A stretch of 64,000 bases of DNA. It comes from Vicinamibacterales bacterium. Lineage in GTDB: Bacteria > Acidobacteriota > Vicinamibacteria > Vicinamibacterales > JAMQPK01. Each line of letters opens with the position of its first letter. The stretch's first letter is position 1. Made by a program: the position numbers and the translations under genes. The stretch lies in contig DATEEI010000035.1 of assembly GCA_035281225.1 (NCBI GenBank), positions 9,607 through 73,606 on the forward strand, in the 5' to 3' direction. Of this stretch, positions 1-64,000 are shown in pieces. The notes beneath the pieces are model-generated. The model ran no database searches and was not told where the DNA came from. It saw only the letters and a program-made list of their open reading frames with translations.

Positions 1-1489
1 CCGGCATTGCTGGTTTGACCGGGGCGACCGTGCTCGTACGCTGGGGCTCAACCGCCGTCCCCGTCCCTTCCCCAACGTAGGTGAACGCGAGGATCGATCC
101 CTTGTTCGTCATCGTGCGCGTCGGGCCGCCCGTCATCGCCTCGGTGAGCCCGCGAGGATCGGTCGCGATGTAGATCGTCTTGCCGTCGGGGCTGACAGCG
201 GTATCGCGATAGCGGTTTTCGGATTGGAAGTAGCGCGAAAACGGCCCCCGCACCCGCTGCCCATCGTCGCTGAGCGCGACCACGTAGAGCGACCCGCGTT
301 TCAATGTCGTCACCAGCAGCACTTTTTCCCAACCGGGGATGCCGCCGGTGCGTGGGGCTCCGTAGTATTCGAGGCTCGACGGGGCGACCGTCGGCCAGCA
401 GGCATAGTCGGTGCCGCGGCACACCGGATCGCTGAAGTTGTACCCGGTCGGCACGGTAAACATCGTCGCGATCGGCTGTATGAATGGCTTCGTGAACGCG
501 GATTCCGGCTCGTGCGGCACCGTCGAGGGAATCGCCAGATCGCTGAATTTGATCTGCGCGCACGGCGTCGTCGACTCCGCCCACCGGGCGTACTCGTACG
601 CCTGGTCGTCCTTCAGGCCCGCCACATGCGGCCACCCGTAGTTGGCACCCGCCTTCAGAATATTGATCTCGTCGTCGGTCTTCGGGCCGTGCTCCGATTC
701 GTAGAACGTGCCATCCGGGCCGAAGTCGATTCCCTGCGGATTGCGATGGCCGTAGCTGAAGACGTGGCTTCGCACGCCTGCAATCTCTGGATTGTCGTTC
801 GGAATCGAGCCGTCGAGATTCAGCCGCAGCACCTTCCCCACGTACGAGGCGTAGTGCTTCGCCTGGATCTCCGCCTGCGTCGGCAGCCGCTGCGATTCGA
901 TCGGCGTGCAGGAATTGCCGAGTTGATTGTTCCCGAGGTCGCCGATCGTGTAGTACAGCTTGCGATCCGGCCCGATCTTCATCCGCCCAGCCAGATGGTC
1001 GTTGCCCGCGGGCATTCCAGCAATCAGTGTGACCGGATTACCCAGCGTCTCCGTCGCCCGATCGTAGGTCAGGCGCACGATCTTCGTGTAGAGATAACGA
1101 TACGGGCTCGCGGGAGCCCGCATCTCGTGCGGCGGCAAGCTCCGGTCGGTGTACGTGTAGGCCGTGTAGACGACGTGGTTGTCCAGGTCGAGGGCCAACC
1201 CCATCAGCCCGTCCTGTCCTCCTGGAGCGAGGACCTCATCGATGGTCGCCGCCACCTTCTGCTCGCCCGTCGCCGGATTCACGCGAGTGATGCGCTTGCC
1301 CGTGCGCTCGGTCACCCACAGCATATTGTCCGGGCCCCACGTCAGTTCCCATGGCCCGGCGAGTCCCGTCACCACTTCGGTCTGGCGGAACTGCTTCGTT
1401 CCGCGCACCACGGTCTCCGGCCCATCCTGCGCGATCAGCCCAACCAACACCAACAGGCCGCAGACGACTGCGGCAACAACGGTTCTCAT
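1..1489 (-). CDS. PQQ-dependent sugar dehydrogenase (soluble glucose/sorbosone dehydrogenase family, beta-propeller); 3' end runs off the window
   Basis: Absent from the supplied ORF track because it has no in-window stop. Hand translation of the minus strand from ATG at 1489 (GGGAGG just upstream) gives MRTVVAAVVCGLLVLVGLIAQ (signal/anchor) ... GLAGPWELTWGPDNMLWVTERTGKRITRVNP ... HLAGRMKIGPDRKLYYTIGD ... VFSYGHRNPQGIDFGPDGTFYESEHGPKTDDEINILKAGANYGWP. These are hallmark blades of the GSDH/sGDH family. The frame stays open to position 2. Confidence 0.85.
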   Translation of the reverse strand, partial: MRTVVAAVVCGLLVLVGLIAQDGPETVVRGTKQFRQTEVVTGLAGPWELTWGPDNMLWVTERTGKRITRVNPATGEQKVAATIDEVLAPGGQDGLMGLALDLDNHVVYTAYTYTDRSLPPHEMRAPASPYRYLYTKIVRLTYDRATETLGNPVTLIAGMPAGNDHLAGRMKIGPDRKLYYTIGDLGNNQLGNSCTPIESQRLPTQAEIQAKHYASYVGKVLRLNLDGSIPNDNPEIAGVRSHVFSYGHRNPQGIDFGPDGTFYESEHGPKTDDEINILKAGANYGWPHVAGLKDDQAYEYARWAESTTPCAQIKFSDLAIPSTVPHEPESAFTKPFIQPIATMFTVPTGYNFSDPVCRGTDYACWPTVAPSSLEYYGAPRTGGIPGWEKVLLVTTLKRGSLYVVALSDDGQRVRGPFSRYFQSENRYRDTAVSPDGKTIYIATDPRGLTEAMTGGPTRTMTNKGSILAFTYVGEGTGTAVEPQRTSTVAPVKPAMP

Positions 1490-1568
1490 AGCGCCTCCCG
1501 GCAGCCGTTACTATCGCATATTGGGAAAGGAGAATTTATCAGCCGTGAATCAGGCGGCGGGAAGGGCT

Positions 1569-2258
1569 CTACCAGGGGAGTGATTGCCACCCGCCCGCGT
1601 GTTGCCAGGCGTCTTCGGTGTACCAACGGATGTCGGTGAAGCGCTCAGTCGATCGCAGCCACTCATCCAAGAACTCGGACAATCCAAGATTTCCGCGATG
1701 CACAATCAACCATCGATCAGGTCCATCAACTGGCCGGATCGTCATTGGATGGAAATGGTCTTCGGACCATGCAAGCGCGAACGATGCTTCGTTGTTCCGA
1801 CGTTCAATCGGTTTCGTGCGAATGTCCGAGTACGGACGTTCTTTCACTGCGTATTCGGAGAACTCCTCGAGCAGCCGCGAAGCATCCGACAGTGAAGGAT
1901 TCACCTCCGAAATCGCAAACGTGACGACGTTTCGAAGCACCACCGCGATATCCGCGGGCGCGTGATCGCATACATGAGCGTCGCCGGCTTCGGCTAACCT
2001 CCGGATTATTGCTGCGTCATTGCCACGATAGTGAATACAGTCGACTTCCTGCGATCGGAGCACTTTGAGCATTCGGCTTTGTTCGTCGGCGGTGACCGGC
2101 TGTTTGCTCACCCAGCAACCGGTTTCGCTGTCACCGAACAAGTCTGGAGCAATCGCCCACGGTATGCCGCACATGAGACAGCAATCTCTTTCTACGTAGA
2201 AATCGCCAGGCACATTTCTGGGTTCGTCGTCCCGTCGGTCGGGCCGTTCGCTCTTCAC
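1569..2258 (-). CDS. hypothetical protein with N-terminal ferredoxin-like Cys-rich region
   Basis: 229-aa ORF with a GTG start. GDFYVERDCCLMCGIPWAIAPDLF resembles single-cluster 4Fe-4S ferredoxin domains. The C-terminal ~150 aa is unrecognised. Its composition is balanced, unlike the overlapping plus-strand ORFs. Confidence 0.55.
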   Translation of the reverse strand: MKSERPDRRDDEPRNVPGDFYVERDCCLMCGIPWAIAPDLFGDSETGCWVSKQPVTADEQSRMLKVLRSQEVDCIHYRGNDAAIIRRLAEAGDAHVCDHAPADIAVVLRNVVTFAISEVNPSLSDASRLLEEFSEYAVKERPYSDIRTKPIERRNNEASFALAWSEDHFHPMTIRPVDGPDRWLIVHRGNLGLSEFLDEWLRSTERFTDIRWYTEDAWQHAGGWQSLPW

Positions 2259-2335
2259 AAGTTACGGTATCCGTGCATGGCAGGCAGGTTAGCCGGACGA
2301 TTGGGGGTTGTCAAAGGATGAAGGAGGTTCGAACT

Positions 2336-2998
2336 TCACGCGATCCCTGCGCACGTTTCCACAGACTCCGCCGCAATCCATTTTCCTTCACGTTTCTCTA
2401 ACATGAGCTGGCGATACTCGTAGCAGTGCCGATAGGGTGGCTGATTTTCCGCTGTGGGGAAACAGTCGTACTGCACTGTGACCATGGCGCGGGTCTTTTG
2501 CTCGTTGAAACCCACAACAGAAAAGGCCACGAGTCTGCCGCCAGGAAAATGGCGAAAGACTTCGGTGCCTGGCGACTGTTGGCCTGAGAATTTCGACAGG
2601 TCATAGCCGGCCTTTCGCATCATGGATCGCAGGTCCGCCATGCTCACCAAGGAGTACGGCCGTCCCAGGTCAGCATCGGACCGCAGTGTCCGGATACGCG
2701 CGTTTTCCTTCCTGTGGCTCGCCACGACGTGCCGCCATTCAATCGGGACGGTCTTCTCATCAGGGCATGTCGTGACGGCACGAGTTTCCCCGAGCAGCGT
2801 CACCCGATCCGTGGGCCGGCCGCTGTCCGCAGAGCCGACCGTCAACGCCGCTGCGAAGACAGCGTACGACTCAGGGTCGGCAATGACGTCTTCTGATTGC
2901 GCCCATGTGCGACCCCGCTGATGAACCACGATAAGGCAGATGCAAAGAACGCACGCTGTTAAGTGACGTCGGAGTCGGTTCAATGCTTCTGGTCTCAT
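2336..2998 (-). CDS. hypothetical secreted or membrane-anchored protein
   Basis: The ORF track gives 2336..3028. ATG at 2998 is preceded by GAGGAG about 9 nt upstream and yields MRPEALNRLRRHLTACVLCICLIVV (hydrophobic N-terminal anchor). No family recognised. Confidence 0.5.
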   Translation of the reverse strand: MRPEALNRLRRHLTACVLCICLIVVHQRGRTWAQSEDVIADPESYAVFAAALTVGSADSGRPTDRVTLLGETRAVTTCPDEKTVPIEWRHVVASHRKENARIRTLRSDADLGRPYSLVSMADLRSMMRKAGYDLSKFSGQQSPGTEVFRHFPGGRLVAFSVVGFNEQKTRAMVTVQYDCFPTAENQPPYRHCYEYRQLMLEKREGKWIAAESVETCAGIA

Positions 2999-3194
2999 GA
3001 CAATGATCTCCTCACTCAATGTCACCATTCTAGTTGCCTTCGATCGATTCGGAGATCGTGGTGTCCAATCTAAACAGCACCGCGATGGACCGAATCAGTC
3101 GCCCGATGACGGTTTTAGTATGGTCCGATCTGTCTTTTCATCTGGAACGCTCACGGGTTCCCGGGTACTTTGTTTGCAGCCGCTTCGATAACTT

Positions 3195-4490
3195 ATGATG
3201 CCGCGCACAATCGTCGCGCTTGCGTGTTTGGGACTTGCGTTGTGGCCAGGGAGAGCCGATGCCTGCTCATGCGCCGGCTCTGGAAGCCCCTGCGAAGCAG
3301 TCGGACGCGCCGATACGGTCTTCGTGGGACGGGTCGTGTCGACTGACGCCGGTCAGGTGGATTTCGCCGTGGTTGAGTCGTTGCGCGGTGTGCAGGACTG
3401 GCAGGTGCGCATCAACAACAGCGGCGGTAACTGTGGTTACCCGTTCACCACCGGCGAATCGTATCTCGTCTACACGCACCGGACGCCCGACGGCCAAATG
3501 TCGACGAGCATGTGCACGCGCACACGCCCGGTTGCCAACGCAGCCGAAGATCTCGCGTACTTGCGTTCGCTCGCAGCGATTCGCCCGGGAACCCCGGCGC
3601 GCGTGGCCGGCAGGGTGCGATTGATGGACCGGTTCCGGGCCACGAACGATCAGGTAAAGCCCGTGCCGGGCATTGCTGTCAGCGCCACCGGAGAAGGCGG
3701 TACGTTCTCTGCGACGGCGAACGAACGCGGCGAGTTCGTGCTGACCGGCTTGCGCCTCGGTGCGTACCACCTCACGACGAAGGTGCCGGACGGCTATGAG
3801 AGCCAGCCAGCCAGGGTCGAGATCCACGATGCACGCGGCTGCGGCGAGGTCGGACTCGTCGTGTGGTACGACGGCCGCATTACGGGCCGCATCGTCGATC
3901 GCAAGGGCTCGCCCGTCAGGCAGCTCCCACTCGAGCTCGTGCCCGTGGGCGACGTCAATAATGTGCGCGCTGGCGAGCGCTTCCACAACGGGGCGCGGTC
4001 GAACGATGACGGCACGTTCGAGTTGCGGCGCGTCGGACCAGGCGACTACATCGTCGCCGTCGCCGGAACGGCTGCACCGAACGTCGGTATCGCCGATCGC
4101 GAGCTCCGCCCCGACGCTGGGAACGCCGCCCGCGCCTCGACTGTCACGGTGGGTACAGGTGAGCAGGTGAGTTTCCAGAATTTCGTCATCGCGGACAGCC
4201 TGAAGCTCGTCACGATTACCGGCGCGGTCGTGGACGAGAAGAAGCAGCCTGTGCGCGACGTAGAAGTCTCGGTCGGCGGACGCGAGACGGAAGGCGGCTC
4301 CTCCGTTCGACTCCCGGCAGCTTCGGACTCAGAGGGCCGTTTCGTGCTGACGGTTCTGGAGGGCGGGCAGTACGTGGTCTACGTAGCGCGTCGAGCTGGA
4401 GCAAGGCCGTCGCAGATAGGCCGGATGCCATTCACCGCAGCGTCGGGTTCGCCAACTGTCCAGGTCGTGGTTCAGCCGAGCAGGTTCTGA
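3195..4490 (+). CDS. secreted protein with a TIMP/netrin(NTR)-like N-terminal module followed by carboxypeptidase-regulatory-like (prealbumin-fold) domains
   Basis: The signal peptide MMPRTIVALACLGLALWPGRADA is followed by a mature N-terminus CSCAGSGSPCEAVGRADTVFVGRVVS ... NCGYPFTTGESYLVY ... MCTRTRP, which parallels the TIMP pattern CxC...C..AD.V..A..VS ... CG..L...YLI. Downstream segments such as GRITGRIVDRKGSPV and TITGAVVDEKKQPVRDVEVSV are CarboxypepD_reg-like. Confidence 0.65.
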   Translation: MMPRTIVALACLGLALWPGRADACSCAGSGSPCEAVGRADTVFVGRVVSTDAGQVDFAVVESLRGVQDWQVRINNSGGNCGYPFTTGESYLVYTHRTPDGQMSTSMCTRTRPVANAAEDLAYLRSLAAIRPGTPARVAGRVRLMDRFRATNDQVKPVPGIAVSATGEGGTFSATANERGEFVLTGLRLGAYHLTTKVPDGYESQPARVEIHDARGCGEVGLVVWYDGRITGRIVDRKGSPVRQLPLELVPVGDVNNVRAGERFHNGARSNDDGTFELRRVGPGDYIVAVAGTAAPNVGIADRELRPDAGNAARASTVTVGTGEQVSFQNFVIADSLKLVTITGAVVDEKKQPVRDVEVSVGGRETEGGSSVRLPAASDSEGRFVLTVLEGGQYVVYVARRAGARPSQIGRMPFTAASGSPTVQVVVQPSRF

Positions 4491-4491
4491 C

Positions 4492-5901
4492 GTGCCGCCG
4501 CTTCGTATCACGCTCGCCTGTGTCTTGACGCTCAGTTCGGCCGTGAACGGCAACGCATTTCAGTCGCCGTCAGAGCCGGCGCCGTCGCCTGCCGGTGTGA
4601 TTACGGGTACAGTGACTGATGGCGGTGGTAAGCCTGTAGTCGGCGCGAAGGTCCAGGCGGCCGTGCGATTCAAACGTTGGGTCGGCGCGTACTACGAGAT
4701 TGCCGTCGGTCCGACGGATGACACCGACGATCGTGGGCGCTTCCGCCTGCACTCGCTTCCGCGGGGTCAATATGTGGTCGTCGTCACGCTGCAGGACCCA
4801 GCGGGGCCAACGCGGCGCGATTCCACAGGCCAGCGTCGTACCTATCATCCCGGAGTCCTCTCACTCGACGCCGCCACTCCTGTCGCAATCGAGCCTGGAA
4901 ACGAGCTGGATGTGTCGATCCGGTTCGCACCTGTTCGCCTGTTCTCGATTGCGGGCGCTGCGACGACGTCGGCCGGTCTCCCAGCCGCAGGCTTCAACGT
5001 GTCGCTTCGAGGCATTCCGGCAACGATTGGATACACCGGCGTCCCAGTCGGATTCATGACGACCGTAATTGCCGGGGCGACTACCGCGTTGGATGGCTCA
5101 TTCTCCCTTGTGGCAGTGCCACCCGGCTCGTACACGCTGACGGTCACCAACGGCTATGCACGACGCGAGCAGCCGCTCGAGATCAACGAAGTCCGTGTGG
5201 ACGTGAGCGCGCCGGTGACTGGGCTGAAGGTGACGACGGCACGTGGGTCCGTTGTGTCGGGCCGGCTGGAATGGGCGGGGACAGGACCGTCACCCTGGCC
5301 CGGCTCGAAAACCTTCGTGAGCATCCGGGCCACCGGGATCGGACGCGAGTCGAACTTCGGGTCGATAGACACGGACATTCAGCCGGATGGCACCTTCAGG
5401 TTTACCAACCTGTACGGGTTGAGGCGCATCCACTCGACGGTTTTGGCCATTCAGTCGATCGAAGCGCCGAAAGAGGCGATGACGGGGCCGAACCTCAACA
5501 TCACGCCGGGTACCGATGTTACCGACGTCAGGCTTATTGTCACCAATCGCACGGCGACAGTCATGGCGACGCTGGTGGATGAGACCGACAAGCCATTGAG
5601 CGCGTCGCTCGTGCTCATGCCGCGTGACGAAACCAATCTGGATCCGCTGGGCTGGGGGTTTCGCGTGGCGCAGAGCGCTGGATCGACCGGCGGTGTGCCG
5701 CACCACACGATGGGGGGCGTGCTGCCGGGTTCGTACCTCATGATCGGCATCGACGTCGGTGTGCACTTGCTTTCCGCCGACGCGGACCTCATGCAGCGCG
5801 CCCGCGCGGCCGCAACGCCGATCGAGATCACTCCCGGCCTGACACAGCGCCGAATGCAAATCGTCCGCTTACGACCGTTCGTTCGCCCGCCTTTGAAATA
5901 G
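4492..5901 (+). CDS. secreted carboxypeptidase-regulatory-like domain repeat protein
   Basis: The GTG start lies 1 nt after the upstream stop. A signal-like N-terminus is followed by GVITGTVTDGGGKPVVGAKVQA and further Ig/prealbumin-like repeats (PGSYTLTV, GSVVSGRLEW). Confidence 0.65.
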   Translation: MPPLRITLACVLTLSSAVNGNAFQSPSEPAPSPAGVITGTVTDGGGKPVVGAKVQAAVRFKRWVGAYYEIAVGPTDDTDDRGRFRLHSLPRGQYVVVVTLQDPAGPTRRDSTGQRRTYHPGVLSLDAATPVAIEPGNELDVSIRFAPVRLFSIAGAATTSAGLPAAGFNVSLRGIPATIGYTGVPVGFMTTVIAGATTALDGSFSLVAVPPGSYTLTVTNGYARREQPLEINEVRVDVSAPVTGLKVTTARGSVVSGRLEWAGTGPSPWPGSKTFVSIRATGIGRESNFGSIDTDIQPDGTFRFTNLYGLRRIHSTVLAIQSIEAPKEAMTGPNLNITPGTDVTDVRLIVTNRTATVMATLVDETDKPLSASLVLMPRDETNLDPLGWGFRVAQSAGSTGGVPHHTMGGVLPGSYLMIGIDVGVHLLSADADLMQRARAAATPIEITPGLTQRRMQIVRLRPFVRPPLK

Positions 5902-6142
5902 GCGCAAACCTTCTGGCGTCCGCAGGACTGCTCCCGATTACAGTCTTGTGGCTTGACGGAACGGGCCTCGAACCCTCACGATCGTTTCACGATGTTCTTC
6001 TCCCTCGTCTAGTCCTGCCTGCAAGTGGACCGTACTGCGTCCGGTGGGGCGTGGTGCATCTGGTCCGCACACGACATCGACTGCGCGATTCAGGCGTGGC
6101 CGACATCTGCAGATCCAGTTACTAGAACGAAGGGAGGATATC

Positions 6143-7351
6143 GTGTCTTCGGCTGAACGTTTCGTTCGGCATCACAAGCAACAAACCGACCGCGCGATCA
6201 GCCAGGCGTACGCACGCGTGGCCGCAAGCACGCGCGCCTCAGCAACATTCCGCGCGCTGCTGCACGGCGTTCGGAATCGAGCCCCACGGTTGCTGGACGC
6301 GCCCGTGGTCAATGGCCACCATTCTGGCGTGGACGCGCTCGTCAATCTGTCGCGATTTAGGTGGGCACACATCCGGGCGGTCGGCGACTGGCAAGGGACA
6401 TCGGCGTCCTGGCGACCGGCGGTGTATTCGCTTGCACAGCATTTGATCGGCAGGTACACCGTGCCGGCGTTCCTCGCCGCGTCTTGGTATGCGGTCGATG
6501 ATGTGTACGCGGAGAAGAAGCGCGAGTGGTTCGTTGCGCATGCGCATGGCGCCAGCTTTCGATCGCTCGACCTGCCGATCGAAATGACCAGGAAGATGGA
6601 ACACATCTTCCTCACGTCACGCGATCACCTGGCGTTCGAACACGCGATGCGGCGCGCGGAGCTCCTTGCCCTTGGCGGGTCCGACGAACTTGTCCGAGCG
6701 GTGTTGGCGACACGATCGGCAACCGACCTTCGCCACGGTGCGTTCTGGCGGACAGTGTGGATGTTCCTGATTGCGAACGCGCGTGCGATTGAGGCGTCGC
6801 AAATCGGACCGATGATCGATTTCATCCAGGCGATTCGGCACGAGCGGGTGCCCGTTGAAACGCGGGACGGAATCGTCCTGCGGGATCCGCCACAACCGTC
6901 GTTTTCGATGAAGGGGCGAACGGTGCGATCCATGATGCGGTTGATGCAGGATTGGCATCGCAGCCTTGGCCTCGCAAACGGTGGGCTCACGTGGGCACCA
7001 TCACCACTGCAGCCGATGATGATCGAGGAGCCAAGCCAAGACGCGTCTGCACCGCCGAGCGTGTGGCAGCTGATGGAGCTCACGAATGGCGCGCAGCTGC
7101 GGGCGGAAGGCACGGCTCTGCGTCACTGCGTGGCCAGTTACGCTGACCGGTGCTGGCGAGGCGCATCCCGGATTTGGGCGCTCCGTGTCCACCGAGGTGA
7201 AAAGGTTCGCCACGTGCTCACCGTCGAAGTCGACATGAAACGGCGCACCGTCGTCCAAGCGCGTGGCTGGGGCAATCGTGCGGCGTCTGGAAAGCCGCTG
7301 CGGTTACTGCATGATTGGACCGTACGTGAGAGGCTGCGGCTGGCACTCTGA
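6143..7351 (+). CDS. PcfJ-like domain protein
   Basis: The ORF track gives 6044..7351. An in-frame GTG at 6143 is preceded by AGGGAGG. The C-terminus LRAEGTALRHCVASYADRCWRGASRIWALRVHRGEKVRHVLTVEVDMKRRTVVQARGWGNR matches my memory of the PcfJ-like domain of conjugative elements. Confidence 0.6.
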   Translation: MSSAERFVRHHKQQTDRAISQAYARVAASTRASATFRALLHGVRNRAPRLLDAPVVNGHHSGVDALVNLSRFRWAHIRAVGDWQGTSASWRPAVYSLAQHLIGRYTVPAFLAASWYAVDDVYAEKKREWFVAHAHGASFRSLDLPIEMTRKMEHIFLTSRDHLAFEHAMRRAELLALGGSDELVRAVLATRSATDLRHGAFWRTVWMFLIANARAIEASQIGPMIDFIQAIRHERVPVETRDGIVLRDPPQPSFSMKGRTVRSMMRLMQDWHRSLGLANGGLTWAPSPLQPMMIEEPSQDASAPPSVWQLMELTNGAQLRAEGTALRHCVASYADRCWRGASRIWALRVHRGEKVRHVLTVEVDMKRRTVVQARGWGNRAASGKPLRLLHDWTVRERLRLAL

Positions 7352-7537
7352 GCGGTCTGATACTGTTCGTTTTTCTTGCCTATCCGTGGTGGTCTTCGAT
7401 GGGCGTAGTTCTTCCTGTCCTGTTGTTTGTTTCGGGAGTCGCAGTCGGGGTACTTGAGCAGCTTCGACAGCAGGAAAAGGAATGGGAAGAACAATGAAAG
7501 CCGCGGCGAGCTTGAAAGAAGATCTGATGTTACGGAA

Positions 7538-8731
7538 TCATCGGATTATCCTGGAGGGCATCGGCGTCGAACCTTTCCCTCGATCGAAGACAATGCCTGC
7601 GCGCACGAACGGGCCGTCCTGGATCAACTGGGTGGGCGCCGTCGGATCCAGGCGTCGATATCCGCAATCGATGCGGAACCAGCTGTAGTCGCCGAGTTTT
7701 CTGACGATCGCACTCACGCCGGCTTCATAGAAGGTCACGCCTGTCGGTCCGTTGATCCATTCGTAATCGACAACCGCAACTAACGCCCCATTCTTCATTA
7801 GCTTCCGCTCCATGGCCACGGCAATGGCGTCGGTCGAGCTGCTTCGTTTCGGAAAGAAGTTTCCGTGCAGCCATTCAGCGGACAGTACGTTGATCCGATT
7901 TGTGCTGGCCGCGCTACCCCCAAAGCTGAACTGCCACTGGTGGAGCGCCGCCACTCCTCCTGCATCGTCTCCATTTCGATTCACGAATGTTACTTGGGCT
8001 TCCTTCAGCTTGTCGGCGGAGACTCTCGATACACGGAGGGCTTCCATGACGCCATCCCATCTGAGATCCTTCCGACCGCGGTCGGCTAGCGTGAACTCCG
8101 TCCGTCCCCAGGGCTGATCGATTGAGACGCTGAAGCCGAGGACTCTGTCGATTTCCGAAATCTCCGAATGTATGGGCTTCCCGTCACCTTCATAGAGACG
8201 CTTGTTGTTATCGCTGTGCGCCGTCGCGCGGATGTCTCCGACGGTGAACTCGAATCGCTCCGAGAATTTGTGCTGGATGTACACCTCTTTCATGCTGCTC
8301 TGGATGTTTGACGAGGTAAGGGTCGGGTTGACGCGCTGGCCGTTCACTTCGCGGGGGATATAGTTGTCGAGGTAGAAGCGAAATCGCAGCAACGTGCCAT
8401 CGCTTGTCGTCCAACTCGTAAGCACGTATGAGCTGCGGGGCCCGTTGTAGTCCGACGGGTCGTGGCTAAAATTGACTCCGGCTGGTAACGAGAACCGCAG
8501 GTGCTCCCACACTCTGCTCGGCCCCGCATCTTCGGCCGTCGCGGGCTTGACCTCCTCAGTGGTCCCTATTGCCTTGTCGGTGAGAAGGGCGCTCTGCGCT
8601 TCGGCCGGAGTTGCGCTCAGTGAAAACGCAAAGACCCAGAGAAGGACCAGAAGCGGCCGACCTAGGAGTGATTCGGACGCGATCAGTTTGCCGCCGTCGA
8701 TAAAGCTCTCTACTCGATTTCGCATCTGCAC
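7538..8731 (-). CDS. hypothetical secreted protein (possible outer-membrane beta-barrel)
   Basis: 397-aa ORF. The signal-like segment LLVLLWVFAFSLSATPAEAQ is followed by alternating-hydrophobicity segments. No family recognised. Confidence 0.5.
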   Translation of the reverse strand: MQMRNRVESFIDGGKLIASESLLGRPLLVLLWVFAFSLSATPAEAQSALLTDKAIGTTEEVKPATAEDAGPSRVWEHLRFSLPAGVNFSHDPSDYNGPRSSYVLTSWTTSDGTLLRFRFYLDNYIPREVNGQRVNPTLTSSNIQSSMKEVYIQHKFSERFEFTVGDIRATAHSDNNKRLYEGDGKPIHSEISEIDRVLGFSVSIDQPWGRTEFTLADRGRKDLRWDGVMEALRVSRVSADKLKEAQVTFVNRNGDDAGGVAALHQWQFSFGGSAASTNRINVLSAEWLHGNFFPKRSSSTDAIAVAMERKLMKNGALVAVVDYEWINGPTGVTFYEAGVSAIVRKLGDYSWFRIDCGYRRLDPTAPTQLIQDGPFVRAGIVFDRGKGSTPMPSRIIR

Positions 8732-8977
8732 GTGGGCCTGCGCGTCACTGCCCGCGCCGACACGCAGGATACTATGGCATCTCTGACGTCTCGTTGCCAG
8801 CAGCGCACGTATTCATATGGAAATACGCCTGCGAGAGTGGCGAGACAGTCTGGAGAGGTGTCGGATCTGGCGCGGTCGGCAGTTTATCCGCACCCATGCG
8901 GCGCCAGTTGAGTGGCCCACAGGAGCGGGAAAATCTTCTGCGCCATCTTGACGTACTCGGGACGTTGTCGCTGCTCC

Positions 8978-9427
8978 TTACTTGAGGAGGCGCGGATCGA
9001 TCGCGTGCTCGCTTACTTGTATCACTTCCAGCTGCCCAGCGTCCGCATGGCCGGGATTCAGCAGAACATTGAACGTCTCGGGAACCACGGCCGATGGCAC
9101 ACGCAGTAAGGCCGAACGACCGGCCTGCAGCCAACGATCTCCGATAGCACGTGTGCGGTCCGTGTGTTCGAGCCAGTCCGTCGGAAGATCGGCCGCGATC
9201 AGCTCTTCAACGACGAGCGCATCGGGCGCACGAAGCTTCAGCAAGCGGTAGCGCGTCGGCAAATCGCGAACGTCGATCTCGAAGTGAACCAGTATCTCCA
9301 ACAGCGCCGCTGCCGGACTCTCGCTACAATAAACGACTCGACGACCGCGTGTGTGCCAGCGGCCCGACGCTCGCATCCCGCCATCGCCGGCGAGCGACAC
9401 GTGGTTGCTGATTCGCCACAGGAGCAC
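8978..9427 (-). CDS. RES-domain toxin (NAD+-targeting RES family)
   Basis: MLLWRISNHVSLAGDGGMRASGRWHTRGRRVVYCSESPAAALLEILVH is the typical R...E...S RES-domain N-terminus. The GTG start immediately follows the antitoxin stop (TAAGTG). Confidence 0.85.
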   Translation of the reverse strand: MLLWRISNHVSLAGDGGMRASGRWHTRGRRVVYCSESPAAALLEILVHFEIDVRDLPTRYRLLKLRAPDALVVEELIAADLPTDWLEHTDRTRAIGDRWLQAGRSALLRVPSAVVPETFNVLLNPGHADAGQLEVIQVSEHAIDPRLLK

Positions 9428-9886
9428 TTACGCAGCCATGCCCTCGTCGATGCGATAGAGCAGTTCTTCGACGAGCCTTGCACCCGCCTCCGTGACAAGC
9501 AGATCGAGCGGTGCCCGTCTCTGGAACTGACGCTTGGCGTCACGAAGCCAGCGCCAGCCGCGCTCGGGTTCGCCGAATACTTCTTCACACAGTGCCAGCA
9601 CCCGTGCCACGCGAACGACACGATCTGATTCATCGCGGCTGAGCGCTTCGCGACGAGCGCGGCGATGAGTGAGCGTTCGGCGAGGCAGAACGAGGGCGTA
9701 GACCTCTTCGTCGGTCAGTCCGGAGTGTCGCAAGCCGTCAATAGCGCGGGCGGGCAGACGTTCCTCCACGAGCCTCATGACATCCTGGTCCGTACGGAGA
9801 CGTTGCACGCCGAGGATCGCTTGGACCCGTTTGAGAATATTCGGGGACTCGAGTGCGGCGGTGTCGAGCGTTATTGCCTCTGTCAT
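9428..9886 (-). CDS. Xre/MbcA/ParS-type antitoxin (DUF2384 toxin-binding domain)
   Basis: The ORF track gives 9428..9907. ATG at 9886 is preceded by AGGAGGGGAG. The C-terminal segment VVRVARVLALCEEVFGEPERGWRWLRDAKRQFQRRAPLDLLVTEAGARLVEELLYRIDEG is DUF2384-like. The gene sits directly upstream of the RES gene. Confidence 0.8.
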   Translation of the reverse strand: MTEAITLDTAALESPNILKRVQAILGVQRLRTDQDVMRLVEERLPARAIDGLRHSGLTDEEVYALVLPRRTLTHRRARREALSRDESDRVVRVARVLALCEEVFGEPERGWRWLRDAKRQFQRRAPLDLLVTEAGARLVEELLYRIDEGMAA

Positions 9887-9972
9887 CTCCCCTCCTGACC
9901 GTGGCATAATTGCTCACCATTCTATGGCATCTTGCCATTTCAGTCAAAATGCCAGCAATTTTTGGCGGCACA

Positions 9973-10218
9973 TCAACTTCGAGTCGCCCCATAACGCTGT
10001 CGAATCGTTTCTGCCAGCCCGATCGTCCAGCAAACCGGGCAGCCGCGCATAGCCACCAACGCCAGCAAAGCCGCCAACAACGATGCGACAGGGTGCAAAT
10101 GCTGCTGGTCGATGGCAAGGTAGAGCAGGGCAAACGCCACAGCACCGCGGATCACATGACCCGTCAGGGTTTGTGTCGCGAACAAGCCAGATGGACTTTT
10201 TCCAAGAAATTGCTTCAT
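9973..10218 (-). CDS. small two-TM membrane protein with a GCPxC motif (DUF2892/YgaP-like); possible sigma-factor partner
   Basis: 81 aa: HVIRGAVAFALLYLAI ... LLAALLALVAMRGCPVCWTIGL. Its ATG overlaps the sigma-factor stop (ATGA at 10215-10218). Confidence 0.55.
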   Translation of the reverse strand: MKQFLGKSPSGLFATQTLTGHVIRGAVAFALLYLAIDQQHLHPVASLLAALLALVAMRGCPVCWTIGLAETIRQRYGATRS

Positions 10219-10754
10219 TTCTTTCCTCGCGACTCATCGCCTTGCAGGTACTCGCGTAGAAGAGCTCGGCCGCGATGAATACGGCTCTTGCATGCTTCGC
10301 GAGTGATGCGCAAGCGATCGGCCGCCTCGACGATGGTGAGCTGCTCCATATCGCGCAGCAGGATCACTTCGCGGTAGATGTCCGGTAGCGACTCCAGCGC
10401 ACGGACGACGTCGATACGCAGCTCGTCCTTTGGAACCTGCGCAAAGTACTCGGCCACGTGCCGCTCCGTCAGTTCTTCCGCGCCCCGTATCAGCCCCAGC
10501 ACGGGAAGCATGCACAGCCGGGTGACCACGCGGAATATCCAGCCCGCTATGGCCAGAGGGTTGCGCACATTGCCCAGGCGGCGGTACAGCACGATCAGCG
10601 CTTCCTGAACCACGTCCTCAATGGCCGTCGTGCGATGGCACTGGCGCCTTGCATAGCGGCGGATGTCGGGCTGCAGTTCGAGCAGCATCCTCTCTAGAGC
10701 GACCGGATCGCCCGCCTGGGCGGCAGCAAACAACGCTGTATCGACCCGGATCAC
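10215..10754 (-). CDS. ECF-type RNA polymerase sigma-70 factor
   Basis: Region 2 reads DVVQEALIVLYRRLGNVRNPLAIAGWIFRVVTRLC. Region 4 reads REVILLRDMEQLTIVEAADRLRITREACKSRIHRGRALLREYL. The ORF track start is 10793, but GTG at 10754 overlaps the upstream gene stop as GTGA and is the more likely start. Confidence 0.85.
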   Translation of the reverse strand: MIRVDTALFAAAQAGDPVALERMLLELQPDIRRYARRQCHRTTAIEDVVQEALIVLYRRLGNVRNPLAIAGWIFRVVTRLCMLPVLGLIRGAEELTERHVAEYFAQVPKDELRIDVVRALESLPDIYREVILLRDMEQLTIVEAADRLRITREACKSRIHRGRALLREYLQGDESRGKK

Positions 10755-10963
10755 CGCGGACCTTCGAGCGACTTGCGGCCAGCCATGGCACACGCCGGGC
10801 AGAAGCCAATCAGCCCCGTCAGCGCCGTGAGCACGCCACTTGTGGCAAGCACCAAGCCGAGCAGAGTCAGACCGATTTGGGTGAGTGAGCAGGCCACGAT
10901 CAACGCACCGCCGATCACCCGCGCCCAGCTTTCCTTGGAACCCATGTTCTTGCGGTAATACAT
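10751..10963 (-). CDS. DUF2892 (YgaP-like) small membrane protein
   Basis: The ORF track gives 10751..11017. ATG at 10963 is preceded by GAGGTG. The sequence MYYRKNMGSKESWARVIGGALIVACSLTQ...LTALTGLIGFCPACAMAG fits the DUF2892 pattern (N.G..e..R..G ... G.CP.y). Confidence 0.6.
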   Translation of the reverse strand: MYYRKNMGSKESWARVIGGALIVACSLTQIGLTLLGLVLATSGVLTALTGLIGFCPACAMAGRKSLEGPR

Positions 10964-11069
10964 CTCATCACCTCGATCTGCCCGATCACAGCGAGCATCG
11001 TAGACAAGGAGGGGCATTCGGTCGAAAAGGATTCATTTCGCCGCGATGCTGAGTGCCGCCACAAATGTA

Positions 11070-11096
11070 AAAGGTCGCCCGAAACGGGCGACCTTT
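11070..11096 (-). terminator. strong GC hairpin with a T-run on the minus strand (orphan intrinsic-terminator-like element)
   Basis: AAAGGTCGCCC-GAAAC-GGGCGACCTTT forms an 11-bp perfect stem. Read on the minus strand it is followed by TTTTACATTT. A second 7-bp hairpin, GGTTGCG-GGGGCT-CGCAACC, lies at 11113..11132. No annotated minus-strand gene sits upstream of it. Confidence 0.4.
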
Positions 11097-11274
11097 CGCT
11101 GCAAGTTCAAATGGTTGCGGGGGCTCGCAACCACCATTATCTGCTACTTTGGCGGCTAGCGGCTTAAGCCACTGGCGACTCCAACATCTCCACATCCTGC
11201 AGGGTTTGCGCCGTTTTCAGAGTAGGGCTCACGAACGGCAGCGAGCCTCCTTCGGCCCTGTTACCCTGTCCACG

Positions 11275-12312
11275 ATGCCATTCAAGGATTATCTCAGTTC
11301 GATTCTCGACGTATTCTCGAGGCACCGACGCATGGCCGATTCGCCTGAGCTCGCCGCCCCCACTGCATCCCCTAAAAACCACCATTTCGTCCCGCAGATG
11401 TACCTGCGCGCCTTCGCCGACCCCGCCTCGAAGCAAGGGGAGCTCTGGCGCTACGGCCCGGGTTTCAAGCCGCAGCTGAGGGCCCCCAAAGGCGTCGCCT
11501 GGCAGGACTACTTCTACGACGTCGCCGGCGAGTTGCCGCCGGAGGACAACGACATGGAGAAGTTCTACGGCGAGACGGAGACGATCGCGGCGCCTCACCT
11601 GGAGAAGCTGCGCGCCGGGAACATTAAGCTTACGCCCCAAGAGAAGAGCGAACTAGCCACGTTTATCTCGCTGCTGCGAACCCGCACGCGCTCGTACCGC
11701 GAGCAGGTGAACATGATCTTTTCGAAGATGCACGTCCAGGTGGCGAAGGAAACGCTGGAGACGAAGGGCGGCGTCGAGGATCTGATCGAGTCGAACGTCA
11801 AGCTCGGGGGCGAGCGCCTCGAGGTGGAGCAAGTGCGCTCCGCACTCCAGGCCGTCATCGACGGCAGCGTCATCGTCGAGCAGACGAGCAAAGCGTGGAC
11901 GATCAAGCAGGCGCTCGAAAGCTCCGATCAACTCGACGAGCTCATCGAATCAATGAATTGGAACCTTTTCGAGGCGCCGGATGGTTACGCGTTCATCACC
12001 TCCGACAATCCGGCGGTGATCAACGACCCGCTCGGCCGCGCGCTCGGGCCGAAGGGATATCGCCCGACGAAGATGACGCAACTCCACTTTCCGGTGAGCT
12101 CGAAGTACCTCCTGATGGGCGACTTCCTCGGGCCGAACGAGACGGTGCAGAAGGCGTCGGCTGACCGGCTGGCGAAGTACAACTACAACCAGATTGTTAG
12201 CGCGCACAAAGAGATCTACGCGTCCTTTAAATCAAACGAGCTGCAGGCGGATGTGGACCGCGTGTTCAAGGAGAAGCCGCCACTCGTCCCGGACCTGACG
12301 GCCACCCGCTGA
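11275..12312 (+). CDS. DUF4238 domain protein
   Basis: The ORF track gives 11149..12312, and an in-frame ATG lies at 11275. The motif KNHHFVPQMYLRAFA is the signature DUF4238 N-terminus (HH.VP..YLr.F). G+C looks lower than in the flanks. Confidence 0.65.
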   Translation: MPFKDYLSSILDVFSRHRRMADSPELAAPTASPKNHHFVPQMYLRAFADPASKQGELWRYGPGFKPQLRAPKGVAWQDYFYDVAGELPPEDNDMEKFYGETETIAAPHLEKLRAGNIKLTPQEKSELATFISLLRTRTRSYREQVNMIFSKMHVQVAKETLETKGGVEDLIESNVKLGGERLEVEQVRSALQAVIDGSVIVEQTSKAWTIKQALESSDQLDELIESMNWNLFEAPDGYAFITSDNPAVINDPLGRALGPKGYRPTKMTQLHFPVSSKYLLMGDFLGPNETVQKASADRLAKYNYNQIVSAHKEIYASFKSNELQADVDRVFKEKPPLVPDLTATR

Positions 12313-12341
12313 GGACGAGGCCCGTAGATCCGCCGCCCGCC

Positions 12342-13262
12342 TTAGCCCGAATCAGGCAATCGCGCGTGCAGAATGCCTCGACGCGCCTCGTCCAACAGTT
12401 CAGTCGGTGAGACCAGTTGCGCGGCCTGCACTGATCCTGACATCACGACGTGTGCGCGTAGCCGTTCGTCGCCGGTGCAGATGAGCACCGGCAGCGCTAA
12501 CGCCTGGAGCATCTCCAGGTCGAACGAGTCGCCTCGCCGCTTCAGTGCGTCCGCGTTGTAGGACATGCCACCGCCAAGGGCAAGTGCAATAAAGCGAGAG
12601 CGACTACGGATGTAAGCGTCGTTTTGCCGGCGAAGGGTTGCTTCGTCCGGGCGACCACCGAAGAACGCGTGGAACTCAAGTTCCGCGACGTGGTCTTGCG
12701 TTGGCTGATATCCGGCGAGAGCCTGCTTCATCTCGCGAATCATGCCTCGCCATCCATCGCGATGTTCCTCCGACAGCCTTGTGGCGAGGTTCTCCGAACT
12801 CGCGATCCTGTACTGAACGCCATCAGAGCCCTCAAAGGTAGGTCCCGCTTCAAGGTCGGATGGCGCGCGCGCCTGGGACAAAAAGCGCCAGATCGCGATG
12901 CCATGCTCGCGGCGAGAAATCGAAGTACGTCGTGGTGGAGCAAAGAACAGGGACTGCGATTCGTCGTCGCTTGGAAAAAGTGGGGATTCTGGGTCCAGCA
13001 ACGCCGTAACGACACCAACCCGCTCCGACCAGCGGTTCCACGCTATGCGTCCTTCAAAGAGCGCCAGCGCCAATTCGGGCACAGCGTTGTTCGCAAGGCA
13101 CACCGATATGCCTGCCTCCTTCGGAACAAGTCTGTCAAAGTCTCTATATTCGGCATCGGCATACAAGATGCCGCGAACCGCCGACGTATCGAGAAGCACA
13201 CGCAGCAGCGGCACCCGACTAGATCCCTGTTCTTGTTCTTGCGGCTCTAGGTGACGACGCAT
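12342..13262 (-). CDS. hypothetical PIN-like nuclease with a large insertion
   Basis: The ORF track gives 12342..13391, which overlaps the upstream gene by 145 nt. The internal ATG at 13262 reduces the overlap to 16 nt. RVLLDTSAV (first acidic motif) and GDSFDLEMLQALALPVLICTGDERL (distal acidic motifs) resemble a split PIN fold. Weak call. Confidence 0.45.
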   Translation of the reverse strand: MRRHLEPQEQEQGSSRVPLLRVLLDTSAVRGILYADAEYRDFDRLVPKEAGISVCLANNAVPELALALFEGRIAWNRWSERVGVVTALLDPESPLFPSDDESQSLFFAPPRRTSISRREHGIAIWRFLSQARAPSDLEAGPTFEGSDGVQYRIASSENLATRLSEEHRDGWRGMIREMKQALAGYQPTQDHVAELEFHAFFGGRPDEATLRRQNDAYIRSRSRFIALALGGGMSYNADALKRRGDSFDLEMLQALALPVLICTGDERLRAHVVMSGSVQAAQLVSPTELLDEARRGILHARLPDSG

Positions 13263-14014
13263 TGGAACCACTCGATGCCCTGCTCGGCACAGACCAACCG
13301 GTATTGGGGCGGGATGTACTGGCAACAGATTGCGACGCGAACGCGTTCCTTCGCAATACTGTTCTGCGCACAATACAGTTGCCTGTGCCACAGGATCTGT
13401 CCAACAGCTTTGGCAAGTTCGTCAGCCTGAACCTTAACCTCGACGAGCATGAGTCGCCTCTCGCTGTCCTCGAACACTAGATCGACGAAACCGATCTCGC
13501 TATCCTGTGCAACGTGGACATCTCTCCCTTTCAGGGTGAGACCGGTTTCAAGAAGGTGCGGCTTAGAAGTGACCTGATCGATCAAGAGTTTGTGGATACG
13601 GCCTTCCATCCCCTTGCCGGAACGAGTTGTCCACGGTTGGCCTCCGGCGATCTTCTCCAAGTACTCGAGAGGCTCGATCTCATTTCCCGAGATGCGGCAG
13701 GGAAACACTTCGCATAACCGCGTGCCATCGTTAACAAGCAGAACCTGCTCTGGCAGCCATGCGAATGCGGATTTGCGGCTGCCAAAACTCCGACTCAGGC
13801 CGACTTTGCGTCTGACGGCGAAATCACGTAGCCCAAGCTTCTCGAGCCAATCGCGCTGCGCCGCGTACGTGGGAAACCGCGTGTCGGCGTCCTCCGTTGC
13901 GACCTCCCATCCTTTCGACTCAAGCTCGCCGAGCAGATGGCACATCCGGTTATGCGAAGCCTGGCGATCGGGATCCGAAAGAAGCGATGGCCTGTAGAAA
14001 TAAGTGATTCTCAT
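13247..14014 (-). CDS. NucS/DUF91-like PD-(D/E)xK endonuclease domain protein with an unknown N-terminal domain
   Basis: The C-terminus reads LLETGLTLKGRDVHVAQDSEIGFVDLVFEDSERRLMLVEVKVQADELAKAVGQILWHRQLY. This matches the NucS C-terminal/DUF91 pattern (iDll..d..g.lvvvE.K ... a.gQ.l.Y). Confidence 0.6.
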   Translation of the reverse strand: MRITYFYRPSLLSDPDRQASHNRMCHLLGELESKGWEVATEDADTRFPTYAAQRDWLEKLGLRDFAVRRKVGLSRSFGSRKSAFAWLPEQVLLVNDGTRLCEVFPCRISGNEIEPLEYLEKIAGGQPWTTRSGKGMEGRIHKLLIDQVTSKPHLLETGLTLKGRDVHVAQDSEIGFVDLVFEDSERRLMLVEVKVQADELAKAVGQILWHRQLYCAQNSIAKERVRVAICCQYIPPQYRLVCAEQGIEWFQCVVT

Positions 14015-14085
14015 TGGCTGCTCGATACTTTTCGGCCGAGCCTAGCACGGGGTATCACAGAAGCCGTACGTGCTGTGACCACGAC

Positions 14086-14116
14086 AAAAAGCGGCTGAAA
14101 CCCGAAGCGACACCGC
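14086..14116 (-). terminator. weak candidate terminator downstream of the cyclase gene
   Basis: On the minus strand an imperfect hairpin GCGGTG...CAGCCGC (14091..14116) is followed by TTTTT (14086..14090). The stem is short and imperfect. Confidence 0.25.
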
Positions 14117-14203
14117 AGCGGGCGCCGCCCAGAAACAAAAAGGGAATATGCGCTGGCCAAGTGGGATAGAGGAACCGCACTGGCGCCTGGTCGCCGATCA
14201 CCG

Positions 14204-14941
14204 TCACACGGCCCACCACCAGTTGGATCGGTAAAGCGTTACTCCCGGTAGTTTCGTCCAGTTTCGCTGCTCCCACATGTTTCGCTTCGGGCTTCCTCCC
14301 TCTTTTGAGGACTCATTCATCCTCTCGTAAACGTCAGCGGTGATCCACGTCGCAAAGTCGCCTTCGCGCAAATTCGAGAGTTTGGCGGCGTAATTTGCAG
14401 CCCGCCCCACCCACACAAGATCGTTCGAGCCGCGGATGCCGGTTCGGGCCACAAAGATCTCGCTCAGGTCGACACCAACGGCGTGCGTCAGGTTATACGT
14501 CGAGTCCGGATACTGCTTCTTGATTGCCGGGTTGATGATGTGTCGCACTGTATAGTTGATCTGCAGCCCGCATTTGGCAGAATTCGTCCGTTTGTGGTCT
14601 CCGACAAAGACAGCCATGATTCGGTCGCCATCAAAGGCCGTGATCTCGCCATCTCGTTGGCGAACAATCTTTGACGCGCAGTGCAGGAATGCCTTATAGA
14701 CTTCGGCAGCGAACGAGTCGCTGTGCTCGTTCACAAGGGCTGTCGACTCTGCCAGATCGGCGTAGAGAACGGCGGCTTCTTCAAACTTGACCGCGTCGTT
14801 GCCGAGACCCACATCTTCGGCTTCCGGAATGACGTATCCCTTCCGTGTGTTCCACCTGGTTGCGAATATGTCTTGGACCTCTGCAGCGAGTTCTTCTTTC
14901 AGGCCCATCGGAGTCTCTTCGCTCTCCCCATACGCGACCAT
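14204..14941 (-). CDS. pycC: Pycsar-type class III nucleotide cyclase (PycC-like)
   Basis: The ORF track gives 14204..15076, which overlaps the upstream gene. In-frame ATGs lie at 14941 and 14908. Class III cyclase motifs are AAVLYADLAESTALV (metal Asp), EITAFDGDRIMAVF (second Asp) and VWVGRAANYAAKLSN (Asn/Lys). The size and single-domain layout are typical of PycC. Confidence 0.8.
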   Translation of the reverse strand: MVAYGESEETPMGLKEELAAEVQDIFATRWNTRKGYVIPEAEDVGLGNDAVKFEEAAVLYADLAESTALVNEHSDSFAAEVYKAFLHCASKIVRQRDGEITAFDGDRIMAVFVGDHKRTNSAKCGLQINYTVRHIINPAIKKQYPDSTYNLTHAVGVDLSEIFVARTGIRGSNDLVWVGRAANYAAKLSNLREGDFATWITADVYERMNESSKEGGSPKRNMWEQRNWTKLPGVTLYRSNWWWAV

Positions 14942-14975
14942 TTCGTCGAGTTGTGACTCGAGTCGATGACCATAT

Positions 14976-15512
14976 TCATATCGCCTTCCAGGCGACGTAT
15001 GTCCAACCGATGATGATGAGCCCAATACAGAACAGCAGGATCGCCACCTTGATGTTGTGGTGCTTGCGCCCCGCAATGCCTGCCGACAGGTGGATCTGAT
15101 AAATCCAGTCTTCTCGCAGATCCGCAGGACTAACGCTGTTGAGGCGTTCGCGGTAATCTGCGAGAGTCACGTCGGCGATATGACCGAAATAGGTGATGGA
15201 CTTCGGGCCTCGATCCGGGTGCTCACTTTTGGCCCAACGCCACAATCGTATCCACCACTGATCCGAAGTGCGCGGAAACAGCGCTTGGAGCGACTTCGTC
15301 AGAGCGACGATTAGGAACCCGAACCCGACCAAAAACCACAACTTGTTCTCGAACGAGTTGTGCGGATCCTCAATCCACGCGATCAGCGCCGGAATCAGCA
15401 GCGCCAGAACGCCCGCTTCAACAGCCGTAAGAATGTCGACCTTAACGTCGGCGGCACGCGTCCACTCGTGAATGCGATCGAGGATGGGTTCCAAATCTTC
15501 CGTTTCAATCAT
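14976..15512 (-). CDS. pycTM: Pycsar transmembrane effector (PycTM / DUF5706-like)
   Basis: 178 aa. The N-terminus reads RAADVKVDILTAVEAGVLALLIPALIAW. It is followed by a TM hairpin, ALFPR, SITYFGHIADVTLADYRERL and IYQIHLSAGIAGRKHHNIKVAILLFCIGLIIIGW. This matches my memory of the Pycsar effector (DUF5706) family. Confidence 0.7.
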   Translation of the reverse strand: MIETEDLEPILDRIHEWTRAADVKVDILTAVEAGVLALLIPALIAWIEDPHNSFENKLWFLVGFGFLIVALTKSLQALFPRTSDQWWIRLWRWAKSEHPDRGPKSITYFGHIADVTLADYRERLNSVSPADLREDWIYQIHLSAGIAGRKHHNIKVAILLFCIGLIIIGWTYVAWKAI

Positions 15513-15595
15513 GCGATACCACGCGAATCCTGCGTCTGCCGATCAACAGAGAGCCTCAACATGCATCACCCTGCGCACATCCCGTAGTCGCGACG

Positions 15596-16504
15596 TCAGT
15601 TGTTCGGGCCGAGATCGTTGATGATGTCCCTGATCCGGTTGCAGGCAGGCCCCATCGCAGCAGGCAGATCCTTCGGGTCGTACTTGTATGCGATAGCTGT
15701 GATGCCGCTGAGGTCCGACGGCAACTTCACCTCTTCGCCGCGCGGCTCCAGTAACAGCGACCGGTGCCGTCCAAGCCGTCCCATGAAGAATCCGAGCTCG
15801 AAAATGACGTTGTCGCGGGGCGTGGGCTTCGCCTCACCGCGGCTCTCCGTCAGGTCGTCGGGTTGCGCGATGGCGATCGCGAAGTCCGACTGGTCAAGTT
15901 CGCGTTCAAGGCTTTCCACTGGATAGCAGGACGCCCGAAAAACGCCGTCGGTCCAGATGACGACTGTGAATGGATCGTATTCGAATGCATTCTGAACGCC
16001 CCGTGCGATCGGCAGAGCCTCCACGGACGAGATGATAAACACGCGGATCTTCTCGCGCCGCGTTGTGATGAGCAAATTGCGCTGCATGAGGCGGCGCGCC
16101 AGTTCTTTTGCGATGGCCCGGTAGATATTTGGGTATTTCTGTCCAAGGGCCGACAGCTGCGGTTCGGTGAGTTTTAGTACAACCGAGGGTTCCGCCGCGA
16201 CGACCGTGGCGGAACGGCGCTGCGAGGGCTGAATGGCGGCCATCTCGCCGACACAATCGGTCGGACCCCGCATCGCGACCTTCTTGCCATTCACGAGAAT
16301 CGTGAATGAACCGGCGAGGATCAGAAAGCAGTCTGTATCCTGGCCGTTCTGGTCGATTATTGGGGTATCCGGCACGATCTCGCGGAGCTCGCCGACGGCG
16401 GCCATCTCCTCGGCCAGCGCTTCGTTGCCGCCTACAATCTTCTGCTCTTTGAGCACGTCGACCAGGACGCGGCGTCCGTGCTCACCCTCGAATCGATCCT
16501 TCAT
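15596..16504 (-). CDS. cyclic-nucleotide-binding domain fused to a TIR-like (CAP12/PycTIR-type) effector domain
   Basis: The ORF track gives 15596..16582. ATG at 16504 is preceded by GGAGGAG. The cNMP phosphate-binding cassette reads CVGEMAAIQPSQRRSATVVAAEP. The C-terminal half reads IRVFIISSVEALPIARGV ... NVIFELGFFMGRLGRHRSLLL ... KLPSDLSGI, which fits the TIR-like nucleotide-binding domain family. Confidence 0.8.
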   Translation of the reverse strand: MKDRFEGEHGRRVLVDVLKEQKIVGGNEALAEEMAAVGELREIVPDTPIIDQNGQDTDCFLILAGSFTILVNGKKVAMRGPTDCVGEMAAIQPSQRRSATVVAAEPSVVLKLTEPQLSALGQKYPNIYRAIAKELARRLMQRNLLITTRREKIRVFIISSVEALPIARGVQNAFEYDPFTVVIWTDGVFRASCYPVESLERELDQSDFAIAIAQPDDLTESRGEAKPTPRDNVIFELGFFMGRLGRHRSLLLEPRGEEVKLPSDLSGITAIAYKYDPKDLPAAMGPACNRIRDIINDLGPNN

Positions 16505-16557
16505 CGCCCAATCTCCTCCAGCCGCCACGGAGTTCGATGCTTTCGTCGTGAAGTGGC

Positions 16558-17094
16558 TTAGCTCTTTGTCGAACGCGACCACTCGCTCATATATCGAAGT
16601 AGCTTACGCAGGCCGCGAACTCCAGAGTGTTCGTGCTCGTAGTGGATCGCTACGGTTACTGGCAGTGCATTGGGAGTAAAAGCCATCGCCGAGACATCGA
16701 TCCTCCTGCCTGCGGTAAGCGTCGCGATAAGCAGTATGAGGAAGTTGGCGCCCACCTTCGGATCCTCAACGAGGGACTGCATGGTCGCGATGTCGACCGC
16801 GCTTGGCAACGGCTCGAACGTCGGATGCGAATGCCACTCACCGAGATAGTTAAAGCGCGTGAAGTCCTGGCCCGTGCGAGCAAAGAACGATCTGAGCTGC
16901 ACGTCATGGTTCGCTGGATCACGTACGAACTGTGTGTGCGACCCACCGGATCGCTGCACTGACACGTCGACGACGCGAAACACTCCCTCGCGGACATGCT
17001 CACCCATCATGAGTCCGCCGATCTCCTGCGCCCCCGCTCGCTTGAGTTCCCGACGAATTCGCTGGAGGATTCGAGCCGGCAGGAGAAGCTGCAT
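16558..17094 (-). CDS. cap3: JAB/JAMM metalloprotease (Cap3-like)
   Basis: The catalytic Glu context is AQEIGGLMMGEHV. A perfect JAMM motif follows: HSHPTFEPLPSAVD (H-x-H-x7-S-x2-D). Confidence 0.8.
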   Translation of the reverse strand: MQLLLPARILQRIRRELKRAGAQEIGGLMMGEHVREGVFRVVDVSVQRSGGSHTQFVRDPANHDVQLRSFFARTGQDFTRFNYLGEWHSHPTFEPLPSAVDIATMQSLVEDPKVGANFLILLIATLTAGRRIDVSAMAFTPNALPVTVAIHYEHEHSGVRGLRKLLRYMSEWSRSTKS

Positions 17095-18781
17095 TCTGGT
17101 AGTCCGTTAGCAACTGGATAACGGTCGCGATCTCCGCTGCCGCTTCCGGGGAATCGGTGCCCGCGTCTGTGCGCTGCGGCTGGCCGACGTCGATTGGATA
17201 CGTATCGAATGGCGCCTCGAAAATCCAGCCTTTAGAGAGACCGATCAGGTAAACAGAATTCGGGAACATTGACGGTGTCCGTGCGAGAAGCGTGTCGATT
17301 GCCAGCCGTGCTGCATGTGCTGCGAGCACCGTGACATCCGCATCATCGGCAATCAGAGGTGCTTCTTCGGCGCCGCCGTAGTCATTCGCTGCGCGAGCGA
17401 TCGGCTTGCCCCGGTCAGCGCACCAGGCTTCAATCATGCGGCGCATCGACGCCGGATCAGGTTCGTGATCGGGCCGGTGGCGAGCTACCAGACCACCAAA
17501 GCCGCCGCCGAAGACCTCCGCCCAGACCAACGCCCTCTTACCGAGAGCCACTGCGGCACAAAGGTAGTTGAAGGCAACCGGGTTTGCGGTTGCATCCACG
17601 ATGAGATCGCATCCCGCGAGACTTTCGATCAGCGTCTCGACGCTTCCACTTGCTTCCTGGCCACCGAGGCGGTGCCGGCGCCGTTCGCAGCTCGCTCCCG
17701 GGTTAACCAGCTGAATTCGACGTGCTACGCTGTCGGCTTTGTGAGTTCCGATTTCGCGCCAATCCAAATCATGGCGCACGAGATTGTCGGGCAACATCAT
17801 GTCGTCATCGACCAAGAGGAACTTCTTCGCTCCTGAACGAGCCAACATCACCGCGATCTTGCTGCCGATTGAGCCGCACCCGATGACCGCAACTTTTCCT
17901 TCCGCCAAGGCCGCATGATCCGGGTCGAGTCGAGGCGACGTGGGCGGAAGCACGATCACGGCTGGCTGCCAGACCTGAGCATCTTCGTCGCCAAGACCGT
18001 AAGCGTGTATCTGCGATCCCTGCAGCAGCAACACATGCGAGACGTTCGGAATCGACAAGCCGCGTTCGCGTGCTCCCGCTCGAAACTCAGCTGACGTCTT
18101 CACCGACAGTCGCCGGACGCCTTCCGGCCACCTGAAGATTGCGATCTCCCGCTCCCACCCTTCAGCGCGGAAAGGCTCTGGCATTTCATGCTCGACCCAC
18201 GTCTCGCCGCTCGGCATCGCAATGGAACTAATGGCGTTGACCCATGACTCTTCGTGCAATGCGCCCACAGCTTTGGCCGAGACGACGACGTCGTCGTCGA
18301 CCCTCGCTAACGCCTCGGCCGCACCACGCGTGATCACGAACCGCGTAAACCTGTTTCGCAGGTCCTGTCCGAGAGTGGTCTTGTGACGAGACGGGACGAG
18401 AGCCGCTTCGCCGGTGATACTCTCGCTGCTCAGCAGTCGATAGGCGCTGAGGATCATGTCGGCGCCGGTAATCTCCGGATGCCAATTGTCCGGGCCATAT
18501 TCGAGACACAATTCACCGCCCGGTCCGTACTGGTGCGACGACCAATGCTCCGAGTCACCGCGTGGAAGGACCACAGGTGGTGAGTGCGGAAAGTGATTGG
18601 GGTACCGCAATGACACGGGATAAGTACGCTCGTGCGTCGAAAGATCAATGTCCCAGATGAGACGCAGCGATTCGTCGACCCTGAGCCCGAGCGGCGTCAT
18701 CCACGTAACCTGTGACGCGAGCGTTTCGATCGCTTCCCGTTCGCGTTTGCTGCGCGCGGGATTGTCGAAATACCAGATCAT
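17000..18781 (-). CDS. cap2: E2-like + E1 (ThiF)-like fusion protein (Cap2-like)
   Basis: The N-terminal prokaryotic E2-like region reads YPNHFPHSPPVVLPRGDSEHWSSHQYGPGGELCLEYGPDNWHP. The central ThiF/E1 Rossmann fold reads KVAVIGCGSIGSKIAVMLARSGAKKFLLVDDDMMLPDNLVRHDL ... CDLIVDATANPVAFNYLC. Its ATG overlaps the cyclase stop (ATGA at 18778-18781). Confidence 0.8.
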   Translation of the reverse strand: MIWYFDNPARSKREREAIETLASQVTWMTPLGLRVDESLRLIWDIDLSTHERTYPVSLRYPNHFPHSPPVVLPRGDSEHWSSHQYGPGGELCLEYGPDNWHPEITGADMILSAYRLLSSESITGEAALVPSRHKTTLGQDLRNRFTRFVITRGAAEALARVDDDVVVSAKAVGALHEESWVNAISSIAMPSGETWVEHEMPEPFRAEGWEREIAIFRWPEGVRRLSVKTSAEFRAGARERGLSIPNVSHVLLLQGSQIHAYGLGDEDAQVWQPAVIVLPPTSPRLDPDHAALAEGKVAVIGCGSIGSKIAVMLARSGAKKFLLVDDDMMLPDNLVRHDLDWREIGTHKADSVARRIQLVNPGASCERRRHRLGGQEASGSVETLIESLAGCDLIVDATANPVAFNYLCAAVALGKRALVWAEVFGGGFGGLVARHRPDHEPDPASMRRMIEAWCADRGKPIARAANDYGGAEEAPLIADDADVTVLAAHAARLAIDTLLARTPSMFPNSVYLIGLSKGWIFEAPFDTYPIDVGQPQRTDAGTDSPEAAAEIATVIQLLTDYQNAASPAGSNPPANSSGTQASGGAGDRRTHDG

Positions 18782-20334
18782 GCAAACCCATCCGGTTTCG
18801 CGGGACCTGCCGGTCGACTCGGGAAGGTGAAAGACGAAGGCGCAGGCGTTGCCGGTTTCAGCGACCCGGCCGCGGCCATCGCCCGAGCGGCTTTAGCAGT
18901 GGCGTCATTCTTGTCGGCCAACTCTCTGACCGCGATGTCGTAAGTCAGCCCCGATCGCTTCCGCGATTTCCCGAACACCGCGCGCACTGCATCGTTACCG
19001 CTGTCGTACGCGATGGACCCAATCGCCGTTTCCGTGCCGGCGCAGCGCGACTGCTCGCGTTCGGCGGCAACAACGCCGCGGCTAGCCGAACAGCGTACCA
19101 ACTCGCCCTTGATGCCAAGGCGCGTTACGTTCATCGGTCCGTACTCGAATCCGATGGCCAGGCCAAGACTGCTAGCGTCGGTGCCATTCGCCTTGAGCTT
19201 CGAGATGGCGAGCTCAAAGCTGCTGCGCATGCCGCCGGCGCACAGCGTCTGGTTGCTGATGGTCTCGATCTCGTCCGACGTCTGCGCTGTGCCCTCTACA
19301 AGGAGCCCATGAACGCAGTCGCCGATAAACCGCACTTTCCGGCCGGCGAAGTCGGTGTGAAGCACAGCGTCCAGTTCACTGCGCAGCACATGCAACGCGC
19401 GCACGACGTGTTTAGCGGTGGCGTCAGTTGTGATGTTCTTGGTCACGTAGGCGGTGAAGCCGTCGACATCGGCATAGACCGTAGCCGCATCCTGACGTCG
19501 CGTGTTCTTCACCGACAGCTCTTCGATGTCGAGCGTGCTGAAGGGCGGCGTATGCCCGCTGAAGCCAAAGGCGCCGATAGGACTATTCTTGAGATCGTCC
19601 TTCCATTCCTTCACAATCTCGTCGGCCGTGACATCCAAGGCCGCCTTGTCTTGTGACTTCGAGATCTCCTGGGCGGTGAGCGGCGTGGTGTCTTCGTTGT
19701 CGACGCGCTTCAGACCGAGCGTCTCGCGGGCTTTGTTCGTCAGATAGATTCCCGTCGCCGCCCCTCCCGATGCGCGCTTCGCGGCTTGATTCGCTGGCTC
19801 TCCAAGGAACAGGGGTTCCCGATGGCCTCGGCGTCCGTTGTTCACGGCGAGGGCTTCACCGGTGTCGATCCCCACTCTGACCTTCGCGGCAGGATGGTCG
19901 GCGTCCTCGCCGGTCTGCGCGAGCACGTCGATGATCAGCTGCGCCACGGCGACGGCCTTGTGAATGCGGTCGATCTCCGAGTCATACGGCTTCGCGATCA
20001 CCGAGTGCAGACGCTGATTGTGAAAGTCGACAAAGATGGCGTCCACCCGCTGAAGGGTCCGATGGACGGCTCGGTAATGCAGGTTGAGGAATCGGAGCGT
20101 CCGCCGGTGGCAAGTCTCGCCTTCCACCTCGGTGACGTGAAGCATGTCCGCTAGGTTGAGAATGTCGGCGTAGAGGTGGACGCCGTGGAGGCGGTACGCG
20201 ATGTTCCGAGGCAGGCTGGTCAGGTCCGTCTCGCGCACGAACTTCTTGATCACGATGTCGCCGATCGGAAGGTCAGCGATGCAGGCATCGATGCGCTTCG
20301 CGGCTCGGTCTTTGTCCCAGGTACGTGTAGCCAC
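18778..20334 (-). CDS. tandem class III nucleotide cyclase (two cyclase-homology domains in one chain, PycC-related)
   Basis: The ORF track gives 18778..20415 with a TTG start and no SD. GTG at 20334 is preceded by GGAGGAAGAAGAC and is the more plausible start. Domain 1 motifs are HLYADILNLADM and RVGIDTGEALAVNNGRRGHREPLFLGEPANQAAKRAS. Domain 2 motifs are ATVYADVDGFTAYV, VRFIGDCVHGLL and GLAIGFEYGPMNVTRLG. Confidence 0.75.
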   Translation of the reverse strand: MATRTWDKDRAAKRIDACIADLPIGDIVIKKFVRETDLTSLPRNIAYRLHGVHLYADILNLADMLHVTEVEGETCHRRTLRFLNLHYRAVHRTLQRVDAIFVDFHNQRLHSVIAKPYDSEIDRIHKAVAVAQLIIDVLAQTGEDADHPAAKVRVGIDTGEALAVNNGRRGHREPLFLGEPANQAAKRASGGAATGIYLTNKARETLGLKRVDNEDTTPLTAQEISKSQDKAALDVTADEIVKEWKDDLKNSPIGAFGFSGHTPPFSTLDIEELSVKNTRRQDAATVYADVDGFTAYVTKNITTDATAKHVVRALHVLRSELDAVLHTDFAGRKVRFIGDCVHGLLVEGTAQTSDEIETISNQTLCAGGMRSSFELAISKLKANGTDASSLGLAIGFEYGPMNVTRLGIKGELVRCSASRGVVAAEREQSRCAGTETAIGSIAYDSGNDAVRAVFGKSRKRSGLTYDIAVRELADKNDATAKAARAMAAAGSLKPATPAPSSFTFPSRPAGPAKPDGFA

Positions 20335-20523
20335 GTCTTCTTCCTCCAGGTAGTTCACCCTGCTCGGCTGTGCTTCGGGAGGTAAATCCTGCGGAAGCGG
20401 GCGGAACCGGCTCAATGCACGGTTGACCGATGGTGCCGATGAGCGTACTCTTAAATGGGCCTAGTTTCTAGGACCAGTATAGTTAATATACCCATTCTGG
20501 CAGTGCTCAGCAAGGGGGTTTTT
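20335..20523. promoter_or_regulatory. divergent promoter/operator region between the cyclase operon and the WYL regulator
   Basis: This is a locally AT-rich patch in a GC-rich window. It contains a perfect palindrome CCTAG-TTT-CTAGG (20460..20472) and an inverted repeat GTATA-GTTAA-TATAC (20477..20491). Confidence 0.45.
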
Positions 20524-21465
20524 TTGGACAATGATCGTCGGCGTCGAGGGCCTGAGCAGCGCCTTGAATTCATCGAGTTCCGACTGTATTGGGAAGGGGC
20601 GGTAAACCGGAGCGACCTCGTTGAGCGGTTCGGCGTGTCTGTGCCCCAAGCGTCAAATGACCTGACGGCGTATCGGCAGCTAGTACCCGAGAACGTGGCC
20701 TACGATTTGAGCGGGAAGCGATACGTCCCTGCCACGACCTTCCGCCCGAAGTTCCTGAAGCCGAATCCAGACCGATACCTCGCCCAGTTGAAAGCCATGT
20801 CCGACGGAATCCTCGACGTCACCGATACATGGCTCGCCAGTCAGCCTGACACCGGCGTCTTGCCGATCCCGAACCGACGCACAGACCCGTCAGTGTTGCG
20901 GGCTGTGCTGATGGCCGTCCGAGCAAAGGGCAGCGTCCACGTGGAATACCAATCAACCAGTCCTGAGAATCCGGACCCGATTTGGCGGTGGATCACTCCG
21001 CACGCATTTGGGTTCGATGGACTGCGGTGGCACGTCCGTGCGTTCTGTCATCGTGACAATCGCTTCAAGGACTTCATTCTCGGCCGCTGTCTCGCCGTCG
21101 GCGAGCAAGGTCCCGCCGCCGCAGTGGCCGAAAAGGATTGGCAGTGGCAAACGTTCTTTGAAGTCGTTCTGCAGCCTAACCCAGATCTGGCGGACGGTCA
21201 GCGCCGAGCGGTTGCTCTCGACTACAACATGATCGAGGGGAGGATCGCAGTCCCCGTACGCTTTGCTCTGTTGTACTACTTCAACAAGCGCCTACGCCTG
21301 GATGTCGCCGAGCGGTTTGACAAGCCACGCGAGCGCCCAGTCGTCGTGGCAAACCAGGCGGACTTTGAAGCCGCACTGCAAAAGGCAGACGCCCCGTTAT
21401 CCACGTCAGAGAGAGTCGCGCAGCAAGCTGAAGGTGCCACGGCTTCTAGCCACTTGAGTCCGTGA
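20524..21465 (+). CDS. WYL-domain transcriptional regulator (CapW/BrxR-like)
   Basis: The ORF track start is ATG 20455, but the first 23 codons are AT-rich rare codons spanning the palindromes. TTG at 20524 follows AAGGGGG. The N-terminal wHTH reads RLEFIEFRLYWEGAVNRSDLVERFGVSVPQASNDLTAYRQL. The WYL-like core reads SVHVEYQSTSPENPDPIWRWITPHAFGFDGLRWHVRAFCHRDNRFKDFILGRC. Confidence 0.8.
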   Translation: MDNDRRRRGPEQRLEFIEFRLYWEGAVNRSDLVERFGVSVPQASNDLTAYRQLVPENVAYDLSGKRYVPATTFRPKFLKPNPDRYLAQLKAMSDGILDVTDTWLASQPDTGVLPIPNRRTDPSVLRAVLMAVRAKGSVHVEYQSTSPENPDPIWRWITPHAFGFDGLRWHVRAFCHRDNRFKDFILGRCLAVGEQGPAAAVAEKDWQWQTFFEVVLQPNPDLADGQRRAVALDYNMIEGRIAVPVRFALLYYFNKRLRLDVAERFDKPRERPVVVANQADFEAALQKADAPLSTSERVAQQAEGATASSHLSP

Positions 21466-21561
21466 TGGTCGCGAATGGGATACTGGCCGAAGAAAGCGGC
21501 TGGGCCCTCAGTTCCGCAACGTCCGCGCGGATGCATGCCCGCGCCATGTCACGCCACTGAC

Positions 21562-21987
21562 TTACGACGAGCCAGCGTCCTCGAGCATGAGCTGTCGGTT
21601 CACGGTGGCAACGAAGTCGTAGAGTTCTCCAGAGCGGACGACCTCCGCTCCAAGCGCCAGTTTTCCTTGCGCAGCACGAATCACCGTTTTCATCGTCGCG
21701 TCGAAACCGATAACGATCCACCACTCCTGACCGTCAACCTCCGTAGACCAGGCTGTGTTCACGAACTTTCCCTTATCAGTCCGGACCTCGGCGGTCATCA
21801 GACGCCAACGATCTGGATCGAAGTTCTGAAGTTGTTCGAGAGGAGCGCCACGTTCATAGCTGCGGTCTTGAACATGGCGAGCGTGGGTCTTCAACACTCG
21901 CACGTCCCGCATTTTGAAGCGAACCCGCTCAAAGAGTTCTGGTGGGCCGGTCAATGTGTGGAAACGAGCAACATGAAACTTCGGCAT
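21562..21987 (-). CDS. small hypothetical protein (possibly DUF4258/RelE-fold-like), the last gene of the large defence operon
   Basis: The ORF track gives 21562..22041. ATG at 21987 shares 1 nt with the PLD stop (TGATG). The segment THARHVQDRSYERGAPLEQLQNF loosely resembles DUF4258. Weak family call. Confidence 0.4.
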   Translation of the reverse strand: MPKFHVARFHTLTGPPELFERVRFKMRDVRVLKTHARHVQDRSYERGAPLEQLQNFDPDRWRLMTAEVRTDKGKFVNTAWSTEVDGQEWWIVIGFDATMKTVIRAAQGKLALGAEVVRSGELYDFVATVNRQLMLEDAGSS

Positions 21988-24566
21988 CAAGCTCCGACGA
22001 CTCGCTGAGAAGCGGCGTCCATGGTGACCCACTCGACGCACTTGACATGAGTCGTGAGGAATTGGCGTTCCTCGTCTTCAACCTCAGCGTCGAAGACTGT
22101 GATCTTGTCCGAGGCGCCAGAAGGGACGACTTCGAGAGCGATGCGAACACGTGGATCGAGCGCCGAGCCGAGGATGACGAGGTCACCGGGACGGGGCGCG
22201 CGACCGGACTTCCGGACCGCCTCCGGGGTCTTCTCGACATCGGCCAAAAAATCTGCCAGGCGAAGATGACTCGCGACCCAGGAGTTGCCGTCAGCATCTC
22301 TTCGCGCTGTCCGACCGACGGCCTGGCTGAGGGTATCGCGCGCTTCTAGGTCGCCAGCTAGCTGACCGGCGATCGCGGCAAACACCTGAATCGGGTACCA
22401 CGGGCTGTCCTCCTCCTCCAGGTCGATTGGGCTAGTCCGGTTGACCGCGGCCCTAACGTTGATCTCCATTTCCCACGCTAACCACGCTAGCAATCCAATC
22501 GCGAGGGATAGTTCCTGGAATGGCTCGCCATCCCCCTCCTTTAGCGATCTTGGCGCTAACGATGAACCGCCCCAAGTGAGCGCCAACCCGCCAGCTTCGA
22601 ACAGCACCCACTCATCATTTGGGTCCACGAGCGTCAGATGCTTCGAGCGCCACTCCGTCCGCTGCTCCATGGTACGAAGGGTGTGCACGACGCTGAGGAC
22701 TGCGGCAAGCTGCACGACTGCACGCCGAGCGACACCATCGCGCGCTGCATCGAGCTGTTTCACCATTCGCCTAATCAGCCGACCGACCTTACCGCGGCAC
22801 AAATCCGCCAAGACTTCGTACGGAGGGGGAGGCGGTGGAGGCTCCTCATCTCCGGCGTCGTCGTCGGTGACGGGCAGCACTTCTTCAGCTGGTGGACGCG
22901 GCGGCGCCGGCGCCAACAGGCCCTCGCCGAGCCGGCACATCAAGGCATCCAACAGAACGAGGATGTCGCCGCTGGCCAACCGTTTCTTCTTCCGACCGGA
23001 GCGTCGGCCAGCCGCGTCCACGGCGAGCGACTCTGGGCCGGGTTCATGGGTCTCTGCACGGTTGGTCTCCGTCTTTCGACGGATGGCAGGTTCGGGAGTG
23101 ACTACGTCGTCCGAGTCGAAGATTACCTTCTGTGTCAGCTTCAGGAGCGCGTCGAGCTGTGCAGGATCCTCGTCGAGTGCTCCGAGGAGTTGTCGCAATT
23201 CACGCTGCCGGTCACCGCCAACGTTCCTGGCAACTTCATCAGGTCGATGGACCAGCACCACCACCCGTTTCTTTCCGGGACCGAACCCACGCAAGGTCTG
23301 TGCGGCGTCGCGTACGGCATCCGCTGCGTCGATGGCCAATTCGTTACCCGTGCGCGTGAGTGCTTGGCCCAGGTTGCTGCCATCTGCAGCGAAGGCATCG
23401 AGCACGATTCGCGGGCCTATCGGTCGCTCGAGTGCAAAGCCGTCGTCTGAGGGGACGGCAAGCACTACCGTCCCGCGGCCGTCCGACTTCTCCTCGACGA
23501 GGTCGGCCTGCCTATCTGCGACTTTGGTCCATTCCTTCGCTCCAACACTCGGTGCAGCCACGAACGCGTCAATGCCGAGTGCCTTCGCGGCTCCTTCGCG
23601 ACGATCGACAACCACAGCTTCGGCGTTTCTGAAGTGGTCCACCGGCAAAAAAGCCGCTTGCGAGGGATTTGCACTACCGGTCACGAGGAGCTCACCTTCA
23701 GAGCCCTCGAACCAAAGAACCTTCGCGTGCAGATACGTCGTGGCGGACTCTCGGCGATTGGGCACGCGCGGGAGTCCCGCAACGTTTACGAATTCGGCAC
23801 CACGGAACTTTCGAACCGACGCAGGGTCGATCTCGACTGACTCTGGGTCGATTCCGACGACAAGCCTGCGCGGCTTCACATCATCAAGGAGCTGTTGCAG
23901 AAATCCGAGCTTCTTGTCGAAGTACGGCCCGCACACGAAGGCTGTCGATGGTCGCTTGGGAACCATGGGCCTAATTCGTGACCACAGATCCGCATCATCA
24001 CCGGTTGTTGTCAGAAGGATTCGTTCGGTCGATTCAACGGCCATCGGACCGTCAAGCCATGGAATGTTCCGTCCGACGGAAGCGAACACCTGGTCCATGT
24101 CGGTGAGCCCGGTCGGCACGAATGTCCGCAGGTAGTCCAGCGCTGCGCGAATGACCGCGGCCCCTTGGCGGGCTCCCGCTCCACTGGTTCTGAACTCATT
24201 CGTGATCTCGTCGTTCAATCCAAAGCCTGCAAGTGTCGTGTTATGGCTGCCGACGAACAACGCACCTTTCGATTTTCCGAGAGCGACGATGAGTTTCGGA
24301 TGAAACGCTCCGCGGAGATGAACCGGAACCAGCGTGTAGTCGCGGCCGGCGCGCTTAGGTCGCGTGTCGTCGCACGCGAAAGCCTCAGCACACAGAGCGG
24401 CGTCGACAAGCAAGATGTTGTTGGTGCAACCCCGGTCCAGCAGACGACGAAGTACGACCTCCTCGTAGAAAGGAAAGTAGCAGCAGTACGTGGCTATTAT
24501 CGAAGCCTGAAAGCCGGTCTCGGAAAGTGCTTCGAGCAATGAGAACGACGCTGCCTCACGAGGCAC
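21987..24566 (-). CDS. PLD-family (two HKD motifs) nuclease-like protein with a long uncharacterised C-terminal region
   Basis: HKD-1 reads FHPKLIVALGKSKGALFVGSHNTTLAG and HKD-2 reads YLHAKVLWFEGSEGELLVTGSANPSQAAF. An acidic poly-Pro linker DDDAGDEEPPPPPPPYEVL follows. The remaining ~350 aa is unrecognised. Confidence 0.8.
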   Translation of the reverse strand: MPREAASFSLLEALSETGFQASIIATYCCYFPFYEEVVLRRLLDRGCTNNILLVDAALCAEAFACDDTRPKRAGRDYTLVPVHLRGAFHPKLIVALGKSKGALFVGSHNTTLAGFGLNDEITNEFRTSGAGARQGAAVIRAALDYLRTFVPTGLTDMDQVFASVGRNIPWLDGPMAVESTERILLTTTGDDADLWSRIRPMVPKRPSTAFVCGPYFDKKLGFLQQLLDDVKPRRLVVGIDPESVEIDPASVRKFRGAEFVNVAGLPRVPNRRESATTYLHAKVLWFEGSEGELLVTGSANPSQAAFLPVDHFRNAEAVVVDRREGAAKALGIDAFVAAPSVGAKEWTKVADRQADLVEEKSDGRGTVVLAVPSDDGFALERPIGPRIVLDAFAADGSNLGQALTRTGNELAIDAADAVRDAAQTLRGFGPGKKRVVVLVHRPDEVARNVGGDRQRELRQLLGALDEDPAQLDALLKLTQKVIFDSDDVVTPEPAIRRKTETNRAETHEPGPESLAVDAAGRRSGRKKKRLASGDILVLLDALMCRLGEGLLAPAPPRPPAEEVLPVTDDDAGDEEPPPPPPPYEVLADLCRGKVGRLIRRMVKQLDAARDGVARRAVVQLAAVLSVVHTLRTMEQRTEWRSKHLTLVDPNDEWVLFEAGGLALTWGGSSLAPRSLKEGDGEPFQELSLAIGLLAWLAWEMEINVRAAVNRTSPIDLEEEDSPWYPIQVFAAIAGQLAGDLEARDTLSQAVGRTARRDADGNSWVASHLRLADFLADVEKTPEAVRKSGRAPRPGDLVILGSALDPRVRIALEVVPSGASDKITVFDAEVEDEERQFLTTHVKCVEWVTMDAASQRVVGA

Positions 24567-26196
24567 GACATGCCTCCAGCTCCTTCCGCCCGTTACTCGT
24601 CAGGATCGGCCATGCGTCAGCGTCGAGGTCTGTCAGGTCGAGGTCACGCAGAATCTGAAATGCTTTACCGAGTCGAGGGACTGTCGCGGCGGGGGGCGGT
24701 ACTTCGACGACACGAAGTTCTTGTTCCAGTGGACGGATCCTGAACGTGTCGCGGCGCTCCCCTCGAAGCTTGCGAAGAGCCACGCTCAGGTGACGCTGAA
24801 TTCCCCAATGCACAGACAACCATCGAACCCATTGCTCGACCGTCATGTCCGCCCACGTGGATTGCCACGCCTGCTTGAACGAGAGCAGGTGGACTTCCCT
24901 GGGGTCGAAGTAGTCAGGCTCGAACTCGAACTCCGCGTACGGATTTTCGTCAAGGCCTCTAGCGAGCAACGACAGCAGGATCTGGATCCCTTCCTCGACC
25001 TGTACCTCAAGCGCAGTTTCGTCAGCGTGCGTCTCGAGAATCTTCCAACCGCGCTGGATCTCGTGACCGTCGTTCTGCCACGCGCTGATGTCAGGCAAGC
25101 CCGACGCAAGGTCCGAGACGACGTCCGCGAGACGGCGTTTACGAAACCGGCCAGACGAGGGGAGGAGATTTACGCAGATATCACCTGCCGCCGCGGCGGT
25201 CGGCAGTCTCCCCGAGTGGTCGCGCTCTATCGCGCGAAGAACGGCAGCAAACAGGGCTTGCAATGCGAGAGAGAGCAGTTCGTTCTGTTCGTAAATCGCC
25301 CAACCGCCTTGAACGCGGAGAAATGATGAGGGCACATCCCACGGCTTGCCGTCGGGAAGTGCCCTACTGTATGTCGCTGCGCGGAAGACACTCTCCAAGC
25401 TGTAGCCCTCAAGCCGACTACAGCGGTCGACGAGGTCCAAGGCCAATGCGAGGGTTACGCGGCGGTTCGTTGACTCCGCCGACTGGTACGCTTCCGATCT
25501 AACGAGAAAGAGATCGAGAAGCAGCGTGCGCTCCACCTGACGGTTGCGTAAGCTGCACGGACAGAACTCAGCGAGGCCATCAAGCTCGGACCAGCGGATC
25601 TTCGGCCTCTCCAGTAGCCGGAAGAACTCATCCTCAGGCATTCCCGTCGCAAATGCCTCGGCTAGGGCGCTACCCCGCACTTTGTCATAGCCCGGGATTG
25701 CTCCGTCTTTCTCGGACGTGTAATCGAGGACCCGAAGATCGCGTAACGCACCGAAGTAGTACTGACCCAGGCCTCCAGCTGGATTCTTGAAGTACCGACT
25801 GGAACCCTCTAAATCTGCATGGTCGTCCAGTCTGATCGCGTCGGAGTCTTCTGCGATTCTAAGCAGGCTCTGTCTGCCAACCATTCCAAGACCATGGCGT
25901 CCAGCGTCACGATCGTTCAGCACTCGAGCATGACGAATTGCTATCAGGGCGAACAAACACTCCGCCCGGCGCAGAACGCGACGGAACTCTTCGATGGAGT
26001 GGTCTCGATAACGTTGTTCAAACGACCGAATCAGCCAAGGATTAAAGCTGTAATACCGCGCGCGGTCGGTAACGTTAGTGATGCCCGGAACCAGCTGGGA
26101 GTACAAGGCGATGCACGGCGCCTGCACGCCGAGGTGATCAAGTCCCCTAATGGGCTTCGCGGGCTCTACCCAGCCGAGGTCGGTCGGTCGACTCAT
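24556..26196 (-). CDS. hypothetical protein (546 aa), operon component of unknown function
   Basis: Clean ATG start with balanced composition. The N-terminal motif GLDHLGVQAPCIALYSQLVPGITNVTDRARYYSFNPW is reminiscent of uncharacterised families linked to DNA-modification systems, but I cannot name one with confidence. The gene overlaps the PLD gene by 11 nt. Confidence 0.55.
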   Translation of the reverse strand: MSRPTDLGWVEPAKPIRGLDHLGVQAPCIALYSQLVPGITNVTDRARYYSFNPWLIRSFEQRYRDHSIEEFRRVLRRAECLFALIAIRHARVLNDRDAGRHGLGMVGRQSLLRIAEDSDAIRLDDHADLEGSSRYFKNPAGGLGQYYFGALRDLRVLDYTSEKDGAIPGYDKVRGSALAEAFATGMPEDEFFRLLERPKIRWSELDGLAEFCPCSLRNRQVERTLLLDLFLVRSEAYQSAESTNRRVTLALALDLVDRCSRLEGYSLESVFRAATYSRALPDGKPWDVPSSFLRVQGGWAIYEQNELLSLALQALFAAVLRAIERDHSGRLPTAAAAGDICVNLLPSSGRFRKRRLADVVSDLASGLPDISAWQNDGHEIQRGWKILETHADETALEVQVEEGIQILLSLLARGLDENPYAEFEFEPDYFDPREVHLLSFKQAWQSTWADMTVEQWVRWLSVHWGIQRHLSVALRKLRGERRDTFRIRPLEQELRVVEVPPPAATVPRLGKAFQILRDLDLTDLDADAWPILTSNGRKELEACRAS

Positions 26197-26214
26197 CGAA
26201 ATCGCACTCGAAAC

Positions 26215-29200
26215 TCAATCCTTCTCAAATCCTTGGCTCGTGAACTTCAACGTCCGCCCGTTCTCGGTCACGGTTCTGACAACCTGATCGGGAGCACCGT
26301 CGGGCATCTGCGCTTCGATCTCGAGCGTCACTTTGACGTTCGCACCTACCAGACCCGTGAGATGGGAGATAACCTCATCGGCCACCCGGCTGGCGTCACG
26401 TCCGACGCGCGTTGAGTCGAGAGCGACAGTCCCATGGAACCGCTTGGGTTTGGCAGCGGTCGGAGTGACGACTGCTGCGCCGCCCATGCCACCGGCCACA
26501 ACAGATGGGACAGCTCCTCCCGTTCCAGTTGAAGATGATCCGCCGATGGCAACAGCGGCGGCCGCAGCGTCCGCGTCCTGCTGTGTCTGTGCCCGCTCAG
26601 GCCGGACCAGTAGTCCGCTCAGATTCGACGCCGAGACGTTCACCTGCTGGCCACATCTGAGCCCACGATATCGCCCCGCTGCTTCGTCGAAGCTGTCGGC
26701 ATACGCGAAGGAGTCCTGCATCCACAGGAGTAGCCCAAGGCCCTCGCGGATGGCGTCCAACAAGACGGCGGTGTCGCGGAGGCGCGGCAAGTACGCGTAC
26801 CGTCCGAAGTCGTCGACCAGTTGCTTCAACTCGACGTGATCTCCGCGCCACAGCGGTACGCGATCGAGTTCCATTCTCAGACGGGTCGATGCGAAGCCGG
26901 TGACAAGCAGTTCGTCGCTACGCAGCTTCTTGCTGGCCCGTACGGCGAGGGCGTCCTGGCCGGAGAGTCGTATCGCTTGCCATTCGACCGCAGCTTGGGG
27001 CGAGCTTTGGACTGGAACCAACAGCCACTGATACGCCTCAGGAATCCGTGCCGTGACAGCGCCGTCGGCGCTCGCGCGCTGCGTCTCGGCCTGCTTCACC
27101 TGGTGCGGCGACAAGTCGAGCGTGTCTTTCTCGGTGAGGATCGACTCCCAGGCGAGATACCGTCGGACTGCTTCATCGAGATCCTGAAGTCGGGTCTTGT
27201 CGACGGCGAGGAACACAAGGGCGTTCCGATACAAGCGCGGAGAGTTGCCTCGTGACTCGAGAATCGTTTTGGCAGCTGCTTCGCCAGCGTTGCCCGGATC
27301 CTTGCTGTAAGGGTGGTCGATCCCAAGAACGACAAGCCGGGCGTCCGGATCGTCTGGCACGTCTTGGCCCGACTGCGGCAAGGGATGGATCCGACTGAAG
27401 TCCCCAGCCTTGCGGAGATCGACCCTCAAGCGTTTGTCGAGCTCCTGAGCAACGGCGTCCGGGTCACGTTTCAATTGCTCCGCGCGGTCTTCAGCAATCT
27501 TCGTGACTGTGGGCTGCGTGGAGTACCAGTAACGCGCGGCGTCCTGATACAAGTAGGTGGCTGCCGCACTTAAGCGTCTCAAGGCGTCCCCGAAGATGGC
27601 CGGCGACTCGCCGGGCATCACACATCCGAGCTTTATCTGGCGGTCCTCGATGCCGCGGTTCGCGGCTCCCGCCGTCGGGGCTGAGCCCAAATAGATCGTA
27701 CGGGCGACGCGGCGAGAGGCCGCGAACTTGCCTAGGTTCGGGACTTCTCCGTCGAGACGTAGCGGAAGCGCGCTTGGGCCGTCGACATCCTTCTCAATCA
27801 CGGGAACCCAGTTATCGGACAAGTAACGCGTCAGCTCAAACTGCACCCGCGGGTCGTCGATTGGAACATTGGCGGGCAGAATCAGCGGATTGCGGTCGCC
27901 CTTCTCCCACAAGCTGTGAATAACGGCCGCCATCAGCCGCAACACGCCGCGCGTTCGCTGAAATTTCACAAGTGTGGACCAGTCGTTGTACAGGCGATCG
28001 AAGACCTCCGGATGAATCGGATAGGCCGCCTTAATGCGCTTCTCATATTCCGGGTCGTGGCATTCAGGGGGGAACTCTTGGTGCTGCGTGCGATAAAGAT
28101 CGTAGAAAGCACGTGCGACAGTGTCACGGGCGACAAACTGCGGTTGTTCAACGATGGGCTCGAAAAGGCGTCGTCTAACGATTTCGAAACCCTCCTCGGC
28201 GCTGGCAGGACGCCACGATGCCTCTACACGACCGACGGCATTTCGAAGTCGATCGAGGGCGGCGCGACCGCGCTCTCCACCGACTTCGACGTCGCTTACA
28301 GGCGCATGGGGTGAACCAGTCGTATCCGAAGCGGGCAAGCTGATTACGAGCAGGCAGTTGCCCGCGAGTTTCGCCGACTCCGTAAGCGCCTGAGCAAACG
28401 TAAAGTGCGTTTCAAAACTGCCAGCCGGGAGGTCTCCCTGGTCGTGCAGCTGGCGGGCGTATGCCACCCATTCATCAACGAGTACGAGGCACGGTCCGTA
28501 CTCGTTGAACAACTCGCGCAGCACGTCTCCCGGACTCGTCGCCTTCTCGTCGTCGGCCTTCACGCGCGCGAATGCCCTTTTGCCCCCCAGCTGCCAAGCC
28601 AGTTCACCCCACAATGTCCGGACGACGGTGCCGTCCGACTTCGTGCTCGGATTTCCAGGGGAGATCTTGTTGCCCACTAAAACGACACGCTTTACTGTCG
28701 GCAACTTGCTAACGCCAGCTTCAGCCAGGATCGCATCGATGCCGAGCAGTTCGCTGGGCGCGGCACCGCCAAACAGGTGATACAGCGCAAGCATCGAGTG
28801 CGTCTTGCCGCCACCAAAGTTGGTCTGAAGTTGGACGACCGGATCGCCCTGCTGGCCAGAGAGACGCTGGACAGCGCCTACGAGCAACTGCTTCAAACTG
28901 TGGGTCAGGTAAGTGCGACGGAAGAACTCGACCGGCTTCCTGTATTCGTCGCTCCCTTCGCCGATATGGACCTGCCACAGATCAGCGGCGAACTCGGCCT
29001 GCTGGTACCTGCCGGTCGCAACGTCCTTGTGAGGTGTAACGACTTCTCGCCATGGCTTCAGCGTCCCGGTCGCTTGACTTTCGATCGCGGTGCCGGCGGT
29101 ACGGCGTTTCTCCGTTCGCATCTGTTCGTCGAAGCGAAGGCGGAGCAGCTCCATCTTCATCTTGTCGAGCTCGTCTGCCTGTGGCGCGGACACCGCGAGC

Positions 29201-29562
29201 AACAGTCTGTGCGACGAATCGAGCGCCCGATACGCGTCGTCGCTCGAAAACGGGTTCTGATGCGCCCAGCGGTTGCGCACGTCGCGAAGTTCACTGACAA
29301 GCGTCCTCTCGGCCTGCCCTAGAGTCTTCCGGAACACGAGCTGCCACTGGTTCCACATCACGGCCAAGAGCGATGCGGCGTCCCACTGCGGTTCGCCAGC
29401 CTTCTTGAACAAATGGGACTGCGACTCGCTAACGGCGCCGCGAGCTTCTTCGATCCACAGCTGCGCGTGCTGGGACTTCATCTCGCGTTCGACGAACGGC
29501 TGGAGTCCCTCCTTAACGAGGTCAAGAGCTTTGCCGACACGCTCGTGATTGCTGATGGCCAT
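26215..29562 (-). CDS. Swt1-like HEPN domain fused to a DUF499 P-loop ATPase
   Basis: The N-terminal HEPN reads ERVGKALDLVKEGLQPFVEREM ... ELRDVRNRWAHQNPFSSDDAYRALDS (R-x4-H). Walker A reads TNFGGGKTHSMLALYHLF and Walker B-like reads CLVLVDEWVAY. The length and layout are typical of DUF499. Confidence 0.85.
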   Translation of the reverse strand: MAISNHERVGKALDLVKEGLQPFVEREMKSQHAQLWIEEARGAVSESQSHLFKKAGEPQWDAASLLAVMWNQWQLVFRKTLGQAERTLVSELRDVRNRWAHQNPFSSDDAYRALDSSHRLLLAVSAPQADELDKMKMELLRLRFDEQMRTEKRRTAGTAIESQATGTLKPWREVVTPHKDVATGRYQQAEFAADLWQVHIGEGSDEYRKPVEFFRRTYLTHSLKQLLVGAVQRLSGQQGDPVVQLQTNFGGGKTHSMLALYHLFGGAAPSELLGIDAILAEAGVSKLPTVKRVVLVGNKISPGNPSTKSDGTVVRTLWGELAWQLGGKRAFARVKADDEKATSPGDVLRELFNEYGPCLVLVDEWVAYARQLHDQGDLPAGSFETHFTFAQALTESAKLAGNCLLVISLPASDTTGSPHAPVSDVEVGGERGRAALDRLRNAVGRVEASWRPASAEEGFEIVRRRLFEPIVEQPQFVARDTVARAFYDLYRTQHQEFPPECHDPEYEKRIKAAYPIHPEVFDRLYNDWSTLVKFQRTRGVLRLMAAVIHSLWEKGDRNPLILPANVPIDDPRVQFELTRYLSDNWVPVIEKDVDGPSALPLRLDGEVPNLGKFAASRRVARTIYLGSAPTAGAANRGIEDRQIKLGCVMPGESPAIFGDALRRLSAAATYLYQDAARYWYSTQPTVTKIAEDRAEQLKRDPDAVAQELDKRLRVDLRKAGDFSRIHPLPQSGQDVPDDPDARLVVLGIDHPYSKDPGNAGEAAAKTILESRGNSPRLYRNALVFLAVDKTRLQDLDEAVRRYLAWESILTEKDTLDLSPHQVKQAETQRASADGAVTARIPEAYQWLLVPVQSSPQAAVEWQAIRLSGQDALAVRASKKLRSDELLVTGFASTRLRMELDRVPLWRGDHVELKQLVDDFGRYAYLPRLRDTAVLLDAIREGLGLLLWMQDSFAYADSFDEAAGRYRGLRCGQQVNVSASNLSGLLVRPERAQTQQDADAAAAAVAIGGSSSTGTGGAVPSVVAGGMGGAAVVTPTAAKPKRFHGTVALDSTRVGRDASRVADEVISHLTGLVGANVKVTLEIEAQMPDGAPDQVVRTVTENGRTLKFTSQGFEKD

Positions 29563-29565
29563 TAG

Positions 29566-32460
<2,895 letters not shown>

Positions 32461-32521
32461 GATCAATGAGCCGGGCGTCCGTTCCGTCGAAGCAGCTTGT
32501 GGCTTACTGTCGACTCTGGCG

Positions 32522-33517
32522 CTAGGATTCCTTGTCCTTCCTGACCTTCATTCGCTCGCGACCCATCTGCTCGATCAAACCGGCCGCCTTCAAAACGCAG
32601 TCGAGGCTGATAGCCGGCGTCTCTGGGTTGCCTTTGACGTATCCGGACAGGTACTCGTCGGACGGATTGTCGATGCCGAGCCTGCTGCAGACGAGAAACG
32701 CCACTGATTCCGCTTCGAATTCCCGAACAGCCACAGGGAGCCCCCGACGGTCCGGCCACCAATGCTCGTTCGGCGTTCCCAGATGTCCACAGTACAAATG
32801 GGCGAGCTCGTGAACCAGCGTGACGTACTTGGCCTCTGGAGAGTGTTTGGCGTTCAAGAGGAGTTCGTACCTCACGGCGAAATCACGATACACGGGCTCC
32901 GGACGCGACTTTATCAAGAACTTGACCGACGCCCCGGGTTTCGCGATGCCGATCTGCCCGGCGCTCTGCGAGCCGGCATCTCGCTCCACGACACGAACGC
33001 CGTCCCGTTTCGCATTCTCTACGGACCGTCCGAGTTCATTGCCCACTCGTCCACCTCGGACCTCGAAAGGCTTTTCGACATCTCTCGGCAGAGGCTTTGC
33101 GTCGGGAAGCGGCTCGGTGTCGCTGACATCGAATGCGAACATCACGGGTCCCATCGGTTGGAGGAGGACGACGGGGCGCGCTCCCGGCTTGATTCGACGT
33201 CCGTAGTCGCGCGTCCATCGATACGGTGGCGCGACGAACGTGGCACCAGGCATCTGAATGTGCGCAAGCATCGCGTTGAACGGCGAGTAGAGCCGAAACC
33301 GGGCGATGAAGCGCATCAAACCATTGAACGATTCGCTACTCGTGTACTGGCGAGCGAACTGAAACAGTTCGTCGAGCGATCGCTGCGCGCTGTTTCGATC
33401 CCACTCCGCCGCCCCCGCCTCAATGGAGTCCGCCTCCTCGAACAGCGACTCCTGAGCTACGTGATTACCAATCGTCGAGTCTGGCCCGCGGCCGGGTACC
33501 TTGGGGCTAGGGGTCAT
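32522..33517 (-). CDS. putative zinc metallopeptidase-like protein (HExxH)
   Basis: The motif [17 protein letters not shown] is HExxH-type. The N-terminal half, [39 protein letters not shown], vaguely recalls ArdC-like N-domains. Its ATG overlaps the upstream stop (ATGA). Confidence 0.5.
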
Positions 33518-36500
33518 GCTTGAACACCGACGACGAGTCGATAGGCGGCCGGATAGATCTTTAGCTGTCCCTGGGCAACCATCGCCCGCAACGATGCCCC
33601 TGGTACCTCGATCGGATCACCGAAAGGGGAAGCCAACACCAATGAGTACCGGTCAGGAAACTTGTCGATGAGCCCCCAGAGGTCTGCACCCAACTGGAGT
33701 GGCTCCTGGTCCAAGCAGTGCTCCTTTCCCCAGTACGCACGCACTAGCTCGCCACCCGCAGTGCGTCTCTCCCACGGGAACGGCGCACCACTGATCCGGG
33801 CGATCCAAGCACCGTCAGGGTGGTAGAAGCGATCATCGCCGTCTTTCAGGAACCCCAGCGACCGAGCGAATCGGTCAATGATTGAAGGCTTCTGGGCTGG
33901 ATGATGCCGGTGACGAGCCGGCGCTTCTTGTGATGTTGCGACACTGTCAGCCTCAGCATCCACGCTGCCACTTGCCGCTGATTCCTCGGCCGCGACCTCC
34001 AACGTCGATGGCTCGGTCTCGGTGCTATCCGTCACCCGCGGGCTTATGTTGGCAGCCGGCTCCGTGGCTGCGGCTTGGGAACCGTCCGAGGTGACGACCG
34101 TTCTAGGAACCAGATTGAAGTTCTCTTCCATGTAGTCGGTTACGAAGTCCGGTGGACGGTCGAAGCACAACTTGATCGCATCCGCTATGTCCTGGCGACG
34201 AAACGTGCGTCCTAACTCCTGGGATACAACACGAGCGAGCCGCGCGGCCGGACGGCGCACAACATGGAGCGTCCGATCGGCCCACACTGCGTCGGCTCTC
34301 CGAGGTGTCCCGGCCGGCGTGCCGCCAATGTACGGAACCAACTCCAGTTCCGGTCCCTCCACCCACACAGTCTGCTCGAGCCGCTCCGCCAACGTTGCGA
34401 TCCACGCAACCTCGGCGCCGTCATCCAGCTGTACCCGACGCAGTTCCACTCCCAATTGCGTAAGCCAAGTCTTCCGCTCTGGCGTACCAACCACCAGCAA
34501 AGCCATGTTGAGCCGTTCTTCGATGCTTTCGGCGAGCCGCGGAATCGCGGCGAACGGCGGGCCGTCGGCGATCTCAGTCGAGACGCGCTGCAGGTCCGCC
34601 GTGGCTTGCTTGACCCACTCATGAAGGTGGCTCCAAGGCACGAGCGACTGCATCGTAAGCGCGTATGAAAGGTCGGCCACTGGGGCCCATTGTGCAGCCA
34701 GGTTAAGCCAATGCCCTGTCTCGCTCCAGACGCGCCCCGGATGTCGCGCGAGCAATGCCCGCACTCGTCGAAGGTCGTCCTGAGATAACGATTGCTCTGA
34801 CGTCAGTTCGGACAACCACCTCAACGCGAGGTCGGCACTCGGGCGATCAGCCACACCGACCTTATGCCAGAGAGCAAGATCCTGCACCGAAGCGCGGACG
34901 ATCGCAGCACCTGGGACGTCCTCCTCATCAGCGTTCAAGAACACGCCACCCGCTGTTGCCCATGCGCCGCCGTCCGTGAAGATCAGTTTCTCGGTGCCGA
35001 ATACGTTCCGAATCTTCGCGGCTTCGGTCGTCGATGCGGTGTCAAGCATCTGGTCCAGCCGCCGATACCACTTCTCGACTTCTGCGACCGGTGGCTTGTC
35101 GACAGCCGCCAACGCGCGAAGACAGTTGATGAGACGGTCAGGCGTGGTGGGCGTGTCGCGAACGCCCAGTAAGGTAAGGAGCGGGCGCGCTGCTTCCACG
35201 TCGAGAACCGCATGAACAAAGAACTCGACGTCGAGAAAAGGCTCTGTCTGTGGCGTTCGGCGAAGGAGATCGCCGGGCTTGCGGGGCGTTCCCCGTGTGT
35301 CGCGCAGACACGGCAACTCTCTGAACCTCAGAATCCACGACGGAATGATCGGGTCATAGGTCGCGGGCTTGGTGTTCCCTGTTGTGGCGGTCTGAAGCGC
35401 GCGCGCCGTCCTTGCCTTCGTCGTATAGGTATCCGGCTGCGAGAGAATCCGCTCGACGAGGTGGCCCCACAGCGCCGAGTCCTGATGCGCGAGCGTCGCC
35501 CAGTGTTTCCACAACAACTCGTCGAAGTCCCAGTCATCGAGGCTGAAAGACGACGTGACGTACGGTGGTGAAACCGTACCAGCGAACGCGCGACGCAGAA
35601 GCTCGTCATCAAGCTGTCGACGGCTCCAAAAGTTCTGGCTCTTTGGCCGAAGTGGCGGCAATGTTGAGAGCGCGGCCCGACCTGAAGTGATCCACTTCGT
35701 CCATTCATCCGAGGTGCACGAGGCGAATTTCGCGTAGTCCTGGTGCAGGCAATGACTGGCGCACCAGGCCTCAGGAAGAATCGCTTCCAATGTGCCGTCG
35801 ACGTCGAACAGCACATCTTGGTCGATCCCTCGGAGCTTCAGATCCCGAGTCGCAAACCGAAAGCTTTTATTCGCGGCGGCTCCAAGCTTGGCAGCTATCT
35901 GTGCGAACTGAACGCAGCCCGCAAGCGGTATGCTCTCGCTCGCAAAGAAGTCGGCGGCGACGCGATCGAGAACGTAGCTGGCGTCGCTGGAGTCTACGAG
36001 ACCAAGCGACGAGAGGACCGCATATGCAGCTTCGACGTCAGTGCGGTTTGATCCTTGATCCTCCGCCAGCCGACGCTGTTCTGCGAGAAAACGCGTCCAG
36101 TTCTGGTTTAGGACAAGAAGGTGCGCCGCAAGAAACTCCCAATCGGCCTCCGATTGCAGAAGCCGCTTCTCGCCAAGTCGCACGACTTCAGTGGCGCTGT
36201 ACAAGACATCCTGGCCCTGAACCGGAGCAATCCGAATGTGCTGTTTCGTAGCGTAGTACTGGTAGTGCGTGAGCTCCGGCGCCAAGTACGCCCACAGATT
36301 AAGCAGGTGTCGCCACGATTCAGGCTTGGGTACGTGTGTTGTCCGAAGGACTTCCAGCAGCTTGGCCTTTGAGATGGCCTCGATGACGTTCCAGCGACTG
36401 AGCTTCTGCTGATCGGCTGCCGCGATCTGCCGCGAAAGGGCGGGACGGGCCGCAGCGTCCAAGATCGCCGCGGCTTGGGCCTCGGGCCACACATCCAGCA

Positions 36501-37677
36501 CGGCCGCGGGAATGAGAACGGCGCCGCCAGCCGGCTGGAGGTCGCCGGATTCAGTCAGCAGGAACGCGGTTCCGGTAATGGCAGCGTCGAATGCCTCCTC
36601 AACGGTTGCTCCACACGACCCCTCCAGTGACGTGTCTTCGCGGTCGACGTCCGGAAAGACTGAGTACGCCTCTGCGCGGGCGGCGACGGAGCCCGTCGAA
36701 GGCTTCAGCCATTCCAACATCACTGCCGCCGCCAAGCGACCTACACGTTCGAGCAACCATTGATTCGTCGGCGATGTCTCGGGATCCTTGATCTTGAGAC
36801 GCGCCGGATCTTGAATGAAAGGCGCATTGCAGGCGAACGGCAGCGGCGTTTCCACGCCCGTTGGCAGGACAACATACAGCTGTCCCTTGACACCAACCAC
36901 GATCTCGACCTTGCAGGGAGGGAACTCGGTCTCGTGGTCGACGCTGAGCAGGCGTTCCTGACGGATCTCGTTGAGCGCTTCAGCGGGGAATGCCTCTGCC
37001 TCTGACGTGGCGACGAGGTACGACTCGTCGGGATCGTCGTGAAGAGCCATCCATTCGCTATCGCGAACCGGTCCGGGACCGAGACTGCCCCAGTGGACCT
37101 CGTCTTCCCCGATTCGCATTCGACGAATGTGCTTGAAGAACAGCAGCGACAGTGGGCTCTTGAGCCAATCATGCAAGTTCTTCTCGACTTCACGACGCAC
37201 GTGATCGCTCGTGAGGGCGACGCGTATCGTTGTCTGCTGCCCGGCCGCCAGCTCGACGGCGAGCCAGCGCGGTTCAGTGAATCTGGTTCGGTCGAAGGCG
37301 ACCGACAGAGTCGGTGTGTGCAGTTCAACGACATCACCGAGACTGAAGGTGCTCTTGAAGCCAATGCCGCGAAAACCGATCGTGTGGAGTGCTCGCTTGT
37401 TTGAGTACCCGAAGCGGCACAGCGACGCGAAATGTTCTTCTGTGAAATCCTCCCCGTTGTGCGTGAACACGAAGTACCCGCCGTCGATGCGGACACCGGT
37501 CTCGGTCGCGCCGGCGTCGTCGGCGTTCTGCAGCAGCTCGGACAGAACGTGTCGCGGGCTTTGGACCTGCTTGAACAGCTGATGCCAGGGAGCCGCGAGC
37601 TCGGGATCGGATTCCAGTTGGTCCCATCGGCTACGCGACCGCCTTCGGATTTCGTCGAAGTAGGCCGGGCAGTTCAT
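33514..37677 (-). CDS. giant GHKL/sacsin-like ATPase domain protein (1387 aa)
   Basis: The N-terminus reads PRHVLSELLQNADDAGATETGVRIDGGYFVFTHNGEDFTEEHFASLCRFGYSNK ... GFRGIGFKSTF, a sacsin/HATPase_c_3-type Bergerat fold. The rest is unrecognised. Its ATG shares 1 nt with the helicase stop (TAATG). Confidence 0.7.
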   Translation of the reverse strand: MNCPAYFDEIRRRSRSRWDQLESDPELAAPWHQLFKQVQSPRHVLSELLQNADDAGATETGVRIDGGYFVFTHNGEDFTEEHFASLCRFGYSNKRALHTIGFRGIGFKSTFSLGDVVELHTPTLSVAFDRTRFTEPRWLAVELAAGQQTTIRVALTSDHVRREVEKNLHDWLKSPLSLLFFKHIRRMRIGEDEVHWGSLGPGPVRDSEWMALHDDPDESYLVATSEAEAFPAEALNEIRQERLLSVDHETEFPPCKVEIVVGVKGQLYVVLPTGVETPLPFACNAPFIQDPARLKIKDPETSPTNQWLLERVGRLAAAVMLEWLKPSTGSVAARAEAYSVFPDVDREDTSLEGSCGATVEEAFDAAITGTAFLLTESGDLQPAGGAVLIPAAVLDVWPEAQAAAILDAAARPALSRQIAAADQQKLSRWNVIEAISKAKLLEVLRTTHVPKPESWRHLLNLWAYLAPELTHYQYYATKQHIRIAPVQGQDVLYSATEVVRLGEKRLLQSEADWEFLAAHLLVLNQNWTRFLAEQRRLAEDQGSNRTDVEAAYAVLSSLGLVDSSDASYVLDRVAADFFASESIPLAGCVQFAQIAAKLGAAANKSFRFATRDLKLRGIDQDVLFDVDGTLEAILPEAWCASHCLHQDYAKFASCTSDEWTKWITSGRAALSTLPPLRPKSQNFWSRRQLDDELLRRAFAGTVSPPYVTSSFSLDDWDFDELLWKHWATLAHQDSALWGHLVERILSQPDTYTTKARTARALQTATTGNTKPATYDPIIPSWILRFRELPCLRDTRGTPRKPGDLLRRTPQTEPFLDVEFFVHAVLDVEAARPLLTLLGVRDTPTTPDRLINCLRALAAVDKPPVAEVEKWYRRLDQMLDTASTTEAAKIRNVFGTEKLIFTDGGAWATAGGVFLNADEEDVPGAAIVRASVQDLALWHKVGVADRPSADLALRWLSELTSEQSLSQDDLRRVRALLARHPGRVWSETGHWLNLAAQWAPVADLSYALTMQSLVPWSHLHEWVKQATADLQRVSTEIADGPPFAAIPRLAESIEERLNMALLVVGTPERKTWLTQLGVELRRVQLDDGAEVAWIATLAERLEQTVWVEGPELELVPYIGGTPAGTPRRADAVWADRTLHVVRRPAARLARVVSQELGRTFRRQDIADAIKLCFDRPPDFVTDYMEENFNLVPRTVVTSDGSQAAATEPAANISPRVTDSTETEPSTLEVAAEESAASGSVDAEADSVATSQEAPARHRHHPAQKPSIIDRFARSLGFLKDGDDRFYHPDGAWIARISGAPFPWERRTAGGELVRAYWGKEHCLDQEPLQLGADLWGLIDKFPDRYSLVLASPFGDPIEVPGASLRAMVAQGQLKIYPAAYRLVVGVQA

Positions 37678-40600
37678 TAGCTCGGTGCCTCCGCCCGGAC
37701 CAGCAACTCGGCGAAGTCGTAGTTGACGCTTGTGACGCCGAAGTCGGGTTCTCGTTGAAAGGGCCGGCGAACGTAGTGAACCGTGTGCGAGTGTTCGTCG
37801 TGGAACTCGACGATCCCGAGGATGAAGTCATCGGGCTTGTTCAAAGAGTAGAGGATCTCGTTGCGAGTGACTGTGATCGTGGAGGCACCCGCGATCCGGC
37901 CCTTCACCTCTATGAACCGAAGTCGTCCGGTACCGGGGATTGCGCTCTCGATGTCGTACCCGAGCTTGTCCGCTTCCTTGTCGACTGGGTCGAACCCCAA
38001 CCGTCGTTCGACGTCCATGATCGCCGCCCGCGCCCGCGCTGCAGACGCCAAGGTGTCCGGTGCCACGGAAACCGTGGGTCGGCCTGCAATCGCATTCAGA
38101 AGCCCGAGCGGAACGACCAGGAGGCCGCCAAGAACCACAGGCGGAAGTGGTGAAAGCTGCCGCTCAAGCCGCAATTCTTCCAGCCGCTTTTCAAGCCTTC
38201 CCTGCAGCGAGTCCGCGCGCTTTCGAGCTTCCGCTGAATTGAGCTTCGCGTTCGGTTTGCCGGCGCGCTCTTGCAGACGGAGTTCCTCGGCTCGGTGGTC
38301 CCAGTAGTTGATTTCCTTCGTCAACCGATCCTTGACGGCGGCTTCTGTCTTCTCAATCCTCGAAACCGTTCTCGCGCGAACCTCGCCGATGTGTTCAGGC
38401 ACAACTGTCGCGATGGCGTGCCCCTGTGCTTTCGCTTCCAACTCGCGTGTGATCCAGGCGCACTCGGGCCGCGCGAGGATCGTCGCAACGTCTGGCTCGC
38501 TCGCTTCGAGGGGGCGGTAGTCGAGGTACGGGGCGTATTGGAGGTGCTTCGCGTTGCCCGAAGCATCGAGTTCCACATAGAGCATCCTCTTGGACACGAT
38601 CCGTCGGTCGCCGGCACGAGTGGGAATCGCGTCCTGGATCGCGTGCTCAAGATAGAACACGACGCGAGGTGAGAGGCCTGCGTCTCGCTCATCGACCAGC
38701 ACAGCTCCACGGCGAAGCAAGTCACGGTGACGCTCCAACGTGAGATCGATTGTGGAGTCGAGCAACGGGTGGCCTGGAAACACGTACGCTGCGAGCGGCT
38801 GCCCCTGAGGCGCGACAAGCGATTTCTCGAATGCGATCCGCTCGTAGCGCGGCAGGACCGGCTCGCCAACTCCGATAAGTCGGTCGCGATTCCGGACCGG
38901 CGCGGGCACGTGTGTAATCTCGTACCGCCGTGTTTCCCGCTGCTTGGCCGTGCCTCCAAGGCGCTGGAATGCCTCAAGGAAGAATGACTCGATATAGTGC
39001 GGTTGGAGTCGACGAGCATCTGCTCGCTCCATGTCTTCACGGATGCGATGGACTCGACTAGCGTCCATCGAGTCATGCGCGAGCGCTCGCTCTTCCAGCA
39101 AGTCCTGGATCTGGGTCCGGTCGAAGGCATTGGCGACTACTTGAGAAAGTCGGCCACGGACCTCGGGCTGCTCTCCGTAGCGGATGGCTTCGATCAAGAG
39201 CTCTCGCAGAGGGCGGCCCTCGAACTGGAGCTTACCCAAGACGTCGAACACTTGGCCGCCAAGTGCCTTGCGCGCTTCGTCCAGCTTCTCGAGGAGGGTT
39301 CGATAAACCTCTCCCTCCCTGGTGCCTTCGGCAATCAGGTTCCAGAGATGGCACACTTCCGTCTGGCCGATTCGGTGGATACGACCAAATCGCTGTTCTA
39401 TGCGGTTCGGATTCCAGGGCAGGTCGTAGTTCACCATCAGGTGGGCGCGCTGCAGGTTGATGCCTTCGCCCGCTGCATCCGTCGCCACGAGAACTTGAAC
39501 AACCGGATCGTGCTTGAACGCCTCTTGGGCCTTCGTTCGGTCCTCTCGACCCATCCCGCCGTGGATGACGACGACGGCATCCTTGCGGCCAAGAAGCGTC
39601 GTGATTCGCTGTTCGAGATAGTTGAGCGTGTCGCGTTGCTCTGTGAAGATGACAAGTTTCTGGCTTGGCGAGGCAGCGACGCCAACCGCTGACGCGCTCG
39701 TCGGCGTTGTCGGGTCTTCGTTTGCTGGCGATGGCGTCACCGCGAAGATCTCACTGAGAAGACTCGCGAGCTCGCGCCACTTTCGATCCTCGCCGCCGCG
39801 CCGAACGACGAGCGCCAGATTTTCCAGCCGCTTCAGTGTTTCGATTTCCGCCTGAAGTTCGGCGATCGTGCGCGCGGCCGTCGCCTGATCGACGACTTCT
39901 TCGACAACTTGCTCTTGTTCTGCATCGGGGGAGTCTTCGATGTCTTCGATGTCCTCGTCCGTCATCTCCGGGAGCGTTGCTGCGGCGTCCAGGTTTGCAA
40001 GCGCACCGCGCTGGAGTTGTTCCTCCTCCCGCAGACGCTTTTCAAGCCGTTCTTTGCGGCGCCGGAGCGACTGATAGATCGCCTCCGGCGAAGAAGCCAG
40101 CCGCCGCTGGAGAATTGTGAGCGCGAAACCCACGGTGCCGGCTCGCTTGTCGTTCTGCAGCGCCTCTGCCCGATTGAATTCCTGGCGAACGTAATCAGTG
40201 ACCGCGGTGTAGAGTTGAGACTCCGCAGTCGAGAGCTGGTACGGAACCGTGTACGCGATGCGTTCAGGGAACAGCGGCGTCGCGTCAAACTTCAGCAGGC
40301 TCTCTTTGACCATGCGACGCATCAAATCGGAGACGTCCGCGGTGTGCACGCCGTCCCGGAAGCGACCCTCGAAGCGATCGCCATCGAGCAGAGCCATGAA
40401 CAGCTGAAAATCTTCTTCCTTCCCGTTGTGGGGCGTGGCTGTCATCAAGAGGAAGTGCCGCGTCACCGTCGACAGAAGCTGGCCAAGCTTGTATCGCTTC
40501 GTGTACTTGATTTCGCCTCCGAAGAACGTCGCCGACATCTTGTGCGCCTCATCGCACACAACGAGATCCCATCGGCAATCAGGAGCCGCCAGCTTCGCCT

Positions 40601-41246
40601 GCACATCCTCATTGCGGGAGAGTTTGTCGAGCCGAGCGATAGCGAGGTTGGTTTCGAAAAACCAGTTGCCGGTTCGTGCAGCTTCGAGCTTGTCGTTGGT
40701 CAGGATCTCGAACGGCAAGTTGAAGCGGCGGTACAGCTCGTCTTGCCATTGCTCCGCGAGCATGCCGGGGCACACAACCAGGCACCGTTGAAGATCGCCG
40801 CGTGCGATCAGTTCCTTGATCAGGAGGCCAGCCATGATGGTCTTGCCGGCTCCTGGGTCGTCGGCCAGCAAGAACCTCAGAGGTTGTCGCGGCAGCATCG
40901 AGCCGTAGACTGCCGTGATCTGGTGGGGCAACGGCTCGACCTGCGAGGTATGCACCGCCAGAAGCGGATCGAAGAGGTGTGCGAGGCGGATGCGGTGAGC
41001 CTCGGACACGAGTCGAAACAGGCCACCCTCGCCGTCAAAACTCCATGGTCGGCCCTGTTCCACCACCTCGATCCTGGGCTCGTCGTGGCGGTACAAGAGC
41101 TCGTTGGCCACCTTGCCAGCAGCGGTCTTGTAGGTCAGTTCCAGCGCCTCCGAACCGAACCACTGAGTACTGACGACAGTAACCAAGGCGTCCGGCAAAA
41201 TGCCCTTTACGGCCGCATTTGTTCGAAGATCTTCGAGTTTGCTCAT
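37677..41246 (-). CDS. SNF2/DEAD-like superfamily 2 helicase with a C-terminal DUF3883 (restriction-endonuclease-like) domain
   Basis: The ORF track start is 41282, and ATG at 41246 gives MSKLEDL. Motif I reads LLADDPGAGKTIMAGLLI and motif II reads LVVCDEAHKM. Motif VI-like reads NPNRIEQRFGRIHRIGQ. The C-terminus reads GYDIESAIPGTGRLRFIEVKGRIAGASTITVTRNEILYSLNKPDDFILGIVEF (DUF3883-like). Confidence 0.85.
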   Translation of the reverse strand: MSKLEDLRTNAAVKGILPDALVTVVSTQWFGSEALELTYKTAAGKVANELLYRHDEPRIEVVEQGRPWSFDGEGGLFRLVSEAHRIRLAHLFDPLLAVHTSQVEPLPHQITAVYGSMLPRQPLRFLLADDPGAGKTIMAGLLIKELIARGDLQRCLVVCPGMLAEQWQDELYRRFNLPFEILTNDKLEAARTGNWFFETNLAIARLDKLSRNEDVQAKLAAPDCRWDLVVCDEAHKMSATFFGGEIKYTKRYKLGQLLSTVTRHFLLMTATPHNGKEEDFQLFMALLDGDRFEGRFRDGVHTADVSDLMRRMVKESLLKFDATPLFPERIAYTVPYQLSTAESQLYTAVTDYVRQEFNRAEALQNDKRAGTVGFALTILQRRLASSPEAIYQSLRRRKERLEKRLREEEQLQRGALANLDAAATLPEMTDEDIEDIEDSPDAEQEQVVEEVVDQATAARTIAELQAEIETLKRLENLALVVRRGGEDRKWRELASLLSEIFAVTPSPANEDPTTPTSASAVGVAASPSQKLVIFTEQRDTLNYLEQRITTLLGRKDAVVVIHGGMGREDRTKAQEAFKHDPVVQVLVATDAAGEGINLQRAHLMVNYDLPWNPNRIEQRFGRIHRIGQTEVCHLWNLIAEGTREGEVYRTLLEKLDEARKALGGQVFDVLGKLQFEGRPLRELLIEAIRYGEQPEVRGRLSQVVANAFDRTQIQDLLEERALAHDSMDASRVHRIREDMERADARRLQPHYIESFFLEAFQRLGGTAKQRETRRYEITHVPAPVRNRDRLIGVGEPVLPRYERIAFEKSLVAPQGQPLAAYVFPGHPLLDSTIDLTLERHRDLLRRGAVLVDERDAGLSPRVVFYLEHAIQDAIPTRAGDRRIVSKRMLYVELDASGNAKHLQYAPYLDYRPLEASEPDVATILARPECAWITRELEAKAQGHAIATVVPEHIGEVRARTVSRIEKTEAAVKDRLTKEINYWDHRAEELRLQERAGKPNAKLNSAEARKRADSLQGRLEKRLEELRLERQLSPLPPVVLGGLLVVPLGLLNAIAGRPTVSVAPDTLASAARARAAIMDVERRLGFDPVDKEADKLGYDIESAIPGTGRLRFIEVKGRIAGASTITVTRNEILYSLNKPDDFILGIVEFHDEHSHTVHYVRRPFQREPDFGVTSVNYDFAELLVRAEAPS

Positions 41247-41885
41247 CTTGGGCTCAAACCCACAAAGTCGGACCTCGCGCATCCGCGAAGCGCGACTGTA
41301 ACGTTAACCGAAACGAAGAGATCCCGAGAGTCGGAACTGACGTCGCCCAGTGCTACGGCCGTCGCCGTTGGGGTACCGCCAGATTGAACACAACAGAATA
41401 TCGAAGAGGGTGACAGGCTAGGTCACACGCGTACGAGCGCCACGATGGGCGGCGCATCAGGAGCTGAAGTCACTGAGCGGGGTCTTCCGACGCCCGGCGT
41501 GCGCCTGCCTTTCGGCGTGTCGAGCCACGATAACGCGCCCGGCGCGGCAAAATGTACGAGTAATTTTTTCCGGCGTGTCAGCCTTCACGACACCGTCTTG
41601 GCGCCGACATTTTGATTCTTGCCTGTTTTGTGAAGCGCGCGCTAACAGCCGAGCGGTACTCTTCTTGCCTTTTGACGGCGCACGCGGGACCGCTCAGTCA
41701 GGGATTTCCCGTTGCAATTCCCTCCCCGGTAACCCGCCACAAATCAATCTCTGTCCGCCAATTGAATTGGAACCGCTAATCGTCTGTCCGCGCGGGCCGA
41801 CAATACGCACGCGTGTATACATCACAATACGTAAGCTTGTATACGTTATGAACATTCGTGAACCGCGGTCCGAGATGGAGTCCGT

Positions 41886-42209
41886 TTAAGTCTTGTCTTG
41901 TTTCCCGCGACGCCGCTGCTTGGCCCATCTTGCCTGAACGGCCCGCCGGAGAATCTCACTCCGCTCCTCCGCGCTGACGTTTCGCCACCTCGCCGCACCA
42001 AGACCCACGGCAGTGCGTTTTATCGGTTCTGGCGCGAGTTTTTTGCTCGCAACGTCAAGCAGTTCAAGGGCGAGATCGAGCAGGACTTCTGCCGGCAGAC
42101 CGGTGTGTCGCATCACGGCGCGAAGCCGGGTGCTACGTCGGACGCCGAGCGCGCGCGAGAGATCTGACGCCACTGCGGGATCTGGAACTTTTTTTGCTAG
42201 CGTCGGCAT
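41886..42209 (-). CDS. small basic hypothetical protein, possible DNA-binding regulator divergent from the T4SS operon
   Basis: 107 aa with an ATG start. The C-terminus ARWAKQRRRGKQDKT is lysine/arginine-rich. No family recognised. Confidence 0.4.
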   Translation of the reverse strand: MPTLAKKVPDPAVASDLSRALGVRRSTRLRAVMRHTGLPAEVLLDLALELLDVASKKLAPEPIKRTAVGLGAARWRNVSAEERSEILRRAVQARWAKQRRRGKQDKT

Positions 42210-42260
42210 ACAGATGCTTGTATGGTAACAGAGGTTAGACTTTCTAGCACGGAGGTTCTA

Positions 42261-42551
42261 ATGAGCGGCAGACTCGTTCCACTGAGTCGCATCGGAGTCG
42301 CGACGCTCGCAATTCTCGTGCTCGCTCCAACGATTGCCCTGGCGCAGGGATCGCCTTGGGAGCGCGCGGCGAACAACCTCGCGCTCACTTTCACCGGGCC
42401 ACTTGCCCGGTCCCTTGCGCTCGTCGCCATCGTCATCGGCGGACTGATGTTCATGTTCGGCGAGGGCGGGGCCAAGCGACAGATTTCAGGAATCGTGTTT
42501 GGTGGGGGACTCGCGCTGTTTGCCGGGCAGTTCCTCTTGTGGTTGTTCTGA
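42261..42551 (+). CDS. virB2: VirB2/TrbC-type conjugative pilin
   Basis: The ORF track start is 42222, and ATG at 42261 follows ACGGAGG. The long leader MSGRLVPLSRIGVATLAILVLAPTIALA is followed by two hydrophobic helices, LVAIVIGGLMFMFGEGG and ISGIVFGGGLALFAGQFLLWLF. Confidence 0.7.
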   Translation: MSGRLVPLSRIGVATLAILVLAPTIALAQGSPWERAANNLALTFTGPLARSLALVAIVIGGLMFMFGEGGAKRQISGIVFGGGLALFAGQFLLWLF

Positions 42552-42584
42552 CGATTCAGCAGCAGGTTCTTCGGAGATCGGGTT

Positions 42585-42881
42585 ATGAAAGACCGCCCGA
42601 CGTACAGGCCCGTCTACAAGGCCCTTCATCGTCCGCTCACCATTTGCGGGGTTGACCGCCGTCTGTTCTTCCTCGCGCTCACGATGGGCGCGGCGACCTT
42701 CAACCTCTTCTACTCGTTCCTTGCCGGCCTCCTGGTCGCGGGCAGTCTCTTCGTGTTCGCGCTCTGGGCAATGAAGAGAGACCCGGAGATGCTCCGCATC
42801 CTGTTGTCTTCGTCGCGGTTCAAGAGCCGCTACGACGGCGCGAAGCACGCGCGCGTCGACATCGAGGTGCGCCCATGCTGA
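42585..42881 (+). CDS. virB3: VirB3/TrbD-like T4SS protein
   Basis: YRPVYKALHRPLTICGVDRRLFFLALTMGAATFNLFYS...FALWAMKRDPEMLRIL fits the typical VirB3 pattern. The gene sits immediately upstream of virB4 and overlaps it. Confidence 0.75.
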   Translation: MKDRPTYRPVYKALHRPLTICGVDRRLFFLALTMGAATFNLFYSFLAGLLVAGSLFVFALWAMKRDPEMLRILLSSSRFKSRYDGAKHARVDIEVRPC

Positions 42882-45304
42882 GCCTGAAGCGGATCGTGCG
42901 GGACTACGAGCAAGCAGGCAGCGTGAACAGCCTCCTTGCCATCTGGGGCTTCGTCGATGAACACACGTTCCTGACGAAGGCCGGTCACGTAGGCATGGTC
43001 TACCGCCTCGCCGGCGTTGACTACGAATGTCTTGACCAAGCGCAGCGCCGAGACGTCGTCCACCGCTTTGAAGCGGCATTGCGACTGCTCGACGAGTCCT
43101 GCCGCGTCTACCAGTACCTGTGCAAGCGCCGTATCGATCCCATCGAGGCCGCACTCTGCCGCCAGCCGATCGCCGACAAGGCGATTCAGGGCCGCGTCGA
43201 CTACCTGAATGGTCGGCGGGCGGAACTCCACGAAATCACGCTGTATCTGGTGCTTGTGTACGAAGGCGTTCGAACCGGTGCCGGCACGAGCACGCGCCTG
43301 CGGGAATTCTGGCGACAGCCACGACGCGCGATGCAGGAATGGCTGTCAACGAAGACGACGTGCGCGCTGCTCGAGGCCGAACTCGATCGTGCGATTGCGC
43401 AGCTTCATCATCGTGCCTCCGCCTTCGAGGTGCAGCTCGCTGATAGTGTCCGGCCGTCACGGCTTGGCAAAGCCGACGCTTTCCAATTCCTCCGGCGACT
43501 GGTGAACTACGCGCCGCACAAGGCGACCGGAGCGGCGCTCAAGTACGACACGCACCTGGATTATTTCGTCGCGGATTCATCAATCGACTGTCATCGCAGC
43601 CATCTCGAAATCGATGACGTACGCGCCAAAGTCCTCACGATGAAAGAGGCCCCGAGCACCACCTTCGCGCATCTACTCGAGGACTTGTATACGGTTCCGG
43701 GCGAATTCATCGCGTGTCTGGAATGGCGTCGGATTTCGAATGACCGGATGCGCCGTGACATCCAGACCCGGCGCCGGCATTTCTTCAACAAGCGCGTGTC
43801 CCTCGTCAACTACGTGTCGCCCGACACCCGGCCGGAGGAAATGCTCGTGGACGAGAGTGCGAGCGCCACTGTCAAACAGTTAGGGGACGCACTGACAGAG
43901 CTGGACGTCAACGGCCACTTCTTCGGAGAGTGTTCGCTTGCCCTCGTCCTCTTCGATCGAGATGCGCAGGCGTTGGAGCGCATGGCCGCCGAAGCGATCA
44001 AGGTGATGGCGGCTCACGACGGGGCCGTGTTCGAGGAGACGTACAACCTGCTGAACGCGTGGCTGAGCGTGATTCCCGGCAACAGCGCTCACAACCTTCG
44101 CCGGCTGGCGCTTCTGGAGACGAACTACGCCGATCTGAGCTTCCTCTTCACGCTCGACGGCGGCCACCGGCAGTGTCGTCATCTGAGGCACGATGCGCTC
44201 GCCATCTTCGAGACGCGCCACCAGACACCGTTCCACTTCACCCTGCACGTCCAGGATGTAGGCCATGCGCTTGTGCTCGGCGCGACCGGCAGCGGCAAAA
44301 GCTTCCTGCTGAATTTCCTCCTGACGCACGCTCAGAAATACGACCCGATGACGGTTGTCTTCGACCTCGGTCAGAGCTACCGCAAATTGGCCACGCTACT
44401 CCAGGGCAGCTATCTGGAGCTGGGCCTGCGTCAGCGCGGGGTCACGATCAATCCGTTCACGCTCGACCCGACTCCCGAGAACCTCCACTTCCTCCATGCG
44501 TTCGTCCGAGTGTTGCTCGAAGGATCGGACGGCTACCAGCTCAGTGATCTCGAAGACCGCGAAGTGTACGACGCGGTCGAGAACCTGTACGTCCTCGACC
44601 GGACACAACGGCGGCTATTCACGCTGGCGAACCTGCTGCCTCGAGCCCTCTCGAACCGACTCAGTAAGTGGATCGAGGGCGGCCGTTACGCCGACCTGTT
44701 CGATCACCTCGAAGACACGCTCAGTATTCAGCAATTCCAGGTCTTCGACTTCGACGCGATGCGAGCTTATCCCGCCCTCATCGAGCCGCTGCTGTTCTAC
44801 GTGCTTCATCGCGTCCGAGCACGCATTGATGACTCGAACACAACTGGGCTCAAGGTCTGCGTCATGGATGAAGCGTGGCGCTTTATCCAGCACCCCACTC
44901 TCCGTGCGTACGTCGAGGAAGCGCTCAAGACCTGGCGCAAGCGGAATGGCGCCATCCTGCTGGCCACCCAGTCCGTCGACGATTTCGCATCTGCAGATCT
45001 CTTGCGCACGGTCGTCGAGGGGTGTCCGACGAAGTTGTTGTTGGCCAACCCGGCGCTCGATCGCACGAAGTACGCCGAGCTGTTCCAATTGAACACGACA
45101 GAGCTCGACCTGCTCACGGAACTCATCCCGCGTCGTCAGATGTTGCTCAAGCGTCCGGACCTGGCCAAGGTCCTCAACCTGAATGTCGATCCGCGGTCCT
45201 ACTGGCTCTACACAAACACGCCATTCGACAACGACCGTGTCGCTGCCGCGTTTCGGGAATACGGATTCGAGGCTGGTCTCGACCAGTTGGCCGCCTCGGC
45301 TTGA
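42875..45304 (+). CDS. virB4: VirB4/TrbE T4SS ATPase
   Basis: 809 aa. Walker A reads HALVLGATGSGKSFLLNFLL and Walker B reads KVCVMDEAWRFI, followed by ILLATQSVDDF. The N-terminal domain is typical of VirB4. Confidence 0.9.
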   Translation: MLSLKRIVRDYEQAGSVNSLLAIWGFVDEHTFLTKAGHVGMVYRLAGVDYECLDQAQRRDVVHRFEAALRLLDESCRVYQYLCKRRIDPIEAALCRQPIADKAIQGRVDYLNGRRAELHEITLYLVLVYEGVRTGAGTSTRLREFWRQPRRAMQEWLSTKTTCALLEAELDRAIAQLHHRASAFEVQLADSVRPSRLGKADAFQFLRRLVNYAPHKATGAALKYDTHLDYFVADSSIDCHRSHLEIDDVRAKVLTMKEAPSTTFAHLLEDLYTVPGEFIACLEWRRISNDRMRRDIQTRRRHFFNKRVSLVNYVSPDTRPEEMLVDESASATVKQLGDALTELDVNGHFFGECSLALVLFDRDAQALERMAAEAIKVMAAHDGAVFEETYNLLNAWLSVIPGNSAHNLRRLALLETNYADLSFLFTLDGGHRQCRHLRHDALAIFETRHQTPFHFTLHVQDVGHALVLGATGSGKSFLLNFLLTHAQKYDPMTVVFDLGQSYRKLATLLQGSYLELGLRQRGVTINPFTLDPTPENLHFLHAFVRVLLEGSDGYQLSDLEDREVYDAVENLYVLDRTQRRLFTLANLLPRALSNRLSKWIEGGRYADLFDHLEDTLSIQQFQVFDFDAMRAYPALIEPLLFYVLHRVRARIDDSNTTGLKVCVMDEAWRFIQHPTLRAYVEEALKTWRKRNGAILLATQSVDDFASADLLRTVVEGCPTKLLLANPALDRTKYAELFQLNTTELDLLTELIPRRQMLLKRPDLAKVLNLNVDPRSYWLYTNTPFDNDRVAAAFREYGFEAGLDQLAASA

Positions 45305-45320
45305 TCAGGAGGTTGTCGTC

Positions 45321-46088
45321 ATGCGTGCTCAAGTCCTCGTCGCTGCTTTGGTTCTTGCTCCGATGGGCATCACATCTCTCGCAGCCCAGACGGTCGGCAT
45401 CCGTGAAGTCACCGCTTCGGAGCGGAGCGTTGTTCCACTGAACACGAAGATCCGCTACACCACGATGATCGTGCTGCCGGACGACGAGGAGATCCTCGAC
45501 GTCGTCTGTGGCGACAAGGACTTCTGGGTGATCTCGGCGACCCAGAACATCGCGCACGTCAAGCCCGCAAAGGAAGGCGCCGCCACCAATCTCAACCTCG
45601 TGACGGCGAGCGGCATGGTCTATTCGTTCCTGCTGACTGAAGGAAAACAGGCGCAGCCGGATCTCAAGCTGTACGTCGCGGCCGACCCAAATGCGAAGAG
45701 GGGTAAGCCGAAGTATTTCTCCGCGACGCAGGTCAGTGCCCTGCAGGCTGAACTGACCCAGGCGCGCGGCGCGATTGAAGCAGCCACCCACCGGAGCAGT
45801 GATGCAATCGCGAGCTTCAGAAACGAGTATCCGGCGCGCCTCGCCTTCAGCTACGGGACGCCGAAGTACGAGAAGCCGTTCTTCGTGCGCTCCATCTGGC
45901 ATGACGGCGAGTTCACGTACATCAAGTCGGACGCGCGAGAACTGCCTGCGCTATACGAGTTGAAGGACGGACAGCCGTCGCTGGTGAACTTCCAGGTCCA
46001 GCAGGGCACGTACGTCGTCCCGAAGGTACTGGAACGGGGGTATCTCGCGCTCGGGAAGGAGCGCTTCTCCTTCCAGCAAGGACAGTAG
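45321..46088 (+). CDS. virB9: VirB9/TrbG-like T4SS outer-membrane core protein
   Basis: The ORF track start is 45183, and ATG at 45321 follows AGGAGG. A signal peptide MRAQVLVAALVLAPMGITSLAAQ is followed by IRYTTMIVLPDDEEILDVVCGDKDFWVISATQNIAHVKPAKEGAATNLNLVTASGMVYSFLL, the VirB9 N-domain pattern. Confidence 0.7.
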   Translation: MRAQVLVAALVLAPMGITSLAAQTVGIREVTASERSVVPLNTKIRYTTMIVLPDDEEILDVVCGDKDFWVISATQNIAHVKPAKEGAATNLNLVTASGMVYSFLLTEGKQAQPDLKLYVAADPNAKRGKPKYFSATQVSALQAELTQARGAIEAATHRSSDAIASFRNEYPARLAFSYGTPKYEKPFFVRSIWHDGEFTYIKSDARELPALYELKDGQPSLVNFQVQQGTYVVPKVLERGYLALGKERFSFQQGQ

Positions 46089-46090
46089 CC

Positions 46091-47371
46091 ATGGCCGACA
46101 CCGCTCCCGGAACAGCGCCCGTCACCGACAGTCGCATCGCTCCGCGCGGCGTGCTTCCGCGCAACGCACAGACGTATCTGATGCTGGCCGTCGCCGTGGG
46201 CATTCTCGGCATCATCGTTCTGACCGGCAACCGCGAGCCGGAATCGCGTCCGGTCTCACCGGCGACTTCGCCTGCCACGATGGCGTTGAATTCCGATCGG
46301 CTGCGGGACTATCAGGATCGCTTGCGTGTCCTCGATGACCGCGCGCGGCAGGCGCTCAATGAACCTCGTGTCGAGCAACCAGCCCGACTCGGCGGGTATC
46401 AGGAGCCGGCCGTGTCTGCGGCTCCTGATCCGCTCGAAGCAGAACGAAAGCGACGGGAGTACGAAAGCCTCTTCTCGAGCAACGTCGTCCTGAGCCGGCG
46501 GCCCGACGGCCAACGACTCAGCTCGAATGACACCCCGGCGCGATGGACGCCCTCCGCAGCACCGGACCAAGGCATTCCGCCGCCGCCAACGATCGATCAA
46601 GTGGCGGATGCTGTTATCCGCGCAAGCTCGCGGTACGGGCAACCGACCGCGCCGCACACGACAGCAGTGACGGCTACGTCCCCAACCGACATTGGGGCGC
46701 CCTCGTCACCGCAAGCCACATTACGTCCTGTTGCCACAGGCCCTATCAGCTCTAGTGGCCCTTTGCATCCCGTCCTCGAGGGAACGTTGATGGATGCCGT
46801 CCTCACAAACCGTCTGGACGGTAGTGCGGCCGCCCCAGTCAACTGCCTCGTTACGAATCCGATCTATTCGCATGACGGTCGATTCGTGTTGATACCCGCG
46901 GGATCGCGCGTGTTGGGCGAAACCAAGCCTGTGCAGACGTTCGGCGATACGCGTCTCGCGGTGTACTTCAATCGATTGGTGATGCCTGACGGGCGCACGT
47001 ACCGCCTCGATCAGTTCATGGGCCTGAACGACATCGGCGATGCGGGTCTGCGCGATCAGGTAAACCAGCACTACAAATCAACGTTCGGTGCATCTGCCGC
47101 AATCGGTCTCATCAGCGGCTTGGCCCAGTTCCTCGGCACCGCAGGCTTCAACCGTGGGGATGGGGATCGCACTGTCATCATCGCTGGCGGCGTCGGCGAC
47201 GCCACTTCGCAAGCCACCGCCCAGGCGATGAATCGCTTTCTCAATCGACCGCCAAGCATCACGATTCGCGAAGGGCACCGCGTCAAGGTGTATGTGACGA
47301 GTGATTTTCAATTGCCAGCGTACCAATCGTCGGGACCAGGCAGCCGCCAAGTGTTGGCGGTGAATCGCTGA
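46091..47371 (+). CDS. virB10: VirB10/TrbI-like T4SS protein
   Basis: The layout is an N-terminal TM segment, a Pro-rich linker, and a C-terminal TrbI-type domain: VLIPAGSRVLGETKP ... RLAVYFNRLVMPDGRTYRLD ... GLRDQVNQHYKSTFGASAAIGLISG. Confidence 0.8.
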   Translation: MADTAPGTAPVTDSRIAPRGVLPRNAQTYLMLAVAVGILGIIVLTGNREPESRPVSPATSPATMALNSDRLRDYQDRLRVLDDRARQALNEPRVEQPARLGGYQEPAVSAAPDPLEAERKRREYESLFSSNVVLSRRPDGQRLSSNDTPARWTPSAAPDQGIPPPPTIDQVADAVIRASSRYGQPTAPHTTAVTATSPTDIGAPSSPQATLRPVATGPISSSGPLHPVLEGTLMDAVLTNRLDGSAAAPVNCLVTNPIYSHDGRFVLIPAGSRVLGETKPVQTFGDTRLAVYFNRLVMPDGRTYRLDQFMGLNDIGDAGLRDQVNQHYKSTFGASAAIGLISGLAQFLGTAGFNRGDGDRTVIIAGGVGDATSQATAQAMNRFLNRPPSITIREGHRVKVYVTSDFQLPAYQSSGPGSRQVLAVNR

Positions 47372-47382
47372 GGAACACGAAT

Positions 47383-48156
47383 ATGAAACCCGTTCTCCTC
47401 GTCGCCATCCTTCTCACAGTCCTAGTACAACCCGCGCGCGCGCAATTGGTCGTGGTCGACCCAGGCAATCTCGCGCAGACCGTTCTGATCGCTGAACGTA
47501 CGCTGCGCGAATACGAGATCTTGTTTGCGCAGTACCAGACGATCGTTCGCATGGCGCGGGGCCTCGGAAACATGGAGGGCTATCGCATTCCGACGATTGC
47601 TGGCGCACGCCATGACCCAAGCCGCTGGGAGTATGGAGGCGAATGGCTGCAGGCCCTGAACAGCGGCGATGCGGATGGTTCGAAGTACTGGCGCAGTACG
47701 CGGCAGATCGAACGGCCTGGTACCACGCTCCGACAGTTGCCGCCGGCGGCTCGCCGCGCCGTAGAACAAGCGTACGCGACCGTCGAAATCACCGACTCAG
47801 TCGCTTCGATGGGCGGACACCAGGTCGCACTCGTGCGCGGGTACGGCGGAGAGCTACAGCAGGCAATTGACGCTCTCGAAAGCGACGTGCTGAATGACCT
47901 GCCCCGCTTCCACGAGATCACGGCCATTCTGGACAAGGTGGCAGCCGGTGAGCTGCTCGGCCGCCGCCAGGACATGGCCACCAATCAGTTGCTCTCCCAT
48001 ACGCTCGAACAACTACTCGTTCGAAGCAAACGCCAGCGAGACACCGAGGCCGCCACGATGAACATGCGCCTCGTCGGCCTGCGCAGTGGACGCGCGGCCA
48101 GTGAAAGCGTGGTACGAGGCGCCGCTAACGACTTACGGACATGGAGGCAGCCATGA
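47383..48156 (+). CDS. TrbJ/VirB5-like secreted T4SS protein (paralog 1)
   Basis: Signal peptide MKPVLLVAILLTVLVQPARA is followed by QLVVVDPGNLAQTVLIAERTLREYEILFAQYQTIVRMARGL, a TrbJ-like N-terminus. The protein ends in NDLRTWRQP. Confidence 0.55.
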   Translation: MKPVLLVAILLTVLVQPARAQLVVVDPGNLAQTVLIAERTLREYEILFAQYQTIVRMARGLGNMEGYRIPTIAGARHDPSRWEYGGEWLQALNSGDADGSKYWRSTRQIERPGTTLRQLPPAARRAVEQAYATVEITDSVASMGGHQVALVRGYGGELQQAIDALESDVLNDLPRFHEITAILDKVAAGELLGRRQDMATNQLLSHTLEQLLVRSKRQRDTEAATMNMRLVGLRSGRAASESVVRGAANDLRTWRQP

Positions 48157-48977
48157 CCCGCGGTATTCCATGGCGTTATCGCCGGATCGTGTTCGGCGTC
48201 TCTGTCGCGGTCTTGAGCGTCGGTTTGGGATCTGCCTGGGCTCAGATCGTCGTCACGGATCCAGTCACCACGGCTCGCAATGCGATGACTGCGGTACTGA
48301 AGAGTCAGATTGTGGAGACGCTAATTGAGCAGCACGGACGCGTTCGCCGCATGGCGCGGCGGCTGAGTGCATTCACGAATCTGGACAAGTATGCCGTTCC
48401 GGATCCGCCAAAGTGGCGAACCCACGGATCGGACGACTTTCTGTTTTCACGGGATTACAACGACGCCTTGATCTTCGGCGATGCCGCAGGAAGCGCGTAT
48501 CTCGGCATCAGCCGCTCCGTCGTCGCTGCTCAGGATGCGTTAGCCCGGCTGAGTCCGTCGGCACGCCGCGCGCTGATGGCGCAGCTCGCCACCCTCGACC
48601 TAACCGATGCGACGGTGATCGCGGGAACCCATCAGACCGGACAATTGCGGTTCAACGGGCGGAAGCAGGAGTTGCGGGCAATCGACCTGCTCGAAGCGCA
48701 TGTCATCGATCCTTCGGACGAGCAGAGTGCGACGGCAGTCCTCGACAAGATCAGTGGTGCGGTGCTGATCGAAACACGGCAAAAACAGGCGCGGCTTCAA
48801 CTCCTCACCGCGATCGTGGAGCAGCTGGTTGTCGACAACAAGCGCACGCGCGATACCGAAGCTGCTGTCCTGAACATGCAGCTTGGGCGGCTGCGCGCCA
48901 TCGCCGACTGGAGTGAAGGCGGCAGCGGGTTTCTGAGCGGAGCTGGTAACGACCTGCGTACGTGGCGTCAGCCATGA
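48153..48977 (+). CDS. TrbJ/VirB5-like secreted T4SS protein (paralog 2)
   Basis: The ORF track start is 48141, and ATG at 48153 overlaps the upstream stop (ATGA). The sequence QIVVTDPVTTARNAMTAVLKSQIVETLIEQHGRVRRMARRL is clearly paralogous to 47383..48156. It also ends in NDLRTWRQP. Confidence 0.55.
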   Translation: MTRGIPWRYRRIVFGVSVAVLSVGLGSAWAQIVVTDPVTTARNAMTAVLKSQIVETLIEQHGRVRRMARRLSAFTNLDKYAVPDPPKWRTHGSDDFLFSRDYNDALIFGDAAGSAYLGISRSVVAAQDALARLSPSARRALMAQLATLDLTDATVIAGTHQTGQLRFNGRKQELRAIDLLEAHVIDPSDEQSATAVLDKISGAVLIETRQKQARLQLLTAIVEQLVVDNKRTRDTEAAVLNMQLGRLRAIADWSEGGSGFLSGAGNDLRTWRQP

Positions 48978-48987
48978 GGGAATAGCC

Positions 48988-49827
48988 ATGGAACCACAAC
49001 CACGCCTGGCCATCGTTGGGAGCATCCAGCAGGCCATCACCGCTCTGCTGACGACGTACGAACCCGAGTTCCTGCGGTTTGGGTACTCACTGTTCGTATC
49101 TTTCGCTACGATCCTGATTGTGTGGCAGGGCATCAAGATGATGCTGCAGCACGACTCGCTCGGCGACAACGTCTTTGACTTCGCGAAGCTGCTGCTCTTC
49201 ATCTCGTTCGGGTATGCGCTGATCGCCTTTTACGAGTCGCCCATTCCGGGTATCGGCGTGTCGTTCAGCAACCTGATCACCGATCAGGCCCACGTCTTCG
49301 CCAACATTCTGGACGCACGATCCCTCGAACTCGTATTCGACCATCTCGACCAGCTGTGGGGTCATTTCGTTCAGCCGGACGCCTGGTCGATTCTTGCGAA
49401 TCTCCTCTACTGGCTGCTGCTCATCGTAGTCACTCTGGCAAAGGTTATTTCGTTGGCGATTGTAGCGTTCGGCCTGATCGCGAGTGCCGTCTGTGCGTTG
49501 CTGGGGCCCATCTTCGTGCCGTTTTTCATCGTGCCGAAGCTCGATTGGCTGTTCTGGTCGTGGTTCAAGGCGTTCATTCAGTACTCGTTCATGCCGGTCG
49601 TTGCGTTCGCGTTCCTGATGATTTTCGAGCGGTTCATCTTTCAGTACCTGACGACGCTGCCGCAGGGCATCACGGAGGACTACTACCTCGTTTACGGGCT
49701 TCAGGCGCTCGTGATCATCGGCGTCTTCGCGGCTGGAATCCTGCTCGTGCCGACGCTCACGACTTCAATCTTCTCCGGTCGTGGCGGCGGGAGCGTGCTT
49801 CCCGAGCGCCTCAGCTACCGCCTGTGA
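48988..49827 (+). CDS. virB6: VirB6/TrbL-like polytopic T4SS membrane protein
   Basis: 279 aa with about 6 hydrophobic helices. It occupies the usual position between the VirB5-like and VirB8-like genes. Confidence 0.7.
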   Translation: MEPQPRLAIVGSIQQAITALLTTYEPEFLRFGYSLFVSFATILIVWQGIKMMLQHDSLGDNVFDFAKLLLFISFGYALIAFYESPIPGIGVSFSNLITDQAHVFANILDARSLELVFDHLDQLWGHFVQPDAWSILANLLYWLLLIVVTLAKVISLAIVAFGLIASAVCALLGPIFVPFFIVPKLDWLFWSWFKAFIQYSFMPVVAFAFLMIFERFIFQYLTTLPQGITEDYYLVYGLQALVIIGVFAAGILLVPTLTTSIFSGRGGGSVLPERLSYRL

Positions 49828-49839
49828 AGGGGGGACGAG

Positions 49840-49989
49840 ATGCGTTATCAGCGCGAACTTGACACCACCGCCGGGCCGAGATTCACACGTTGGTACGTGA
49901 AAGCCTTTGGCATCGCTGCCGCCATCGGGCTTCTCCTCGGCCTGGTCTGGGTCATCGCCGGCCTGTTGCACTTCAACCCGCTCTGGTAG
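49840..49989 (+). CDS. small single-TM protein (49 aa), not in the ORF track because it is under 60 aa
   Basis: Hand translation gives MRYQRELDTTAGPRFTRWYVKAFGIAAAIGLLLGLVWVIAGLLHFNPLW*. ATG at 49840 is preceded by GAAGGGGGGACGAG. It exactly fills the gap between the virB6-like and virB8-like genes. Confidence 0.4.
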   Translation: MRYQRELDTTAGPRFTRWYVKAFGIAAAIGLLLGLVWVIAGLLHFNPLW

Positions 49990-49998
49990 GAGCCATTT

Positions 49999-50700
49999 AT
50001 GTCCGCCACCGTCGCCGACCTCAACCCGAAAACGATCGAAAACGCGAAGCGACAGTTTGTCGAGCTGTACGGCTCCGCATTGGTGATGAACACTTACCTC
50101 AAGCTTGCCTTGCTCCTCGCCTGTCTCCTCGCCCTTGGTCTGCTGGTCTTGAACTTTCGGACGCAGGCCGCTGCCGCCAACGTGAAGCCGCTGGTAGTCC
50201 GGATCGACGACGTGGGAAGGGCGGAGGTGGTGCAGTACGACGCAAGCGCGTACCGTCCGCAGGCGCCAGAGCTTCGTTACTTCCTGACGCAGTTCGTCGT
50301 GAAGCACTTCAGCCGTATCCGAGCGACGGTTCAGCGGGAGTATTCCGATTCGCTCTTCTTCCTTGATGGGCAGCTGGCAGACGCCACGATCGCCCAGAAC
50401 GAACAGAGCCGCGCGATGGAGACGTTTCTGACGAATCCGTCGGCCGACGAAGTGGACATCATCGTTCAGAACGTGAGCCTGAGTGAGCTGACGAAGCCTC
50501 CATACAAGGCATCTGTAGCGTTTCAGAAGGTTTTCTACACCCCTGGGACGCGCACAGAACGAGGGCAGCAGACATACGTCGCTCAGATTGACTTCGTGAT
50601 GCGGGATCACGTGCCCAACGAATTCGTGCGTGTGAACCCGCTGGGACTCCAGATCACGTACTTCCGCGTGGACCAGGCCTTCGAGGAGATACGGCGGTGA
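49999..50700 (+). CDS. virB8: VirB8/TrbF-like T4SS protein
   Basis: An N-terminal TM segment LKLALLLACLLALGLLVLNF is followed by an NTF2-like periplasmic domain (LRYFLTQFVVKHFSRIRATVQREYSDSLFFL ... YVAQIDFVM). RBS GGTAGGAG. Confidence 0.75.
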   Translation: MSATVADLNPKTIENAKRQFVELYGSALVMNTYLKLALLLACLLALGLLVLNFRTQAAAANVKPLVVRIDDVGRAEVVQYDASAYRPQAPELRYFLTQFVVKHFSRIRATVQREYSDSLFFLDGQLADATIAQNEQSRAMETFLTNPSADEVDIIVQNVSLSELTKPPYKASVAFQKVFYTPGTRTERGQQTYVAQIDFVMRDHVPNEFVRVNPLGLQITYFRVDQAFEEIRR

Positions 50701-50996
50701 TCAAGAACACGGCCTTCCTCGCGGCGCTGACAGTGTTTCTGCTTGCATCATGGCTCGCAGGTGAACTGAGTTTTCTCGCCCAGTACAAGGTCGCCCTCTT
50801 CCGGTATTACGGCATGGCCATCGCGGTTGGGGCTCTGCTCGTTTTCTTCAACCTGTGCGCGGCCTACTACGGCCTCGCACGATGGCTCTTTCTGCGCGAT
50901 ACCGGGCGCAAGCTCATGCACGTTGATCGACAGCTGATTGCCTCTGACGGCGTCCACCAGGACTTGCCGGTCGAGGAATGGTCGGCCCGACGGTGA
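50697..50996 (+). CDS. small two-TM membrane protein
   Basis: Its GTG start overlaps the virB8 stop (GTGA). It has two hydrophobic helices. No family recognised. Confidence 0.45.
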   Translation: MIKNTAFLAALTVFLLASWLAGELSFLAQYKVALFRYYGMAIAVGALLVFFNLCAAYYGLARWLFLRDTGRKLMHVDRQLIASDGVHQDLPVEEWSARR

Positions 50997-51002
50997 CGAC
51001 GT

Positions 51003-51908
51003 ATGTGGGACGAACTAGACCCTCGCTCTTTCGACAGCCGGGACCGCGAGAACGATCCCCGCGACGCTGAACCAGTCGACCCACGGGACGTGTTCACCCA
51101 GGGACTCGATTTGCCTCGCGGCTTGGAACGGGAGCGTGTCCACGTGCACGACCACGACTATGAGCTGCGGGGCTCGGAGGTGCGGACTCTGGCGACGATC
51201 GGCGCGTTTCGCGTCGTGCCTCTAAGCGATCTCCACAACCACGACGGGCGCGCGGCCGACCTGTGGCATGGAGACCTTGATCGCCTCCGTTCGGCGGGAC
51301 TCATCAGGGTGGCCGGGCATCTGGATCATGAGGACCGCACGCCGCTTCTGACGCTCACGGAACGCGGCCGTGAGCTGCTCGACAGCCATCGCACGCCGGA
51401 GTACGAGCGGGGCCAAACCTTCTATGCCGGCCTGGTCAGAAGCCGCGAAGTGCGGCATGACTCGCACGTCTTTCGAGCCTATCTACGGAGCGCCGAACGG
51501 CTTCGTGCAAAGGGCGCTCTCGTCCATCGCGTCGTCCTCGATCACGAGCTCAAGCGTGAGTACCAGCGGTTCCTCCAAGAGCGAAATCGCGATCGGCCGG
51601 ACAGTGACGGACGTCCTGACCGCACGCGCGAAGAGATTCAAGATTGGGCACATGAACACGACCTGCCGATGGACGAAGACGGCGTGCAGTTTCCTGACGT
51701 GCGGATCGAATACGAGCTGCCAGACGGCCGCCGGGATGTGGAAGACGTAGAGGTCACGACGCCGCATTACCGAGGTGCACACGCGGCGGCGAAGGCCCGC
51801 GCGGGCTTTAGTCGATATCGCGCTGGCGGCGGCCGCGTTGGCGGTCGGAGCGGCCGTGGCGGTGGGCGGTCTTCAGATGTACGGCTTGCGGAGGAGCTGC
51901 TGGAATGA
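51003..51908 (+). CDS. hypothetical protein, possibly of the replication-relaxation (Replic_Relax-like) family
   Basis: It has an acidic N-terminus, then LATIGAFRVVPLSDL ... LRSAGLIRV (wHTH-like), then HDSHVFRAYL ... FPDVRIEYELPDGRRDVEDVEV (nuclease-like D/E-K pattern). The assignment is from memory only. Confidence 0.4.
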   Translation: MWDELDPRSFDSRDRENDPRDAEPVDPRDVFTQGLDLPRGLERERVHVHDHDYELRGSEVRTLATIGAFRVVPLSDLHNHDGRAADLWHGDLDRLRSAGLIRVAGHLDHEDRTPLLTLTERGRELLDSHRTPEYERGQTFYAGLVRSREVRHDSHVFRAYLRSAERLRAKGALVHRVVLDHELKREYQRFLQERNRDRPDSDGRPDRTREEIQDWAHEHDLPMDEDGVQFPDVRIEYELPDGRRDVEDVEVTTPHYRGAHAAAKARAGFSRYRAGGGRVGGRSGRGGGRSSDVRLAEELLE

Positions 51909-52882
51909 CCTGGCAGGAGCGGGTCGATGCCGTCCGGCTTATGGGGTTCACGGAGCGCCAAGCCGGCTTCCTCGTCACCGTGATGCTCTATGCCGGCGTC
52001 TGTTTCGGCCGGCACTACTGCACCTACGGGCGAATTGCGTACGGCCAGAAGATGCATGACTTCTTCCAATCTCTGCTGTCGCGGGGTTTCGCAACGGCGC
52101 GAGGCTGCGGTCACAACCGCGCCCGCCTGTACCACATCCACTACAAACCTCTGTACAGGGCAATCGGCGAAGCGGACAACCGCCATCGCCGGTCGATAAG
52201 CCTTGGCCGTGCCCTCGAGCGGCTGATGGTGCTCGACGCGGTGATCACCGACCCAGACCGGACGTGGCTGGCCACCGAGCAAGAGAAGCTCCAGCATTTC
52301 ACGCTCACGCACAAGATCCCTCGTCGCGATCTGCCAGTGCTGACGTTCCGCGCCGACGACGCCGAGACGCCGCGGTACTTCCCGGAAAAGCTGCCCGTCG
52401 GTTTCGATCGGGAGCGAGGCAACCACATCTTTCTCTATGTCTTGACGAAGGACCTGCCGATCGACTTCCGCGCCTTCTTGGAACGGCATGCGGAGCTGCT
52501 CCGCGCGTTGCCGGCCTGGACGTTGCGGCTGCTGGTGCCGCGCCATAAGACCCAGGCGATTCCCCAGTATCAGGCAGCCTTTCGCGAACAGCTGACAAAG
52601 CCGCTGGAGCCGTCAGTGCTCGACGATCTTCGTTGGTACTTTCACGCGCGTCGAGCACGGCTCAAGGGTCCGCACGAACGATTCGATCAGGCGGCGCGAG
52701 CGTTTCGCGCCCCGCGGTTCAAAGCGCTGTATCGGGCCTGGCTCGAGCGCGGTGAACCTGCACTCGATGCCACGTTATCTCCCGTCCTTGGCGACCACGT
52801 CGCGTGGGGAACGGGTCAGTTGGAGTGCCATGTCCTGCCTCACCCTTATGCGCGTCTCTTGTCTCTCGTCGGCACGTCGTAA
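51905..52882 (+). CDS. hypothetical protein (325 aa)
   Basis: Its ATG overlaps the upstream stop (ATGA). The N-terminus MTWQERVDAVRLMGFTERQAGFLVTVMLYAGVCFGRHYC is a possible wHTH. No family recognised. Confidence 0.45.
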   Translation: MTWQERVDAVRLMGFTERQAGFLVTVMLYAGVCFGRHYCTYGRIAYGQKMHDFFQSLLSRGFATARGCGHNRARLYHIHYKPLYRAIGEADNRHRRSISLGRALERLMVLDAVITDPDRTWLATEQEKLQHFTLTHKIPRRDLPVLTFRADDAETPRYFPEKLPVGFDRERGNHIFLYVLTKDLPIDFRAFLERHAELLRALPAWTLRLLVPRHKTQAIPQYQAAFREQLTKPLEPSVLDDLRWYFHARRARLKGPHERFDQAARAFRAPRFKALYRAWLERGEPALDATLSPVLGDHVAWGTGQLECHVLPHPYARLLSLVGTS

Positions 52883-53104
52883 CGCTGTGTGGCTGAAGAG
52901 ACACGGGAAGAGAACCGGGGGGAGTCTCTTCCCTTGGATGGTGGGTCTCCATCGCGATCCGAGTGGGTGCTGGACAACCAGCATTCGACGGGTGCGAGCT
53001 GGCGCTTATCGTCACGCCTTCACGAAGTTAGGCGCCGCAGCGCGCCCGTTCTCCGCTGCGAACGGGCGGCGTTTTGTGCCGCCCGCGATTCGGGCGATAG
53101 GACA

Positions 53105-53187
53105 GCAGACAGGACGTGAGCGACCCCGCCTCTTGAACGCGCGGTCATCCCAGACGCGATCCGCGGGGTCGCTCACGTCCTGTCTGC
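53105..53187. repeat. 25-bp perfect inverted repeat with a 33-nt spacer (candidate oriT or structured element)
   Basis: The left arm GCAGACAGGACGTGAGCGACCCCGC (53105..53129) is the exact reverse complement of 53163..53187. Two overlapping, mutually exclusive hairpins precede it: CGCCCGTT/AACGGGCG (53042..53067) and GGGCGGC/GCCGCCC (53063..53083). Confidence 0.9.
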
Positions 53188-53333
53188 CGGTGTTCTTCTT
53201 ATCTTCCTGCGGCTCGGGACCCGCTCGTCATCGTGACAGTGAGCCCACCCGCAGACCGGCGTCATCCGCTACGCCACATGGCCAGCGAGTGAGGCGCCAG
53301 ACCCGTCGTTAGACCTGTTTGTGAGGAGCTGTT

Positions 53334-53639
53334 ATGTCGCTCATCAAACCGAGGACACGAGGCAGACAACGCGTCCAGCACCGCACTCGCCTGGATCGCG
53401 AAAACCACGAGACGTTGTACGCATATGCCGCGTTCATCAATGAAGACTCGGAGTATGTGCTCAACGAGCTGATCGACACGGTGCTCGCGAGGGACAAGGA
53501 CTACATGAAGTGGCGCGCTGAGCACTCGGAATCCTTTGCGCCACGCGGCGTGGCTGCACGCGCACGGCAGCGTCCCGTGGCTCGCGACGCAGCTACCGCG
53601 CGCGCGTCGGCCTCCGGCCTAGGTGACGCTCGCGTCTAG
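53334..53639 (+). CDS. small hypothetical protein upstream of the coupling protein (possible relaxosome accessory or DNA-binding protein)
   Basis: ATG at 53334 with GAGGAG upstream. The protein is 101 aa with a basic N-terminus, KPRTRGRQRVQHRTRLDRENHETLYAYAAFINEDSEYVLNELIDTVLARD, which is helix-rich and RHH-like. Confidence 0.5.
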   Translation: MSLIKPRTRGRQRVQHRTRLDRENHETLYAYAAFINEDSEYVLNELIDTVLARDKDYMKWRAEHSESFAPRGVAARARQRPVARDAATARASASGLGDARV

Positions 53640-53652
53640 AAGAGCTGTCGTC

Positions 53653-55638
53653 ATGCTGCACGCAATTCTCGGTGCACGCGTTCTGTTAGCGATGGTCGTG
53701 GCGGCCTGTGTGGGCACTTGGGGCCTGCTCGTGTATCCAGTTCAACCGGACAACGCGTTCCTGGCGTTGATTCAACTTGAACGGCCCCTCGTGTTCCACA
53801 TCCTCTCGTACGGGTACGCCACGCTCTGGTTCACGACACCGTTCCTCATTGCGTCCCTCCTCACCTCCGTGATTGCGATCGTGGCGTACCGATACCCGCA
53901 GTCGACGCCGACGCGTGCGCTCCCGCCATACGCACCGCCTGAGTCCAGGCCGGCTCCCAGCCTGGTGCTCGGCGAGACGCATTTTGGGCGACGGCCGGGT
54001 CGGTCACCGGCGCCCACGTGGCTGACGATTCCGCAGCGCGGCTTGTACACCGGCGTGATGATTCTGGGCGCCGTCGGATCTGGCAAGACGTCGGCGTGCA
54101 TGTACCCGTACGTGCAGCAGCTTCTGCGGTGGCGCGCGGACGACCCCGCACAGAAGCTTGGTGGGCTGGTGCTCGAAGTCAAAGGTGACTTCTGCTGCCA
54201 AGTGCGCAGCATGCTCGCAGCCGCGAATCGCGAAGGCGATTATCTCGAGATCGGGCTAAACACTGGCGTCTGCTACAACCCACTGCACAACGACCTCGAT
54301 CCGTACGCGGTCGCATACGCCATCGGGAGTCTGCTGAACAACTTGTTCGGCAAGTCGAAGGAGCCATTCTGGCAGCAGGCATACACCGATCTGCTCAAGT
54401 TCGTGATCTCGTTGCGCCGCATCACGGACGGGTACACGACGCTGGCGGAGGTGTATCGCTACATCATCGAGGACAGCCGGATCGACAAGAACATCCGCAC
54501 GCTCGAGGACCAATTCAGGGAACCGGCACCGGTGATCGTCATCGAAGCCGAATGGCTGCAGGGAGATGTCAAGCAAGCATGGACGTTGTGGACGTGGCTG
54601 GGCCAGACGCACGCCGCGCACCCATACGATGCGGAGTTGGAATCGTACCTCGCCGAGCGAGGGGTCCCATTTGAGGTCCGAACGGGCAGCGCGGCGATCT
54701 CTGCAGATCGTCGGCACCGTCTAGAAGCCATTCAGCGGTGGTACAACCACACCTGGAGAAAACTCGATGGCAAGGTGAAGGCCTCCATCATCGAGGGCAT
54801 CGTGGTATTCCTGTCGCTCTTCGACGAGAGCCCGGATGTGTACCGCGCCTTCTGCCCAGAACGGTCCGCGTATATCAACCCGCCTCGACCCGGGGAGCCT
54901 CGACCGCTTCCACCGCTTGAAGATCTCCTTGAGAGTGGTCATGTCCTCGGGTTGAACTTCCCGGTTGCCATGAACCCTGCGCTGGCGCGTGGCCTCGGCG
55001 TGATGCTGAAGCTGGACTTCCAGCGCGCGGTCCTTCAACGCATTCCTAAGATGGGTGCCAAGCCGGAAGGACCGTGGCGGGACCTACTGTTCATCGCCGA
55101 CGAGTACCACGCGTTTGCGACAGTTGGTGAAACGGACCCTACCGGCGACGAACGCGCATTCGCGTTGTCTCGTCAGGCACGCCTCATCCCCATCGTGGCG
55201 ACGCAAAGCGTGTCATCGCTTCGCTCCGCGCTCGGCAGCGATGAGGGATGGCGCACCCTCATGCAGTGCTTCCGTACGAAGGTCTTCCTGGCGACGAGCG
55301 ACGAGTTCACGGCTCGCACCGCAGCAGAGTTGTGTGGCCGCGCGGACCGACTCAAGGCGCGGTACTCATTGACGGAAGGCGGACAGGACGCGCACATCTC
55401 GCTGCTCACCGGGTCCGCCACTGCAGCTAAGCACAGTCTGAGTGCGAGCAAGACGTACATGGTGGAGTCGGATTACGTGTTTCAGCCGCGCGTGTTCACG
55501 GAGTTGCAGCACGCGCAGGCGATCGCATTGCCGTATGACGGACTCAATCCTCTTCCAGCGCAGTACTGCTACTTGAAGCCGCACTACCTGGATGTCCAAA
55601 CCAGTTACTTCGATCACGTGGCTGGAGGGACGTTATGA
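53653..55638 (+). CDS. virD4: type IV coupling protein (VirD4/TraG/TraD-like)
   Basis: The ORF track start is GTG 53623, and ATG at 53653 lies just past the upstream stop. The protein has N-terminal TM helices. Walker A reads VMILGAVGSGKTSACMYP and Walker B reads LLFIADEYHAFATVG, followed by IPIVATQSVSSL. Confidence 0.85.
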   Translation: MLHAILGARVLLAMVVAACVGTWGLLVYPVQPDNAFLALIQLERPLVFHILSYGYATLWFTTPFLIASLLTSVIAIVAYRYPQSTPTRALPPYAPPESRPAPSLVLGETHFGRRPGRSPAPTWLTIPQRGLYTGVMILGAVGSGKTSACMYPYVQQLLRWRADDPAQKLGGLVLEVKGDFCCQVRSMLAAANREGDYLEIGLNTGVCYNPLHNDLDPYAVAYAIGSLLNNLFGKSKEPFWQQAYTDLLKFVISLRRITDGYTTLAEVYRYIIEDSRIDKNIRTLEDQFREPAPVIVIEAEWLQGDVKQAWTLWTWLGQTHAAHPYDAELESYLAERGVPFEVRTGSAAISADRRHRLEAIQRWYNHTWRKLDGKVKASIIEGIVVFLSLFDESPDVYRAFCPERSAYINPPRPGEPRPLPPLEDLLESGHVLGLNFPVAMNPALARGLGVMLKLDFQRAVLQRIPKMGAKPEGPWRDLLFIADEYHAFATVGETDPTGDERAFALSRQARLIPIVATQSVSSLRSALGSDEGWRTLMQCFRTKVFLATSDEFTARTAAELCGRADRLKARYSLTEGGQDAHISLLTGSATAAKHSLSASKTYMVESDYVFQPRVFTELQHAQAIALPYDGLNPLPAQYCYLKPHYLDVQTSYFDHVAGGTL

Positions 55639-56636
55639 GCAGCCTGGACCGCATCCTGCCATTCCTCAAGCCAATCGAGGACCTGCTCGTGGATCCAAGC
55701 GTCACGGAGGTGATGGTCAACGACGGTGGGCGGCGTGTGTTTGTCGAACGGGACGGCGCGCTGGCGACGGTACTTGACCGGACGCTGGAGTCCAGAAATC
55801 TGACCGTTGCGATCAAAAACATTGCACGAGCGTGCGGGGACGAAATCTCGGACGCGCAGCCCATCCTCGATGCACGGCTCGAGGATGGCTCACGCGTCGC
55901 CGCGATGTTCCCGCCGTGTGCAGTCGGTGGACCAGCCCTGACGATTCGGAAGTTCACGCGCCGCTACACCCTTGAGCAGTTGGTCGCCGTCGGTTCAATC
56001 ACGCCTGACGTCTCAGCTGCGCTCGCGGACGCGGTCACGTCGCAGCAGAACATCCTCATCTCGGGAGGAACTGGAACTGGGAAGACCACGCTCCTGAATG
56101 CGCTTGCCGCGCGCATCCCAGACGACGAACGCCTCGTCGTCATCGAGGAGACGGCTGAGATCCATCTCGCCAAGCCCAATCTGCTGCGATTTGAAGCACG
56201 GCGCGCGCAGCTCCCAATGGGCCAGGAAGCGCCGTTGCCAGCCGTGACGATTTCCGATTTGGTCCGGGCATCGCTGCGCCATCGACCTGATCGCATTCTG
56301 GTAGGCGAGGTCCGCGGCCCCGAGGCCTTCGATCTGTTGCAGGCCCTCAACACGGGCCACCTGGGGAGTCTCAGCACTATCCATGCGAACTCCGCTGAGC
56401 AGGCGCTGACGCGTCTAGCGCATTGCGTGCTGACCGCCAACGTTGGGTTGCCTCACCGCAGCACGCGTGAGGCGATCGCGCTGGCCATCCACCTGATTGT
56501 GCATGTTGCACGCGTTGCTGGACAGCGACGCGTGACGCAAGTCCTGACCGTCCGTGAATACGACGGGCAAGCCGATCGGTTCCACCTCGATCCGTACCTG
56601 CCGAACGTTCCCGTCCAGCAAGGAGCATTGGTATGA
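55635..56636 (+). CDS. virB11: VirB11/TrbB-type T4SS hexameric ATPase
   Basis: Walker A reads NILISGGTGTGKTTLLNALA. Other motifs are RLVVIEETAEIHL, RHRPDRILVGEVRGPEAFDLLQALNTGHLGSLSTIHAN. Its start overlaps the T4CP stop as ATGA, with GGAGGG upstream. Confidence 0.9.
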   Translation: MSSLDRILPFLKPIEDLLVDPSVTEVMVNDGGRRVFVERDGALATVLDRTLESRNLTVAIKNIARACGDEISDAQPILDARLEDGSRVAAMFPPCAVGGPALTIRKFTRRYTLEQLVAVGSITPDVSAALADAVTSQQNILISGGTGTGKTTLLNALAARIPDDERLVVIEETAEIHLAKPNLLRFEARRAQLPMGQEAPLPAVTISDLVRASLRHRPDRILVGEVRGPEAFDLLQALNTGHLGSLSTIHANSAEQALTRLAHCVLTANVGLPHRSTREAIALAIHLIVHVARVAGQRRVTQVLTVREYDGQADRFHLDPYLPNVPVQQGALV

Positions 56637-57115
56637 CCGTACGTGCACTGCGAAGCACGGCGACGGTGCTGTCGCTGTTAACGATCTCTGCATGCGGGGG
56701 CTCCTCATCTAGCCCGACCGCACCGTCGGGCGGACAGTCATTTCTCGCCGGCACCTGGCGCGGAACGGTGACCATCCAGCCGAACGCCGATGAACCGAAC
56801 GCGCCAGCCGCGACGAGTGGCGCGACAACGTGGACGTTTGAGGTCGTGCCACAGACGAACCTCCAATCGTTCCGGGCGAGCATTCGCTCGGAGCACTCCT
56901 GGCTTCCGATCAGCACGATCGCTACGGCAGCGATTATTCCCGGCAACACCGCGCCGGCGCAGATTAGCACTCAGGGGGACTATACGTCGCCGCGCGGCTG
57001 TCGGGGCACGTTTGGCAGCTTCGGAGTCGCAGAGGCCAGACGGATCGACGCGGACTTCACGGGCGTCGATTGCAATGCGACCTTTAGGGGCCGCGTGGTC
57101 CTCACAAAGGACTGA
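56633..57115 (+). CDS. lipoprotein (lipobox LTISAC)
   Basis: MTVRALRSTATVLSLLTISACGGSSSSP carries a lipobox. Its start overlaps the virB11 stop as ATGA, with AAGGAG upstream. Confidence 0.6.
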   Translation: MTVRALRSTATVLSLLTISACGGSSSSPTAPSGGQSFLAGTWRGTVTIQPNADEPNAPAATSGATTWTFEVVPQTNLQSFRASIRSEHSWLPISTIATAAIIPGNTAPAQISTQGDYTSPRGCRGTFGSFGVAEARRIDADFTGVDCNATFRGRVVLTKD

Positions 57116-57120
57116 AGGCG

Positions 57121-58032
57121 ATGCCGATTGTCGATCGCCAAGCGCCGCTACGCTTTCTGGAAACGGCATACCAGCCTGACGACTGGGTTGCGGTGTTCTT
57201 GAAGTCGTACGAGACAGGCAGAACCGCCCAGCGAGTCGGTCCAGTCTCGTTGATCGCTGATGCCCGCTTCCAGGCGTGGTTGCGAGCCGAGAACGCCGGC
57301 CACGCAAACGTGTACATCTCGGTCAATGCGATTACACCGGGTAGGCGTTCTCGCACGCGTGATGCGATTCGTGCCGTTCGGCACGTCTTCCTCGAAGCAG
57401 ACACCGACGGGCCGCTGGTATTGGCGGCGATCGATGAACGTGCCGACCTGCCGCGGCCTTCCTATATCCTCCACTCGTCACCCAACCGCGTGCATGTGTT
57501 TTGGCGAGCGACGCACTTCCCGATTGATTTGGCGGAAGCGTTGCAGAAACAACTGGCACGCGAGCTCCACACAGATCCTGCGGCTACGCCGTGCTCACAG
57601 ACGACGCGGCTACCGGGTTTCTTCAATCACAAGTACGAGCCGGCCCATCTCGTCACCGTCGATTACCGAAGTATCGAGTGCCGCTATACACCAGCGGATT
57701 TCCCGCGCCCGGTCGCGTTCGCCACGCCGATCCGGCGCACGCGCCCAGTGCTCCACCCGCTGAGGCCCGACGTCATGGCGCGGGCGCGCCGGTATGTAAA
57801 AGCTGTTCCACCGGCGATCGCTGGCCAGCATGGTGATCTGCATACGTTTCGCGTGTGCTGCCGGCTGGTGCGCGGGTTCGCGCTGACGGATGCGGACGCC
57901 CTGGAGCTGCTGGCTGAATGGAACGCGCATTGTCAGCCGCCATGGTCCGAGCGAGAGCTGTGCGACAAGTTGCGGCGCGCGCGGCGATATGGCCGTGAGC
58001 CGATCGCCGGGCTCTTAGAGGCGCAGTCATGA
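57121..58032 (+). CDS. RepB-like plasmid primase domain protein
   Basis: NVYISVNAITPGRRSRTRDAIRAVRHVFLEADTDGPLVLAAI ... PSYILHSSPNRVHVFWRA ... TRLPGFFNHKY matches the RSF1010 RepB-prime primase-like catalytic domain pattern, as I remember it. Confidence 0.6.
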   Translation: MPIVDRQAPLRFLETAYQPDDWVAVFLKSYETGRTAQRVGPVSLIADARFQAWLRAENAGHANVYISVNAITPGRRSRTRDAIRAVRHVFLEADTDGPLVLAAIDERADLPRPSYILHSSPNRVHVFWRATHFPIDLAEALQKQLARELHTDPAATPCSQTTRLPGFFNHKYEPAHLVTVDYRSIECRYTPADFPRPVAFATPIRRTRPVLHPLRPDVMARARRYVKAVPPAIAGQHGDLHTFRVCCRLVRGFALTDADALELLAEWNAHCQPPWSERELCDKLRRARRYGREPIAGLLEAQS

Positions 58033-58173
58033 ACACGCGCCAACGATCTTTCGTCGACGCGCACGCGCCACACGGCCGTGCGTGTAACCCCTGTTCGCAC
58101 GCGTCTACATCGACCCGTGCGAACGTAGCCGGCGCCGTCGGCCCCAGGCCCTCGGCGTCCTTGGAGGATCCGT

Positions 58174-58494
58174 ATGTCCAAGAACACAGGCGAACTCGTG
58201 TCCGTGAAGATCATCCCGAACGACAAAGGCAGTCCCCCAGGAAAACTGGCGGATGCCGAGGTGATCTTCGAAGCCGACGCAGGCCCGCTCAGCGGGATGA
58301 AGTTGGTCGGCTTCGCAGTGTGGGAACGTCGCGAAGGGGGAAAGAACGTGACGTTTCCCTCCCGGCAGTACTCCGTGAACGGAGGCCGCCGGAGTTTTGC
58401 GTTGCTGCGCTCCTCGACCGAGGATCGCACGACGCAAGACGCAATTCGGGATTGCATCCTCGACGCGTACAACCGCCTCGAGCCTGCTTCCTGA
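58174..58494 (+). CDS. small SpoVG-like protein
   Basis: GKLADAEVIFEADAGPLSGMKLVGFAVWERREGGKNVTFPSRQYSVNGGRRSFALLRSS ... IRDCILDAY parallels the SpoVG pattern (klkA.asi.f...f.v..i.v.....g.fV.mPs+...dg.f+D...p). GGAGGA lies upstream. Confidence 0.4.
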   Translation: MSKNTGELVSVKIIPNDKGSPPGKLADAEVIFEADAGPLSGMKLVGFAVWERREGGKNVTFPSRQYSVNGGRRSFALLRSSTEDRTTQDAIRDCILDAYNRLEPAS

Positions 58495-58648
58495 ACGGTC
58501 TACTGCTGTACCAGGTGGCGGGCACATCGCCCGCCGCCTGGGGCCGTTCTGCTCATGCCGTTCGAACGCAATACGTCATTCACGTTTCAGCTATTCACCG
58601 CATTCGGGTTTCGGTCGCCCGGCTGATAGCCGATTGAAAGGATTCGCG

Positions 58649-59785
58649 ATGGATACCGTGGCCTCAATCGCACAACGTCGAGAAGAATTGGCAACATCCG
58701 CGGTCCCGACCGCAACGATCGAGGCGAATCGGACCCTTGTGGTCACCGCGACGTATCTGCTGTCAGAGGACGGTCGGAAGGCGTCGCTGTTGATGGGTGG
58801 CGATGGCCGCGCCGTGCAACAGCTGACTGTCAATGTGCCGACCAATCGGCTACACCTGGTCAGCGTTGACGCCGACGGGGTCGCACGACTGAAGCTGCGT
58901 CCTCGCTATGATACGGATGGTGAACAGCGCCTCGTGCGAATCGACGCGCCGCCGACGTACGATTCGCCGCCCGATATTGAGGCGCTGTTCCGCGAAGCAG
59001 CGCGGAATCATCAACTCGAGCGCGCGTACGAGACGGAACGCCGGTCTGCGAAGGCCAAGCGTCGCGAGGTCGATCGCGAGCGGCGGGCGCAGCTCGCCAC
59101 CGCATTCCTGAATGACCCGACACAACGCGCTCTCGTCCATCCGGCGCCGACGCCAAAGCGTTGCTGGCTCGGTACGGCTACTGGCCGGGTGGTCTTCGAC
59201 ACGAACACCGACGAAGCGCCTGCGCGGGAGGTGCCGCTTGAAGCGCATCGCCGCTTCCGCGCGGATTTGCGCTGCCGTCGCGAAGAGAACCTGACCCGAC
59301 GCGCCGAGCAGTTGGCGCTGCACGAGGAGAAGAAGCGCTTCATTGCAGAATGGATTGCGGCCCATGGCTCGCCGGAGCAGCAGTCGCGGCAAGCCGCTGG
59401 CGTGCTCCCGATCGATGAAGCGATCGAGGCAATGACCGACCAAGCATTCGCCGCATTAACCGATCGGCCGCGTTACAGCCACGACGGCTTCGAGAGGCTG
59501 CAAGCGCACCTGCGGCAGTATCGCCAGTACGCCGAGGCAGTCGTCACGCGGGACGAACTATTAGTGAATAGCGCCAACGCGGGACAGGCGACCGCGTCGC
59601 AGTGGGCGCTGGTGAAAGAGTTTCAGGCATTACTGCCTGAGGCGACAGTGACGCTAAGAGTTCATAAGCTGACCTGGAAGCAGGATCTCAAAGCGCCAGC
59701 GTTAACAGTTCTTGGTGTGCTGCTGACCCAGAAGTTCGGACCGTTTACGTTGCGGCGTGAGTATGCGCAAGCGAACGTCGATTGA
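58649..59785 (+). CDS. hypothetical protein (378 aa)
   Basis: The ORF track start is 58397, which overlaps the previous gene. In-frame ATG at 58649 follows GAAAGGA. The sequence is charged and helix-rich. No family recognised. Confidence 0.5.
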   Translation: MDTVASIAQRREELATSAVPTATIEANRTLVVTATYLLSEDGRKASLLMGGDGRAVQQLTVNVPTNRLHLVSVDADGVARLKLRPRYDTDGEQRLVRIDAPPTYDSPPDIEALFREAARNHQLERAYETERRSAKAKRREVDRERRAQLATAFLNDPTQRALVHPAPTPKRCWLGTATGRVVFDTNTDEAPAREVPLEAHRRFRADLRCRREENLTRRAEQLALHEEKKRFIAEWIAAHGSPEQQSRQAAGVLPIDEAIEAMTDQAFAALTDRPRYSHDGFERLQAHLRQYRQYAEAVVTRDELLVNSANAGQATASQWALVKEFQALLPEATVTLRVHKLTWKQDLKAPALTVLGVLLTQKFGPFTLRREYAQANVD

Positions 59786-59822
59786 GGTGACACGAAGTTC
59801 GTCTAATCGTTTGTCAACTCAG

Positions 59823-59840
59823 GGCGCAATAATTTGCGCC
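59823..59840. terminator. hairpin between convergent genes
   Basis: GGCGCAA-TAAT-TTGCGCC has a 7-bp stem. There is no T-run on either side. Confidence 0.3.
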
Positions 59841-59905
59841 GTTCCCACGGTGCGCGGCTCAGCGCGATCGTTAGGAGTGATAACGATTCGCCGCCGCTGT
59901 CAACG

Positions 59906-60706
59906 TCAACTAGTGGAACGCTCAATCGCGCGTCTCAACCGAGCACTCTCCTTATCTAATCCTGCTTTCTGTAGGGCGTACACCGCATCCCACACGAGCC
60001 GTTCGAGACGCTGAATCTCTGTGTCGCGCCGAGCGATTGCAGCGTCCTGTCCGGCCCATTGCCTCAGCAATGCCCATGATGCGCGGAATTCATTCAGCAA
60101 GCTGACCATATGCTTTTCGCCAGGCAGAGCTGCTTCGCGCGCCCAGTCCTGCTCGGTCGCTTCAATGCTCGCAAGGATGACGGCGGGTTCAGCAGCGCAA
60201 AACCGACGCGCAATTTCTACGGCTTCGTCGAAAGGTATGTGAATCGTGGCGGCTCGATCCGTGTAGGCGTACGGCGAGGACTTGTCGACAGGCATTCCTG
60301 CTCGCGTCTTAACACGCGCCAGCGGCTCGGGCTTGCTGGTCAACACACCACGGTAATAGCTGACATCGTCGCCTACGTTCTCAAATACCTGATAGAGCGC
60401 TTGATCAACCGGCGAGTCTTTCACCCACCCGCACTCGACGTTGTGTTGCCTCAGTCGTTCCGCATCGGATTCTTCCCGCAGGAATGCCTTCAGCTGTTTC
60501 CAAGGGCAAAGCAGATGGCCGGACTCCACGTAATGGACCAGACCCGAATTCGGATCGATCCACTGCGCCTTCCATCGATTGCCGCGAACATGTTCGAGGA
60601 TCCGCACGCGTTGGATGGGCGCCTCGCGCTTCTCGCGCAAGGCATACTCCGAGTCTCGCACGATGGTCGATTTGTACACGCCGCTAACGACAGTAATGTG
60701 AGGCAC
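59906..60706 (-). CDS. hypothetical protein (266 aa)
   Basis: ORF with balanced composition. No family recognised. Confidence 0.5.
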   Translation of the reverse strand: MPHITVVSGVYKSTIVRDSEYALREKREAPIQRVRILEHVRGNRWKAQWIDPNSGLVHYVESGHLLCPWKQLKAFLREESDAERLRQHNVECGWVKDSPVDQALYQVFENVGDDVSYYRGVLTSKPEPLARVKTRAGMPVDKSSPYAYTDRAATIHIPFDEAVEIARRFCAAEPAVILASIEATEQDWAREAALPGEKHMVSLLNEFRASWALLRQWAGQDAAIARRDTEIQRLERLVWDAVYALQKAGLDKESARLRRAIERSTS

Positions 60707-60870
60707 TTCGTTCCGTCAACCGGCCGGCCCAGGGCCACAACTGAGATGAAATCCGCGTCGATTGATCCTCGAACGGTTTCGGGATGATGGTCAGGTCAAG
60801 TTCATGCGGGTGAAGGCGAGGTGCGCCCACCATGGGTAACACGGCGCAGTCGGGCCGTGCGCTCGACGCG

Positions 60871-63000
60871 TCATCGGCCTACGGGCACGCTCCTCGACGC
60901 AACCATCATGAAGTCGGTCCAGATCGGCAGGGCAGCCTCCGCGCCTGTGAGACCGAGAGGCGCGTTGTCGTCTCGTCCGACCCAAACAACCGCCAGAAGG
61001 TCGCCCGAGAAGCCCGCGAACCACGCGTCGCGCTGATCATCGGTCGTGCCTGTCTTGCCAGCCGCTGACGCGATAAAACCCATTTGCCGCGACGCACGCG
61101 CCGTTCCGACCTCGAAGACTGCGCGCATCATCTCGGCGACGTTCCTGGCACTCCCGGCACCAGCAACTCGAATCGCCAGCGGCGCCGGCATATGCGCCAC
61201 GCCGTTCGGCCGAACCGCATCACCGACGAATCTAAGCGGTCGGGCAATTCCTCCGTTCGCGAACACCGTATACGCCTGCGCGACTTGGGCTGGCGTCGCC
61301 TCGGTCGCACCGAGGGCGAACGATGGGTAAACTACGTCGACGGGACGGCCCGTTGCCCTGGCCCAGAGTGTCGCCACCCGCTGAAAACCCGCCCAGGCAG
61401 AGACCTTTACGGCGGCCACATTCTTCGAGTGCGCTAGTGCGTGCCGCCATGTGATCGATCCGCCGTACTGGCCGCCGTAGTTGCGCGGACTCCATGGCAT
61501 GTTGGCGAACCGAAAGACTGTCGGCACGTCCGCAACGATGCTGTCCGGCGACAGCGCCACGCCTTCTTCGCTCCCTCGCTCGAAGGCAGCAAGATAGTCG
61601 TAGGGCTTCACCAGCGACCCGACTTGCCGACCGCCCATCGTCGCGCGATTGAACTGCGACACCTGATATGAGCGACCGCCCACCATGGCTCGCACCTCGC
61701 CAGTACGAGGATCGACCACGATCAACGCGACCTGGACGAGCGATGCGGGCGACTTTCCAAGCCGCTCCTCGAGTCGCGCTACACCCGCAATGACCGCGAG
61801 GTCTGCTGCGCGTTGAAACCGGCCGTCAACTGTTAGATAAGTTCGCCCCTCATCGCCGGAGGACACGAGCGGCGCAGCGTGATCCGTGAAATACGCTGCG
61901 TCCAACCGACGACCGTGCGGAACGTGGTCCGCGAGAAACGAAAGAGGTTGCGCCTGGGCGTTCTGGATGACGCTGGCGGAGTATCGTTCAGGAAATCTTG
62001 CTCCGGCGAGGCGCAGGACGCGGTCTCGCTGGGCTTTTAAGGGCGCAACATTACCGGCGCGAACTTCAGCGATGTATCCGTCCGGGCGGTTCAGCGAAGC
62101 GACCAGCGTCGCAGCCTGCGCCAATGTCAATCGCCGGAGATCGCTGACGCCGAGCAGTTCCTCAGCTGCGACCGCGAATCCGCGCAACTCGCGACCACCA
62201 AGCGTACCAAGGTAGATGCGCGTTACGTAGGCATCGAGAATCTCGTTCTTGTCATACTTCCGGTCAATTGCCATCGCTAGACCGATCTCTGCGAGCTTGC
62301 GCGGAACCGTCCGACTACGCTCGTGGAGAACCGTCTGCCTTGCGACTTGCATGGCCAGGGTGGAGGCGCCGGTGCCGTTCACCACAGCGCGGACCAACCG
62401 CAGCAAATCGACGCCATGCTGTTCGTGAAAGCGGCCCTCCTCGCTGGCGATGAGGGCGTCAAGCAACGTGCCACCGCGAAGTGCTGCGACGGGCGCCGGA
62501 AGCTGCAGGATTTCATGTTCGACGCCGTCCATGCCCACGTCCCACGCCTGGAGCGTCTCGGGCTCGATGGTCATGACATCGAGCGCCTGGCCTGAAAGGT
62601 CGTGAACGCTGGCGACGCTGGCGCCCGACCAGCGGATGGTAGCCGCGCGGAACTCCGCGAACCGCGGATGAATTGTGATCGAATCTTCGGTTACCGAATA
62701 GGACGCCGCGGACGGGACGGCGCTGTCGTAGTACCCAATCCGCCGGAGGTGCTCGAGGACTTCGGCACGCCCTATGGGCTCACCCGCTCTTAAAGATAAA
62801 GGCGTGGCAAGGAGCCGCCGACCCCCGTCGTGAATGTTGACCGCTTGCAGCCGTCGAATCGACGTGGCGTAAAGAGCCGCCGTCGCAACCTGGGCGAGGA
62901 CCGCCGCCGCGCAGCAGACGGCGAGACCGGCAGTGACTCCACGGCGAAGGTGCCTCAAGCGGCCTCTTCCTGCGGCGTTGCGACGACGGTCTCGAACCAC
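60871..63000 (-). CDS. class A penicillin-binding protein (glycosyltransferase GT51 + transpeptidase)
   Basis: GT51 motifs are EEGRFHEQHGVDLLRLVRAVV..GASTLAMQVARQ and RKLAEIGLAMAIDRKYDKNEILDAYVTRIYLG. Transpeptidase motifs are GSLVKP (SxxK), HSKN (SxN) and KTGTT. Confidence 0.85.
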   Translation of the reverse strand: MVRDRRRNAAGRGRLRHLRRGVTAGLAVCCAAAVLAQVATAALYATSIRRLQAVNIHDGGRRLLATPLSLRAGEPIGRAEVLEHLRRIGYYDSAVPSAASYSVTEDSITIHPRFAEFRAATIRWSGASVASVHDLSGQALDVMTIEPETLQAWDVGMDGVEHEILQLPAPVAALRGGTLLDALIASEEGRFHEQHGVDLLRLVRAVVNGTGASTLAMQVARQTVLHERSRTVPRKLAEIGLAMAIDRKYDKNEILDAYVTRIYLGTLGGRELRGFAVAAEELLGVSDLRRLTLAQAATLVASLNRPDGYIAEVRAGNVAPLKAQRDRVLRLAGARFPERYSASVIQNAQAQPLSFLADHVPHGRRLDAAYFTDHAAPLVSSGDEGRTYLTVDGRFQRAADLAVIAGVARLEERLGKSPASLVQVALIVVDPRTGEVRAMVGGRSYQVSQFNRATMGGRQVGSLVKPYDYLAAFERGSEEGVALSPDSIVADVPTVFRFANMPWSPRNYGGQYGGSITWRHALAHSKNVAAVKVSAWAGFQRVATLWARATGRPVDVVYPSFALGATEATPAQVAQAYTVFANGGIARPLRFVGDAVRPNGVAHMPAPLAIRVAGAGSARNVAEMMRAVFEVGTARASRQMGFIASAAGKTGTTDDQRDAWFAGFSGDLLAVVWVGRDDNAPLGLTGAEAALPIWTDFMMVASRSVPVGR

Positions 63001-63281
63001 ACGACGGCCTCGTCAATCGGCGCAGCCGGGGCATGGGCGAGTCTGGGCGCCTTTGCGCCGGCCACTGGCGGGCTCACGCGTTTTGCTACAAGTTCGGGCG
63101 CGAAGATCACCCGTCGCGGCAGGGCAATCGCGACAGCCGCAGCGATATTCAGCATCGCGACGACACACGAAACCGCGTACGGGACCGGGACGCCAAGTTG
63201 GCGGTCGGCGGCCACAAGGGCTGCTAGTGCGGCTATCGACGCCAAGCCGCTCGCGGCGACGGTTACGCTGACAAATCTCAA
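62955..63281 (-). CDS. possible small membrane protein
   Basis: 108-aa ORF with a TTG start that overlaps the upstream stop. It has two hydrophobic helices. It overlaps the annotated PBP start by 46 nt and could be a high-GC artefact. Confidence 0.3.
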   Translation of the reverse strand: MRFVSVTVAASGLASIAALAALVAADRQLGVPVPYAVSCVVAMLNIAAAVAIALPRRVIFAPELVAKRVSPPVAGAKAPRLAHAPAAPIDEAVVWFETVVATPQEEAA

Positions 63282-63973
63282 GGCTGAACCTCCACACGAA
63301 CCACGAGGGGCCGACCTTCCAGTTGTCCGAGCAACGGCTGATCTGCCTCTATAAGCTCGCCGCTCGCTGTGCTTAAACCCACGATGACGGCTCTCCCAGA
63401 AGCGCGCCTCGGAACCTCCGCGATCGCCTCTTCAAGCCTGGGCATGCAGTCGCGCGCTGTTGACGAAGGAAGGAGCCGTGCTCGAAGCACGCCCTTCACT
63501 TGAAACGGTTCCACCAACATCGGCACATTGACGAGCGGAACACGACCGCGAAGCACATCGTGCACGTCGCTAATTCGGCGCCGCACTTCCAGCAGGCGAA
63601 CCGCCATCGGAATCTTGCGGCCCCCTCGGAACAGTGCCACCAGCGGAAGGATTTCGATGAGCGCGGCCGTCGTCCACGCCAGTATTGCCGGCGCGGATCG
63701 CGCCAGCGTCTCGCGCACGACAACGCTTTGAAGATCCGTGCTCGGCTCGGCCAGCAACTCGTAGGCCGGCACGTTCGGTACCGCGTCGATCACCGAACGA
63801 GCGTCGGCGTCAAGGGCGCGGAGAGATTGAAAGGACGCGCTCAATGCGCGCAGAGCCTCGGCGTGATCGTCCGGTGGTTCGGCCGGTGGAGTCGTCGCTC
63901 CCACCACACGAGTTCGCACCGACGCAATGCCCGCTGCTCTCCGGCGAAGCGCGCGCAACCGGTCTGTCGACAC
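63278..63973 (-). CDS. hypothetical protein
   Basis: 231-aa ORF close to the window edge, so the true start could lie upstream. No family recognised. Confidence 0.45.
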   Translation of the reverse strand: MSTDRLRALRRRAAGIASVRTRVVGATTPPAEPPDDHAEALRALSASFQSLRALDADARSVIDAVPNVPAYELLAEPSTDLQSVVVRETLARSAPAILAWTTAALIEILPLVALFRGGRKIPMAVRLLEVRRRISDVHDVLRGRVPLVNVPMLVEPFQVKGVLRARLLPSSTARDCMPRLEEAIAEVPRRASGRAVIVGLSTASGELIEADQPLLGQLEGRPLVVRVEVQP

Positions 63974-64000
63974 CGGCAGTTTCTGCGCCCGCGCCGCCGC

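Follow-up and report, generated by a model that had tools for sequence, protein, structure and literature searches.

The 64,000-nt stretch of DNA analysed here (the window) carries eight co-directional genes over 19.7 kb, which raises the question of whether they encode one eight-component machine or several defence systems placed side by side. The second answer is considered likely: the cluster would be a series of defence modules carried as cargo by a conjugative element, made up of a four-component variant of the Hma system, an ArdC-like protein, and a module formed by a 546-aa protein and a PLD-fold protein. Gene content, family membership, intact catalytic motifs and linkage statistics were observed directly; at least three separable anti-phage modules are found within the eight genes. 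The Hma core is already known, and the novelty appears to lie in the GHKL subtype and in the PLD pair.

Organization of the gene cluster

All eight minus-strand open reading frames that the original prediction placed at 21562-41282 are present (Table 1). The junctions are also as it described, namely, from HmaA onwards, a 1-nt overlap (TAATG) of the HmaA stop with the GHKL start, a 4-nt overlap (ATGA), a 61-nt gap 5' of HmaB that assumes the HmaB ATG at 32460, a 3-nt gap, an 18-nt gap before the 546-aa gene, an 11-nt overlap, and a 1-nt overlap (TGATG) of the PLD stop with the 141-aa start. The gaps of 61 and 18 nt are the largest and fall between modules; spacing within modules consists of overlaps or 3 nt. 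Promoter and terminator scans gave no signal exceeding shuffle expectation, and none was detected inside the cluster. Judged by this geometry, co-transcription and translational coupling of the eight genes are plausible; since all eight run in one direction, separated by very little sequence, and neither a promoter nor a terminator was detected among them, they may form one transcript and may cooperate in this element. The cluster is flanked by a Pycsar operon and T4SS genes, and is defence cargo of a conjugative element.

Table 1. Genes of the cluster and the adjacent regulator, with positions in the window.
Gene product	Position	Strand	Length	Domains or family
HmaA	37677-41282	minus	1201 aa	SNF2-rel_dom + Helicase_C + NOV_C (DUF3883) (Pfam)
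GHKL ATPase	33514-37677	minus	1387 aa	SACS/HATPase_c
ArdC-like HExxH protein	32522-33517	minus	331 aa	Peptidase_M78
HmaB	29566-32460/32466	minus	964/966 aa	DUF1156
HmaC	26215-29562	minus	1115 aa	HEPN_Swt1 + DUF499
546-aa protein	24556-26196	minus	546 aa	family-less
PLD protein	21987-24566	minus	859 aa, GTG start	PLDc_2
141-aa protein	21562-21987	minus	141 aa from ATG; 159 aa from furthest GTG	
WYL/BrxR-CapW-like regulator	20455-21465	plus		WYL (Pfam)

The Hma core

Hma was first noted by Anantharaman et al. 2013 (PMC3710099) and is a PADLOC system of Payne et al. 2021 (PMC8565338); it has been renamed the Type-1 DUF499-centred BREX-related (BR) system, in its HEPN-fused version, by Rakesh & Krishnan 2026 (PMC12839542). 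The triad of DUF1156, HEPN-DUF499 and SNF2-DUF3883 proteins on which the original prediction was built was recovered entirely by HMM search, and its reading as a modification-type defence matches Hma: the PADLOC profiles of HmaA, HmaB and HmaC are matched in full, with 1700, 1566 and 1172 bits, respectively. The same three core proteins are thus present end-to-end and in the same gene order, and the catalytic motifs of all three are intact.

HmaA is predicted to be an SNF2-family helicase with a C-terminal NOV_C/DUF3883 PD-(D/E)xK nuclease, serving as the restriction effector; it displays GAGKT144, DEAH244 and a C-terminal YD...IEVK motif, aligns with positions 1-1172 of the 1176 in the PADLOC profile, and has orthologues of 72-81% identity across many phyla. 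Its true start is probably the ATG at 41246, since both the PADLOC profile and homologues start only at residue 12-13, and the homologue at locus L168 is 1190 aa long. HmaA by itself has been reported to protect against T4 in E. coli through the nickase activity of NOV_C (PMC11232893).

HmaB is predicted to be a DUF1156 N6-adenine DNA methyltransferase and the self-marking enzyme (Pfam DUF1156, 112 bits), with an FAGGG motif I and DPPY567; over-expression of HmaB in Halomonas left T4 sensitivity unaltered (PMC11232893). Its identity to orthologues is bimodal (~45% or ~70%) and uncoupled from that of HmaA and HmaC, with a minimum at residues 300-550; this central region is presumably responsible for target recognition. 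HmaC is predicted to join a HEPN RNase domain of Swt1 type to a DUF499 AAA+/STAND-like ATPase in one chain (Pfam HEPN_Swt1, 131 bits; DUF499, 98 bits) with intact R96NRWAH101 (Rx4H), GGGKT250 and LVLVDE359 motifs, and to act as a sensor or scaffold and back-up RNase. Its relatives at 69-81% identity occur in 80 genomes of bacteria, together with one MAG labelled Methanobacterium.

In the proposed mechanism HmaB would methylate adenine to mark self DNA, the motif being set by its variable central region; HmaC, with its DNA-binding domains, would sense or scan for unmodified DNA and assemble the complex; and the SNF2 motor of HmaA would translocate on DNA while its NOV_C domain nicks or cuts. 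The HEPN domain of HmaC would be a back-up RNase.

The order HmaA-(slot)-HmaB-(slot)-HmaC is kept in the 80 genomes, and as in other Hma loci both slots are variable and take in other defence genes. Among 46 genome loci with both HmaA and HmaB, the two genes are adjacent in 6, enclose a GHKL gene in 8, and enclose other inserts in 32; ten sampled representatives of the latter feature Schlafen with HATPase_c_4, AAA_15/21 ABC ATPases, DUF4276, DUF488 with DuOB, a YhcG nuclease, and STAS with HATPase. These varied inserts are consistent with the 'hotspot' and 66.5% insertion rate described for Hma in PMC11232893, and with the auxiliary effectors of Hma-type loci in PMC12839542. The locus differs in that hmaA is followed by the gene of a dedicated sacsin-type GHKL ATPase, with an ArdC-like gene in that same slot.

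The GHKL ATPase

The GHKL call was confirmed by SACS/HATPase_c matches and by the NCBIfam sacsin N-terminal ATP-binding domain (73 bits, cut-off 50); the motifs ExxxNAxD and GxxGxG are invariant among 24 homologues. Residues 39-523 match PADLOC TmtA, the Tiamat protein, with 197 bits, and the middle region matches positions 828-1020 of the 1486-position TmtA profile with 60 bits. No counterpart of the TmtA NOV_C nuclease region was detected in the GHKL protein with the TmtA profiles; the C-terminal ~100 positions of these profiles match NOV_C of HmaA instead (E 1e-11 to 1e-8). Tiamat shares with the locus a sacsin-type GHKL N-terminus and middle region and a homologous NOV_C-type nuclease; however, in Tiamat the ATPase and nuclease form one chain from a stand-alone gene, whereas here an SNF2 helicase bears the nuclease and a separate gene next to it encodes the ATPase, within a methyltransferase-containing system. 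More distant GHKL relatives (TmtA) are stand-alone, and single-chain SACS-GHKL+NOV_C fusions are found on plasmids (L169, L170).

The closest relatives were collected as 80 metagenome loci of 47-93% identity, the best 80 of 215. Among these, HmaA with NOV_C is upstream in 75 of the 75 loci that have an upstream flank, and HmaB is downstream in 68 of 80, the remaining 12 contigs ending within 0-3.7 kb. The gene is present in two divergent Hma clades (HmaC ~73% and ~43%), which implies long co-inheritance with Hma. This linkage suggests that the GHKL protein is a fourth component of an Hma subtype, being inside Hma in every relative found (the best 80 of 215), and that it is the sole non-core protein closely tied to Hma. 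Because it is Tiamat-like without the NOV_C nuclease, its partner is probably the nuclease of HmaA; most likely it would be an ATP-driven dimerising clamp or switch that cooperates with and gates this nuclease. The subtype appears to be undescribed; excerpts of PMC12839542 (main text and supplements), PMC8565338 and PMC11232893 make no mention of a sacsin-type GHKL protein in Hma.

It is rather unlikely that the GHKL gene is instead an independent single-gene defence, a form of Tiamat inserted into the HmaA-HmaB hotspot in the manner of Septu or PARIS, with no functional tie to Hma. TmtA models are matched, Tiamat is described in the literature as a single-gene defence and placed among PD-(D/E)XK single-gene systems, and the slot hosts many unrelated cassettes here and in PMC11232893; however, the clade is never outside Hma in the set above, lies always directly 3' of a NOV_C-bearing gene (with start/stop overlap here), matches TmtA only in the N-terminal and middle regions, and spans both Hma clades.

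MORC and paraMORC GHKL ATPases in R-M operons have been proposed to loop DNA or remodel complexes (Iyer et al. 2008, PMC2292703); these too are encoded with SF2 helicases (including SWI2/SNF2), nucleases and methylases, and paraMORC3 bears its own RE-fold nuclease. The GHKL protein is of the sacsin/NOV type rather than MORC, its profile matching the MORC3 GHKL domain only at E 0.006, and a DUF499/DUF1156 context is not mentioned in excerpts of PMC2292703.

The ArdC-like protein

The HExxH call was borne out by Pfam Peptidase_M78 (26 bits) with HELAH at residue 236. In the AF2 model (pLDDT 82, residues ~1-45 of low confidence) an N-terminal α/β domain is followed by a C-terminal HExxH (M78/IrrE-like) metalloprotease domain; the only significant PDB matches by Foldseek are to ArdC of R388, 6i89 (E 8.5e-6) and 6sna (E 2e-5), over ~305 columns. 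The likeness to R388 ArdC (PMC7213743) extends to the whole-length fold, and both proteins belong to conjugative elements; however, the TM-scores are low (0.31-0.39), probably due to domain orientation, no Pfam ArdcN match was obtained, and the gene here lies within a defence operon, any anti-restriction role being putative.

Homologues number more than 2200. Three other contexts examined are mobile-element-like and without Hma, and the stretch from GHKL to HmaB includes this gene in just 4 of the 80 GHKL-anchored loci (L102, L147, L129, L130), with L168 as a further case; the family is common in mobile elements and sporadic in Hma. The protein would be an ssDNA-binding metalloprotease of the ArdC type, typical mobile-element cargo, that most likely aids the element in evading recipient restriction, or regulates, rather than forming a core part of Hma.

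The 546-aa/PLD pair and the 141-aa gene

The 546-aa protein has no Pfam or NCBIfam match and a marginal one (20 bits) to PADLOC ZacA; its homologues form 614 clusters of ~545 aa, none with a Pfam domain. In seven of seven other contexts the PLD gene is preceded by a gene of 542-546 aa, with an 8-11-nt overlap between the two; six of these contexts lack Hma nearby (L082, L083, L167, L172, L173, L174; the seventh is L081); the L167 copy is frameshifted into three pieces. The 546-aa gene opens a two-gene module of its own, in which its product is constantly paired with the PLD protein encoded downstream.

The PLD protein, predicted to be the nuclease of this module, was confirmed as a PLD-superfamily member by PLDc_2; it contains two HxK...GSxN motifs at H89 and H280, called HKD-like because Ala and Glu take the place of the canonical Asp, and H89xK and H280xK are kept without exception in 45 homologues. 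The AF2 model (pLDDT 73.6) features a two-lobe HxK nuclease-like domain (~residues 1-340), then a small β domain, a disordered linker, a helical domain (583-780) and a C-terminal β domain; Foldseek matches include TDP1 (E 6e-6), PSS, PPK, SauUSI, Zucchini and NucT. Homologues form at least 295 clusters, with none in IMG/VR, and PADLOC ZacB is matched by 45 of 45 members (the PLD protein and 44 sampled homologues), at best 2e-17.

Azaca (ZacABC; bioRxiv 10.1101/2025.07.10.664194) is similar in its PLD nuclease, ZacB, and in an uncharacterised protein just upstream, compare ZacA. However, the pair lacks ZacC, the SF2 helicase needed for Azaca cleavage in vitro, the 546-aa protein lacks DUF6361, the PLD protein exceeds the ZacB profile by ~270 aa and carries extra C-terminal domains, and the ZacB match spans only ~160 profile positions. 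The pair appears to be undescribed, and would be a self-contained two-gene candidate nuclease defence, distantly related to ZacB.

The 141-aa protein has no Pfam, PADLOC, NCBIfam or PDB match. Its gene is directly 3' of the PLD gene in L081 (96% identity) and L167 (80%) and is absent from that position in L082, L083, L172, L173 and L174; tied to the pair only in close relatives, it is a lineage-specific add-on. A 177-aa plus-strand ORF lies antisense to it (21475-22008), with identities of 73% and 48% in L081 and L167; the 141-aa frame, being better conserved, is taken as the real gene and the antisense ORF was rejected.

One machine or stacked modules

The original prediction treated the eight genes as one system, and an integrated methylation-based defence in which the PLD, GHKL, peptidase, 546-aa and 141-aa proteins are all obligatory sensor, nuclease or regulator subunits is quite improbable. 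The co-directional layout with overlaps or short gaps, the lack of detected internal promoter or terminator signals, and the retention of both halves in close relatives (HmaC-546-PLD-141 in L081, ~93%; HmaA-GHKL-M78-HmaB-HmaC in L168) would favour it. However, the 546-aa, PLD and 141-aa genes occur in none of the 80 HmaC-anchored Hma loci, the pair exists without Hma in six contexts, the M78 gene is plentiful outside its four GHKL-anchored loci and the HExxH family resides mostly in other mobile elements, HmaA and HmaB are directly adjacent in six loci, and lone HmaA protects in E. coli. The three-module split has its own difficulty: in L167 the ArdC-like gene is followed directly by the 546-aa, PLD and 141-aa genes without Hma, which hints that these four may travel or even function together, a joint travel the split leaves unexplained.

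A variant of DISARM, canonical BREX or standard type I/III R-M is highly improbable. HmaA gives strong partial matches to DrmD and BrxHI/II, DUF499 is a relative of BrxC, and HmaB resembles the type-3 BREX methylase (PMC12839542); however, NCBIfam DrmD scores 353 bits against a cut-off of 610, the best models are Hma-specific and end-to-end, and PglZ, BrxA/B/L, DrmA/B/C/E, HsdS and a Res/Mod architecture are absent among the eight proteins. The original prediction took a BREX-variant identity as evidence against itself, and this applies in part because the triad is now classed as BREX-related. Its assignment to MADS (Maestri et al.; bioRxiv 10.1101/2023.03.30.534895), or a MADS-like variant, is given almost no credence and is largely refuted: the two share an eight-gene layout, a methyltransferase, domains of ATPase and nuclease type and a place in a defence island, a resemblance only, but the triad is HmaABC at 1172-1700 bits, the kinase, the type-I-like specificity subunit (Methylase_S) with its methylase, and the DUF4276 protein of MADS, whose target is bipartite, were not found among the eight proteins, and the MADS operon of P. 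aeruginosa SMC4386 matched no known PADLOC system though PADLOC defined Hma in 2021 (PMC8565338).

The regulator gene beside the stacked modules is convergent with the cluster and divergent from the adjacent Pycsar operon; its L081 orthologue is composed of WHD_BrxR, WYL and BrxR_CTD, and 26 of the 80 GHKL-anchored loci have a homologue of 45-52% identity immediately 5' of HmaA.

The Hma core and related systems

Eight long ORFs on the minus strand tile the cluster as the original prediction held, and its junctions were reproduced base by base (TAATG, ATGA, 61 nt, 3 nt, 18 nt, an 11-nt overlap and TGATG); the predicted domains were recovered by Pfam, PADLOC and NCBIfam, namely SNF2-rel_dom, Helicase_C and NOV_C (DUF3883), a sacsin-type GHKL N-terminus, Peptidase_M78 with HELAH, DUF1156 with DPPY, HEPN_Swt1 with DUF499, and PLDc_2, with DUF1156, DUF499 and DUF3883 all present. 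GC3 is 0.66-0.72 in all eight genes, similar to the remainder of the window. HmaA probably begins at its second ATG; promoter and terminator scans of the cluster gave no signal exceeding that of shuffles.

HmaA matches the PADLOC HmaA profile with 1700 bits over positions 1-1172 of 1176 and carries the Pfam domains SNF2-rel_dom, Helicase_C and NOV_C; HmaB (1566 bits; Pfam DUF1156, 112 bits) and HmaC (1172 bits; HEPN_Swt1 and DUF499) match their PADLOC profiles at full length. The catalytic motifs are intact in all three: GAGKT, DEAH and D...EVK (the ExK of a PD-(D/E)xK nuclease) in HmaA; FAGGG and DPPY567 in HmaB; and Walker A GGGKT, Walker B LVLVDE and HEPN RNRWAH (Rx4H) in HmaC. The one-strand order hmaA...hmaB...hmaC is common to the window and two sets of 80 related loci. 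The three components that define Hma and the conserved gene order are thus all found in the window, with gene content, motif integrity and linkage established here, and the core of the cluster is an already known system, Hma or Type-1 BREX-related.

The neighborhood of HEPN-DUF499, SNF2-DUF3883 and methylase genes was first noted in 2013 (PMC3710099). Payne et al. 2021 introduced Hma as a set of a helicase, a methylase and an ATPase, counted 1,638 instances in 26 phyla in RefSeq and described Septu as a frequent companion (PMC8565338). Its members are an SNF2 helicase with a NOV_C (DUF3883) PD-(D/E)xK nuclease at the C-terminus (HmaA), a DUF1156-type N6-adenine methyltransferase (HmaB) and a DUF499 AAA+ ATPase in which the N-terminal HEPN domain is optional (HmaC). 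It was renamed in 2026 as the Type-1 DUF499-centered BREX-related system, with the HEPN fusion present in 1370 taxa (PMC12839542). A study on Halomonas HmaA reports that this protein alone guards E. coli against T4 and requires its NOV_C nickase; published Hma defense is limited to that by HmaA alone (PMC11232893).

The cluster had originally been likened to MADS, which differs in having a kinase, a type-I-like specificity subunit with its methylase, and a DUF4276 protein, and for which the published model makes Mad6-8 mandatory. The DUF4276 protein is Mad4 (PMC12065111); the operon (mad1-8) is explicitly described as unrecognized as a known system by PADLOC or DefenseFinder, and its methylated target is bipartite, TCAGNNNNTCC (bioRxiv 10.1101/2023.03.30.534895). 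Pfam matches to Pkinase, Methylase_S and DUF4276 are absent from all eight proteins of the window; the attribution to MADS was therefore wrong, while the broader notion of a methylation-based defense stands, and annotation should not conflate the Hma/BREX-related triad with MADS. Nor does the cluster fit DISARM, built of DrmA/DrmB(/DrmC/E) with DrmD, or canonical BREX, built of PglZ, BrxC, PglX and BrxA/B/L: no equivalents of PglZ, BrxA/B/L or DrmA/B occur among the eight proteins; the NCBIfam equivalogs for DISARM, BREX and type-2 BREX-related systems (DrmD, DUF1156_antiphage, DUF499_antiphage and phospholipD_antiphage) all score far under their cut-offs, DrmD reaching 353 bits against 610.

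The reading of all eight genes as one system is unsupported: the pair encoding the 546-aa and PLD proteins recurs without Hma, and the HExxH gene is accessory. The module boundaries inferred from the comparative data fall at the two widest gaps between genes, the 61 nt preceding hmaB and the 18 nt preceding the 546-aa gene, and genes within a module overlap or lie 3 nt apart. Genes that are closely packed and seemingly coupled in translation can nevertheless belong to separable modules stacked one after another.

Features of the window and of three related loci
Feature	Position	Strand	Remarks
PcfJ-like protein	6044-7351		further left in the window
DUF4238 protein	11149-12312		further left in the window
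Pycsar-type operon with CBASS type II-style accessories	within 14204-21465	minus	
Second, short PycC	14204-15076		
cNMP-binding and TIR effector	15596-16582	minus	PycTIR, 401 bits
JAB/JAMM (Cap3-like) gene	16558 to ~17007	minus	GEWHSHP motif; 55% identical to Prok-JAB gene of L081
E1-E2 (Cap2-like) gene	17000-18781	minus	666 bits
PycC cyclase	18778-20415	minus	713 bits
WYL/BrxR-CapW-like regulator	20455-21465	plus	divergent from Pycsar operon, convergent with cluster
Eight-gene cluster	21562-41282	minus	
HmaA start (probable), second ATG	41246	minus	
T4SS/conjugation genes (TrbC/VirB2, VirB3, VirB4-like, TrbI) and, at the right edge, class A penicillin-binding protein gene	42222-58032 and 60871-63000		T4SS genes immediately upstream of hmaA
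T4 coupling protein	53623-55638		
ArdC-like, 546-aa, PLD and 141-aa genes in L167	L167:10001-15916		low-coverage metagenome contig
Plasmid sacsin-GHKL + NOV_C gene	L169:5869-7923		annotated merely "DUF3883 domain-containing protein"
Plasmid sacsin-GHKL + NOV_C gene	L170:5995-9015		annotated merely "DUF3883 domain-containing protein"

Spread, insertion slots and hmaB alleles

A scan anchored on HmaC, with one genome per species, yielded 80 loci at 69-81% amino-acid identity over 1115 residues, an unusually high conservation; the hosts span many bacterial phyla and include Acidobacteriota, Nitrospira, Planctomycetota, Chloroflexota, Bacillota, Bacteroidota, Pseudomonadota and one MAG labeled Methanobacterium, and recent, very broad horizontal spread is therefore implied. 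All window proteins were compared with these loci by tblastn. The GHKL protein (41-59% identity) occurs in 10 of the 80 and lies between HmaA and HmaB in all 8 that include HmaA; the 546-aa, PLD and 141-aa proteins are found in none of the 80, and the HExxH protein gives a single 27% match, elsewhere within one locus.

Among the 46 loci with both HmaA and HmaB, the two genes are adjacent in 6, separated by GHKL in 8 and by other inserts of 0.5-4.8 kb in 32; the HmaB-HmaC junction holds inserts in 27 of 71 loci. The inserted ORFs were clustered, and Pfam assigned 10 representatives to Schlafen/AlbA_2+HATPase_c_4, AAA_15/21 ABC ATPases, DUF4276, DUF488+DuOB, a YhcG PD-(D/E)xK nuclease, or STAS+HATPase. 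This survey matches the insertion "hotspot" of Hma, with insertions in 66.5% (PMC11232893), and the "auxiliary/backup effectors" described for BREX-related systems (PMC12839542).

HmaB proteins fall into two groups, ~45% or ~70% identical to that of the window, irrespective of the identity of HmaA and HmaC; in L085, a close relative of the window locus, HmaA is 93% and HmaC 95% identical and HmaB 45%. Divergence peaks at residues ~300-550, between motif I and DPPY, as it would if a target-recognition region were being shuffled, and this pattern suggests that hmaB is an exchangeable allele through which methylation specificity may be switched by recombination. Across the near-identical elements L084, L085 and L168, HmaA is 89-99% and HmaC 95-98% identical to the window, yet HmaB is just 45-72% identical.

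The GHKL ATPase and its relation to Tiamat

In a metagenome scan anchored on the 1387-aa GHKL protein (best 80 of 215 relatives, 47-93% identity), HmaA including its NOV_C domain lies immediately 5' of the GHKL gene in 75/75 loci with an upstream flank, and HmaB lies 3' of it in 68 of the best 80 loci, the other 12 contigs ending within 0-3.7 kb. This linkage holds in two Hma clades that have diverged from each other (HmaA/HmaC ~77/73% and ~53/43%); none of the other slot cassettes examined is tied to Hma in this manner.

The protein passes the NCBIfam sacsin-N-terminal model, and its Bergerat motifs are invariant (E47xxxN51AxD54 and G101xxG104xG106). Its profile weakly matches the GHKL domain of MORC3, the only useful result of sequence searches against the PDB with the HExxH, GHKL, PLD, 141-aa and 546-aa proteins. 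Residues 39-523 correspond to positions 73-556 of the PADLOC profile of TmtA, the single protein of the Tiamat system (197 bits), and residues ~780-966 to positions 828-1020 of 1486 (60 bits); the NOV_C portion of TmtA has no match in the C-terminal 868 residues, and the last ~100 positions of several TmtA profiles match the NOV_C of HmaA instead (E 1e-11 to 1e-8).

Tiamat itself, listed in the literature among PD-(D/E)XK single-gene systems, is a stand-alone polypeptide with an N-terminal sacsin-type GHKL domain and a C-terminal NOV_C/PD-(D/E)xK nuclease. The GHKL gene does not belong to it, as NOV_C is undetected in its product and the gene lies inside Hma in every relative with an upstream flank. 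Fusions of SACS-GHKL and NOV_C of the TmtA family occur on plasmids, in Planococcus (684 aa) and in Sulfuricurvum (1006 aa, next to Qat). The plasmid loci L169 and L170 carry these single-chain sacsin-GHKL + NOV_C genes; the Sulfuricurvum gene is flanked by a NERD-domain gene and the Qat system. The combination of GHKL and NOV_C is present in plant NO VEIN as well.

Because the ATPase and nuclease of the Tiamat type are here carried on two adjacent genes with overlapping start and stop codons, the GHKL protein most likely works with, or gates, the HmaA nuclease, by an argument of the Rosetta-stone type. Joint action of GHKL ATPases with the SF2 helicases, nucleases and methylases of R-M operons was put forward in 2008 as a general theme for MORC/paraMORC (PMC2292703). 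In the BREX-related paper and the supplements examined (PMC12839542), none of the words GHKL, HATPase, sacsin, MORC or Hsp90 occurs, and a GHKL component was not found in the available text of the two Hma papers (PMC8565338, PMC11232893); the RefSeq annotation of a GHKL copy on a Burkholderia plasmid is plain "ATPase". A GHKL-bearing Hma subtype with split-Tiamat logic appears to be undescribed.

It is tentatively proposed, as a reading that may well need revision, that the sacsin-type GHKL protein is the dedicated fourth subunit of an undescribed Hma/BREX-related subtype, a "Tiamat split in trans" in which the GHKL engine gates the SNF2-borne NOV_C, and that the 546-aa and PLD proteins form a new stand-alone two-gene nuclease defense. 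If true, the split-Tiamat reading joins two defense systems now cataloged as unrelated and echoes the GHKL+NOV_C fusions. Hma is widespread, and its known mechanism reaches no further than the nickase activity of HmaA; a subtype with an obligate GHKL protein, a Tiamat homolog minus the nuclease, would be a testable handle on control of the NOV_C nuclease, and may also illuminate the working of Tiamat.

The ArdC-like HExxH protein

An AlphaFold model of the 331-aa HExxH protein was built from 42 homologs (pLDDT 82); its sole significant Foldseek matches in the PDB are to ArdC of R388 (6i89, E 8.5e-6; 6sna, E 2e-5) over ~305 columns. The match has a probability of 1.0, yet its TM-scores lie at 0.31-0.39 and the protein does not match Pfam ArdcN; given these low TM-scores, the predicted likeness is treated as a resemblance at the level of the fold. 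ArdC proteins have a two-domain fold, with an N-terminal ssDNA-binding domain and a C-terminal HExxH metalloprotease; a conjugating plasmid thereby escapes the type I system of the recipient (PMC7213743). Foldseek of the model against viral structures returned generic IrrE/SprT-like protease-domain matches alone.

The family has >2200 homologs, many 60-80% identical, and the three contexts examined are mobile-element-like (transposases, DnaB/AAA_25, orphan methylases) with Hma absent. The gene lies between GHKL and HmaB in just 4 of the 80 GHKL-anchored loci, arranged as in the window in L102 and L147 and with extra genes in L129 and L130, and additionally in L168; it is therefore considered accessory to Hma. 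An ArdC-like gene is in a fitting place beside the T4SS genes (VirB2/3/4, TrbI and the coupling protein); within the defense operon of a conjugative element, it would set defense and counter-defense cargo side by side.

The 546-aa/PLD pair and the 141-aa gene

Homologs of the 859-aa PLD protein form at least 295 clusters of ~855 aa, every source-named one a "hypothetical protein", and those of the 546-aa protein form 614 of ~545 aa; no Pfam domains are found among the best 120 of these 614. The two genes are adjacent with an 8-11-nt overlap in seven other contexts, in which the PLD gene encodes 852-861 aa and its upstream partner 542-546 aa in 6/7, being frameshifted into three pieces in L167. 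HmaC lies upstream of the pair in L081, a 93% relative of the window; elsewhere the pair is in a defense island with CBASS and a kinase-helicase (L082), beside a type I R-M system in Sorangium (L083), on a mobile element with Hma absent (L167), in an integrase region (L172), beside an MmeI-like enzyme (L173), and between toxin-antitoxin genes and the his operon (L174). The pair is its own module, separable from Hma on this distribution, and appears to be undescribed; as a large, wholly unannotated family in defense-island contexts it is a cheap candidate for validation.

The "HKD" motifs of the PLD protein take the form HxK...GSxN at H89 and H280, with the Asp replaced. In its AlphaFold model (pLDDT 73.6), a PLD fold of two lobes matches TDP1, PSS, PPK, SauUSI, Zucchini and NucT, and the C-terminal domains have no structural match; none of the family was found among phages in IMG/VR. 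All 45 sampled PLD members match PADLOC ZacB (best 2e-17; window 59 bits), the PLD nuclease of Azaca, and 41 match PDC-M27B. Azaca also has ZacA (DUF6361) and needs the SF2 helicase ZacC; the 546-aa protein has just a 20-bit match to ZacA, and it and three relatives have no Pfam match at E 10. The pair has no neighboring helicase gene in L174, and in L172 and L173 none on its strand; with DUF6361 and a ZacC-type helicase absent, it does not belong to Azaca.

Of the contexts with the pair, the window, L081 and L167 alone have the 141-aa gene downstream of it. Its frame is far better conserved in relatives than that of an antisense 177-aa ORF on the plus strand, and it is therefore taken as a real gene and the antisense ORF, on the same conservation, as non-coding. 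A motif in the protein (HARHVQDRSYERG) was suspected to be that of a DUF4258-like toxin; this idea was abandoned, as Pfam at E 10 is empty for three homologs.

In L167, the ArdC-like (78%), 546-aa (frameshifted), PLD (76%) and 141-aa (80%) genes are consecutive; Hma genes are absent, and the neighbors are AAA_25, terminase-like and transposase genes. As the ArdC-like gene lies there directly 5' of the other three, a joint history or function is possible, and the four may be a travelling unit in this element family.

Working model and genomic setting

In the working model judged most likely, HmaB would label self DNA by m6A, HmaC would detect or scan for unmodified DNA while keeping its HEPN RNase in reserve, and HmaA would move along the DNA, nicking or cutting, with its NOV_C nuclease governed by the GHKL ATPase; the ArdC-like protein and the PLD pair would each work independently. 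These biochemical steps are inferred from knowledge of the families and the single study of HmaA.

As T4SS genes lie beside hmaA, the defense island is considered to travel as cargo on a conjugative element that may be an ICE; the 64-kb window contains no tRNA that could mark an integration site. Megablast against plasmids returned a 73% DUF1156 fragment of a Burkholderia plasmid as the sole match for 20400-42300, and no match for the T4SS region 42200-60000. At its right end the window has a gene for a class A penicillin-binding protein, which may belong to a chromosomal flank.

The divergent Hma+GHKL clade (HmaA ~53%, HmaC ~43%) has a WYL/BrxR-like regulator directly 5' of hmaA on the same strand (L101, L103-L104, L106-L108, L110-L111, L113-L115, L119, L123-L125, L127, L131, L134, L139, L145, L150 and others); it is 45-52% identical to the WYL protein of the window, which lies at the far end of the cluster.
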